This document shows, one piece after another, positions 1 to 64,000 of a stretch of DNA of 64,000 bases. The stretch covers positions 109,887 through 173,886 of the forward strand of contig NMRA01000298.1 in assembly GCA_002633005.1 (NCBI GenBank), written 5' to 3'. The notes below the pieces were generated by a model. The model saw only the letters and a list, made by a program, of their open reading frames with translations, had not been told where the DNA came from and searched no databases. Position 1 is the first letter of the stretch; every line of letters starts with the position of its first letter. This DNA is from Phoronis australis. Taxonomy: Eukaryota > Animalia > Phoronida. A program made the position numbers and the translations under genes.

Positions 1-404
1 TATATTTTTGTATTCGTGCGCGCCGATTGAAAGGAATCGTGAGTGTTGCTGTGTTGCAAATTCTCTTATCCTGGGCCGATTTGAAAAATCCAAAGTTGTA
101 CTCATATTTGTTTTCGCTCCTCTTTTCAAATATTACAGTAAAAACTACTTGTAACTCTCTCCATAAAAAGTACAGTCTGTTAGGTAGATTGTTATCAGCT
201 GATCATATCCGCATGAGCGAAGCCAATTATCCTCGCTCGTGACTCGATGAATAGAGCAGCTTGGCGGCATCCCTTTGACCGTGAGCCGAGCGCGACTCAG
301 CCAAGGTGGATAAATACCGTCTAATTCAATTTTCCATACCCCACCGTTTACCTTGACGACCGGGGTTAGGACCAATCTTATTTAGTGGGACTGTTCATAG
401 CATG
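1..404 (+). mobile_element. Right-hand part of a second copy of the 3159-4649 TIR element (cut by the window edge)
   Basis: Bases 1-404 are a close direct repeat of about 4246-4649 and end in the same terminal ...tttagtgggaNtgttcatagcatg. Confidence 0.75.
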
Positions 405-2635
405 ATGCTGGGGCTGTGGTATTGTGGTTTATGCTATAGGGCGTCTTCGTTACCAGGAATTCTGGGTCTAACCTCGTGATTAGCCCTTGGGAGACAGCTA
501 GCGAACATTTGAGTTGTATGGAGTTCAATAACTTTAGGGCCTGGCTAGGAAAGAAAGTTTCGCTAGGTTACACGAGATAGTGCCGTTTAATTTATATGAA
601 GACACGTGATTTTGGCTACAATTTCCCTATCCGCTACACAGCCCTTGAACTCTATACCCTGATTTTGCTGCATACGGGTTTTCAGTGAAGACTGGTAATG
701 AACAAGAGTTGTACCTGGTAGTTTTGTTGTATACATGTACGTGACATATCTTAGCTGCGAATATACCGGGGATGTCAAAGGAGTTCAAAGCACAAGATTA
801 TGGATTGCTAGCACAATTAAGTGTCGATTTAACGTTCATATCCCTATGAAGTTTATCCTGTGACTGTATATGTTAAACCTTTTGGTAAACGTTGCAGTTG
901 AAATCTTGAGGTGTTATGAATTCACGGTGTTTTGAATTTATATTTATACACGTCATGCCGTAACATTTTGCGGACTTGTCCGCGAGATTGGGATTTGCTT
1001 GATGCTGTCTGCTCAGAATGAATTGGTGGAAGGCGTTGTTCTTTCGTCTCATCCTCACGCCTCTGGGGTCCAACAATTCCTTTCAGTTGTCCGTTGTAGC
1101 GCCAGTGGCGGTAATCATAGGGGAAATCAAGAATTAAAAATTCATCACATGGGGAGAATTTCTCGCTTACACTGATTCCCTAGCTAAGCTGCGAACAACT
1201 TTTACGATGGGTATTTGCCACGCCCTTTGTATTGAAGTAGATCTGAGCTAATGAAGTGGAAAGGTTATTGCTCCAATTACTGTCTCAACAATCGTTGTAG
1301 TTAGTACCCCCAATTTGGTCTCCTCTGACATTTGCAAAATTATAGCTTGCAACTGTAGAGAGTAGTTTTAACTTGGTACATTCTAAATATTACAAATTGA
1401 CTAAAAAGTTTAACTTGTGTTCATCTTCACAAAGGGCCAATACCCAAAGGAACAAAAAGTTTCATAATGATTTTCTTTATTGAATTTTAATGATTCTGCC
1501 CACTTGTTTTTTTCTTACTGGAAACGGGTTGATAACTTTTTATCTAAGTTTTGTACTTGAAGTACCAAAACAGTGGTAGATTAGTTAAGTTCATTGTGAG
1601 CCCATCCCTAAACATACTACATCACATGTACACTAAACATCCACCTGTCATTAAAGTTTAACCATTATTAGAACTTAAATCATAAAATATATACAAAAGT
1701 GCAAATATGGTGATAACCAAACTGAAGGTTTGAAATCTCTGGACAGTTTCGGTGGCACTGACTGTATAACTATTCTAGCTCTTTGTCAGTAATAAACAAT
1801 GAAAAGTGGGTATAACAACTGTTTCCTTGTCAAAAATCTGGTTAAACGAGATGGAAAGAGAACAAAAAAAATGAACCCATGTGATATTGTTAACTCTGAT
1901 CAGCGTTTGTATATCAATATGAGAGGTAGTTCATCTTCAATCGTGGTTGTAGCTTTTAGATTATTAATTCATCGATTTTTAAAAATCAAAAACCGTACTG
2001 CGTTGGGTTTTTTTTAGCTAAATACTGCCGTGATGTTCGTTAATAACGAAAATTAGTGGTTAATGCATTTTGAAAATTCGCCATTAAGTACAGTCAGACA
2101 TGTCTATACAGTTTATGGTCGGACAATTACACTTATTTGCATCAAGCACGCATCGAGCAATGCGGCCATCACAACTGTACATGATTCCGGCGCCTCGCTC
2201 TCTTTGATCCAGGTACAAGTCGCTCAGAAGGAAGAGTGGTGAAAATTCCCTCATTTGGAAATGCGTGACTTCCTTGTAAGCGTATTATTCACTGGATGAT
2301 TTCCATGTCTTATTTCTGGAAAGTGGTTCATATTCAACAGTCCCACTTCTTCATTGAAGACTTCTGTGAAAGAGCGAATAATTCCATATTCAATATTTCA
2401 TGGACTGTAGTTAGTACAAGTCAAGATCAGCCATAGGGGCTGTGGGTGTTACTGTTCACAAATCACCATGCAACTGAAAATGTTATTAACTAAATGGCCG
2501 ACGAACTCAACGCATTCATCGTTGGGATTAACTATATAACCATCAGACAAAAACAACTGGGTTGAGTCACTTACAATGGCGGCAGGCGAGGTTCAAACAA
2601 ATGCTGTAAACTGAAAGAGAATGTTTACAAAACCG

Positions 2636-2682
2636 AATGTTCATGAAACGGGATGTTCATGAAACGGTATGTTCCTGAAACG
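2636..2682. repeat. Short tandem repeat, about 16-bp unit x3
   Basis: aatgttcatgaaacgg / gatgttcatgaaacgg / tatgttcctgaaacg is read directly. Confidence 0.8.
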
Positions 2683-3158
2683 CCGGCTGTTGCGATAAAC
2701 AAAACTATGATCGTTTCACTTTTGAAGCATACATGTAAATAGGCAAAAATTGCGAGTGAGTTGTCTTCTCGTGCGCGGCCATTAAAAGGCCCTTTGTTGT
2801 CCGTTGGGAGAAGTAGTGCCTTTTACCATTTATTTAAACCCGTCACTTACAGTATACAAGAAGAACAATCGTGCATGCTTCGTCATTTACAGCAACCCCT
2901 TCAGGCTCTCTAACTGATAAACTACGAGCATTGCAGGGGACATCAAGTGCTTTTTTTGATACGGCCGCCTAGAAGAAACTAAAAATTACTTGGGTAACTG
3001 AAAAGCCACACCCAAGAAGTGATGAATTAAATCCTTTTGAAAAGAGTTTAATTCGTTTCACGTAATCAATTTAAATTTCAAGTCATATTTCCCCATTTTC
3101 TTGATTTATCAACGGTGATATGCATTGTACGTCAATATTTTAGCGTTTTTGGTCGTTA

Positions 3159-4649
3159 CATGTCGTGAACACATCCACTAAAACAAGAAACTGTAGGAAC
3201 ACCGCATTTATCCACCTTCACTCTTATCAGGCTTCTATTGTGAGTCAGCATGCGTGAATAATTGGCTTATAAGCCACCTCCTTAACTACTTTGGGCTGAA
3301 TGGATGACCAGGCCATAAAATGATAATTAGCCAAGACCAGTTACTATAATGCAACAAAGAACAAATAATAATGTCTTGCATCACCTAGCCTTGGTGGAAA
3401 GCTGTATACTGTATTGGCTCAAACAAACGCTTAGAAAAATTCATTTCACGGGGAGGGGACGCTTATTGTAGTGAGCCTACGGCAGTTGAAACCCGGTTTC
3501 CCAAACGGGTAAAATCGGAAGCTAGGATTCATCAAATTTACGCTCTGTGACGTATTTGTAGCCTATGACAGCCTTTCTACAAAATTGTGGTGCATTGCTA
3601 TCAACTTCCGTTGTTAAATTACGATAATTTTTCAAAAAATTGTGCTCATCACAGGGCGAAAACTTGCCGACTGATGCGTCGCTGAATCGCGATCGTCAAT
3701 AGGAAAACTTGTACTCTTGAATAAAAATATAGTTTCGACTCAACAAATTACCTGAAATCTTCCTGATGTTTTACAATTTTTAAAGTTCCTGTGGAGTCCA
3801 GATTAATTGCGATTAAGTCCAAATGTGCGCTACATCGTACTCCACAACACGAGAAAAATCTCTGGATGAACACACATGTTGTTGTCACGTGACGTTTGTT
3901 TTGAAGGTCGTCTGCGTATGAGAGTGAGTGAGCGTGCGTGTGCGGGTCATCGACGATAGACTTTTTTGTTACAAAAGGCGGAGGATTATGCAAGAAAATG
4001 GCGTTTACTAGATTGTTTTTCACTTAAACGGCTGTAACGTGCAAGGTGAGTGCGCTCGCAGAGTCACATCTCGGAAGTTTCCGGTTTGACGGATGACAAA
4101 GAACGATCTCAATGAAATTACACAAAGTCGTTTTAGAGGTTGTAATAGCTATACAAAAAGGATTTTGAGTATTAAAATGCATTTTTTCCAAAACCTAAAT
4201 AACACACGGAGTAGTTCTACATTGATACAATCCTAACTTGGGTCCTATATTTTTGTATTCGTGCGCGCCGAATGAAAGTATTCGTGAGTGTTGCTGTGTT
4301 GCAAAATCTCTTATCCTGGGCCCACTTGAAAAATTCAAAGATGTACTGATATTTGTTTTCGCTCCTCTTTTCAAACATTACAGTAAAAACTACTTGTAAC
4401 TCTCTCCATAAAAAGTGCAATCTGCTGTCTAGATTGTAATCAGCTGATCATATCCGCATGAGCGAAACCAATTATCCTCGCTCGTGACTCGATGAATAGA
4501 GCAGCTTGGCGGCATCCCTTTGAGCATGAGCCGAGCGCGTCTCAGCCAAGGTGGATAAATACGGTCTAGTTCAATTTTCCATACCCCGCCGTTTACCTTA
4601 AACACCGGGGTTAGAACCAATTTTATTTAGTGGGAATGTTCATAGCATG
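3159..4649. mobile_element. Non-autonomous TIR DNA transposon, about 1.5 kb, with TA target duplication
   Basis: Imperfect TIRs: left catgtcgtgaacacatccactaaa, right (revcomp) catgctatgaacattcccactaaa. TA flanks both ends (3157-58, 4650-51). The paralogous site in copy B (about 49752-49768, tttggtttcTAgacac) is empty. Confidence 0.75.
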
Positions 4650-5061
4650 TAGACCCAACATCATACCGTTATATCTTCTACGTTTGTTTTGATGTTCATC
4701 GGGATTACGATGAAAAAAGGGGTTACCGACTTCACGTTTAAGTGAATACAGTAGCTTCAAATAGTAATTTGAATTTCTCAAATGAGTGCCAATTTCAATA
4801 TCATGATTACCCTCTGCATTTCACTAGATTGCATTTATGTTACGTTGTAACGACTGTGAAATGACTTGTCTTCAAGCGATAGATCTATGAAATTAAGTTC
4901 ATCTATAATAAACCCAAAATTGCCGTTTGAATTAAATTACTAAGCTATTCACTACGGCCTCCCTTGTCTTTGCTGTCATTATGAAGTTATATATCGTGCG
5001 CTATTATTAAGCTTCAAACCAGCAATAAACCGATTAAAATTACCATTTTCAAGAAAGATAT

Positions 5062-5067
5062 TTTATT
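5062..5067 (-). promoter_or_regulatory. Putative polyadenylation signal (AATAAA) for copy A
   Basis: Minus-strand AATAAA about 555 nt past the stop codon, conserved at the homologous position in copy B (50172-50177). Confidence 0.35.
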
Positions 5068-5621
5068 TGAAATAAAAGAAGGTAGGATAGTTGTGTGGTA
5101 AAGCGTTGACTTTGTTAAATAATTTTGACAAACCATTACAATGCAAAGCACACGAGTAGACTATACACAATTTATAAAATTCAAATTCAGAAGAAGTAAG
5201 CCTAAGGTAAGAACTACTATTCAGGCCGCAATTAGTACAAAAAAATAATTGCAGGCGGTCTCGTACACGTTGTACCAGACGTGCGCCGGCCGCGCATGTG
5301 GGCCCATTGCTCTGATCGCCTGAAAATATTTTTGTGCATTATTGTTGTATAGTTAAAACCGAGCTGAGGAGCTAGAGACCTGACTCAAGGGTCTAGCAGC
5401 GTGGCCCAGTGGGGTTAGCACAAGTACAAAGTCTGTCAACACAGCCTTATTGAAAGCAAGCAGATGTTATTTCAACTTTAAACAACACCTATACATATTC
5501 AGTCACCAAGTGAAGGGGGGGGGGCCAAAATCAAATTCAACGCCCTACTGCGAGGGGTGCAGGTACAAGTTACGTTTATCCGTGAAAAGGCCACTATATG
5601 AGTTCAGCAATTGCACGTGCA

Positions 5622-5767
5622 TCAGTTCACAGTAAAGACTTCGTTGACCACCAGACGACAACTGGAATCCCAGCAGGTGTAAGCGTTGTTGTAGCTGTAA
5701 CCAGGACACGTCTGTACGTACAGCCTTATGTTGTAGCTTCCTGCTGGAAGGTCGCACAACCCGCCAA
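5622..5767 (-). CDS. Copy A terminal exon: CTHRC1-like domain 3, part c
   Basis: Acceptor ttttcag, phase 1; translates (F)GGLCDLPAGSYNIRLYVQTCPGYSYNNAYTCWDSSCRLVVNEVFTVN-stop. It aligns by eye with the CTHRC1 C-terminus (EGLC..GAG...TC....STGWNSVSRIIIEEL). Two paralogs keep the same 146-nt length. Confidence 0.9.
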
Positions 5768-7197
5768 CTGAAAAAGATGTAGGGACACCATGTGGTTACC
5801 ATGGCAGAAATCAGAAGATAACCCTGCTACCTTAGGGTTGTGAGGACCTTATTGACATGTCAAATACCTGCAAAGCATATATTAAGTATTTCTGAAAACA
5901 GAGAGTTTGAAGAGTGTGATTTTTGATTTTTAATAATCTGTCATTAATTGGTTGACGTGACTACTTATATTCAGTGAAATTTAGCAGAGACGATACATTG
6001 ATAGCAAATCAACAGTATAAGTAACGTGATCGAAAAACATCTTTGATTTAAACGTACAAGATAAAATCAAAAAACCCTTCTAACAGTTTCTAAGGTATAT
6101 CGAACCTGCAAAAGTATTCACTTAAGGTAATGTGACATTACTACTCATTAACAGATGGTTAGTGAATTTTTTGCACTACAATATTGTCCAGTATCAAAAA
6201 TACAAGGCCGGGGTCTCCTCTTCCAAAAGAAATAGATCTTTCTGTGTTGACCTTTAGGACGTCCGACCCACCAAGTAAAACCAAACAAACAGTCGTGAAA
6301 ATCTGCGACATTTCTTGGATAGGCATGTACATTGTACAGGTACATAGAAACAAATGACTGTGTGAATTCAGAGTCCAAGGTTGTAAACATTGAAAATGTG
6401 ACATGAATTTGCAACCGTAACATCCATTTAATACTCATTGTTTTTTTATGTGTCCTGTAAGTGTGTTATTTCGTAGTGTGTGGCGTAGCGGTTCTATGCA
6501 ATACAAAGGCTTTCGATGAAACTTCATGCTCAACAACGTTTTAAGGTTATGCGTGACCTGATTGACAGGCCTGTCAATTTAGCCAACTACAGTTAGTTTT
6601 AATGTATCAAAAGTTGTAAAAATTGAAAACTATTTGAATTTCATTTTTGGCATTGCACCAATTTAACTTTAATTGGGTAGCGTGAACACGTGTTTTAGTA
6701 AACTTTAGGGAAAGCGAAAGGACAGCGGTATCAAGAACATGGGAAGAGTTTGTTTGACATAAATGTTGAAGATTATATCTAAAACTGTTACAGTATTCTA
6801 AGTTGTCATACTTTTTCGTTTTACACAAATTTTGAGCCTAATACTAAAAATCGTGAAAGTCATTCTTTGATATCGCTTCATACAAAAAACGTACACTTTA
6901 GCCGAATTTACTCAGTAGCAGACTAACGGAGACCAATGCATAAAGCAATGTAATCGAAAGCCAAGGCAATGATCTGCTAATGGTTGATCGTGCGTAAACT
7001 TCATAGACAATCAGGAAAAAACACTGCAGTCTTGCCCTTTCCTGACCTCCTCAGCTTAATTTTATTCCCGGGGAAAATTTGGCTGCCAAACGTTCCCTTC
7101 CGGGATACTAGAACAAAATCATGTTCAGCGAACATGATATGCTGCATAAAGTCCCGAAGAGGTCAGCCAACAGCGTGAAATAAGTTAGCGACTGAAG

Positions 7198-7973
7198 TAG
7201 CCAGCCAGCTAGCTGTATGAAGACTGTCGTTAAAATACAGCTTGTTACCACTGTGTGTTTTTCTTCCGTTGACCCCGAAATTGCCCACAGCCAGGGAAGT
7301 TCAGTTCTGCTCGTCACTTAGCTGTGAAACCTCTTTCAAAATGTCGAGCTAACGACCGGACGGGTTGCATGCATAATCTGAGTGTCAACCGACACTCACC
7401 TTGCCGTCACAACAGTTTAAGTGAAAAACAATGCAACAAATGTCATTTCCTTGCTTTATTTCCTGCTTTTTCTAACAAAGAAAATTGATGTCCTTGTTTT
7501 AAAAACAATATTATCGTGACACGAGCACGCGCCATTTCCTAATTTTTTGCAAAATCTCTCGGGAGATGATAACAGCTTGGCAGCAGCAAAATATCTTCTG
7601 AAATACAGTTTTCCGGTAACAAAATTCTTAATCTTGTAATGAAGTAAAACCAGTTCTCATATCTTGCTGTGACGTGTACGCAACCTCGTGAAAGAACAAC
7701 AGCTGATCGAAAAATCGGCTAAAAAGAAACTGGCCAATAGATTATGCAATATTTCATTGCGCCGAAAGCCAACGCAGAAGATCGCTCCAAAACTTTGGCA
7801 GCAGAGTAACAGTAAAACGCCAATTTTTCCATAATCAGAAAATATTTGTTACTTACTCATATACGTGTGTGGTTTTTAATGACACCAATTCTCTCTCAGA
7901 TTTTATCTTACCACTTCTTTACCCACATCGGCGCAAAGCTGTATATTTAGTATAGAGCGTTGTATCAAGGCTA
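7198..7973. mobile_element. Non-autonomous Academ(H)-like DNA transposon
   Basis: TAGCC...GGCTA termini with a 9-bp near-perfect TSD (cgactgaag 7189-7197 / cgattgaag 7974-7982). Absent from the paralogous intron of copy B (about 52140-52155). Confidence 0.7.
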
Positions 7974-8179
7974 CGATTGAAGGGTCTAGTTATATTGCGA
8001 TAATTGACTGGTCACTTTCTTTCGTTTCCGTGAAACTTGAGCATTCAGTTGTCAGCTTACATGTAGTTTCCTGGCACTTGGGATCGTAGCTTTTCATCCA
8101 TGTGTGTGTCATGCCGTTTTCTGAACGAGATCAAGTTGAACCAGCTAAAACAAATAAATGCAATACTGCTCTCACTTAC

Positions 8180-8405
8180 ACGATGATGTATGGTGTTGGT
8201 CATCATCCACATTGTCTGTTCTGTAGAACAGTCTTTGGTAGACAATAGTAGCAATTTTTCCAGGCGTAGAACATTCGGCCCCATTAAAGGTCAGATACCA
8301 ACGAGCGCAACCGGGTGTACCGTAACTTGACTCATATTGTCGTAAGTCACCGTTGTACTGAACAGATAGTAGACTTTGAGATGACTTCTTATTATAGGTG
8401 ACCGA
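8180..8405 (-). CDS. Copy A exon: CTHRC1-like domain 3, part b
   Basis: cag acceptor, gtaagt donor, phase 0->1, 226 nt. SVTYNKKSSQSLLSVQYNGDLRQYESSYGTPGCARWYLTFNGAECSTPGKIATIVYQRLFYRTDNVDDDQHHTSS contains the CTHRC1 hallmark CxRWYxTFNGAECS and ends in HxTSS. Confidence 0.92.
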
Positions 8406-9024
8406 CTGTGTGAAAAAAAAGAACACATAATGGTGTCAGTGACATTAAATTCAAAATGCTCTGGTAGTGTAGGCCGATACTCCCCACAGCCCAGCTGATA
8501 CGAAGACTACAGAAACTTGTACCTGACAATTGCCGGTCAACCCAAAGACCAGGCAACTTTCAAACCTAAGCCACCCGACAATGGGTATGCATCAAAATCC
8601 TATTTTTGAGAGTTGTACGATACCTAAACAGATAAAGTGTACTTTTTGCCAAACGATATACATGTGTAGTAAAAGGACAGCGGGTGTGCGTTCCGTAGAT
8701 ATCAGAATCTCACTATTTAAAACGCAAGAATACGGTACACCGTACGCCGTATATAACAAGCAAATATATTGATTACACACGCTACCGTAGAGAGTTTTCT
8801 AAAAGAATTAAACTCACAAAATTATGTATCGGTTCGGTGCAAGTTTCATACGCACCTACTCAAGTGACGCATGGTCACATCAAGCATTTGGTCATTTATT
8901 AAAGAAGACCACTGTACCTGATGTCCTTTATGAATATGCAAATATTTCCTGAATGTTACTAGCTCTATTTAACTAAATAAATGATCATGAGGAAAATGAG
9001 AACAAGATGGGGTTCAACACTCAC

Positions 9025-9131
9025 AATATTTCGGATATGCCCGTTGTCTGTATCGTCGTTCAATGACCACCACCACCACTGGTGAAAGTTGTACTCCGGC
9101 AGTCGCTGGACGCTGGCGTCACGTGTTACGA
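9025..9131 (-). CDS. Copy A exon: linker + CTHRC1-like domain 3, part a
   Basis: cag acceptor, gtgagt donor, phase 1->0, 107 nt. (V)VTRDASVQRLPEYNFHQWWWWSLNDDTDNGHIRNI aligns with CTHRC1 NYKQCSWSSLNYGIDLGKI. Conserved in copy B. Confidence 0.88.
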
Positions 9132-9545
9132 CTGTTATCAACCAAATACGATAGAGTATGGATTAACTGAAGACCACTTCATTACATTCGGTTTAAAGAG
9201 TTCCCACAATGACCCCGTGTCTCAAAAGGAATTTTATTATTACACCTTAATAGATTTAATAGTCTTTAGTACACCTGTTGCTACGAAACAAGCCAACAAT
9301 TTTAAAAATATATTTTTCTGATATCGGGTTTGTACGCAATGGGTGGAAGACCGCCTCTGCCGTTGTTGTGTTGCCAGTGTGATACTGAACTGACAATTTG
9401 TGAAGAAAGTCCGCGGAGAGCCGCCTTTTTCAGACATGAAAAGGTGCGCTTGTGGAAACTGTGGTAACAACAACTTGACTGAGAACGTCTCTGTGTTCAA
9501 TTATCCCAAATACGTGAAAGTTGCAAAGAAATGACATGGGTTTGT

Positions 9546-9693
9546 CATGGGCGGCGCTCTTTAGAGGTCTGAGGGAGAGCTATAGCCCCCAACTTTTTCA
9601 GTGCTAAGCAGCCCATGGTCTATAGGCGGCTCACCATAGGGGGACTTCAGGGGGGCTTTTATCCCCACTTTTTTCAGTGCTGCGCCGCACATG
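9546..9693. mobile_element. Small MITE-like element with inverted termini
   Basis: Inverted termini catgggcggcgc ... gcgccgcacatg; internal duplicated cccc(a)actttttcagtgct; lies in a stretch specific to copy A. No clear TSD. Confidence 0.45.
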
Positions 9694-11149
9694 ATTGTGC
9701 TCCGAACGAGACTTTGAAGTGTCAGTGTGGCCAGGAACATGAGATTCAGTCCGGCGAAAGCCGACACCTTGATCGGCACGTTTCAAAGAATCGTGTTTCG
9801 ATCACACACATAAGAGGCGTTACAATGAAGGACTCACCACCAAGTAAGTGTATTTGCAAATTTTGTAAATAACGAACAAACTGCTTCCATTCTAGGGCGA
9901 GTGGTGCTAGGCCCTGGAGCCTGACCCAGATCAAGTGCTACTACAAGTACATGTAGGCCTAGGTTTGTGCATATTACGTTTAGAGTGTGCTCATTGTGGC
10001 AATAGTGAATACGAGTAACCCAGGTTTACCTGGCCTTTGTCAGTAATTATTAAGTGTCTATTTTGTGAGTATTGACCACCACTTGGTAGAGTTGGTTGTG
10101 TCTCACATAGGTGTGCAGCATTTCTCGTGCAAGTGGGTCGAGTTCATACGGCATCAAAGGCGACGAAAGTTGAATAGGAAATCGAACTCATCGTCTGATT
10201 CCTAAGTACTTGAGTGTGATGCCCGCATCCGTTCTCCTCTCTGTCAGCGTAATGAATGTCCAATTCTCGACCAATACCGTCCTTGTCTTCTTACCTGCAG
10301 TGTTCCGACATGATTCAAATGATTGTCAAGCGGCCAACCGTCTTCCACCCACTGCGTCATTTGGCGGGAAAGTTAGAAATAGGTAATTTTTCTTCTAAAG
10401 TGTAAAAAAATGCGATTAGTTGCCATACAAATTGCCTATTTAGTAAGATCTTTTGATATTCGATTCATATCATCTAACTTAAACCTGAAAAGGTAAGAAA
10501 ATGCATGGTGGGAACTTTTTAATATTTTTCAGTGCAGATTTCGGTGCTTAAGCTCTGAGCTGCCAGTCCAGCCGTTGCAACGGACCTTCAGCTACTGTGA
10601 CGTAGTTCCAATACGTAAGCTGAATTTCTTGGTACAATGCGTTTAAAAAACATAATTTAATGAATCTAAAATTGAGTAAACTGTTCACCAATAGCCGTCA
10701 GCTTTTTTTTACAATCGTGGCATGGCATGAGCTTAGTCCAATGGCGGATTTATTGTCACTTTGTAATCTTACTCAGTGATTCGCAACATGGACGCTGTTT
10801 TGGTTGTTTCCGAGTTGCGTATCTCCTATTTTCTGGTTCTAATTTGATATGACTTTAATCTCTGAAATGCTGGGTTTAAGTAAGTACAAGAGTAGCTCAA
10901 CGTGAAATAAACAGAGACAGAGAAGAAACACTTTCATGAGCGATGACATTAATACAGTCATACCTCAACAAACTACAGTTGAGATTACGCCGGAGACCTT
11001 CAAAGGTTGTACGTGTATAACCGTTGTCAAGAATGCCCCATCAAATATATGAGAACATTAAACAACAGTTCTACAAAATACACTGTATACAGCAAGGAGA
11101 GGAAAATGAAAAGCAAAACAATATTGCGCTGATCACTGAGTACATTTAA

Positions 11150-14100
11150 GTGCTTGTCAATGAGAGCACCAGCCATCCAGCGGCAAGGTGGGGGTCAGCC
11201 AATTTTCACCAAATTTAACATATATGTACTCATATGGGATCTATAAACAGTGGTAAAGTATTTCCCAAAAATATCACGTTCTACCAAAGTTACAGGCTTA
11301 AACGGATTTTACGGCTTCGAAGCCATGTTTCACGCTGTAAAAACTCTCCAATTTTGACTGTTTGTATTTTTCCTTGAATGATATCTATTGAAATATTACT
11401 CACTTGGCATTGTTAAGTGGTGCCTGCAGATTGTTACACAGATGTCTTGAATAAAAGATTCCGATTTACCACCCTCGTTTAGTTGTTTTACTACACTATC
11501 CCCCCGTTATGCCATTTTGAGGTTATGTTCAATTCACTGCTGCAGTCTGCCAAATATGCCCCGACTGCTATGGGAATGAGACTTGGCCAAATTGTTGACA
11601 ACACATCTTACTTTCATTGAATTCAATAAATACTTTGGCAGCCAGTTTATAAGATATACATCTTGGCATATCAAATGTAATAAATTGAGAAATTTTCAAA
11701 TATCTCAGACCGTTGCGAGAGCACGTAAAATTAGATTGTCCTTAATGTTTTGGGACATTTTGCAACGAGGTTGTTCGTCCTGAAAATTTTGAATACTTAA
11801 CTACTTACCATCTAGGACTATAGTACTCCTAGATGACATACAGACCTCCATTTTTTAAAAAGCCGCTTATGTCCTCCCCAGTCCAGATGGTTAGGCATGA
11901 ACTCGACAAATGTAGCTTATTCTACATGGGTATTTCTTCACACCTATTCGAATTAGATTTTGTGTTGATTAAATGTTTATGCAATGCATTGTAATATAAA
12001 ATGAATGACAAGAATATTTTAAACATCTATGTTGAAAATATTCCTTGTGAAAAGATTATACACCAACCAAACACTTGTATACTACAATATATGCTTTTAT
12101 AATGCAATGGAAAGATAACTGCACGGTCAAAAGTGCAGATGTTATGACTCTAATAAAAATTGTTTGTACATATTTGACCACTCCAATTGCTACAGGACAG
12201 AGTCAACCACACAAAATCCATACAGTCAAGGAATTACATTTAAGGTGATGTAGTCTCACAGCAAAAAGAGATTTCGCAATAACGCTGACAACACTGTAAA
12301 AATCTACTTCTTTACAAACATGAGGTACATGTATCTGTAGGTACCACATCAATGTTCGTATCAAAAATAACCACTACAAAATGAGAAATTGGCTTGTCGG
12401 TTCCAATGCAGCAGCAATTTTGCAATGAAATAGTCATTAAAAGATACGTTTGCAACATCTCATGCATTGCAATTGCCATGCGATTACAAGGAGTCACCAG
12501 AGCTATTGTGCCAACAGTTTTAGATACTGCAACAGAAATCATTTGAAATGGACATACATGTAAACGTGCGTACTATAACATCAAACAACTTTTGATTTAG
12601 ACAAGTTACTATCATGATATAGGTATTATTTCCTGGTCACTTTTGAGCAATTTCAGAATTTCGAAAAAACTGGCAATATGCATTTGCTAGAGACCAAGAT
12701 CTATCAGATGGCTTGTCTAACAGTGTGTGGTTTTATGCACACATGGTCTCGAGGAATAGCAAACTGTGCATTCGCTGCAATTCTAGAAATCTCTTCCCAT
12801 CTGCATAAGGAACCAATTGAGAAATATTTAGAGGTAAATGGTCTAAATCAAAACTTTACCTCCTGGATGGACTGTGGATTTACAACCCAGGCTGAAAGAT
12901 AAGTGAGCAAAACCTGCAACAGGGGCTCAAGTGTCAGTAATAAGTACTCATTTACAAACAAACATCTATAGTGGTAAATAAAATGCGGAAACATAAATTC
13001 AGATCAATTTAATAATTTCAAGGAAACAAACAACACATTTGTCAGAAATCACGAAACAAACGTCTAAATTTGTTGTCCGCACACTAAGAAATCCTATCAG
13101 AACAAAAAATCCAGTCGCTAAAAAAAGAATAATGTACCAATCACCATGTGGCTGCACCAATACAATCCACTGTTCCAGGATCATGATCGGTGGCTGGCCA
13201 AAAATTCAATACAAGTAAATTCACACAGCAGTTCGGGTGCAAACAAAGCTTGCAACAACACATCAGCCTACTTTCCTACACAGCTGTGCTGACATAATGA
13301 AACCACCACTAGATTTAGCAGATCCGCCAGAGTATTTACAGGTCCAGCCACTGTACTGTTTCCTCTCTTTGAATTTTTACAATGCTACATCCTTGACAAT
13401 CTTAAAGCACAGATTGTCTCTTTCCAATGCATACTCCATTTCCTCTGTCATATGTCCTACATCCAACTGGCACAGTTTCCCCACAGTTTCTGAGGGTGGC
13501 CTATCTCAAGAAATTACTTTGGACCTGTTGTGATACATGTATAAGCCAGTAATCTTTGGCAAATACTTTTCCCCAGACTCGTTCCTCACATCTTCTGGGA
13601 GTAGACTTTTCGGCCTCTCTCTAGCCTCCTCACTTAGTTGTCCAGAAGGACACCTTCTTGCTGGTTTTTGAACTCAGCCTTTACTAATAATCGGCAGATT
13701 TCCAACTTCGGCAGAAGTCACTTCTTCAGCATATGCCTTTCCTGATTCCTAAAATTGCATTAATAAAATAATTAAACATATTAAATTTAATGTGGCCATT
13801 GCGGCTTTGAAAATATAAATACCTAGCTCAAGTGAAGTCATCACAAATAAGTCGTACAGAATTGATTATAAAACTTTAATAAATGAATTTCTACGTTTCT
13901 ACCTACCTGTCAGTAGTACAAAGGTATAAAACCCTAAAACTCAGAAATACACCGCATTTTGACAATCATATGAGGTAAACAGTAATTTTGAACTCTACTG
14001 CAAAATCAGCATGCATGACACAACACCGGCATCCTTTGCGTGGTTAACGGATCAATTGAAATTTTATGATAACCAGCTATTTTCTTTGTCAATGTTTGCA

Positions 14101-15459
14101 TGTACATACACTGCATATACTTCAATACTTTTGAAATAAGATATAATTAAGCAATAAGGCCCACTTTATAACCAATCACGGTGCTTCAATAAAATATTTT
14201 TGCATGAATGATGTGTTTCTTAAAATATTCTTAATGGTCTGACTCTTGAAATTGGCGATTCCTACACTGTACCTGTGCTCGCATGAAGCAGGACGTTGAA
14301 CCTTGACTTTACGTCTTTGGTCATTTTTCAGACCTCTGTCGGATTCCCATTCTTGTGTGCAGTAGATGTACTCAGTGTCTTTAACAACGCCAAATAAATA
14401 TTTCAAGGTTTGTAACTATGATTCCAGGAAGTGAATGTACAACGGTAGATAATCTACCTCCTGCTGCACACCTGCCTCCGAGGCAAACTACTTCTCAGGA
14501 CACGTTCCACCTCCTTCACATCCCTTCACTTTTAAGGTTCTCAAATGCCTCGCTGTATTCCTTGTGCATTTCCCAAGAGTCTTCAAAGTTGTTTCTCTCT
14601 TGGCAATTTGTAAAAACACCACATTTGATGCGGCTGGCAGTGCCAGATAAATAAATAAATTCGCAAACACGCACTTCAGTCCAGCCATCATTCAACTAAC
14701 GCAAATTGCATGCTTTGGTTTGGTATTCAATGAGTGTGATGGACAAATCTATTATAAATTTATATATGAATGGAAACTTTTTGTATTGGTTATAATTAAT
14801 TTAAAACATTTGAGCAATCCAATTATTTTAATTGTTGTATTATTCCACGGCATTTTGATGCGTAGCAACGGCGAACAACTAGTGACTGGTTCAACACGAA
14901 AAATACACATATGTGCGATTTGAAAATAGTGACACTCAGATACCTATTACCAAGCATCCCTGAAGGACTGACAAAGATTTTTTCGTATTAGTTTCAAGGG
15001 CATGGGGTCTACGTGCCCATGTCATCATTTTCAATTATCTCGTGGGGGCATCTTCACTATAAGGGTATAACTTACTGCTGGTTTTTAACAAGTATAAAAA
15101 GTACCTCCACGGAAACAGTTCGGTGTTACCATGGTAAGCGATATTTTAGTGTCGATGTCGTTTTAACTTACATAAGTAATGCAGCTCGTGATATCAAAAT
15201 TATTGAGAAAAGATTCTGTTTGGAGCAGAAACTGCAGTAGACATTGTAGTCAAAGATGACTCATTCCGCATCAAGAAATTGCCTTATTTTGCCTTTCAAG
15301 AAGACTTCCTTAGTATATCCTAAACCAACAAACTCTGTGGTATCATACTTCACCCAATTTTTCTCATCCCTAATGTGATTGATTAGACTGAAAATGGTTC
15401 TGAATGGCTGACCCCCAACTTTGTGGCTTGTTGGCTGTACTGGATCCGTGGACTAATGC
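11150..15459. mobile_element. Decayed 4.3-kb TTAA-flanked DNA transposon (Kolobok/piggyBac-type target site)
   Basis: TTAA at 11146-49 and 15460-63. Imperfect TIRs share cagcca...gggggtcagcca. Copy B has the empty site (gagtatatTTAAttcacctgcac, about 54725-54747). No intact ORF inside. Confidence 0.65.
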
Positions 15460-15474
15460 TTAACTAAAATTCAC

Positions 15475-15627
15475 CTGCACTGACGTCGACGTCATAGCGG
15501 ATCTCCTCGACAATGATCCTGTTTCTCTGTTTCCAGCCTGTGTAACCATTCATGAGTCCATCGTACCTGGCGATATGTATCTCAATAGATCTCCGTCCTG
15601 CTCTGATGTTATTGCACAGACCATCAA
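15475..15627 (-). CDS. Copy A exon: CTHRC1-like domain 2, part c (no stop; splices on to domain 3)
   Basis: cag acceptor, gtgaat donor, phase 1->1, 153 nt. DGLCNNIRAGRRSIEIHIARYDGLMNGYTGWKQRNRIIVEEIRYDVDVSA matches CTHRC1 EGLCEGIGAG...TGW....RIIIEE. Intact paralog at 54742-54894. Confidence 0.9.
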
Positions 15628-16606
15628 CTGAGTAAAAAGAGGCTCCGTTGTACTAAAGTTTACACGTACCTTACTCGGTATCACGTGCAACAAATTCCCA
15701 TGCTATAACTATACAACATCGCCATCAAAGGCAACCAGTTACTAATTTCAAATAATTAAAATGTCTAACGGGTCAGCTTTAAAAAAAGTTTTAGCTTCTT
15801 CTGTGGAAGGAAAACAATGATCTGTCCGCTCTACACACACACACTCGCCAAATGTGTCCTGGCTGATTTTACAGGTCGCGAAACATGCACTGAGGACTCC
15901 AAACAACCTGAGGTTGACAAACGTTCAATATTCAATAAAACGGAACTTTTGGACCATGTTGGAATTGTATTACACTTTCCTTTACGAACACTGGTTGAGA
16001 GTACGTAGTTTCCGACTGAAAACGGTTAACTTCAATGATTGATGTCATTTGTTGAAATGCCCTTTTTAGATAAAGTAATTTCATTATCAAGTTTCTTCTT
16101 TTCATTCACTTTTCCAAGAACCGAGCATTTGCTATAAGGGTAATTAATGTTCAAAAAGTAGAAATCGGATAAAATTTTTAATTTCAGGCGTTTTATCGAT
16201 ATGTGTTTGATTGGGCCAAATGGCCCCGCGTTTTAGTAAACATGAGCGAAATTGAATAATTGCCCATCCCGGTTAAAAAAATTCTAATATCAATATGCTT
16301 CGTTTATTAGAACTTTTAATACTTTTGCACAAAGAATCTACTGAAAGCACCAACATTCAATAGCTTCTCAAGACATGAGGGATTTACAAAAAACACTTCC
16401 TAAAGATATTTAATCAACAGATGTAGAAAGCCTGTAATCCTAAAAGTTTCCTTGAATCCTTATGTGACATATCTGAGCTATAATGTTCTAGACCCATATC
16501 TTTGGCCTTTTATAACTGTTACTCGGAGCTGAAACCGTGTCCTATTGCAAGTAAATAAACCTGCTTTGCAGTAACAGCTTTTGCAACATTCAACGATTGT
16601 ACTTAC

Positions 16607-16785
16607 TTCCGCCGTTGGCGTCATAGGTGTGGTCAACAACATTCGAGTCCATGTGAGCGTAAATACCGTCTATGGCACCAGGGTTTGAACAGGCGTGGCA
16701 TTGCGCCTTGTGGGTAAATGTAGATGTTGGCCAGGAACAGAACTCGTACGGCCGTGTCTGTTGCTCTTTTGTAGTAATAGAACGT
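16607..16785 (-). pseudogene. Copy A exon: CTHRC1-like domain 2, part b, frameshifted by an internal deletion
   Basis: Good splice sites (tttcag / gtaagt). The 5' frame gives TFYYYKRATDTAVRVLFLANIYIYPQG and a different 3' frame gives HACSNPGAIDGIYAHMDSNVVDHTYDANGG. The RWYxTFNG motif is missing, and the length is 179 nt (3n+2) rather than 3n+1, so a premature TGA results. Confidence 0.8.
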
Positions 16786-16987
16786 CTGAAATTAATAAGT
16801 TACTTGCGTTCTTGAAGGAAAGTGCCCCTCGATTTATTTATTTTTGTTAAGGTCTTGATCTCTCTATAACCAGATCACCTCGTGAACAGACAATCTCATA
16901 GCGCCGAAAGCTATCGCGTTAACCTGTGAGGAAGGTGAGTACATGACGCAGCTACGTCAGTGGTTCTTCAGCTGAGTGTGTGCCGCT

Positions 16988-17191
16988 ATGATGGGGTGCA
17001 TTGTTCCTGCTTGTGCGAAGCAAGACGCTGTGGGTATAGCGGGTATATTGTTTTTTCGATTTCTTCAAAATCCCGAAGTGCTTCGAAAGTGGTTCCCGGC
17101 AGTAAAGAATGAAAATCACACCGTTAACACAAATCACGAAGCCGTCAATTATCTCCGTGTCTGTGGTCATTATTGTTCCGTTTCAAAATGA
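16988..17191 (+). mobile_element. THAP zinc-finger remnant (probable N-terminus of a decayed transposase)
   Basis: MMGCIVPAC...LFFRFLQNPEVLRKWFPAV...LRVCGHY follows the THAP pattern CxVPxC...F(H)RFP...W...RVCxxHF. Confidence 0.75.
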
Positions 17192-19389
17192 GTTATTCTC
17201 ACAATAACCTAATGGTTATACAAAACTGACAGAAAGGTCTGTCTCAGTAGTGTTCGCGAGTGCAAATATTTTGAGACTAATATCAACAATAGAAAGATAT
17301 CATACTGAGTCATTGGCTTCAGATCCAATAAAACTAATTGTCCACCGTGTGAGCGCATGCTAATTCAGTGTTGCTTCCCTGGTCTAGTGTTTGTTTGACT
17401 GTAAGTTTAGTTTTCGACTTTCGCGGCCGACTAACCCGGCTGTTTGATGTTCGTGGTCCCCAGTTCAGGCCGTTACGGGACTGATCGGGTTTCGAACTCT
17501 TAGGTTATAGCGAGCTTCTTGTGTTTAGAACTAAAAAAATCGCACGTCTAAAATTACAACACAGTCTATGCCCTACTGTGTGTATTTGACGGCAGAATAA
17601 CTCAAATTCATCATCAATCAGCCCTTGGTAAGTTGGCCTGACAAACTTTGTGGGCTATGGTTCTTTAGAAATTTCTACCAGCTCGTAATAGCGAATTAAC
17701 AACGCATTTGCTTAAGAAATCAATGTATTTGTACGGTTCTTACATCGAATATTGATGATTTACTGGTGTAAAACAATGAATTCAAACGATGCACTGACAC
17801 CAGTAAACGTCTTGCGAACTTCTGAGCAGACTGTGTTACAACAAGTGACGTCGTAGGTTAATTTCAGCAACTCCGTCCTCCGCCTGGTGTCAGGTAAAGG
17901 AATTGAATTTGTTGTTATCGAGTGGAACTACTAGATCGAAATCGATACAAAAATGTTTTTGGTGGCATTTACATTTAAAAAAGCAGTTTAAAGTGTTTTA
18001 GTATTGACAAAGATGCCCCATCAACGATTTCTACTGAAGGAAATGAGCCATACATTGTATACATGTGAAAGGTTTGTGTAAAATAATGGATCGTGATACA
18101 CGTAGATCCGATAGTATTTTGTTTCTAAGTCAGCAGTCGTTTATATTACACAGTTTCACAAGAATTTTCAATCACCTGACTTCACAAATATAACTTGACT
18201 GCTTGTTTGTTAATCTTTTACCGTGGTGACTTTAGAGAATATTTCAGAAGAATTGACCTCTGTGTGTAGGATGATGTGTTTCACTCATAAAAAGACTTTT
18301 CTTCCTCTGAGATAACCTTTTTGAACAGTCACTTTCTTTTGGATCACAAAATGGTAGTAGCATTGTCTTTTTTGTTATAAGAGAACGTGTCCATTGGTTT
18401 GAGTAGTGCTTGTTGCTTTCGGAAAAACACGCTGGATCAATACGCTCGATTGTAGTAAACAAGCATTGGTCATGGGCGTTATTTGGGGATTACGTAGAAT
18501 ATTGAAATATACCCGTGTACTAAAACAATTTCAAAGTAGCAGATTTTCAGCCCAGTTGGGAAATCTTGACCACGATGGAAAATATATATCCGGCTCTGTG
18601 TTGAATCTTATAGAATGTTAAATTTAAGGTTAGGGTCATGTTGGACCTTATCGACAAGTCCGTGTATTGAACCCAATATCAGCAAAACTATAGTCTTTAA
18701 CTCAATGGAAGTGTACATTTTTAAAGGTAAGAAGGTTTTGACTTTTAATCAATCTGTCGTTAGTTGGGTTACTGGGCTGTGTCTTTTTATTAAAATCGAG
18801 CGCAAATGAATGGTACATTCATAGCAGAACAAGGTCTGATGCGAAATCTGAAAAACTCTGAAGCTTTCTTAACATACTTTCAGTTTCACGAAATGCAATT
18901 TTCAATCTTTTCACAAAGGTAGGGAAGGCCGGGAGTACTCCGTGGCCGTGTAACATGCGTTGCTCGGGTGGTGTCTGCACTGCCATGTAGTGCAATTTCC
19001 CTTGTAGTTAAGGTAAAGCTGCGTCTGGTAGGTGGGTGCGGTATGGCGTCAGTGGAGGGGACTGACATATACCGCGACCACATCTCCGGCTCTATGGTCG
19101 CCCAGGGCATGGCTGCGTTGCGAGCTTTGTGGGAGCTGTACTGTACTGCCCATTGTGAGGTATTCAACCTGTCCCTAAGTTGATGTGCCCCAAGTCAGAC
19201 GTCTTGCCTGCAGTCTGGAGGGGGTGAGCTTCAACGAATATTGAGGCAAATCCGAGAAAGGCATCGGTCCATTTCCCATTGGTTGCGACTTATTTTTTCC
19301 CACATTCCCTGCCACTCCTCTACCAGGGTCACGGCCCCCACGCGGGGTGTGGCGGTGGACATGATTGTTCATCAATGAACAATCCTGCC

Positions 19390-21328
19390 CATGTGCACAT
19401 ACTGAGCCACAACACCACGTTCCTTACACTATCCTTATTATCACTCCGGCTGGTCTACTCACTCAGCTTGTCCGGAACCTGCTTTGCAGATTGTTATAGC
19501 CCAGTTGGCTGTTTGATGTACCCACTTGGTACTTTATTATATGATATGTGCCCTTTTGCCAGTTGTACCCATTTGGTACTTGTTATTGAATTTGCCTTTT
19601 TTCTCGACCCAGTTGGTAGGCAATCGGCCAATACCCATTTCGTATTACGTAACCATTTGGTACTATGCTAACCTGCGTCACTTAGTATCCGATACTCATT
19701 TAAACATTGGGTATCGTAAGCGTGTGTGTTACGGATGATTTGCAGGTTATTGGGTTCATTATTTGTTATAAAAGTAAAGTCTTTTGTTTTGCTTAGCGTT
19801 AGTTTTCTGCCTCGCCGCTAGGCACTTTCCAGTCTATTGTTTCACTGATTTGCCATTTCACTCTGCCCGCATCATTTGAAGCGTTAAGTCTCTTACTGTT
19901 GTCTTGTACTAGTGATTTTTTTCTTTCGTTATCTGTATCATTTGTTTTGTTTTGTACGCACTTAGTACATTTTCATTTCTCTTAGTTTGTATATTTGTGT
20001 ACATGTAGATAGTATTGTATTTAATTTGCTAAATTCTTTTGTGTACTGTATAATTTGTTTCCATGGTCTGTTTTCTGCGTGTCTTTTGTTGGCCACGCCC
20101 CGTGTCAGCCATTTTGTTAATTGGGTGTTTTTTGTTATTTGCAGATAAGATTCGAACAAGTTTTGTATGGTATTCAGACATTTTTTCGCTGTGTTCATGG
20201 GCTACCTTTGGGCCACGGAACGGAAATAAAGATTACTATACCATAACATTTTTTCGTATTTTCACACGGCAACAGTGTGTGTTATCTCTTTTAATTAAGG
20301 AACCAGATGGGTTCCTTATGTGAATTATTCATTTGTAGAGCTGTGACCCTGAAATTCCCAATTCAACCTAAAATGCACATTATTGTTGTTGTTTTATTTG
20401 TCCCCAAAAAAGAAATTTATGGCACTCTGACATAAATGCCATATTTGGGCAAATAACATTCTGCAGCCCTTCATCCTTCATAACCAACTCCTAGTTAGCT
20501 CGAACCAAATCCGATGATAGCTCTGTTTGTTCTTTCTCTCCAGCTTCCTGTTAGTCCAGCCTCGAGCAACAATACATTCTCTCTTGAGTTTTCACAATTA
20601 GACCATTTGATACCTCTTCCACCCTCCCTACACTGGGTTCCAAAAATATCAATTCAACCAATCTATATCTTTCCCACCCTCCCAACCTTTTGTCGAACAA
20701 AATCTGCTGTTGGTTATTATGTTATTGCAGCCACTGCTGGTATGTACTTCATTCAAGCCCGTAGCGTGTTACCTTCAAGCACGAAGAGACGTCCATGGCT
20801 AGCGATCAGACCTGTACTCGAGTGTCTATCACTGCAGCTTGCATCTTTCCACCCCGGTCGCAGCTCTCAGCATATACTGAGCCAGAACACCACGTTCCTT
20901 CCAATATATTTTTATCACTCCGGCTGGTCTGCTCACTCAGCTTGTCCGGAACCTGCTTTGCAGGCTGTTATAGCCCAGTTGGCTGTTTGATGTACCCACT
21001 TGGTACTTTATTGTATGATATTTGCCCATTTGTCAGTTGTACCCATTTGGTACTTGTTATTGAATTTGGCGTTTTGCTCGACCCAGTTGATAGTCAATCA
21101 GCCAATACCCATTTGGTATTATGTACCCATGTGGTACTATGCTAACCTGTGCCACTTAGTACACGATGCTCAGTTGCACATTGGGTATCGGAAATGTGTG
21201 TGTTATCTCTTGTTATTAAGGAACCCATCTGGTTCCTTGTGTGAAATATTCATTTGTAGAGCTGTGATCCTGAAATCCCCAATAAAACCTAAAATATACA
21301 TAATTCTTGTTGTTTTATTTGTCCCCAA
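19390..21328. repeat. Diverged direct repeat pair (about 19390-20405 with an internal insertion, and about 20870-21328)
   Basis: catactgagcca..caccacgttcctt...gtacccatttggtacttgttattgaattt... occurs twice; 20275-20405 continues the match to 21195-21328. Confidence 0.85.
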
Positions 21329-22657
21329 GACCTGGGTCATATCCGGGTCTGCAATCCTTTTAACCATGAAAACCGACCCGAAATAAGTATCAAGTATGTC
21401 TGGAAACTAATGCGCCAAAATGTTTTGTTTGTGGTGGGGACATGTTTCCACATACCCAAAGTTCAGTAAAAGATGAGCGATTTCCATAAAACCCGACAAT
21501 TGGCTCCGAAAATTATTGCATTGTTTGCGGAAAAATTTATCGAGAACGACTGCATACATTTTAGCTGCAATCGCTTAGAACAACATTTTTGATAGTACTG
21601 TAGAAAAGCTTTACTTGGCTAAGGTACAACTAAATTCATTAAAACAATTGGTTTTTAACTACTTTAGTGTTGGTAGTCTCCGTGTGGTGCTCTTACAGAC
21701 AAAACCAAAGACATTCACATATACCCGGGGGTCCTTCCATAGAGGGTCGAATAGCCCCAAGAAGGTTTAATTTTTCACACCAAGATCTCCAAGAAACGGT
21801 GACAGTTTTTGGATTTTTCTGAATAATGGTCGATGATTCCTCAAAAAGGGCACATGTTTTGCAAATCATCACTCAAACATGTACGCATTTGCACGTTACG
21901 TGTAATATGGGTAGAATATTTATACGTTTCTCCCTCTAAATTGGCGGGTCAACAAAAGTGACAGACACAGTTCTGTTTCTTCAAAACAATGGAATACCCC
22001 CAGGTTCAGATTGTGTAGTGTTGCTGAACGTCACCAGTTTGCTCGATATTAGGCATGTGTTACTCCCAGGTATCTACGTGTAAATATGCTGCCATTATGG
22101 TGTTTCAAAATCCTGAAATTATTAGTTTAGATACATATAGATTATTACATGGCGAAGTCGTTATCCCCCGTTATCTAGAGCCCCAGTGGATTTTGGAGAA
22201 TTATCCCCCGAGGGGCCGGAGGGCGTGACGTTTGAAGAAAAGCCGAGATACTTTTGTAAAATAATGTTTTCACTCAAAACCAATTGAAAAATAAAACAAA
22301 ATAGAAATAAAGTGAATCTATAAATTAAGGTTTAGCAACTGTTGTAGCTTACTACACATTTTATCACGCTAAGCTTCGAATATATCGTCTGCTAAAGTAC
22401 GTTACCACTAGTAACTGACTATAATGCTCAAGTCAAAGGATCCCGACCACACGACACCTGCATTCAAATTGGAGATCGGTGATTTACAAGTGAGAGAACA
22501 CGAGAGAAAAATTTCACTGAATCAAAATATCGTTTTTATGGAAATTATGCGTCTTATTTTTCATAGCGTATAATTGTCGGTGCAATGCACTTTGCTGAAC
22601 ATGCGAGTGTTTCCCGTGCTCATTTAAGTTATTATATTTTCACGTTTGTTGACCTCA

Positions 22658-22730
22658 GCCACTGAGTGGTGTAGTAGTAAAGTCGCGACTAACAACTGTT
22701 GAGACCCGGGTTCGAATCCGGCCTCGATTT
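22658..22730 (+). mobile_element. tRNA-derived SINE head or tRNA pseudogene
   Basis: A-box-like tggtgtagtagt and a perfect B-box ggttcgaatcc at tRNA-like spacing, but no convincing acceptor or anticodon stems. Confidence 0.55.
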
Positions 22731-22989
22731 CCCGGCAAAATATTATCTCACTAGTGAGATAACTTTATGGGTTATTACACGGTTGTATCTGCCATTCGAG
22801 GCTAATGTTGTGGTATAAATAATATTTTTTTTACTCTGAAGAAGTAAAAACAGGGCAACCCGTACTCACAGAAATAGACAACTGAGACAGAATCATTGAT
22901 TCTTATTCTTGCAGGTACTATCCAGTTTTTTAGGCATTTTAAAATATTTTTCAGCATTCCATCCGGAATGGTCAACCGTAACAATGAAA

Positions 22990-23720
22990 TCTTTGTAGAC
23001 CTAACCAGAGACATGTTTAGTCAAATTAGTAAAACACAAGTAGAAGTTAACCAACTTCAGCATGAATACAGGACCACAATCGCCCCAGTCGTTTTAAAAC
23101 TTACAAATAATGACATCGTAGCATGCTACACAGGGCGTGAGTCTCATATATTTTCCGGTTTAGAGCATCTTTGGGGATGCTGCTTTCCATCGGGCATATA
23201 AACCAATACACGCTGTTTAAGAATCTGTTCTTTTTGATACAGATAAGACGGAGGCAACGCACACTAAACTTTCAACTTGGGACGCTTTAACCTCTCTGAA
23301 GCTGTTGGCTAAGATAGCTTATGTACGTGGGATCGTTTCATGTCCTTGCAATTCAAGGAGATATGTTACTAACGTTTTCAAGAAACACGGTTTTACGCAC
23401 CATTGGGGCCCAAGGCAGAAAATCTTCACAAAAGAGTCATTTTAGGTCGAAGAGAAATTCCGGTCATAAAACCAAGAATACCAAAAGCCCAACAAGCATT
23501 ATTTTCTACTTACACGAATGGGAACGATGTGAAATTAGTTGTTGGTGTGACATCTGGGGGAATTCATTTGTTACTGACAGCCATGCTGGCGTCACCAGCG
23601 ACAGAGACAGTTAGAAAATATTCGTCAGTGTCTTTCAGGTGATTTTGCTATGACTGATGAAGCGTTCGACCTACTAGATTTGTTTGTAATTAGTGAACGC
23701 CTTGTGAATAATTAAACCTT
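22990..23720 (+). mobile_element. Degraded PIF/Harbinger-ISL2EU-type transposase (HTH + DDE_Tnp_4) remnant
   Basis: Fragments across frames: NNDIVACYTGRESH (like DDxxVxFYTGxxSY), RFNLSEA..TWDRFMSLQFKEI (HTH), RVILGRREIPVIKPRIPKAQQALFSTYTNGNDVKLVVGVTSGG, SFVTDSHAGVTSDR, and GDFAMTDEAFDL (like GDxVMADxGF). Confidence 0.8.
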
Positions 23721-24781
23721 TCGTAAAAACTCTAATCAATTCGCCAACACAGAAGTTTTCAAAGACCGAAAAATATCATCCAAGCATGACTGCACATTAA
23801 AAGGATTATTGACATACAAAGTCATAAGTGTCCCTTTCAACAAATCCGAAACTTTGTTATCGTCTGATATTATTGGTGAATACCTTACATATACCTGCTC
23901 TGAAATCTCACTCAAATGTATCATAAAACAATAACAGCGTAATAGTCAGCTGATTGTAAAGGGTGACCATTATAATTTTCATCAACCTTAAGCACACTCG
24001 CAGCAAAAAATGAAACTTAGCTCACTTCCATATTGCTTTATTTCCGAAGCGTTGTGGTGTTACTTTCATGTATTTTGAAATTGGACTTAGTAAATATATC
24101 AGCTGAATGACTGCGGAATTTTGTAAAATGATTGTCAAAAATCAATGTAAAACAGTTCATACCACGAACGCAGGCTGTGTTCTTTCTGCGGAATGGTAAA
24201 ACTACCGTAGTTGATTATTATAACTATTCTTGTGCGCAAGACAAAAACAGCGATGAACTTTTACCACAACTTGACGGATCACTTTCTTGTGCTGATACAG
24301 TGTAGAACACCCGCAAATACAGAACAGATGTCCCTCCTATATATCGCGCCAGGCATTGGTATAAATCACGAGGGGTCCGTTAATTGAGAAAAAAATATTA
24401 CGGATGAGGGGTCTGCACCAAAGTTTGATTTCTGTCTCTGAAGGCAATTGGGAATATGGAGCACAGACCATTCCACTGTTGGTAGTGGAGGGAAAACCCA
24501 ATGGCATTAATGAAATGCTTCACCAGAGTATTTTTAACAACTGACTACGTCTATTCACGTGTGTGTGACACGAACCGCGTTAGTGATCTTGACTTTTGCT
24601 TGAGCTCGTCAGTTAGCGGCGCCTGTCGGCGGTTTGTATCATCCGACCTGAACCCGGTGGGTGCCTCATGCGAGGTTTCAGAGTCGGAGTGATCTTAGCC
24701 TTATCTTTGCTAGAGGTAACTAAATCAACAATTCTGAGCTAAATGCAGTGTAAACAACTTTCGTAATTCACGATTTCTCAC

Positions 24782-24949
24782 CTGGACAATTTCCCAATCG
24801 CCGGTCGTTGTCATAATCAGAGGTGGTTGAACACCACGGTTGATTATGGTTCATCTTAATACAGTCACTGTACTTCACGGCCTTGTAAACGAACGGAAAC
24901 GTGCACGGTGATCCGCCGGCATTACCACCGTAAGTTGGCAGGTTAGTTT
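24782..24949 (-). CDS. Copy A exon: fibronectin type II (FN2) domain
   Basis: cag acceptor, gtgag donor, phase 1->1, 168 nt. (E)TNLPTYGGNAGGSPCTFPFVYKAVKYSDCIKMNHNQPWCSTTSDYDNDRRLGNCP has the FN2 signature GGN..G.PC.FPF.Y....Y..C......WCSTT.(N/D)YD.D..(W)G.C with all four Cys. Confidence 0.92.
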
Positions 24950-26436
24950 CTGTGAATTGAATGTTTTAGAAACACAGTAAAGTAGGTACCGTGGGCGATT
25001 CAGTAATTATATATGAGCTGCCATACTTGTGAAATTTGTTGAGCCAGTGTTACATGTACGTTTGGTCCATCCGAGTACAGTTAAGTTGATGGCAAGTAAT
25101 AAAATGAATTTGTAATCAATAAGTTAATCAAAGTGGTCAAGTAGGTTGCCTCTGATGTGTCCTTAATCACGAGTGGCTATTGAACCGTCCTTCGCAGTCC
25201 ACGAACCGATTGTTTCATTCAGAGCTAGTACAGGTTTAAAATGATTACAACTTGATCTAATAAGAAGTGATTTCTAGTCTTGGAAACAACTATCCATTTG
25301 TTGTTTTTTGAGAACAATATCGGCACACAAAGTGACAAGCCACACCATTCGAAGTTAATAAGCTGCATGTAACCTTAATCAAGGACGACCTGGTTATTCT
25401 ATCAAATCTCTGACATCATCGGTTCCATTTGGAAGAACTTGAAAACTTGACACAAATTTCATAACGGAAAGTGGTTTACATGAAAACATGTTTTTGATGA
25501 AACTGAGATTTACAGAGGCTTAAAACGTTATATACCAACATCTACTTAATAGGCTCTACAAATTTTGTCACTCTCCAAAAGTGTTGGAAAAAATTTAAAA
25601 CACGTAACGATTTTTAAAAATCACTAATTGTAGCTGTATTTGGCCCTGTGTACAGTGGCAGACTAATAGCAAAAATTGAATTAAACCCTATATTTTCATG
25701 CAGTCTACATGTACCGTGCCCTAATAGAATTCGATTCCTCTTGCAAACAAGAATATCGAATGGGTTAGGCCACTTCCAGAATGACACATCTAGGCATTAT
25801 TAGTGCTTGGCATGACCACCCAATCAGCAATAATTTGAGATAAGGTGAGTCTCAAACGTTTTTATAAGAATTCATTGTTCACAGCAAAACAGTGCAATAC
25901 GCAACCTTAAATGCGCGTTGGGGTGACGAACCTCCCTTTGTCTTCAGTTGAGTTGCACAATATACGTAACAACAGTTTTAAAACGTCTCTCAATATCCAT
26001 AAATATTACTCATAGCCAAGGTTTACCTTAGGATCAGTGACCACACCAGAACAGCATGCAAGTGTGGTGATCGGATTACAATGCATTGTACGCCAGAAGG
26101 GGAGTTGCGTGGGAATATCAATTCTTTAAATTCGGCGAGGAATTTGATCAGACAAGAGGGTTCGTAGATTCTCAACTGGAAGTCAAAATGCCTCTGTGTT
26201 GTAGTCATTAGTAGTTATCACCCACTAAACATCCACTTCATACACTATAAAATTTACCAAATACCAAATATTAAACCAGACAGTTGTAAGCGTAACAGCT
26301 TGTTTACAAATGGCAGCAACTTCTTTGGTACCAGGGACAAAATACATGTAAGCATCCGTTTAGCTTCTGTTGACAGGGCCCAGAAAATTTAGCAAATCTA
26401 CTAAGACGTCAGATTTTCCCCATTTTGTATACTCAC

Positions 26437-26595
26437 CAAATGACCGCCTGAGGTCGTTTTCTTCGACAGTTATGGAGGCTCCCACATTGCTACCCCATCC
26501 TGTTTGGGAATCTGGAACACCATATCCAGAGCAAGCACCAACGTTGAATTTAATGACTATGTCCCCAGCCTGTTCCAAATCGCAAATCCCGTCGA
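26437..26595 (-). CDS. Copy A exon: CTHRC1-like domain 1, part c
   Basis: tag acceptor, gtgagt donor, phase 1->1, 159 nt. (V)DGICDLEQAGDIVIKFNVGACSGYGVPDSQTGWGSNVGASITVEENDLRRSF matches CTHRC1 EGLC..IGAG....WVGTCSDY..GDASTGW...IIEE. Confidence 0.9.
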
Positions 26596-27134
26596 CTACA
26601 ATGGACAGTTAGAACGTCTATGACCACTAACGTCTTGACACGGTTTGAAATGTTGCACTTACACCCTGATTGAATGACACTTATTTACTACAACTACATG
26701 TAACACTCTACTGACACCAGGAATAAAAGTTTACTACAGAGTTCTCTCAAGTACGTTGATAAGTCGTGATTTTACAAATTTGCGTCGTCTTGAGGCAATT
26801 CAAAAGCTCACAGTTTTGTGGAAATTCCGTTGAAAGAGGTGCTGCCTTCTATATAGTATGTTGCTTTGTCAGGAATTGGGTTTGTTTTGTTACTTGGTAA
26901 AATGAAACTTCTCCAAGTATGTAAATTATTCATATCTTTTTGTTTTGTTTTTTTTGTTCTCATTCTGCTGAACATGATTCTTATTGGGTCAACGTGAAAT
27001 TTGCACACAAGAATTGTCTTGTAAATGGCTTGAACTTATTTTTTGGATGAAGTCGGATACAAGATGACACTAAGTTTTGGTTCTCGGTGACACAAGTGTT
27101 AGGAATTTTCTGATATTTTTCTTTGAGTACATCA

Positions 27135-27815
27135 ATTTGCCAAGCCATCGTTATATTAGGGTATGCTACAATGTGCACTGATCAAATTAGGTCTTGCTGG
27201 GCACTAAATGTTAAACGAGTGTTATTTGCTTATGGTTTTGGAGTTGTTTGGGCCCAAAAAGGTGTGGGCGATGCTGCCTCATTTATAAGTGAATTTAAAC
27301 AACGATACTTTGATACTGACATCCAGGATTAGAGAAACAATATTTTTTCTCAATCTTTAGATGTGTACAAAACAATTAAATGTAACTTTGTTGTAGAAAA
27401 ATACGTAACATGTTTAGAAAATAGACTTCATAGAATAGCCCTTGCAAGGTTTAGATGCTCTGCACATTCATTAATGATTATTCAGGGAAGGTTCAGTGGA
27501 TTTGACAGAGCAGACAGAACATGTCCCTGCTGTGACAGTGGGAAAGTGGAAACAGAAATCCACTTTCTTCTCGAATGCAATTAATATTCGGATTTACGAG
27601 TGCGGTTTTACCAAGGTACGATAAGGTGGACGATATAGTATTCAGAATTTTTTTACATACTCGTGATTTAAATGTTGCTAGATATTTAATTAATACGTAG
27701 AAACGTCGAAATGAGTTCCTTGATATGAATTAATTTAGACTTGAAAAATTATTGACGGTACTCTCTTTGTGTTATATATTGTAATGTACGCCGGAGGCCT
27801 GTTACATGAAATAAA
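27135..27815 (+). mobile_element. 5'-truncated non-LTR retrotransposon (LINE) 3' end: ORF2 C-terminus with zinc-knuckle-like motif
   Basis: WALNVKRVLFAYGFGVVWAQ...FKQR...YKTIK...EKY...RIALARFRCSAHSLMIIQGRF...RTCPCC...VETEIHFLLEC, interrupted by stops and followed by a short tail ending in aataaa. Confidence 0.85.
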
Positions 27816-28949
27816 CCTGTGACTATTCCAGGAGCTGTTTTTCTCTAGATCTTACCGTTTTCGGGTTATTCGGGATTTTCCGAGTACTGATCTCCAGTTA
27901 ACTTAATTTTTGTGCCGTACATGTACTGTACATTGTATGTTCGGCATCCCTTGACGGATCTGTATGAAATTCGATATGTGGATAAATGTTTTCACCCGCT
28001 ATCAATGTTGTGAATCCTGTCTGTTGAAACGACTTATCGTTGTCACGATATTCTAGATATCCATGTACGTCTCCGATGACTGCTGCTTTGCTCACTGCTT
28101 TTTCGTAGCTGCACATTGTTAACATTTAGGATAGAGATTGCATCTTCCTGCTGATCGACAAGAACTTCACCGGAAGCCCTTAGTTATTCAGTAGTCTGAG
28201 CAAGTTTGTTCTTTGACGAAATCAGATCTAAGACGGCACTGTGACGGACATTTTTTCGATTTCGGTCTATCTCCGCAAACCTTTGACCGAACCTTTTCAA
28301 ATTAAAAATGCTAGCATACATGAATCTCATCAAAGGCTATCTAAAACTTAGGTTACGCCATCCAGCTCACCATTAGTTTTTTTGATATACTAGGTGTCAC
28401 TTCAGAGCGTTTTATTTGTTTGTGGATACCTATCATGTTGCATTTCAGAGTCTATTTGTCTGCCACATGCTTTTTATTGATCAATAGTATGTTTTAAAAT
28501 TAGCCATGAACTTTAAAATCAGCGCATAAGTAAATAGCAACATATTGATCGACGTTTCGGCTTATTGTCTTAAACCATTCACAAGACAATAGACATTACT
28601 GTTTATCACTGCTTTTGCTCAGATTTATGTACGTTTCAATAACTAATCTGCGACCACGGGGCCTTAAAGTTTTGTGTGAGCAACTGTTGTCGAGCGAGTA
28701 GTGGCTTTTCTCCAATATAATTATACCCTTTCATAACCTCTATTTTAGAGATACTTCGCAATACCAAGAGCCATATTGCCTGACAACAGAAAAACATTCC
28801 TTCGTCAATTGCAGCTTGCATGCTTACATGTTTGTCCTGTGCCCACAAGCCCAAATTTGTCCTTTTGGACATACGCAAAAACAATGTTAATGACACAACG
28901 TGCAAGAAAATGGCATTCCATGCTCGCCCATGCTTAAAATAGCGCTCAC

Positions 28950-29148
28950 CTTGGGCGGGGCGATAATCATCCCTTGCCTTGCCTTTATACCATGCTATCT
29001 CTATTTTTCCTGGAGAGGGACACTCTTCGTCATTAAAGGTAAAGAACCACCGCGCGCAACATCCGCCACAGTTGTAACTTGAGCGAACGACACCGCGAAA
29101 CCTCACCCTCAACGAAGTGTAAGAGTACTGCTTCTTGAAAATATTTGT
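28950..29148 (-). CDS. Copy A exon: CTHRC1-like domain 1, part b
   Basis: tttcag acceptor, gtgag donor, phase 0->1, 199 nt. TNIFKKQYSYTSLRVRFRGVVRSSYNCGGCCARWFFTFNDEECPSPGKIEIAWYKGKARDDYRPAQ carries the CTHRC1 motifs LRVxFxG and C..CCxRWxFTFNxxEC. Confidence 0.93.
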
Positions 29149-29368
29149 CTGAAACAATGCCGCAATTTTCATAATGCAGGGAATTTTACATGTAAGTACA
29201 AAACATTTTCTACCTCGAGAACAAAGAGTTCTTTGTGGGACGTAAGCACTCACTCAAAATTTAGTCTTTCCGAGTCAAATGTAAACGGAACATAGAAATT
29301 CGTTCCGGTACCCAAGTTTTACCCTCACTTAGGAATTACTAGACATTCCTTTCAGACCTCAAACTTAC

Positions 29369-29463
29369 CATTAAATTTCCGTTGTTTGTTCCAGTGGTGT
29401 AGTCGGAGTAATAGTAGTGTCGGATGTTAGCAACCGGAATTTTATCACATTCTTTAAAGGGAG
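29369..29463 (-). CDS. Copy A exon: linker + CTHRC1-like domain 1, part a
   Basis: cag acceptor, gtaagt donor, phase 1->0, 95 nt; PFKECDKIPVANIRHYYYSDYTTGTNNGNLM. Same phases and position as the domain 3 part a exon, and in frame with the next exon. Confidence 0.78.
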
Positions 29464-32400
29464 CTGTGTTTGGGAAGAGAGCTTTTAGTGAATGACATTG
29501 GTTGACACATCACGTGTTCGTTTGACAACGGTATGCGTACGAACTGACGGATCTAGGATACTGCAAACACAAGGAGAGCCGAACTTCACATCACCATTAA
29601 AATTGGTGTCCTAATCCTTCGTTTGTTTAAGCAGTAGAGAAGTACCTCAAGAACCATCTAGACGACCTATCAATTTCTAAGTTAGTAGCCAGAATTTATT
29701 TAATCTACCACGGGTGGTATTAGTTTTAACTTTCATTCCATGAGAACACCAGAAGTTCGACTTCAGGGTCACGGACTCAAATCTTGAAAAAATACTTGTA
29801 TATACATCCTGGTGGGATATGTTTAAAATGCTTATTTGAAAATATTTGGGAAATTGTTTTTTTTTTAAGTTAGGGCTTTATGAATATTTTGGCTCAAAAT
29901 GGTTCATTTTTGATTCAAAAAGTTTCAGTTAATAAAGTTGTTTTAAAACGGTTTGAAAGAACAGGAAAAAATATTTTAACGATTACGTAGACATTGAACC
30001 TCTCTAACAGAAGACAGTTTTTGAATTTTCAAATGGGTTTTCTGTTCATTCTGCCCAGTTGTGTGTCAGATTTTTAGGTGCTTTGGACGCCAGTTTGCGC
30101 GGTGGTAGTGATTTCTAATGGTGTGTATGCTGTCTGAATGAAAAAACTGAAAACATAAAACTGTGATCTCTTGGTTTGTTTTCAAGCAACAGCCGAAAGA
30201 AAAGACATACCGTTGCGTAATTTACGGTGCCTGACAACGAGCAGTATGTACATGTAGCTGCATCTCATGAACCTCATAAAGGGGATTCATTCATTTATCA
30301 ACTTACATGTATGTTACTATGGTCATAAGATCAGTCGACGTTAACTTGTTAATAATTTGCCTACCCCTGAACCCCTGGTGGCCGTTTTTATTCCTAGGTT
30401 TTTGGTGAAACTTCATGAAAATTGGCCAAAATGTTTCCATTGAGGAAACGATGACACACGCATGTTTGAGAATGACGTTTTAACAGCAATCTAATTTTGT
30501 TACGATATCTACCATTGTACCTGAGGATGACTTTTGATTAATATCTAAACCTAGTTTACATGTTGCACTCTAGCGTCATTTTTGTATTTTTTTCACGTCT
30601 TTCTTCTAATTTAGCCAAAAACTAATATTTGCATGCATGACTTCAAACGAGTCTAACCTGTGCTTCCACACCAATGGCAAGTTTTAGCATATTGGAAACC
30701 GTTCAAGTGTCTAACCTGTGTCCCACCCCTGGTAAATGGTGCCCTGGTAACGTCCACCTCACTACCTCATTTTTACAGGATGCTAACCGTTCAACCGTTT
30801 CCACCAAAATCTGATTTCGTCACTTGTTGTCACACTCCCATGAGAGATAAAAATGATATTCATGTATCTTAAAAGTATTCAGTGTACGGCTTTCAAAATT
30901 TTCATTGTAGCTAAGCCTTATACCTAGCAAAGTGATCTTAATACAAATTAATACGCAGAGTTAAATGATCCTAACAGGCCTCTGCCACAGAATGTAACTT
31001 GAAATGTGCTTTGGAAGTTTTCAGCAATACAGGATGAACCAAGCTCATATTAGGTATGAAAATTGACATACATATTACCATGGCGACTGAGTACCATAAA
31101 AGTTTTCGTCCTTAAACTGGACATAATGACAAGCATGATAATAAATAATATGAAGCTAGGACTCAGAAGGATTCCAGTAAGCTCCACACTTCATAAACCA
31201 AGTGTAAGCCATTTATTTAAATCAATCAAGAGTTTTCACATTTCGTTGCTTTGTTATATCTTGATGTATGAAGTAACTTGTTAGAAAATATGATTCAAGA
31301 GCGCATTTTGTGCATAGATTTCTGTTAAGTATGTGTCCAGTTCTGATACATAATCATACCTTAAACAGAATTTGACTTTTAAATATAAAAACGATTACAG
31401 AACATTTGCAACTGAATTTAGCAGAATACAATGTCAATCGAACGGAAAATTCACATCCAAATAAATAGAAGATACATAATTATACATGTAGTTATGGCAC
31501 AAGCACAGGACAACTTCCCAAAACTGCTTTTTGTAGCAGTGTGTCTGCAAATGTATTATAGTTAAATCTTCACTGGTTGCAATGTAGCGGGTTGAACAAG
31601 CCTTTCGACTGTCTCATACAGTTTCGAACTCTTGATTCAAAAGAATTGTTTATCAATAAAATCTAAATTGCCTTGATATATTGTACAAACCGGAATACTT
31701 CATTTAAAATCAAATGAATTATTCATGTTAGTTTGAAAATATATCTAATTTCGTCATCCGTTTTGGTATTGGCCCAAATATGTTATCACTTGTGCCTGTG
31801 TAATCTCTGCGCTACAGTCGGTAATGGACGCTGAGAGGGTGAAGTGGTATTATGAATATGTCAGACAGCATCATGGTCTAAAAATGTTGATTCCCATTAG
31901 TTATCTTTCTTTAAACCATTTAATTGTAACGGAGTTAAAAAAACACTCGTTTAAATATGTTGAATACGCAACACTGGCTAGATTTTAGAACAAAAAATGA
32001 ATAAAAACCATTCCAGAGATTTTTTAAATTTGTTCCCATAACCATGATCTATTCAAAAACATAAATTTCACTGCCACAGCCCCGCAAACTGGCTTGAAGA
32101 AGCACTTGAGGAACACCCACTTTCAACACTATGAGAAAGTGCTTACGTGATAGATACAGCAAAATAATTAATACCAATTTTGTTTGGTAGTCCTCGTGCC
32201 CTACTTCCGAATCTCATTATGTGTTTTCTCACCTTGCATGGAATCTACCTGTTTTTTATGTTGGAAAACTGCTGTTTTCGGCATGCAAAAACGTCATTTT
32301 CATCATAAACATTAAACGATCAGTAGGTAAAAAACTAAGAAATCAATGAGTGCAAAATAGGCGGTTTTTGTTTCAGAGCCACACCATGACCACAGACACA

Positions 32401-33180
32401 AATTTAATCTGAATATGGAAAACGGCCCCTGGAGTGATTTTTTTATTTCCTTTGATTTTCTAATAGAAGTTTTCTTAAGAGTGACTCCGTATAAAACCAA
32501 TAGGCGAAGTCTATACGATGTAATCAAAATCACAGATTTTTTTGAGACCTAGCACATTAGTTTGCTTTGTTTTTTAAGTGTTTTAATCTTTTATTTTTCA
32601 TTTTATGACATGAACCTCCATTTTGCAACAAAATCGGATGTCTAAGTAGACATGATTTCTTTTGATTTTCTCGTGAAATGTTTCTAAAGCTTGCGGCACG
32701 TAGAACCACCATAGTGTCGGGCGACTTCGTAAGATCGTGCACGAATAATGCAAAATTTCGCCGGTGTCTCGCTATATAAGTGACCATACTACCATACTCA
32801 CTCAAGTCAGCAGATTGGCTGGTTCTAAAACTACGGAAACACTACGCAAAAAGTAATATTTTCCCTGCAAGAAAACAATCAGCTAAGCTCTGGGATTTCT
32901 TGCACACTTGAAAGTGGGCACTAATAAAGATCGTGTACCTGTTACGAAAACCTACGTGGTTAAGATCCACAATTTCCATGATACCTTGAGGTTGGTCAGG
33001 GCTCAAAGTTTGTTGGAAATTAAAAGCACTTTTCAAACCAACCTTCACTCTGGGACACCTTGCATAGAATACCGTACCGACGAAGGTAGCGTCGGAAAAA
33101 GTTCCGTGCGTTTCCTATGAATTCTATCTTACCCACGCAGACTCCCACGTTGTTAGTACAGTCTTTCATACAAGCCTGCC

Positions 33181-33332
33181 TCCCGTTCAGTTGCGCTAGG
33201 ACCTAGCTTAAAAGCAAGACTTTGCGAGATTACGCGAGATGTTGCCGTGTATTTTAAATAAGAGCACGTAACCTTGACTAGCTTTTGGCTAGGTCCTAGC
33301 GTAGGTCCTAGCGTCTACTGAACGCACGCCTG
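33181..33332. mobile_element. Small MITE-like inverted repeat
   Basis: cgttcagttgcgctaggacctagc pairs with gctaggtcctagcg(taggtcctagcg)tctactgaacg. Confidence 0.55.
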
Positions 33333-34626
33333 GTCTCCGCTCGCGCAGTTGGCGTTTGCGCACTCGCTGCTTGTGTCCCCGTTGTTGTTGGTGTTGCCCT
33401 GAAAACAAGAAAGGCTTATGTCTACAATTTACGTCACTATAGAAAAGGTTTCGGAAGATTTTTTAATGCAAATTATCTCACCTGCTTCATTTATTTCCCC
33501 TTTTCTGCGATTTTCTCACTCAGCTGGACTTATGGTTTTAAGGGTGTTGCCCCTACGGACACAACCATAAATTAAAAACCTGCTGGGTTCAGCTGTTTAG
33601 GGACTTTTTGCGACGACAATTGTGATTGATCCTCTCACAGCGTCCTAGATCCAACGTCCTACAAAAGCATTCAAGATTTCAGCAAAGCCTACTTGTGCGT
33701 AAAATTGTCCAACGGAGTCTGTAGAAAGCTCCTTCACAAGCAAGAGCGGAGGTAGCTTGAGCTGGCCTAGTGTTTTTGTCTCCGCAGGTTTACTCGCACG
33801 ATAGTGGTGCAACAAAAAGCGACACAGATCAGAGTTCACATAAGGGGCCGTGGCCGGCAAGAACGCAGAATTATTTTGCTTCCTTAATGGTGAACAGAAT
33901 TTCACGCGGCTGGTCAGTCTATCCATGTAAATTTATATCAATTATTTTGCAACGAATTGGTGGGGATTTAAACCGGATGTTTGATGTTAACAGCATAAGT
34001 ACTGTACGTTAAAACTCCCAAATTCTAGAGAAAGCATCTGGGTTGACGGCCAATCTGCACGGGACTTCCTCAAGGTACTGTGCTTGTACTGTGTGCATGT
34101 AGTCTGGAACAAGTACCTGAGTACCATCGATAATGAAATCTTTCGCTGTTGTACATTCTTCATGGGCTACATGATCCCTGACCTTGGATTTAGTAAGTTT
34201 TATTTTGACGTGAATTGACGTTTTTTTCTTAATTAGTGTAGATGACGGTACATGTATACATATGAGGACCATCTCTTTCATCGTACCTCTGTTACGACTT
34301 CATTTGCACCTAAATACAATACTCAAAAAGAGGTTGCGTCATTTTCAGCGAAAATTAATGCATGGCAAATGTCGCCAACGTACTGGGTTGAACCAATAAA
34401 CAAAATGAAAAGATAACTGTATTGAATTGGTTTGGCCAATGAGCAAGATATTTAGCTCATTGGTCTCGCGAACAGTTAGTAATTGTATGTCGCTAGATTA
34501 TCTCCAGTGCTTTGTTAACAGTTGCCCTCTCTTATGTCAGTAATTTAGTATATTTATGCAAACACGACAACAACGTATATTGAGTCACACGTGCACTAGC
34601 TTTCTGGCATTTACTGTGTTTAATTC

Positions 34627-35021
34627 CTGATATACAACAAATTTGACGATATGTATCATGCTTCTAATATTCCCGCCCTCGGGTCCACTTTGTGCTCGTG
34701 ACTGCATCTGGTGGTAGCGTTCCTGGGAGAAGTAACACATTTGCATACATTTGTATCGTATTCGCAATAAGCTGCCATGCAAGCTGAATATCCCCTGCAG
34801 CCCACCGTACATTCTAACTGGCTTCTAACGCCACTCTGTTTCCCACAGAGTGATGGTGAAAGCAAATCGGATATATTAGACATAGTAGCAGTATATCCTA
34901 TCCTTAACGCTGAGCACTGATATGTCTATTATTCCGGAAAATAATGTTTCGGACAAGGAATCGTAAACAAACCAGATGACAAAAGCTTTGAAACAGGTAA
35001 TAAGATGTACTGTGCCTTCAT
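34627..35021 (-). pseudogene. Pseudogenised duplicate of the signal peptide + PAN/Apple-like exon
   Basis: Collinear with 39646-40014 but spread over several frames: ..FVIWFVYDSLSETLFSGIIDI / CSALRIGYTATMSNISDLLSPSLCGKQSGVRSQLECTVGCRGYSACMAAYCEYDT / CYFSQERYHQMQSRAQSGPEGGNIRSMIHIVKFVVYQ. About three frameshifts, and the donor GT is replaced by GA. Confidence 0.82.
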
Positions 35022-35134
35022 GTTACTGAAATTAAAGGCCTGCGTTTGCTGCAATGTTCCTATAGAATGCCAAACTGACGTATTGGTCAATTTGTTTGGC
35101 TTAATATACTTCGCACAAGACTGTTACCGGTGCT

Positions 35135-35300
35135 CTATTATTATTAAAATTGTTTCTGTTATTGTTAATTGCATTATCATCATTTTAAATGTTACTATTG
35201 CACTGTTTTATTACTACATTTGTTGTTGTCATCTCTATTAAAATTTATGTTACTATTATTACTATTATTGTATTTGTTACTGTTATTGTCATTATTATTC
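35135..35300. repeat. Degenerate (TTA/TAT)n low-complexity tract
   Basis: Runs of tattattatt / tactattatt / tgttattgtc are read directly. Confidence 0.8.
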
Positions 35301-38300
35301 TGCACAAGCGAGATTAATTTATGTTATCCAGTTAGCTGTTTGGACCGCAGTGACAAATTTGTGAGTTAAATCTCAAGTCACACCTCAGCAAATAATGTTT
35401 ATTTTTCGAGTACAACACTCTTGCGCTTAACAGGGGCAAGCCGGTACTCTTTCATTTAGGACCGTCGCTGTTATCTTCTCTTGTGCAGGTTTGGAGAGGT
35501 GCGCACGCGTAAGTTCACAAATTAGAATCGCTGGAGCAGGGCCTACACAGTTTCTTGTGATGAAATGTGAGTGAGGGATGTCACGCATGAGTGAGCACCT
35601 GATTTTTTGTGACTTCGTTCCACTTTTTTCTAGAAATATTGCTTTTCTGGAAGTGTTCATAAATTTCCTTCAATGACACCCATCAATTATCCCAAACTTT
35701 CCAATAATCCTTCAAATGCTTCCAAGTTTCCTCTAAATGTTTGAAACAAATCGGCAGGTACATGTATGTTGTCAGTGATTTCAATTCGTTTGATGTGAAA
35801 GCATCACAATAATAAACACGTGCCTAAAACGCTACTCAAATCTCGCTGTTCTACCGTTAGGACTTATAACACTTAACACTGTCAATGCGACAATATCAGA
35901 GGTTGTTCTCGGGTGATTGTGAGGAATTGGGTATTTGTTACATATTGAGGACCTTCAGGTGCAAGGGATTGATATTGGAGGCCAGTCGTTTGAAAGCAAT
36001 ACTAAGAATATCGACTGCTTTGGAGCCTCTTACGCATTGGAATCCTTCAAGTCGGATGATTTCTCATATACGTTGTATAGTTATTGTACACTGTGCAGTT
36101 TTTCTCATCAATCCACCCCAGGAAAGAATGATTTTAAATTACTCTTTTAAGATAACTGTAACAAAAGAACAATAGACAAATGTATATTTGCATTTATATT
36201 TTAGTTATTTCATACAGATATGTTATTCTTGCTAATGTATACATTTCCATTGCCACCCTAAAAAGTACTCAAACTTCCACTAAAGCTATGGCCACTTTAT
36301 TTCACTTGTTTACTATCTTTCATAACTGCTTCCTTCTAGTGAATGAATGAAAACAAAACATGTTCAGAATTTTGCTGTTTGTATAAATTTGCCAAAAATG
36401 TTTGTTGGATTTACAAAAAATGAGCTATTTCAGTGATGGTTATAGTAATTTTTTGCTGGGATGGACGTTTTACCTGCAAAGCAGGCCGATATGCGGGGCA
36501 TTCAACCTATTATCAAAACCTCTTAGAGTGAATAAAGGTTTTGCTTAGTGTTCATGTTATACTTTATACCGCATGTTTATTGGTGGGTCAAAACTTGAAT
36601 CAGACAAACAGTATTCATTATCTGTTAGAGCTGCAATATCTTGCATATAGTTCATTTCCTGAATAACTCATGGAGCGTCATTTCATATTTTATTCAACTC
36701 ATCACTTGCAATGCCAACCAGACAAAGGTGTTTTGTTACGTATTTAAACTTGCCTTGTTTAATGAATGTTCAATTGCTTTCAGGAATTCATCCAAGATTT
36801 CCAAAATAGCGTGTTCAAAAGGGATTCCCAATATTTCAGGATGTCCGTGATAACGACGATGCATTACCCAGACCGCCATGCACCACCAACCCCCACACCC
36901 CCACAGTGATTTTTTTACAAAAAATACGTAGACCAAGGCGTTTGCATCTGACTGTTCAAAATACCCGACCCCTTGTAACGAACTCTGTTACTAAAAATGC
37001 TTGGACCTAGAATCCTCGGTATACATTTACGAAAACAGTCAAGCAGCTTACCAAACAAATGTTAGATATTTTTACAATGCACTTTGCAGATGATGTGTGC
37101 TTTATATTTTGGCAGCAAGTGTCACTGCTGTTCCAAATTAAAACCATAAAATTCACATTGAAGTGCATGAAATAATATTTAGTTTGAATCGTTTGTATTA
37201 GGTTTGTCTAAAACTTACTTCAATCGGATCAGTGTGACGTTGAATCCCTGCAAGACCACAATAGTGACATTTGAAAGAAGGCATTTAGTTTCAACTTCCT
37301 TTTGATGCCTCTATGCTGAAAACGCAGACTTGCATATATGAATCCGAAACAGCGGCATTGAATCGACAGATGGGATAATACAAAGGCGAATTATTTATTG
37401 ATTCTTGTCCCATTATGGACTTGGAAGTGGTAATTAGGCGACATACTGGTTTACAATTATGTTGGTGCATGTAAATTATTAGTGTTGGTGACCGTCAATC
37501 ATGGGTGTCATGTGCACACACAATAGGCTTGGTCACAAAATATCCCAGTTACGTAAGTAAACACTGAATAACAAAGGGTCGGTCTTGGATGAGAAGATAA
37601 TTGTTTAATTATGCCTATGAGTTTTGAATAGCCAAGCATGGAATGCTGCAAAATGGGCATGACTTTCGGCAGCTAAATCAAAATAAGGTTTAGAAAATCG
37701 TGGGTCCTCCACACTCCCCAAATGATACACAGAATTTCAACCAGAAACTGGAGATAGATTGCAGTTATAGTGCAGTTGTAATCCAGTTGAAAGTTTTCAT
37801 ATGCAAATTAGTTACTTTACAACTTTCTTTACTCAAATTCCAAGAAGGGGTACATAAGAAAAGACCAAGCACTTCCATCAACCTTTCCCTATCCCCAGTC
37901 CTCTATTTTCTCAATGAATACCATATCACCGATAATAGCAAGACACAATACCCAGTAGTAACCTATTTAGACTTTATTAATGCTCCTACTGATCTGTCTT
38001 TGGCTTATACTCCATTGCCTGTGAGGTCCAGTTCATAGTACATTTTCCTGTAATAATGATATGACCATTCCTAGGTTGTGCAATTTGAGAACCAGATTTC
38101 CCCACTGAATAAAAGACATAAAATTGGTTGCCTCCCACCCCAGACGATGTTTTATATGATCTCTTTCCTCGCAACAAACCTCGGTCTACCAAAACTACTC
38201 AAGTTTGCTTGCTTTCAACCTGAGGCTGTCATCGCTCATCAACTGCTTTATGTTCAAATGGACTTGCTAACTGACTAGTTGTGCATATAGTCCCTGGTGA

Positions 38301-39645
38301 CAGACTATGGCAATGGAAATCAACGAATAACTACGCAATTCAAGTCCAAAGTCTTAAACTTCCCAGCGATAAAAATCCAACCCACAACCATCTACTGACA
38401 AACCACATTAATATTACACTCAGTTTCAGTCACAAGGTTCGCCTAGGCCACACTTCAAATCTTACTCCACTCGAGCAAAATCTCTACGAAATTTCCCCCA
38501 GGTAATGGTTTCATCTAAATTTAAGCGTAATAGTCAGATTGTTCAGTTCATATAGGGAGCAATATCGTCATCAACGTGGTGCAGAAACGAATAAATTACC
38601 TAGCTAAGGCGAACTTCTACTCTTTGAAGAAATACCTGAAACATTGACTATTTGTCAAGCACAGCATTAAAGATAACATTCGTTTGTTTTTATCATGCAT
38701 AATTTAAGAAAATAAAAAACAAAAAATAAAAGGAAGAATATGTACAGGCAGTAGACCAACCTCATACTTACCAAAAGTGCTAATTAATTAAGAGAGTTTG
38801 TTTCAAAGATTCTATTCATTTATGCAAATTCACAGTGTTTTTAAATCGGATCGTTAATTTGTTTACTGTGCGCAAACAAATAAAATGGAAGTTATCTGCT
38901 TCTACTAGGTTGTACTGTACATGTAGAACAAACGCCACTAGATTGAAGTTTGTCCCAACCAGAGACTCGATCAACTTCACGAAAGCGTTAACTTGCTTGC
39001 GTTGACCAGTATTAACATGCAGTTTTTTGTCTTCAATATGAGCTCCTTGTTGCATGGTGACATTTTCCTATAGCATAACTAAACACTTTTTTGATAAGAA
39101 AGGAATTGCAAATTACTTCAGTCCTTCAATCAGCAGATCTCCCTACTTATTTCCAATGATATTAAAAATAAAACTTAGAGTTCACTCTTTGGTCTGTTTC
39201 AAAGGAAAAAAATCGCAAGTAAACCTAAAATAATGCATGGACAAACAGCGTTTACAGGTCCACAAATGTGAAGAATATTGATGGAACTTGGTTTACACTA
39301 ATTTATGTACTGGGCGTACATCACATCAGAGTAAGACCCTCCTATGTATTCCTATTGCTCGTAACGCGACATTGTATCGACTTTGTAGGCAAAAATCGCA
39401 GTGCGCAAAAGGTCAAATACTACTTTCCTGAGTCCAATCAGGTTGGAGCAAAACACCAACATCGTAAAATTGTGTCGGAAAACATGTCAGTACATAATGA
39501 TTAGACTTATGACAGTAAACGAAATTATAAAAATCGAAATTGTAAAACCGGCTTTTACGTGTCGCAAACTGTCGCAAAACTCAAATAACGGCATTATGCG
39601 CAACCCATAAGCCGTGTTCATGTACTGTCGCAACCAGATTCTAAC

Positions 39646-40014
39646 CTGATTTGTTATAAAGTTGTCAATTCTTATCTTGTTTCCAAGATTTCTTCCCTGT
39701 TTCCTCGGTCTTCCCTGAGACTCCATATAGTGATAACTTTCCCGGGAGAAGTAGCATAGTCCTGTATTGTCTTCGTAGTAAGCCGAGGTGCAACCTGCCT
39801 CTCTCCTGCAGTAGAGTGCGCATTCCATTTCACTTCTTGTGCCACTTCGTTTCGCGAAGTATGACGGTGAAAATGATCCGGTTATACTTGAAACAGAACA
39901 AGTAGATGCCAGTGAAATGGCCGAGCAAATTTGGATTTTTTCAGCAAATAGTGTCTCAGATTGACAAAATTTAACAAAGTTTAAAAATACCGCTGTCCAA
40001 ACGGACAAAAACAT
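39646..40014 (-). CDS. First coding exon: signal peptide + PAN/Apple-like domain (probable 5' end of copy A)
   Basis: ATG at 40014 with a hydrophobic leader MFLSVWTAVFLNFVKFCQS. SGTRSEMECALYCRREAGCTSAYYEDNTGLCYF has the PAN Cys spacing C-x3-C-x5-C-x2-A..Y......C. Homology to the 34.6-35.0 kb copy ends at CAG/gttaga (phase 0 donor). Linkage to the downstream exons is inferred. Confidence 0.72.
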
Positions 40015-42279
40015 TTTACGTGTCCTTATGAGCCAGAACACCTCACGACTGTTTGCCGTTCCACGTATTTTTGACAGTTATTCTCACAAATCAAACAAAA
40101 ATACGATGTCCATTGTGTCTCAAGTTTAATTATAGAGAACATATTCAATATTTATTGTGTGATATTCTGAATGTAATTTCGTGAACGGAAACCTTTCAAA
40201 CCGCAACGCGTTTTTCAATAATACAGGTACACGATTGATTTTCCCCACGTTCTTTAGTAGTTGTATTTCTATGAAGCTAACAATTGATGACGACAACTTT
40301 GAGACGGATCCAACGAACGATCTGCCCCTAGTGGCAATTTCATTTTTTCCGTTTTGTTTGTTTCTCTGAATTTCCTCGATATATTTTATGAGGTTTGATA
40401 AATGACTTTCTATTAAAGAAGCTATGGCTTGTTTCCGTTTTTGGATGGATTAGGTGTTCCTCTAGTGGCCATTTTTATAATACAAATAAACAGCCCTAAG
40501 AGCACGTCGTCTTCGGTGCATTCGTGGACGCAGTTCACCGATCCACGTTGCTCTTATTATCTGTCAGAAAGGCTTCATCTGCAAATTTCAAATGAGTAGT
40601 CGGGGTAATTTATGCATTGGTGTTCTCTAAGAGTATTTAGCGCAGGGAAGTGGCTTCCCGTTGATCCAGACTCAGACATGGTGGACAGGATTTCAATTAC
40701 TGCATATACATACAAGTAGATGTTCATACATAAAAAAACAGAGAAAAACATTCCACTGTCAGCCACTCCCATTGTTTGATTAGTCAAAGTACAGAAATTC
40801 ACTTTAGCGTTTTGACAACGTCTGGGATCGAAATTCCAACGCCGCTTTATCAGCGGCAGCCACAGGCTTTGTCAAGGTTACAGTTACGAGGTGGGAACCG
40901 TACGGAATAGGGTGTCATTGCTCATCATATCATATTTCAAAAATTTTGCATTTTCTTCTTAAAACATTGCTACACCTCACCACACAGCAGTGGTGATTTG
41001 ACGGCATTATAGAAGCATGAATGCGTTCAAACGTTGTTCATGCCAGTAGGATGAAACATACCGAATGCAATACACGGGCTCTGTAGGGTGCGCTGAACTG
41101 AACCTGGTCGCCGTTTGGAGAGTTAACTTAGTGAATTTCAATATGGCGCTACTCATTCGAAAGTCAGCTACAGTAGTAATTTATTACATTCTTGTAAATG
41201 TCCCTGCCACCTGAATATTTACTGAACAACTCTATCAAACGGCATCAAGGGTCCAATTAATATAGAAAGATGTAAACTTTTGGATGAATGTATGACTTAA
41301 TACTTCACATTAAGTGTGAAGTTTCTACATTCAAGGGTTTTTGTCTTGATAGGTTAGAAAAGCACTAAATTTTTTGAAATCATCTGATTTTTACTCTTTA
41401 AAAAGTAACAGAGATGAACCTGAGTACCACTTGTTTTTTGGTTTGTGAAATTGAGTTTCCGGTGAAATGTGTGCGTGTGCGTGTGATGCGTCATTGGCAA
41501 TTTCTTCTGTCTTTGTGCTGTGTTGTTATTATTTTTGCAATCAATGTAAATAAGAACTTCAAAATACAAAGTTTTAGTGACTGCAAATTCCAAAGCAATA
41601 GCCAACACAAGAACAAATGCACCTCATCAGTGCCGCATTGAAACTAACATTTCATGGCTAGAGTTCTATGGTAGCAAGTAGTTGTGTTAACTAAGGTCTT
41701 GTTTTATGAACAATTCTGTGTCATCGAATTTCATATTCAAAGTGAAAACACTTTGTCTATACCGATAGCTTGTAAATTTAACAATGGCTGGTCACCGGGT
41801 TGGATTGACTTCCAGTGTTACTGGAACTTCTTAGTCTTCTCTTTAACGTGTTTAAGGATATTTTTCCTAATCGGTGATTACGGTGTATCTTATCGAGATG
41901 GAGGGACAGGTTTTTCCCCGAATTTTTGAAAAATACGGTCGCAGTTCACGTTTGTCTGTTCACTAATGCAGTTGGTCATAATTGAGTTGTACTAAGAGTT
42001 GTGACCATACATATTACATTTCTTATTTAATTCTTGAATTCCCTGCCTTGTTTCCTGAAAGTCAATCTTCAATATTAAAAGTTCTTTATTGGAGAATCAT
42101 TATAATACATGAAAAGAAATCTTCATGAAACGTTGTTTTGATGCTCACGAGGTTTAGGATTAAAAAAGAAAATGGGCGTTACCTACTTGGGCTATTTTAG
42201 CTCACGATTAGAACTTCTCAAAATGGTGCAAATTTTAATATTACGTTTATCCCGCTGCAATTAAGTGGTTCACGATTAT

Positions 42280-43560
42280 GTTACGTTGAAGGGATAGTGA
42301 AATAACTTAAGTTCGTCTTTAAAAAAAAATAAAGTTGCTGTTTGAATTAAGTCACCTTTAACCTCTTCACTAGGGCCTCCGTAATCTTTGGTGTGACGTC
42401 ATTATGAACTTATATGTCGTGCGTAATTATTAAGCTTCGGAGCAGCAATAAAGCGAAGAAAACTCACCATTTCCAAACTCGATATTAGATTGGAAATAGA
42501 ACAAAGTAGGTGAGTCAGTGTCTTAAAGCTCTGGCTTTGTTACTACATGTACGTTGCAAAGCTCACGAGTAAATTATACCCAATTTAGAAAATTAACATT
42601 GACAAGTATAAGAGTTAGACAATAACGCATTGAGTAAACTACTACTCTAGCTTTGTTTAGTACAAGATCAAAGTCTCAACAAACTAAACCGATTGAACAT
42701 AAATTTTTAACAATTCGTATACATTTCCAGTCATCAAGTGACTAGAGAGACGGGATCACATAGAACGCCCTACTGTGAGCGTTTGAGACATGAGGTCGGC
42801 AACTGCGTCACTTGTTCCTTACTGCCCGTGAGTTAGTTCACAGTGAAGACTTCGTTGACAACCAAACGACAACTGGAATCCCAGCAGGTGTAAGCGTTGT
42901 TGTAGCTGTAACCAGGACACGTCTGCACATAAAGCCTTATGTTATAGCTTCCCGCTGGAAGGTCACAGAACCCACCAACTGAAAAAGATGTAGGCGTACG
43001 ATATGCATACCATGGCAGAAATCAAAAGATAATGCCTGCTCAATTAAGGTTTACAGGTCTCCGTTTTTATTCAAATATCTACAAACTATATGTCTATTTT
43101 TTCGAACATACAGAATCTGAAGAATGTGATTTTTGATTTTTAATAAAATGTCATTAATTGATTAACGCGACTATTTATATTTGGTGAAATTTAGCAAAAA
43201 CGATATATTGATAGTAGATCTACAGTATCAGCAACATGATGGAAAATTTTCTTTGATGTAAACGTTCAAGATCAGATCTCAAAAACCTTTTCTAATATTT
43301 TCTAAGATATGTTTTGTACCTGCAAAAATATTCACTTGATTTAATATGATATTACCTCTCATTAAAAGATGACTAGTAAATGGTACGCGCTACCTCTTGG
43401 CTGTATCAAAAATACACGGAAGGATTTTTTTCTTCATTACAACAAGATAGAACTCTCGGTGATAATATAACGATGTCGTGAAAATCTGCGACATTTCATG
43501 AATAGACATAAACATAAAAACAAATCGTGGTGCAGATTTTCGAATTTGGAATTCAAGGCT
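42280..43560. repeat. Partial third copy (C) of the gene 3' end
   Basis: Collinear with about 4850-6385 and 49950-51335 (3'UTR, last exon, part of the last intron). Homology stops at the 43561 hairpin. Confidence 0.85.
42833..42978 (-). CDS. Orphan copy C terminal exon (CTHRC1-like domain 3, part c), intact
   Basis: Acceptor intact, 146 nt; GGFCDLPAGSYNIRLYVQTCPGYSYNNAYTCWDSSCRLVVNEVFTVN-stop. No upstream partner exons were found between it and copy B. Confidence 0.7.
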
Positions 43561-43631
43561 GGAAAGTCACGCAAACAAGTGTAACGTGCGGCGCGACCCT
43601 GTTTGCTGCTCACTTGTTTGCGTGACTTTCC
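43561..43631. repeat. Perfect 21-bp inverted repeat (hairpin, 29-nt loop)
   Basis: ggaaagtcacgcaaacaagtg (43561-43581) and cacttgtttgcgtgactttcc (43611-43631). Confidence 0.9.
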
Positions 43632-43729
43632 TGTTACCTACCTTCATTAAGTCATTCTTAGCAGTATTTCACACCCGCCGTGTCTCACTGTGTGTGTCGT
43701 CAGCTTATAGTCTGTGGTAGCATTACTGC

Positions 43730-44265
43730 GTCGTTTTATCTTCACTTGATAATGAAAAAAGTATGTTTCGAAATATCGTGTGTCTTTTAATTATGTCGCT
43801 AGGTCAGTTACTGTATCTATGTTCAGTTGAAAGTAGAGTTTTGTTCCGAAAGTACGAACGTAACGGCATAAAGACTGTGAACAATGAAAAGTGTCGTGCA
43901 TTTAACAAATTCTTTATAACCGAAAACTTACTCCCGAAGTAATGATTATTGCATATATTTTGAAAAATCGAAAAAATGTAAAGGTAAGCTTCTGCGGAGC
44001 GTATTAATTTACTGGATTTTTAAATTCAATAAGTCAACTTTGCGACTACAAAACCAAATTTGTCCAAGTTATCGGTTATACAGAATTGGTTAAACGCACG
44101 ACAGTTTTCATTGTTCACAGTCTTTATTCCGTTACGTTCATACCTGCGGAACAAAACTCTTCTCTTATCTGAACATAGATAAAGTAACTGACCTAGCGAC
44201 ATAATTAAAAGACACACGATATTTCGAAGCATACTTGTTTCATTCTCAAGTGAAGATAAAATGAC
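43730..44265. mobile_element. Foldback/MITE element with about 200-bp inverted arms
   Basis: About 43730-43929 is the close reverse complement of about 44066-44265, separated by about 135 bp. Confidence 0.85.
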
Positions 44266-44299
44266 ACCAAATTTCCCTTCCATGAAATCTTCGTCCACT

Positions 44300-44950
44300 C
44301 AAAGGGTGGGTCTGTGGAAGTTGTACCATAGCTCTCAAGAAAAAAGGCATCCAGCGTAATTCGTATGTCCAAATGCAAAAAGAAACATGGACACAATTCT
44401 TCACATGGGCTTTCAAAGTCAATGGCCAATTGCCCAGTCTCTGACCTCGAATGAACCGACAGTTAATTAGCAGGTAGTTTCTTAAAATTTTCCATTAACA
44501 AACTGTTGGGGCATTGCAGACTCGTTTTTCCCACATATCAAAGCTTTTGTGAGGTCCACGCTTTTCATGACAATACTCATCATCATATGCCTGTTTCTTT
44601 AAATCATTAAGCCAGAGTGAGTTGGCATGTACATCTGATACGCTTGACATGCTTTCCACCCAGAGGAGATGGTGCAACACCAGGAGTGACAACATGTGGT
44701 CCCATCCAAACCCGTCCAACAGTTTACCTCCACTCTCTTGAGATGCCATTTCGATGTGGAGCATGCCCATGAAGCATAGGTCAACCATTTTTGATTCACC
44801 GACCTCATCAGGGTACCGCCATTGCATTTTTTCTTCTGAGCATTATATGCAGCCTTATTCAAACCAACAAAAATAATACAACCAATACATGTAGATGCAA
44901 GAGTGCAGCTGTGCGGGAACAAGCGTTTGACATTTTCTATCCGGACACAA
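44300..44950 (-). mobile_element. Degraded DNA-transposase fragment, Academ-like
   Basis: QWRYPDEVGESKMV..FMGMLHIEMASQESGGKLLDGFGWD resembles the QWxxP..GE...MGxLHIEMA...G..L.GSGW motif of invertebrate Academ-type transposases; frameshifted. The superfamily assignment is from memory. Confidence 0.6.
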
Positions 44951-46472
44951 TGCGCTGGGCCAAGCGTTTGGTATTTTCAGTTCATAGAAAGTGTAAAAAT
45001 ATTTTAATGGCCTCAAAGCATAAAACTAACATCAGAAATAAACTCCCCGCACCCAAAAATACTGAAAACATGGATTTACAACATGACCTGGTGATGATAA
45101 TAGCCGAGATATGCCAATTTCCATTTTCGGCGGCGGCCATGTTGGATTTTGTGCTTAGCGGCCAGTAGGGGGTTAGCACAGTTTGTTTGCGGTGCTTCTT
45201 AGAAATGTTTTACCTATTCCTAACATTGTACCAATTTGCAGAAACTTGTCACAAAGTGCGCGATTTTCATGAATTCCCTCTCCGCTATTCAGTGATATCA
45301 GAGACACCTGAAGGGTTCTTCATCAAAATGGTAATTCAGAGTAAAAAAAAAAAACAAAAAAACACAAAAATACCAATTTTATCGAATTTTATTTGCTAAG
45401 AAATAAGCCGAATAATTTAACAACCATCTGAGCACTTTTAAATCTCAAAACTCATCATTTTCGATTACTAGCAACTATTGTCACAAGTGCTCACTTTGGC
45501 TGAGGTGGCTGCGAACAATTGCTCATTACTATATGAAGACACATGTTTGCCGGTGGTTTTGATGCCAAATATCTATTCTAATAAGATAGATCAAACCCAC
45601 AATTAAGTTCCAAAGTGTAAAATTTGGCTTCAGCTGAGATTGACTCATTCAAACCTGGGCAAGTTATCCATGTTTTCTGCTTGTATGACCCCATGACCTT
45701 TCAAACCCGAAATGTGGAATTTAAGGTGCAACTTGACACTTTTATTTTTCATTTTTACGAAGACAATGGATGACTTTATACAAATCAGTAGCTATTTCAT
45801 TTTCTAGTAGGTTCTGTAATTACTAACAATGTCACAAAACTGAATATTGGGGTAAGTTCTGATAGTGGTTTTCAGTGAAAACTGAGGTACCCGCTTTTAA
45901 GCTACCTAACGCGATAGAATTTGTTTAAAGTGCATTTTAGTAATTACCGTAAGAAAGTAAACAAAAATGCATAATATGATCCAAATCCGTCACATATGGT
46001 TTATCACTTCTATATGGATTTTGCTTGGTCTGAAGTGTAATGCACTCTTAAATCTTCCTTCCAGACGTCTCAAAATTTTCACCTCTGGTATCCCTGACTC
46101 CCATTTCCTAATTAGCTGCAACAGTTTCAAGATCATTCCATGGCCGCCATAATTTCCTTCTAAGACCAGCAACTTTTGTGGATGTTTGGTTAAATACTAT
46201 ACAAAATGGTCAATGAGTTCCTAAATTACAATACATGAATGCGATAGTCAAAAGTTTCAACTTGAATGCATTCACGGTGCGCAAAACTAGATGGGATTTA
46301 TCTGCTTTTAGGTTGTATATCTAAAATGAAACGAATGAAAGTAGAATTTGTTCTCGCTATCATTTTTTTCGAAAGCATAGTGTTGTGCAACTGAGTTATC
46401 ATGAACACTAAAAGTTTTAATTCAAGCAACTAAAAAAATCAGTTTTGGTTTTAAAGAAAAGGTATTTCATTA

Positions 46473-46836
46473 CATAGGCGGATTTATGGGTGGCATGGGG
46501 TCCGCCCCCTCCTTGGTTGCAAGAAAAAAATGAAAGAGCGTGAGGAAATATTGAGTTCAGTAATTAATCCCGGTAATTAACTTGCGGCTGAAAAAAGATT
46601 TAAAAATGTGTGCAGTTTTAGTCGAGCGTGCGTGTGCGTGAAGGCTCAGACCCGATTGCAAGTGTCCATCCCAGCCCAACGGCGTAATGGTTTTTCTTTT
46701 TTTTTAGTCCTCCACATGTTTTTCACATTTGAGCCTCCCCAGGTTTTAGCCTGGGTGAGCGCATGCAGCCGTACTTTGCGTGATTGCTCGAGACAAAATG
46801 TTGGCCAGCTCTTATGATATCCTCGATCTGCCACCG
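46473..46836. mobile_element. Possible hAT-type MITE
   Basis: Left end cataggcggatttatggg and right end cctcgatctgccaccg resemble CA(G/T)(T/A)GGCGGAT..GG termini. No clear TSD. Confidence 0.35.
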
Positions 46837-49800
46837 CGTTGTTACTTGTGATCAGTCCTTATAAAATACAACTGAGTGTCACAACGGGTCATGTTTGGCG
46901 CCTAGCTGTAATATGAAACTAAAAAATGATTAAACTTTGCATTGCTACTATCACGTAATTTGCTTTAATGAAGTGTCGGAAATGCAGTTGTTCAGAGAAC
47001 TTGCCTACGTGATCTTGAGAACATGTGTAATTTCAAGCACAACACTCCCAGAATGCACGTTACATGGACCAAATTTATATTTATCAGTTGATGTATGCAT
47101 GTTCGTTTTTCGAACTAGCACTTTCACTGAATGCAGTTACTTGAAGGTAAATTAGCGTTCGGATTATTTAATAGGGCTGTACAATAGAGCTCTGGATAGT
47201 AGTGCTATGTTAAGTACTGTTAGTTTTACGGAAAAATATTTTCCTGCAAGGCTTGTATTATTTAAAATTACAGGTAGAGAAGACGGAAACCTACGATCCA
47301 AGCATTGATTGAAGGCGTGCATCGAAATGAGTTTAAAGAGTCCTATTACGATACGAGCCACAACATTTGTGCATTACGTATGAAGATGTGGAAAATGGAA
47401 AAGCTTCGAAGAACTTGTTGCCGTGCTACCGCTAAATGTCCGACGTTCATGCCATGTGTGCTCACTTTGCGTTTTGAAAGAGCATAAGGCTAAAAAGCTG
47501 ATACTTTTCACAGTCATGTTGCTTGCTGTCTTTTAGGAGTCAAAGTTGTGCCGTGTGTCAGGTAATACAGCAAACATTGATTTAGCCAATCTGTGTATTT
47601 TACAAAGTTAGATGTATGAGAGCTTTCTTAAATTTGTTAGTTATGCTGTTGGGTCTTCAGAATGGATTCCACCTCGTTCTTGTGAAGGAGTGATTTATCA
47701 TGACAATGAATTCCATGTTCAATTCCAAAAATCCAGAATAACCTTTGAAATGCTGATGTCCTCATCAGTGTGCGTTGTGCGTCATTGTTGTGAGGCAGAT
47801 GATCTTGTTACCCTCTCATGATGTGTGCTCTTGTTACTTGGATAGCAGATAAGATATTTGATTATTTCGGTTCATTGATTGAAGTAATCTTTAAGGAGGG
47901 CGCTAGCGTACTTATTCTTCTTTGTAGCTGGTTACTTAATGGACAACAGGTTTCACATGTCTAATTATTGATTATCAAATAATAAATCAATTACTGGATT
48001 TAATAATTCTCTCTCCATCAACGCACAATTGCAAAGCAAAACTACCTTTTAAGCAAACCGACAGTCAATCTCTAACAGTAGCGGTGACATCGTTAAGACT
48101 GTGGTGGTCCATGGCGTATCTATGTGGATGAGTGTGAGCATTCTACTAAGAGGCAAATACAGTTATGGCGTATAACTGTGATGGACGCGGTACCTCATGA
48201 TCAGGTGCTTGAATTGTTCAGACATTTAAAGATGTTTGTACTGTAAAATGTTTCCTCTCTAAACTTATATAACTCCAAGGAAGTGATGTCCACTAATTAG
48301 TACAGGTTGATATTAATGACCAGTTGCGTCGGGAGAGTAGCCATATAAAATTGATGTATGATACTTATCTTAAGGACGGTCGTTTGATGCGCAAATGAAG
48401 GCGTTTCCTAAAAGACTGTTATTACTTACTATTTGACTATAACTGCAGTCATGATCGTCACTTGACTTAGTAATTGTTCGTTCTTTTATTTTGAAGTTCG
48501 CTCGCTGAACAGACGTTATAGTTTAAGACCACACCTATCTCATCCAACACGTTCAGTCAAACCCATGTACTGTATAGCAAGTACTTCACTTCAAACTTTG
48601 ACGTGGCCGTGAATCATTTGTTGCGCGGAAGAATTCTTTGGATACTCTGGAGACAACAGTGCACGCTTTCTTGTAAGTGCAAGTTCTGTTAGCGTAAGAT
48701 TTGTCTGTAATATTCTTTTCAATTTGTTTGATAATTATTCATTTGTGCAATGCTTTCCTGTTAGACATAAACTTTTTCTTAATTTGATTTCTGAGCTAGG
48801 AATTTTTTCTGTAATATTCACCGATTCCTCTGAAATTGAATTTTAAAAAATAAAGAGTTTATCTAATGTAATATGGACGAATCCATAACTTTATGTCGCT
48901 GACAGCGTACGTTGTATTTGACAACTGTCCCACTCTTGAGGGACTTTCCTACCTTTTGAATTTTATGTCGCCATCCTGCCACACCATCAAAATTTCCTAC
49001 TTTCTGAAACACAACGAAGTAATATCAAGTAACTGTACACCACTATAATTTCCCAGGCTACATTGCACTATTTCCCATTCGACTTAACAGAAAAAAGGGA
49101 CGTTGCATGGGTTTTTAAGCATCCTCAATTTTCTGTTCGACTTAAAAAACAAAAATACCTGGGAACTTTTGGGTTTTACGTCTACCGTTCTTCAAACAAC
49201 GCTGTCAGGATGTTTTAATGTGTTGCAGCTAATATTTCACTTTTGGGTTTTGACATAGACCCAGATGTTCCGCTTTTTGTCAGAAAATTCCGCTTTTCAT
49301 TCTCGAATGTTGACAACTGCGCAACAGGTGTTCAAAATAACATTGCCCCTTTGTCATGAATAACTTTTTCCGAATCGACTTTCTTTAGTAACATAGTTAT
49401 CTTAAAACGGTGTTTCAATATATAACAAACACTCCGTTTAACCGGATTAATAATACTTACATTTACTTTTTGAAGAAATGAGTTTATTTATGAACTACTT
49501 TGTAACGTACTAAACTACAACCTGTGTAAAGAGCTGGTATTTCCGTTACGGCCCCTAAACAGACATCTTTATAAAGAATTGAAATTTACTTGGGTTACTG
49601 AAAAGCCACATCCAATTAAGTGATGAAGGAAATCCTTTTGAAAACAGTTTAATTTCGTTTCACGTAGTAAATTTAATGATCAAAGGTCACATTTCCTGAG
49701 TTTCTTGATTTATCAACGTTGACGTGGTTTTTAAGTCAATATTTTTGCGTTTTTGGTTTCTAGACACAAAGCCATACCGTTATTTCTTCATTCGTACGTT

Positions 49801-50572
49801 TTTTGATGTCCATCTGGATTACGACGAAAAAAGGGTAATCAACTTCAATTTTGAGCTATTTTAGAGCAAACAATAATTTGAACTCGTCAAAGGAGTGCCA
49901 ATTTTATTATCACGATTTCCCTTCTGCACCCAGATTGCAATTATGTTACCTTGTAAAGATAGCGAAATGGCTTAGGTTCAAGAGATCGATCAAAGGCAAT
50001 AAGTTCGTCTATAATAAATTGCCGCTTGAATTAAAAAACAACTAAACAACCTCTTAACTAGGGCCACCCTAATTTTTGCTTTGACGTCATTATGAAGTAA
50101 AATGTCGTGCGGTATGATAAATGTCAAAACATCTATAAACCGATTAAAATTACCATTTTCAAACAAGATATTTTATTTGAAATAAAAAAGTAAGATAGTC
50201 AGTGTCGTATATCGTTGACTTTGTTAAAGCGTTTTGACAAACCGTTACAATGCAGAGCACACGAGTAGACGATACACACTTTAGAAAATTAATATTAATA
50301 CAAAGCAAGGGTAAGGCAAGAAGTACTATTCACGCCGCAATTAGTACAAGTACAAAGCGTGTCAACACAGCCTTATTGAAGCCAAACATATTTCATTTTA
50401 AGCTTTTAACAACACTCACACATGTACGTTTTCAATTACCAAGTGACGGGGGGGGGACGAAATCACATAGAACGTATTACTGTGATAGGCGCAGGCACGA
50501 GTTTCATTTATCCGTGAAAAGGCCAATGTATGAGTTCAGCAAACGCGTCACTTGTTCATTACTGCACGTGCG

Positions 50573-50718
50573 TTAGTTCACAGTGAATACTTCGTTGACC
50601 ACCAGACGACAGCTGGAATCCCAGCAGGTGTAAGCGTCGTTGTGGCTGTAACCAGGACACGTCTGTACGTATAGCCGTATATTGTAGCTTCCTGCTGGCA
50701 GGTTGCAGAACCCGCCAA
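50573..50718 (-). CDS. Copy B terminal exon: CTHRC1-like domain 3, part c
   Basis: 146 nt, intact acceptor; GGFCNLPAGSYNIRLYVQTCPGYSHNDAYTCWDSSCRLVVNEVFTVN-stop. Confidence 0.9.
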
Positions 50719-52350
50719 CTGAAAAAGATGTAGGCGCATAATATGCTTACCATGGCCGAAATCAAAACATAATCCCGCTACCTTAAGGCTGTGAGAACCT
50801 TACTGACAAGTTAAATATCTGCAAAGTATATGTCTATTATTCTGATAGCAGAGAGTTTGAAAAAATGTGATTTTTGATTTTCAATAATCTGTCATTAGTT
50901 GATTGACGTGACTACTCATATTTAGTGAAATTTAACAGAAACGATACATTGATAGCAAATAAACAGCATCAGTAACATGATCGAACAATTTCTCTGATAT
51001 AAACGCTCAAAATAACTTCTCAAAAACCCTTCTAATATGTTTAAAATATATCGAACCGGCAAAAATATCCACTTAAACTAATGAGACATTTCCACTCGTT
51101 AACAGATGGTTAGTGAATTGTTTATGCTACCAGTATCAAAAACACACGGCCGGAGTCTCCCCTTTCCAAAGAGATAGATCCTTCGGTGTTAACCTTTAGG
51201 ACGCTCGACCCCACCAATCGAAACCAAACAAAGAGTCGTGAAAATCTGCGACATTTCGTGAAGGGGCATGTATAATGTACATAGAAACATTGTCAAATGA
51301 TTGTGTGGATTTTCGAATTCAAAGTCCAAGGCTGTAAAAATTACAAATCGTGACATAAATTTGTAATTGTAACATCAGTTTAATACTCAAGCATTGTTTT
51401 GTATGTGTAAGTGTGCAATTTCTTATTATGTGTGACATAGCGATTCTAAGCAATACAAAGGCTTTCGATGAAACTTCATGCTCCACAATGTTTTAAGGTT
51501 ATGCATACATGTACCTGATCGACAGGTCTGTGGATTAAGCCAACTACAATTGATTTTAATGCTTGAAAAGTTGTGAAAATTGAAAGCAATGTTAGACGTT
51601 GCACCAATTTAACATTAATTGGGTAGCGTGACCACGTGTTTTAATAAAGTTTACGGTATACGAAAGGTACAAACGTATAGAAAGGCAATGTTATCAAGAA
51701 CATAGGTACATTTTGTTCGACATAAATGTTCAAGATAATATCTTAAAACTGTTAAAGTATTCTAAGTTGTCATTCTTTTTCGTTTCATGCAAATTGTGAA
51801 CTTTTTCCTAAAAATCGTGAAAGTCTCTCTTTGATATCGCCTCATACACAAAACGCCTTAACCAAATTTACTATCAGGCTTACGGAGGCCAATGCATAAA
51901 GCAATGTATCCGAAAGTACCGGCAGTGATCTGCTAATGGTTGATAGTACGTCAACTTCCTAGACAAGCAGTAAAAACACTGTGGTCTTGCCCTTTCCGGA
52001 CCACCTCAGCTTAATTTTTTTCGCGGAGAAGTTTTGGCTGCCAAACCTTCCCTTCCTGAATACTACAAAGTAGGACAACATAATGCTCAGCTTACAAAAA
52101 AGTCCCAAAGAGGTCAGCACACAGCATGAAATAAGTCAGCAATTGAAGTAACTAGTCAGATTGGCATACTTGACTGGCCATTTTCTTTCGTTTCCGTGAA
52201 ACTTGGGCATTCAGCTGTTAGCTTACATGTAGCTTCTTGACCCTTGGGGTAGCTGACTGGGCGCGTAGGTATTTATAGGTGTCATACCGTTTTCAACGAC
52301 ATAAAGCTGGACCAACTAAAACAAACTAATGCAATACTGCTCTCACTTAC

Positions 52351-52576
52351 ACGATGATGTATGGTGTTGATCATCATCCACATTGTCTGTTCTGTGGTAC
52401 AGTCTTTGGTAGACAACAGTAGCAATTTTTCCAGGCGTAGAACATTCGGCCCCATTAAAGGTCAGATACCAACGGGCGCAACCGGGTGTGCCGTGGCTTG
52501 ACTCCCATTGTCGCAAGTCACCGTTGTACTGAACAGATAGAAGACTTTGAGATGACTTCTTATTGTAGGTGACCGA
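52351..52576 (-). CDS. Copy B exon: CTHRC1-like domain 3, part b
   Basis: 226 nt, tag acceptor, gtaagt donor; SVTYNKKSSQSLLSVQYNGDLRQWESSHGTPGCARWYLTFNGAECSTPGKIATVVYQRLYHRTDNVDDDQHHTSS. Confidence 0.92.
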
Positions 52577-52703
52577 CTACATGGAAAAAACACATGCTCG
52601 TGTCAGTAACATTAAATTTAACACGTTCTGGTAATGAAGGCCGATACTCCCCACAACCCAGCTGATACGAACACCATAGAAACTTGTAACTAACAAAAGA
52701 CCT

Positions 52704-53446
52704 GGGCCCGGTCTCCAATCTCCGTACTCAGACTCGAATCGTACTCAAACTCTCATTTCATACTCAACTGTAGAACAGACTCAGCTTTGATGTATTCAAT
52801 GTCACACTCGAAAAATCTGTAATCAAACTTGCGAGTACGTACCCAATTTTCGAGTATACTCGAAGTGAAGTGTATTTCATCTATATTTCGAGTACGATTT
52901 GGAGTAAAAAATTCCAAGTATATGCTTCAAATTTGGTTTGGCGGTGTGCGTACGGCGGATGTGAGACACAGACAAACTATTCCATGAGCGAAAGAAGAAA
53001 ATATCGAAAAACCAGTAAGAGAAACAGGAAATCTTCTTAAGGCATTATCTGGAGATAACAAAATCAAGAAATAAAGCATAACAGTTGGCAAATGTATCAA
53101 GAAATGGCAGAAGAATATTGTATTGAAATTGAAAAAAATGAATAACAGTTATAGAACACTCAACATTCCACATTACTCTAGTAATTGTAGCGACAGCAAA
53201 CGATAGTATAGTTCCTAAGGTAGTCTATATGTGAATAGGGAGCGCTGAATAAGCTCTTCTTTGCGTAGTTTTGCATTTCACTTCATAACGAGTTCCATAG
53301 CAACTCGAGATTTGGGTACGTTTGGAATCTACTCGAAATGCTACATTAAATAACCCTTTTTGAGTACGACTCCAGTGAGCCCGATTTCGATTAAGAAATC
53401 TCGAGTATGAGTATGAATCTGACTACGGATATTAGAGACCGGGCCC
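52704..53446. mobile_element. Harbinger-like MITE (about 740 bp) specific to copy B
   Basis: TIRs: left gggcccggtctccaatctccgtactcagac, right (revcomp) gggcccggtctctaatatccgtagtcagat. Many internal gtactcg/cgagta motifs. The site in copy A (aagaccaggcaact, about 8545-8558) is empty. Confidence 0.75.
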
Positions 53447-53939
53447 ACACAACTTCCAAACATAAGCAACCCGACAATGGGTATGCCTGCATCAAAATGC
53501 TACAAAAAGAGAATACTCTATTTTTGAGAGACATACAATACCTGAACAGATAACTTTTACTTTCTGTCAAGCGATATACATCAAAAAGACAACGGCTGTG
53601 AGTTCTGTAGACACCAGAATCTCACGGAAATGAAAAAATATCCAATGGTTAGCGAATTACGCCGTGTATTCCAAGCAGATATATTGATTGCATTTAGTTC
53701 CGAAGTGGGTCTTCTAAAAGCATTAAATGCATAAACTTAAGCTTTCGGTTGGGTGCAGGTTTCATACGCACCTACTCTAGTGACGAACGGTTACATCAAG
53801 CATTTGGTCATTAATTCAAGAAGACCACCATACCAGAAATCCGATTATGAATATGCAAACATTTTCTGAATAACACTATCTCTATTCCGCTAAATCAATG
53901 ACCAAGATGAAAATGAGAACAAGGCTGTTCAACACTCAC

Positions 53940-54046
53940 AATACTTCCGATATGCCCGTTGTCTGTACCGTCGTTCAATGACCACCACCACCACTGGTGA
54001 AAGTTGTACTCGGGCAGTCGCTGGACGCTGCTGTCACGGGTCACGA
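53940..54046 (-). CDS. Copy B exon: linker + CTHRC1-like domain 3, part a
   Basis: 107 nt, cag acceptor, gtgagt donor; VTRDSSVQRLPEYNFHQWWWWSLNDGTDNGHIGSI. Confidence 0.88.
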
Positions 54047-54741
54047 CTGTTATCAATTAAATACGATTGAGTATGGATTAACTGAAGACCACTTCTTTAC
54101 ATTCGGTTTAATACTCTTCCGCAGAGATTTCGGTACTTGAGCTCTTTGCTGCCGGTCCAGCCTTTGCAACGGACCTCCAGCTACCGTGATGTAGTTCCGA
54201 TACCTGAGCTGAATGTCTCGGTGCAATGCGTTTACAAAAATATAGTTCAATTATTGTATAATTGTAAAAAACTGACTCCTATTGGTGAACATTTTACTTA
54301 ATCGAAATCATATGAAATCAATCCAATGGCCGATCTGTTATGACTTTGTAATCTTAGTCAGCAGTGTTTCGAAACATGGACGCTGTTTTGGAAGTTTCCA
54401 TGTTGCGTATCTCATATTTTCTGGTTCAAAGTTCATATTAATTTAACCTCTGAAATGCTGGGTTTGAGTCAGTGCAAGAGCCCCTCAACGTGAAATTAAC
54501 TATGCAAAGCTTAAAGGCAGAGAAGAAACAATTTCATTTACAATGACATGAATACTCACCCCAACGAACTACATGTACAGTTGAGATTGTGCAGGAGATC
54601 TTCTAAAGGTTTATGACCGCTGTCAAGAATGCCCCCCAAATAGATCAGAACACCAACCAATAGTTCAACAAAATACCCAATAAGGAGAGGCAAAGGTTAT
54701 TCAAAACAATGTTGGCTGATCGCTGAGTATATTTAATTCAC

Positions 54742-54894
54742 CTGCACTGACGTCAAGGTCATAGCGAATCTCCTCGACAATGATCCTGTTTCTCTGATTC
54801 CAGCCTGTGTAACCGTTCATGCTGCCACTGTACCTGGCGATATGTATCTCAATAGATCTCCGTCCTGCTCCGATGTTATTGCACAGACCATCAA
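54742..54894 (-). CDS. Copy B exon: CTHRC1-like domain 2, part c
   Basis: 153 nt, cag acceptor, gtgaat donor; DGLCNNIGAGRRSIEIHIARYSGSMNGYTGWNQRNRIIVEEIRYDLDVSA. Upstream exons were not found in the window. Confidence 0.9.
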
Positions 54895-57800
54895 CTGTGT
54901 AAAAAGAAGCTCAGTTGTACTAAAGTCTCCACGTACCTTTTTCGGTAACACGTGAACTGGTTCATGAGTTATCACCATAAAAGCTATTGCCAGTAATCTA
55001 AGGCAATAGGTTCGCTTATTCAAATGATTACTATGTTTAACTGGCCAGCTTTAAATCAAAATCGGTACATCTGTGCAAGGAAAATCATGAACGTGCAAAT
55101 TTGTCCTGGCAAAATTGTCAGGTCGCCAAGCGGGAACTGAGCTCTCGAAACATCTTGCTCACCTCCTAAGGTAGAGAGACGCCATCGGGAACTACTGTCC
55201 TTTGACCAAGGAACCCAATTTCTGTCCGTTTGCTTCATGGATTATTTTTGCACAGAATTGAAGTAGCGACTTTGTGGTGACCTTGGATTTTTACAGGGAC
55301 ACCCAATAAAATCCAAGGTCATGTTTCCAACTTATATGTCGTCGACAAATCGAGCAACGTCGAGTCGATGAGCTACTCTGTAACATGGCCACATAAAATC
55401 GCACACCTTCTGCGAGCTACACATGTATGGAAGCCAATCGTTACCACATCAAAGATATACCCCCAAGTTATGGCATTAATTGCATTTCGAAATTCTTATT
55501 ACGTTTACAACGAAAGTACCCACTTCGTCTGCAAAACCAGCCAAACGTGCAGCTTGCTCAAATCCATGCAAGAACAGCGACGTCTTTTAAGTGTATTTTT
55601 AAAAATAGTAAAACACCTGTCTTGATTTCAGAAATATGTTTGGCAGACATCGATGAGATTTGAAGATTTGTAATGAAGTCAAAATATACAACGGATTTTG
55701 TTGTTTTATAACCGTGGTCAAAATTAATAATTTCGAGAAATCAATCTTTTCCAACAATTATGTCATAAAATGCTTGACCGGTTACAAAAAATCTATTGTT
55801 TTCTTGAAGCTACTGTATTTGTGTTTCTCCAAAATCGTTGAACTTCACACAGCAGCTTTGGATTTTTGGGAGAAATTGTCACGAGTCAATGGTTAAGATT
55901 TAGTGACAGAAAGCATCGGTGACTTCGTTCTACTCAAAAAGTAAAAAAAATAAATCTCGGTTTGTTATAGAACCATATCAGAGACCTTAAACCTAATAAA
56001 GAACATATATTAGAAACAAGGTTGGAGGCATTGGCGTCACAATTACATCAGTATTTCATAAGATTGAAAACTAAATGCAAGAATGCGAGTTAGTTATCGT
56101 TTTATAATGGCTACAACAATGGTCCTTGTGTTTGATTACCTACTGCAAACAGTTCTGAAGTATTCAATACCTATGATTAGCCAGCTTTTACATGAGATGA
56201 TAAGAAACTTAAGAGTGAAGTACGGCTCACAGCAGGCACAAATGTACAGAGGGTGTGATAAACCCAATGTCACGGATTTGAACCATACCATGCATTTTAG
56301 TTACCTTTGGGATGATAAACAAAACAGTAGAATCCAAGCTCATTTTACCTTGTTTAAGGCGGAGAAATGAGGGAGCTTCTACTTTGGGGTACCATGCTAT
56401 GGACTCACCGAAAATACCTTACTTCCAGTACGTAATAAAAAATACCGTTGCTAAAGACACCTATTTGTTTGCAATTTTTAAATAAAGCAAGTCTTCGGCT
56501 TCATAACTATTTAAACGAAACCCATTAACTGTGACGATAAGTTAAGAATTTTCAGGCATAAAGTATAGAGGGTCGAAGGCTAACAAAGCATTGCAATTTC
56601 GCCACACTTTGAGCCCGAATATCTCAACTGGCACAACACTGATCAACACCAGACTTTTACACAAGACGTTTTCATCTTAGTGACGTTGAATGGTACAATA
56701 AAAATTTCTAGCGCGGAGCATTTTCCTATAGGAATCGCAAAATAGTGACAACTACCTGAGTGGAAATTACCTTCAATGCCGAAACCTGTTTGGAACACTA
56801 CAACACCACTGGAGTGAAAGGTTTTGAATCAAAAGTTGTTTTTATTAATATTTAGTTTAGTGTCATTAAATCAGGCGCATTTGTTTAAGTTATTCTTTCC
56901 ATTTTAATTAACTTTCACGTTTTTCATGAACCCATTGTTCAAGAACAGCTGTCACTTTAGTGGTGGCAAAATGGCTGATGATCCTGACTTGCAGTGTTAA
57001 CTGGCGTGGCTGTTAACTGCTATGATGGAGTGTGAGGAAATGTGTAGGACCCCAAAAGAATATCCTCTGCACATGTGTGAAATCTTGATGCAGCATAACG
57101 TGAGTACCAAGTCACCACACCTGCAGACTGTGCGGCAACTGATTTTGGCGAGAGTCAGATAGTATTTCAAATGCTTTTTCATCGGACCTGTGTTACGCCT
57201 CTGTGACTGCGTCCAAGGCAAGGGCAAGACACGGGGCTCATCTTGGATTTCCGTGGAAACCAAGTAGACTGAGCAAACACCCATTTCATTAGCAGTAGCT
57301 TGCGTGCAAAGGCTGAAGTTGGGATGCTGGTTGAAATGTGCAACTTACTTCCACTGGAACTCAACAATGGCAATTCATATTTTCTTTCCTGTTGGATCTG
57401 GTGCGTACTGCTACTACTTTGTTTGAATTTGAAGTTATGACGGTAGCATTGTGGTGGTAACAGTCAGTTTTATGGATACCTGATTCGAGAACCAGTTAGC
57501 CGCACTAGAAGAAAAGTTGTTATTCTAATACATTACCCTGCAGTGTGGTTCCACTTTCCGGAAATTCACAGACTGAGTGACCATACTTGTATCATAAAAA
57601 TGTAACAACACTACTTGATTTTGAACAGTATAGACGGAGCTTTTTATTGTGCCCACTGGTGAACTTCAGTAGTCCTATGCCTGCATCACTGTAAACAACT
57701 GATGAACAGTCTTGAGTTCCTAACGGGTAAATCACAATCAAGGTCCATATTCGGTGGCCACTTTTGGTTAAAAATGAAGGTTGTCATATAACTGTAAAAG

Positions 57801-57899
57801 CTCGGATATTTTAAAGTACCATCAATCCAGGTTTGTAATCTAATTTTTTTGCACAAGAAACACCGAATAAAGTTTTAAGGCCTAATGCATCACAGTTGC

Positions 57900-59485
57900 A
57901 TAAAAGGGTACGTTCACTACAACCTGCGGTCACAGCCCACTTCTATCATGCAAAAATCCATACGATAGCTGTTAATTTAGTAAGTTCTTGATCAAATTGA
58001 AGAAGTATCATATACTAAAGTAGGAAAAGTTATTGTCTTGCTGATCAAGTTGTTCTAGATGATGATGCATTGCATGTCTTAACACAGTATAATGAGAACT
58101 TCATATCTTGCAATATGATTCTTAAAAAAAAGAAAATGACAGGAAACTACTTTTTTCAAAACTTTATTGGTGCTATTTGCCTAGTTTTCAACACATTCAC
58201 CAGTTGGTCGAAAGAGTTACAACAATGTTAGGCCCAGTGTTCAACTTGTAAACAGTAAAAATGGTACCGGTTGGGGGGTACGTACACTACGCACAGTCAA
58301 TCAACGTCAAATTTTGACTAAATTACAAATGTATTGGATGATCTCGAGTTTTGCGCTACCTCCAGTCGTGGTTTTGTTGAAAGTTGGCTTGAGAGATGGA
58401 GAACCTGCCTATGCAACATCAGTTGTCACATGACATCTCCTCTAGGATGTTACTTGCCAAGACCTGTGTGGCATTTTATTTCCCACAAATTTAATAATGT
58501 ACATTGTTTTTGTTTGTTTTGTCAGACTGGATGCATTTTAGAAATATCAGGGTTGTTCATGAGAGCAGCTGTATGCATAAATACTTGTGGACAATACTTT
58601 ATAGCACAGAGGTTGGAGGTACGTACACTACACAGGGGTACGCACACTACATTTCAATGACTTGTCAGGTTCATAAAAGAACACTAAGAATCTACTGAGA
58701 GTTAGTTCACTTAAAAAATCTATTCAAAGGGAACAAACAAAAAGTGCAGCATACATGTGTATATCTGTCTGTCATTCTTTGAAAACAGGCACATGTTAAA
58801 ATATAGGGGTACGTACACTACACAAATGCCAATATTTCACTCAAAACAATTGTATTTGTAATTAATACCCGTTTAACCTAACATTTTAATGCAGGGAACT
58901 CTGTGTGACAAATGTTGCATACTTGCCATGTAATATTTTCGTTGCATGGTATTTGTTCACATGGGGGCACGTACACTACACATGGGTACGTACCCTACAT
59001 TTCAATGACATGTCAAGTTTGTAACTAAATACCAAGAATCTACTGAGAGTTAGTTGATTTACTAAATCAATTTAAAGAGAAAAAGTAAAAAGCACAGCAT
59101 TTATGCGCATATTTGCCATACTTTGAAAATAGGCACAAATTAAAATATGGGGGTACGTACACTTCATAAATGCTAATATTCCAATCAAAACAAATGTATT
59201 TGCGATACACACCCTTTTAACCTATCATTTTTAAGGAAGGAAAGTGTCCATGACCAATGTTGCTCACTTTCCAAGTGATGCTTTAATTTTATAGCATTTG
59301 TAAACATGGGGGTACGTACACTACATCACTGTTTCTGCACCACATGGTAACATAATGTTGTACGGCCATTTATTTTTCATTAGTAATAATCAGCACAATG
59401 TTGTTATTTAAAAGACAGTAATTTCGCTTGCAATGGCCATTTGTGTTATTGAATTCCACATTGGGGTACGTACACTACATTTTGT
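57900..59485. repeat. Array of GGGGTACGTACACTAC motifs within a repeat of about 345-bp period
   Basis: Motif or variant near 57905, 58275, 58616, 58635, 58806, 58963, 58984, 59149, 59308 and 59463. Bases 58615-58960 are repeated at 58962-59305. Confidence 0.85.
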
Positions 59486-60419
59486 GAGCCCTTTTGGCCC
59501 ATTTTCACCATAGCAAATCCGGGGCAATATCCGAAATTTTGGTTTGTTTAGATATTGAAGAATTTGCTGTGTTGCCTAGGCTAACATATTCTACAGTTCT
59601 TTGTATTACAAAGTGTGAACTTGTTTTAAACCCTCAGGGTCAGACACGCAGAATTCACAATTTTCGTAACCCCAACATTTCTCAATTATTAAGTACAACT
59701 TCGTCTATCAAGTGCTTCTGAAAGTATCTCAAGTTATTCCCAGTCATATTAAAGCAATTGCTTGCTTAATAAAACAAATTCCTTTTCGTAGTCGAAGGAC
59801 ACTCCTGATCAGTAACACAGGTTCAATATTTCAACGTTACTTCCACTGCGTAACGTAACTGTCACAATTTTACTAAAACTCAACTGCCGCCAGCAAATAG
59901 TATCCATGGAAAGCAAAATGGGGCGTTTTGAAAAAAATAAAGGTGGTATAGAGTAAGTGGAGCCAGTGTCATCGCACAGACAAACTATAAAGAGAATCAG
60001 TGACATAGCTTTTATCACCCTCTGCCTGGTCCATTAGCGAACATGCTCTAAAAGTGTTGAATTTTGGATTTTTTTCACGCTCACTAGTCGTTTTGCTTTT
60101 GGTATGATACGTATCAGCTTGTATTTTCTTGGATTTCAAACGATTTCAGCACAGGTGCAGAAATGGCATTTTTGGAAATTAAGTTTGACACATCCCCACC
60201 AAAAAACATATTAAAGTTTTGCCTCTGAACATAGCAACAGTTTGGGCAAATTACACTGGCGGAGTTAGGGTGATCAGGCGTTCACTGATCAAAAAATAGT
60301 AAAAGTAAAAGGACAAATCGCATAAATTTACGCACTATATACCGATATCGCAGTATGAACAAGAGCAATGTGGAGCGTCGAAGTGTGCTCACGAATGCAC
60401 TGCAAATGATGGAATTATG

Positions 60420-61560
60420 GGTTCTTTATTTTTATCAATAATGGCCACTTGATGGTGCAAAAACATCGAATCCATCCGAAAACGCGATCATGCTATTGCC
60501 TTCTTTAAAGAAAGCAATTTCCAAATTTCAAAAAATCAGTCAAGGAACTTCAGAGAAACAAAAGAAAACGGAATAAAACGAAATTACCACTAGGGCGAAC
60601 AATGATCGTTGGATCCGGTTGAGAGTCGTCGCCGTCTGTTGTTTGCTTCATATACATGCAAATTAATACATTTACTAACTTTAATAAAGATCCTGTAGTG
60701 GGTTTAGGAGGTACAGTTTTGGGCGCAAAACAGAACAACACTACCGCTAGGAGGCGCCGCAATAGTCAAAGTCTTCATTTTCAACCGTCTTCTTCACACT
60801 GAGAACATATACGCCAATTTTTAAAACCATCCTTAGAATGGTTTGGCTGATAAAGGATTGGACGCTAAAAAGCAGACTCGAAAACAGCAAAATGACCACT
60901 ACGTGGCGCAAAATACCTTGACTCCATCCGAAAACGGGTGGATAGCGTCATCTCATCAATACATGCTTGTATTCAACATTTTATGAACATCTGTTGAGGA
61001 CCTTTGAAGATAGAGAGGTAAACGTAATAAAATTGCCAATAGGGGACACATCGGTTGTCAGATCTGTCCGACAGTCATCGTCGTCTGTTGTCAACATCAT
61101 ATAAATGCACTATTTAATGTTAGTAAAGATCCTGCAAACGGTTTATGATGTACAACCTTGGATGCAAAAAACAAACGAAACTGCAACTCACAGTAATCGA
61201 AGTCGTCGGGAAGTTATAGTAAACAGTTCTCTTCATAGTAAGAATATATTTGTCAATTTTCAGAGTCATCCTGAGAGCGGTTTCGTTGAAAGAGGGGTGG
61301 ACACCAAAACCAGACTCGAAACCAGTAAAAATGGCCACTAGGTAGCGCAAACTACGTCGAATCCATCCGAAAACGGGAGGACAGCGTCATCTCACTAATA
61401 CATGCATATGCCTACTGTATACGCAATTTTTTTTGAAAATACATTGAAGAACTTTGAAAATACAGAAGTAAAGGTAAACAACATAAAAAATGCTAGTAAG
61501 GGGCACACCACTAGTCGAAGCCTTCCACATATAAATATGTGGGCGCATAAAAATGGTGCC
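60420..61560. repeat. Diverged tandem repeat, period about 440-450 bp, 2-3 units
   Basis: atg(g/a)ccact...tccatccgaaaacg recurs near 60441, 60892 and 61331; tcgccgtctgttgt / tcgtcgtctgttgt near 60628 and 61078. Confidence 0.75.
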
Positions 61561-62456
61561 GCCCTCTCCTGATATCCTAGATAAATCACTGGATTACTTA
61601 TGATATCCCAAAGTGAAACTATCAACTACGTGACAGTCTGGACATGAGAAATCAACTATCTCTATTTCTGGAAACAAACAATTCGAGAGATTTCAGCTAG
61701 TGGTCTGGTGTCGTTTTTTTAACTTCATCTTGCAGCGGCTGTGGGCTGGTTAATTTAAGGCGGCATAGATGGAAACGTGTGGCAGCTTGCCTGAAATTTA
61801 TATTTTAGTTAACGTAATACTAACTTAAGCGTAGTATAATCAAGGATATGACGGGCCGTTCGAGGGAAAATGCTGCTGTAAATTTGCGTTTGTAATTACG
61901 ATTGTGTGCACCGTTAATCACGACGACGCAAAATTACTCTGGCAATTTATTCATAATGATGTTAAGTTACGAGCGTAACTTAATTCTTCGCGGCGTCGTA
62001 ATTGAAAGCGTAATTTTGCCATCACACTTTCCCCAATAACTTTCGAGCGTAATTTTTCGGTGACACTTTTGCCATTATGAGGCTCTCTTATGATGTTTTG
62101 AATTGGTATCAATCTTGCTTAATCGTATTAGCACCACAAAGTGTGTTGCAATTGACACGTGATTTTAATTCTTTTGCCCTCATGTTCTTTTTCGTCATAA
62201 CATTTGCACGTCATTAGGTTATGGGATGTCATTGGTGTATATGAACTGACAATCATCATACATGTACAATGCTGTAGAACGAGAACGTACAGATAAAACC
62301 ACCCGAGTGTTGCACTGACGTGCAACGCCATTACAGTCTTTTGTGATTTTAGGTAGCCGTCAAAACATTCAAAATGCAAAAATATATAGACGGCATTCTT
62401 CGCAAACCATTTTTGGAATTGTATTGATATTTGCTTTTCCGGTTTGATTAGCGCCT

Positions 62457-62500
62457 TCCTCACGCTTCCCTCACGCTTACCTCACGCTTTCCTCACGCCT
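62457..62500. repeat. 11-bp minisatellite (cctcacgcttN) x4
   Basis: Read directly. Confidence 0.85.
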
Positions 62501-64000
62501 TTGGTGCATTTAGCTGTGGTAACATACGGTACCATGATGGTGCACCGGACTAATAAAAATATCATTTAGACCTGCATGTACAGGGGACGTTGTTCGTGTA
62601 GCTGTCGAGTAATCCGTTGTTTCGGCATTTTATACAACTTAGTTACGACAAACTCCGCATTTTCTCGCATTCGTCATACAAACGAACTCCTTTAACTCGC
62701 GTGGCGTTACATTTATGTTGTCCAATTTACCACTGTGAATCCTGTCCCATCAACGACTTACCGTGGTTAGTAAAGATTTAGACCATTTTAATGGCCAAAG
62801 GTAAAGAATAACAAACGCAACCCTCTACACTCTTTCACAGCTTAAACGGCTGCAGTCTTGACGAAACCCATTACTGCTGGATATTTATTTCGCCCTAAAA
62901 ATAGCCTACCCATGTTGCTTGCGCACTCATGTAATCGGTCTCCGTGGATTCTTGCACCGAACTCAATGGAACAGAAAATTTCAGTTAGGTTGCGTGACGA
63001 CACGTAGCATCACGATGTCCTTCTGCGAGTGCATAATAAGTCCCAACCCCTAGTGCGGGTTTACATGTATTTGTAGCCCCATCCCAGTATTTCGTGCTCA
63101 TGTAGTCTACCTGTCTGACTCGTCAAATGGTCGTGTTCACTTTTACCGCATGGCGGAATTCGGTATAAATGCGCGTAGAATTCACGTGCTATGCTGTGGT
63201 TTATCGTGAAGACAATTGAATACTTCCTTTACACACGTGTGTCAACATTGATGTACCTTTATTTGAAAAGCAAATACATACAAGTGAGAAGTTGAGTACG
63301 GCGTTGTTTCATAAAGTGACATAAGATTTGAGAAAGGTATTTGGCTTTTCGACCCACTTAAGGATTTCGGAAAAATAGTCGAAACTCACCTGAGCAAAAT
63401 TCTATGAGAAAATACTTGTCACTCTTAGTTGCTGAGAAAGTTTTTGTAAATTAGTTTTCGACTGTGATGCGCTCATAATAAGTTGACTAAAATTGTATAC
63501 ATCAATAGTGAAATGGGAGCGTAAAACCGTCAAGTGTGTCCTTTATGAAACGTACCCAGGAACCGCGTGCATGTGTCAACAGAAAAAAAATTGTAGAGTA
63601 GGACTATTGTGGAATGCCACACAACTGGTTGCATGTCACTGACTTCTGCCTTTCGTTGTATACATTGACAAGTGATTACTTAAACATGTTGGTGTTGCTG
63701 CTTGAATAGCCAATATACTGTAACTGGAAACTTGGTCAAGCTGTCCCATCACACGTTCAGTTGTTAATTACGCTGTATTCTATGTTACTGAAGGTTACCT
63801 GATTGGAAAGTGAAATCTAATGAAACCGTCACTGTTATTGAAAAAACACACATCTTTAGTTTATATGATTCTATTCTGTAGACAAATTACTAGTGGTAAA
63901 TCCCCGGGGGGGGGGGGTGAATTACAGTTCAAAAAAGCTAGTTGAAAAGCTGGCTAATAGAAAAGTTCGCGTACAATTTTCATCGTGGTTTATCCAATAA

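What the first reader, a model, noticed from the sequence alone, without database searches (positions are those of the whole stretch)
5622..40014. Collagen-free, multi-CTHRC1-domain secreted protein with PAN/Apple and FN2 modules
Seen: minus-strand exons with canonical splice sites encode, in order, signal peptide + PAN-like, CTHRC1-like D1, FN2, CTHRC1-like D2 and CTHRC1-like D3 with a stop. The D1a-D1b-D1c-FN2 and D2c-D3a-D3b-D3c runs join in frame, and no Gly-X-Y exon was found. Established: canonical CTHRC1 is signal peptide + short collagen helix + one C-terminal globular domain; FN2 modules bind collagen/gelatin; PAN modules mediate protein or glycan binding. Inference: here the CTHRC1 globular domain acts as a repeated stand-alone module, and three in-chain copies might mimic the collagen-driven trimer in an ECM-binding or recognition protein. 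I do not know this architecture from described proteins but cannot confirm novelty. The PAN exon ends in phase 0 and D1a starts in phase 1, so a linking exon is unidentified.
Basis: partly seen in the sequence, partly recalled or inferred. Interest (0 to 1): 0.85.

Follow-up and report, generated by a model that had tools for sequence, protein, structure and literature searches.

The report
Collagen-free single-chain CTHRC1 trimer gene, damaged
This stretch holds a broken copy of an invertebrate gene whose intact relatives (annotated as uncharacterized in the brachiopod Lingula) chain three head domains of the matrix protein CTHRC1 without any collagen and are predicted to fold them into one C1q-like three-part head, likely a secreted surface-recognition protein; this copy probably adds a fibronectin type II module.

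Summary
The exons are real: PAN, CTHRC1_C and fn2 pass Pfam cut-offs, splice sites are GT-AG, no Gly-X-Y run exists, and the last four exons are under purifying selection against a tandem paralogue (dN/dS 0.30). Domain 2 lacks its first exon and its second is frameshifted. So this copy gives no intact protein as assembled, and 23 of 24 RNA reads at a diagnostic base carry the paralogues' letter. Database relatives fix the architecture: five proteins (four from Lingula anatina, one unnamed) read signal peptide, PAN, cysteine linker, three CTHRC1_C domains, without collagen or FN2. AlphaFold2 models of two of them superpose across all three domains on engineered single-chain C1q (Z 26, about 340 residues), supporting the pseudo-trimer idea. 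I found no paper on this family. FN2 is the local addition, with no transcript junction seen. Verdict: new variant of a known kind; a real, undescribed family, seen here in a damaged copy; binding function inferred.

The parts
39646..40014 (-). Exon 1: ATG, hydrophobic N-terminus (likely signal peptide) and PAN/apple domain; ends in phase 0
   Evidence: Pfam PAN_1 24.4 bits; N-terminal hydropathy 2.1-1.5 over the first windows (no SignalP run); aligns to the N-terminus of 4 Lingula-type homologues above all 200 shuffles
34627..35020 (-). Decayed second signal-peptide+PAN exon (pseudo-exon; start approximate): two frame changes, donor GT reads GA
   Evidence: tblastn E 2e-16 in two frames; six-frame view; 273 of 458 alignment columns identical to exon 1
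33133..33398 (-). Linker exon (cysteine-rich module), phase 0 to 1, interrupted by an insert; in-frame stop as assembled
   Evidence: Strong acceptor and donor; 112 bp and open without the insert; its 3' half is the single best hit in the window (E 4e-4) for an HMM of the homologues' linker
33174..33332 (.). MITE-like insert of 154 bp between two copies of a 5-bp direct repeat, with paired ends
   Evidence: Direct repeats at 33332 and 33178; ends pair in a DNA fold; RNA depth in the hundreds with many different flanks at 33330-33334 and 33178, i.e. a multi-copy repeat
29369..29463 (-). D1a, first exon of CTHRC1_C domain 1 (phase 1 to 0)
   Evidence: HMM from homologues 29.5 bits, E 3e-8; splice sites
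28950..29148 (-). D1b (phase 0 to 1)
   Evidence: Pfam CTHRC1_C 46.1 bits
26437..26595 (-). D1c (phase 1 to 1)
   Evidence: Pfam CTHRC1_C 33.1 bits
24782..24949 (-). FN2 exon (phase 1 to 1), sitting in the intron between domains 1 and 2; absent from the PAN-bearing homologues found
   Evidence: Pfam fn2 59.9 bits; in frame with D1c; low sense-strand RNA depth at 86% likeness in 2 of 3 raw runs; no junction read listed
16607..16785 (-). D2b, broken middle exon of domain 2: phase-0 acceptor, phase-1 donor, frameshift and shortening in the middle. D2a not found
   Evidence: 179 bp where 3n+1 is needed; front half and back half match the homologues' domain 2 in different frames
15475..15627 (-). 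D2c, last exon of domain 2 (phase 1 to 1), open
   Evidence: Pfam CTHRC1_C 23.4 bits, under cut-off; 93% identical to the paralogue's exon with the same size and splice sites
9025..9131 (-). D3a (phase 1 to 0)
   Evidence: Matches the homologues' D2/D3 junction; conserved in paralogue B
8180..8405 (-). D3b (phase 0 to 1)
   Evidence: Pfam CTHRC1_C 51.0 bits
5622..5767 (-). D3c with stop codon; an AATAAA lies at 5067
   Evidence: Pfam CTHRC1_C 29.3 bits
50573..54894 (-). Paralogue B, 3' end: D2c' 54894-54742, D3a' 54046-53940, D3b' 52576-52351, D3c' 50718-50573 with stop; its 5' exons were not found in the window
   Evidence: Self-BLAST; open spliced frame, 93% identical to copy A, dN/dS 0.30, Fisher p 2.5e-4
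42833..42978 (-). Paralogue C remnant: a lone last exon D3c'' with stop
   Evidence: Pfam CTHRC1_C 28.5 bits; dN/dS 0.03-0.05 against A and B on 146 bp

Best explanation
The exons are one damaged member of a tandem cluster of a collagen-free gene (signal peptide, PAN, cysteine linker, three CTHRC1_C domains, here probably with an added FN2 exon) whose intact product is predicted to fold its three domains into a single-chain C1q/TNF-like head and likely acts as a secreted surface- or glycan-recognition protein. How it would work: canonical CTHRC1 brings three heads together from three chains with a collagen helix; here triplication puts three diverged heads on one chain, so the helix is not needed and each third of the head can evolve its own binding face. 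PAN and the linker form an N-terminal accessory arm. The FN2 exon was shuffled into the phase-1 intron between domains 1 and 2 and would hang from that inter-domain loop as an extra anchor (collagen or matrix binding is textbook FN2 behaviour, recalled, not tested). Shown: exon structure, domain identity, family membership, lesions, selection on the 3' exons. Predicted: trimer packing (two homologues, not the window protein). Inferred: secretion, ligand class, FN2 inclusion. This copy is most likely a null allele or young pseudogene; expression in the RNA runs comes mostly from paralogues.
For: One gene: the top rows of an HMMER search of 1.84 billion proteins are SP-PAN-linker-3x CTHRC1_C proteins, two more came (Pfam); tblastn lays PAN, linker, D1, D2b, D2c, D3 on the window in that order; the D2c/D3a junction matches the homologues' D2/D3 junction; the interrupted exon supplies exactly the missing 0-to-1 phase and matches the homologues' linker (score above all 200 shuffles for 2 of 6 PAN-bearing homologues, 2 and 4 of 200 for two more). 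Real coding exons: dN/dS 0.30, p 2.5e-4. Trimer: AlphaFold2 pTM 0.72 and 0.71; best PDB matches span all three domains: single-chain C1q 5hzf Z 26.5, 337 residues, 3.4 A and Z 26.2, 340 residues, 3.2 A; single-chain adiponectin, Cbln1, APRIL-BAFF-BAFF Z 21-26; next rows Z 9 and 12. Lingula domains group by position in a tree. Recognition role: best single-domain matches include the TNF-like lectins BC2L-C-Nt and PLTL (Z 8.7-11.6); birth-and-death cluster with remnants; a three-C1q mussel protein binds LPS and peptidoglycan (PMC5519582, abstract). Damage; 23 of 24 reads at position 5757 carry the B/C letter.
Against: No splice junction of this gene appears in the joints shown (9 rows, 15 rows shown, 35 hidden), so PAN-linker, D1c-FN2 and FN2-onward joins are unproven. 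The window's own protein could not be folded; the folded homologues are about 30-40% identical in the domains and lack FN2. AlphaFold2 has seen the engineered single-chain trimers in training (recalled), which may favour such packing, and no monomer or shuffled control was run. Position matching of the window's domains is mixed: D3 scores best on homologue D3 in 3 of 5, D1 on D1 in 2 of 5, D2c on D2 in 2 of 5, D2b front on D2 in 4 of 5; tree support for D3 with D3 is 88/85, unstarred, bootstrap not settled, and D1 and D2 are unresolved. The linker match is not above chance for 2 of 6 homologues. Pgp3, not a known lectin, ties or beats the lectins as single-domain match; a shared fold shows no function. 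The RNA is from other individuals and unknown tissue, so an allele could explain the 5757 letter. 10 of 37 direct-repeat pairs in the linker exon also give an open 0-to-1 exon; the chosen pair is singled out by keeping all five cysteines and by the repeat edges in RNA.
Confidence: 0.62

Rival explanations
1. Same family and same single-chain head, but the role is developmental or matrix signalling like vertebrate CTHRC1 (binding Wnt/Frizzled/Ror2 or modulating TGF-beta and collagen deposition), with FN2 tethering it to collagen.
For: The only functional data on the domain family are of this kind (PMC7058181, introduction read); FN2 module present; 3' exons conserved.
Against: Rapid tandem turnover with pseudo-exons and remnants is less typical of a dosage-sensitive signalling gene (inference); domains are at most 39% identical to canonical single-domain proteins in the tree alignment; FN2 is absent from all 6 PAN-bearing homologues.
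Confidence: 0.2
2. This copy is still functional in a shortened form: the insert is spliced out as a GC-AG intron (its ends read CAG|GC ... CAG|) or is absent from most alleles, and FN2 splices straight to D2c or D3a, giving a two-headed protein of about 526-577 residues.
For: PAN, D1a-c, FN2, D2c and D3a-c are all open with canonical sites; both skips are in frame; a GC donor in phase 0 and an AG acceptor would remove the insert exactly; exon 2' of PAN decayed long ago while D1 stayed intact.
Against: The GC donor is weak and the acceptor has no pyrimidine tract; no such joint was listed although the insert has RNA depth in the hundreds; exon bins of PAN, D1 and FN2 have mean depth 0-0.4 at 92% likeness; a head missing one third would expose a trimer interface (inference).
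Confidence: 0.12
3. The blocks belong to different genes or to remnants of different paralogues (for example exon 1 of one copy, D1-FN2 of another, D2c-D3 of a third) left side by side by deletions in the cluster.
For: Two first exons lie in a row; copy C is a lone last exon; 8 kb largely covered by repeats separates FN2 from D2b; no junction reads.
Against: Order, phases and junction sequences match single-chain homologues end to end; FN2 read-through stops within a few codons of a strong donor. A chimera of paralogues would still share the same architecture.
Confidence: 0.06

Closest known systems
Lingula anatina uncharacterized proteins XP_013395411.1 (LOC106162620), LOC106180315, LOC106178942, XP_013399537.1, XP_013419939.1, and an unnamed protein P0004
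   Same: Signal peptide, PAN_1, four-cysteine linker, three CTHRC1_C domains (two in XP_013419939.1), no collagen; same D2/D3 junction; about 30-40% identity in the domains
   Different: No FN2 module; open reading frames intact; linker has four cysteines against five here; only automatic annotation, no study found
Canonical Cthrc1 family (Leclere et al. 2020, PMC7058181); Pfam PF25815
   Same: The C-terminal globular domain; secretion; tandem gene clusters in invertebrates
   Different: Defined there as signal peptide + collagen helix + one C-terminal domain; collagen-free forms are reported in the text read only for choanoflagellates, dinoflagellates and bacteria; here no collagen, three domains, PAN, linker and FN2
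Engineered single-chain C1q/TNF trimers (PDB 5hzf, 5hkj, 4dou, 5kca, 4zch)
   Same: Three jelly-roll domains on one chain packed as a trimer; Z 21-26 over 335-352 residues to the homologue models
   Different: Artificial fusions, 6-9% sequence identity; the family here is natural and its structure is only predicted
Invertebrate multi-C1q proteins, e.g. mussel HcC1qDC6 with three tandem gC1q domains (PMC5519582)
   Same: Secreted-type protein with three tandem C1q-fold heads and no collagen named in the abstract; a precedent for the design and for microbe binding
   Different: True C1q domains; no Pfam C1q hit here; no PAN or FN2 named
Oscarella pearsei protein P0003 (collagen + 4x CTHRC1_C + fn2)
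   Same: FN2 inserted between tandem CTHRC1_C domains
   Different: Has collagen, no PAN, four domains that group with each other and not with the window's: probably an independent combination

Membership tests
Canonical Cthrc1 (Leclere 2020) | N-terminal signal peptide | tested here: inconclusive
   Hydrophobic N-terminus by Kyte-Doolittle only, no later segment above 1.31 over 19 residues; no SignalP available
Canonical Cthrc1 (Leclere 2020) | Collagen triple-helix (Gly-X-Y)n segment | tested here: not met
   No run of 4 or more triplets in six frames of the window or in 6 of 6 PAN-bearing homologues
Canonical Cthrc1 (Leclere 2020) | A single C-terminal globular domain | tested here: not met
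   Pieces of three domains in the window; three in 5 homologues
Pfam PF25815 CTHRC1_C domain | Profile score above the curated cut-off | tested here: met
   D1b 46.1, D1c 33.1, D3b 51.0, D3c 29.3 bits against 27; D2c 23.4 and D3a 15.7 below; D1a and D2b no hit on their own
Lingula-type PAN-linker-3xCTHRC1_C family | N-terminal PAN domain | tested here: met
   Pfam PAN_1 24.4 bits; alignment to homologues
Lingula-type PAN-linker-3xCTHRC1_C family | Cysteine linker between PAN and domain 1 | tested here: met
   Exon 33398-33133, interrupted; best HMM hit in the window; significant against 4 of 6 homologues
Lingula-type PAN-linker-3xCTHRC1_C family | Three whole domains in one reading frame | tested here: not met
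   D2a not found, D2b frameshifted: this copy is a damaged member
Lingula-type PAN-linker-3xCTHRC1_C family | Position-specific orthology of domains 1, 2, 3 | tested here: inconclusive
   D3 with D3 at 88/85; D1 and D2 unresolved; mixed pairwise scores
C1q domain-containing proteins | Sequence match to the C1q domain profile | tested here: not met
   No C1q family in Pfam scans of window exons or homologues
C1q/TNF fold superfamily | Jelly-roll domains packed as a trimer | tested here: met
   On predicted models of two homologues only; window protein not folded
C1q/TNF-like lectins (BC2L-C-Nt, PLTL, invertebrate C1qDC) | Carbohydrate or PAMP binding | not testable with these tools
   Fold match only, Z 8.7-11.6; binding residues not compared
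Fibronectin type II module | Profile match with four cysteines on a phase 1-1 exon | tested here: met
   Pfam fn2 59.9 bits; 168-bp exon
Fibronectin type II module | Gelatin/collagen binding | not testable with these tools
   Needs a binding assay

The most novel reading that the evidence does not exclude
Lophophorate animals have an undescribed, fast-turning-over family of natural single-chain CTHRC1 heterotrimers that act as PAN-armed pattern-recognition lectins, in this lineage fitted with an FN2 matrix anchor; they show that the CTHRC1 head is itself a self-assembling TNF-like ligand-binding trimer independent of collagen, and give a one-chain reagent for solving the first structure and ligand of the domain.
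Probability: 0.35. Interest if true: 0.7.

Novelty: new variant of a known kind. Interest (0 to 1): 0.45.

Why it matters
The CTHRC1 head has no match among solved structures by sequence (0 hits at E up to 1) and its C1q-like fold rested on ab initio models (PMC7058181). A natural animal protein that strings three such heads without collagen, and whose models superpose on single-chain C1q, supports that fold and its trimeric state and is an easy object for structure and ligand screens. It also extends the published picture, in which animal Cthrc1 is collagen plus one head. Limits: the core architecture already sits in databases as uncharacterized Lingula proteins, tandem three-head designs are known for C1q proteins, and the copy in this window is broken.

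Tried and rejected
No whole genome is held for the window, so intact paralogues could not be sought. Run search: no RNA holder listed; four same-species runs were added. Word-index protein searches with single exons were nearly blank: 0 of 12 candidates, 1 of 682. A collagen or EGF linker exon was sought and not found. A simple search for uninterrupted 0-to-1 exons between PAN and D1a, and 1-to-0 or 1-to-1 exons between FN2 and D2b, gave none at the thresholds used. I first took the strong acceptor at 16923 for a decayed D2a; dropped, because a repeat edge lies at 16903 and an HMM of the homologues' D2a finds nothing there. D2b also matches the family in its first frame through to two stops; I prefer front half in frame 0, back half in frame 1 because the latter is open and has the right length, but the exact lesion is not fixed. 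No phase-0 acceptor near D1a is open; five weak phase-1 donors in or after the PAN exon exist. Pfam found nothing in 36 other window frames (introns, repeats, broken pieces). ESM Atlas: D3b gave CTHRC1_C clusters at 0.86-0.87, leads only; P0002 no usable hit. Literature: six searches showed no paper on PAN + CTHRC1_C proteins; most subscription journals are outside the library. Earlier findings: nothing by place, by sequence or by the full word set. No complex prediction was run: single exons are not whole domains. The species was not determined.
Full report
Observation. The window is animal-like DNA of 36-43% GC per 2-kb bin with no N; no whole genome is held. All ten introns of the model are GT-AG. 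D1a-D1b-D1c-FN2 and D2c-D3a-D3b-D3c translate without a stop. No run of four Gly-X-Y triplets occurs in any frame.

The locus is a tandem cluster. Self-comparison shows 4.6-15.8 kb repeated at 49.8-55.1 kb (copy B: D2c'-D3c' with stop) and the last exon again at 42.8-43.0 kb (copy C). Both lie upstream of the PAN exon on the minus strand, so they are 3' ends of other copies. A and B keep the same exon sizes and splice sites, are 93% identical over 630 coding bases against roughly 75-85% in blocks that are mostly intron, and show dN/dS 0.30 (21 synonymous, 22 non-synonymous differences; p 2.5e-4). A second signal-peptide+PAN exon near 35020-34627 has two frame changes and a lost donor.

The missing linker exon. 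A strong acceptor at 33398 and a strong phase-1 donor at 33133 bound a 266-bp exon with an early stop. Between two copies of a 5-bp direct repeat lies a 154-bp piece whose ends pair; RNA reads cover it hundreds deep and run off into many different flanks at its edges, so it is a multi-copy repeat. Without it the exon is 112 bp, phase 0 to 1, with five cysteines. Control: 10 of 37 direct-repeat pairs in the exon would also give an open exon, so the frame alone proves little; homology decides it (below).

Domain 2 is broken. Exon D2b (16785-16607) has good splice sites but 179 bases where 3n+1 is needed, and is 20-47 bases shorter than D1b and D3b. Its front matches the homologues' domain 2 in one frame and its back in another. 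No D2a was found by tblastn or HMM; most of 16.5-23.1 kb is covered by repeat-derived reads. As assembled, PAN joined to the linker stops at residue 150 and PAN joined to D1a stops at 153.

Relatives. HMMER over 1.84 billion representatives with a three-exon profile gave 380 hits at E up to 0.001; 150 were listed, 15 with more than one matched stretch. I scanned those 15 and 6 single-stretch rows: 4 of 21 carry PAN_1 with two or three CTHRC1_C domains, 1 of 21 carries fn2 (Oscarella, with collagen and four domains), 0 of 21 carry both PAN and fn2. A further search added two Lingula proteins with PAN and three domains, no fn2. Names: Lingula anatina uncharacterized proteins, one unnamed Logan protein, and a two-domain Bugula protein. 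All have no collagen run (6 of 6). Their alignment shows a cysteine linker between PAN and domain 1 in 5 of the 6 PAN-bearing proteins; an HMM of it finds the 3' half of the interrupted exon as the only significant hit in 64 kb (E 4e-4). tblastn places PAN, linker, D1, D2b, D2c and D3 on the window in homologue order, and the D2c/D3a join matches their D2/D3 join. Mis-predicted Lingula models break at the same places as the window's D1b and D3a acceptors (P0153, P0152), suggesting shared intron positions (inference). Against: assignment of each window domain to its positional counterpart is weak. The organism is probably a lophophorate or near relative; this is inferred from nearest hits only.

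Structure. The window's spliced protein could not be handed to the folding tool, so two homologues were folded with a 59-row alignment: Lingula P0002 (pLDDT 76.5, pTM 0.72) and the unnamed P0004 (73.8, 0.71). The three domains are mostly confident; PAN and linker are not. In both, the five best PDB matches are engineered single-chain trimers of C1q, adiponectin, Cbln1 and APRIL-BAFF-BAFF, aligned across all three domains at Z 21-26 and 3.2-3.9 A, far above the next rows (Z 9 and 12). Best single-domain matches are chlamydial Pgp3 and the TNF-like lectins BC2L-C-Nt and PLTL. The two models share most of their alignment, so they are not fully independent. FN2 would fall in the loop between domains 1 and 2.

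Expression. Three raw RNA runs (18-19% of each read) and one contig set of the same species label were laid. At 92% likeness the bins holding PAN, D1 and FN2 exons have mean depth 0-0.4 and none of 9 listed joints is a junction of this gene. At 86% the last exon has 5-12 reads per run, mostly in the sense expected for a minus-strand transcript; at 5757, 23 of 24 reads carry the letter of copies B and C, and 10 of 21 and 11 of 25 carry B-specific letters at 5661 and 5687. The FN2 bin rises to 0.8 and 1.7 in two runs and stays 0 in one, which hints at an expressed paralogue with FN2. Fifteen joints were shown and 35 hidden; none shown belongs to the gene. The family is expressed at low level; copy A seems nearly silent in these samples.

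Mechanism. See Best explanation: triplication replaces the collagen helix as the way to assemble a three-part head (predicted); the protein is likely secreted and binds surfaces or glycans (inferred from fold neighbours, C1qDC precedent and cluster turnover); this copy is probably null. My odds for the steps: family and single gene 0.9, single-chain trimer 0.8, FN2 part of the transcript 0.75, this copy non-functional 0.8, recognition rather than signalling role about 0.5.

Literature seen. PMC7058181: parts 1-5 of 8 of the text (abstract to most of the discussion), term passages, and term searches in the supplementary archive, where the eight Lingula sequences shown do not resemble the PAN-bearing proteins by eye; its supplementary tables were not viewed and may list collagen-free sequences. 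PMC5519582: abstract and outline. PMC10672478 and PMC13425148: passages only. Six searches listed no paper on this architecture. Exon-shuffling of phase 1-1 FN2 modules, FN2 collagen binding, and the term MITE are recalled knowledge.

Verdict. Observation partly confirmed, interpretation partly supported. A real and apparently undescribed domain architecture with good predicted support for a natural single-chain trimer, already present in databases without FN2, and seen here in a damaged copy. New variant of a known kind; interest 0.45.

Noticed in passing
window 11910-14553 (minus strand), inside the D2c-D3a intron: A transcribed stretch absent from copy B, with a spliced GT-AG intron (joint 13747-14272, 20 reads over three runs, at 86% likeness) and depth 20-70; no Pfam hit in ten frames tested. 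Probably a repeat family or nested non-coding transcript.
   Followed up: partly
window 33174-33332: The insert's ends read as a GC donor and AG acceptor that would remove it exactly, as for intron-generating transposons; no such joint was listed.
   Followed up: partly
window 16607-16785: The same DNA in exon D2b resembles two different parts of the CTHRC1_C motif in two frames (HMM 28 and 8 bits); probably chance.
   Followed up: partly
window 19395-19731 and 20870-21205; 20275-20407 and 21196-21328: Direct repeats at 87-90% identity within a highly transcribed repeat element (depth above 250 in two runs, plus-strand sense).
   Followed up: no
window 1-404 and 4246-4649: 404-bp direct repeat, 92.6% identical, 4.2 kb apart.
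   Followed up: no
window 58614-59325; 60532-61477; 40261-40558 with 60358-60661: A 348-bp unit in two copies, a diverged 450-bp tandem duplicate, and an inverted 300-bp repeat pair.
   Followed up: no
P0003 (Oscarella pearsei): Collagen + four CTHRC1_C domains with an FN2 module between domains 2 and 3: FN2 and CTHRC1_C paired a second time.
   Followed up: partly
P0012, P0019, P0024, P0052, P0121: CTHRC1_C also occurs fused to folate-receptor repeats and as three to eight tandem copies in other proteins, two of them bacterial-looking fibres ending in three copies.
   Followed up: no
P0008 (Bugula neritina KAF6026444.1): A bryozoan protein named CTHRC1 with two domains and no collagen hit; may be a fragment of the same family.
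   Followed up: no
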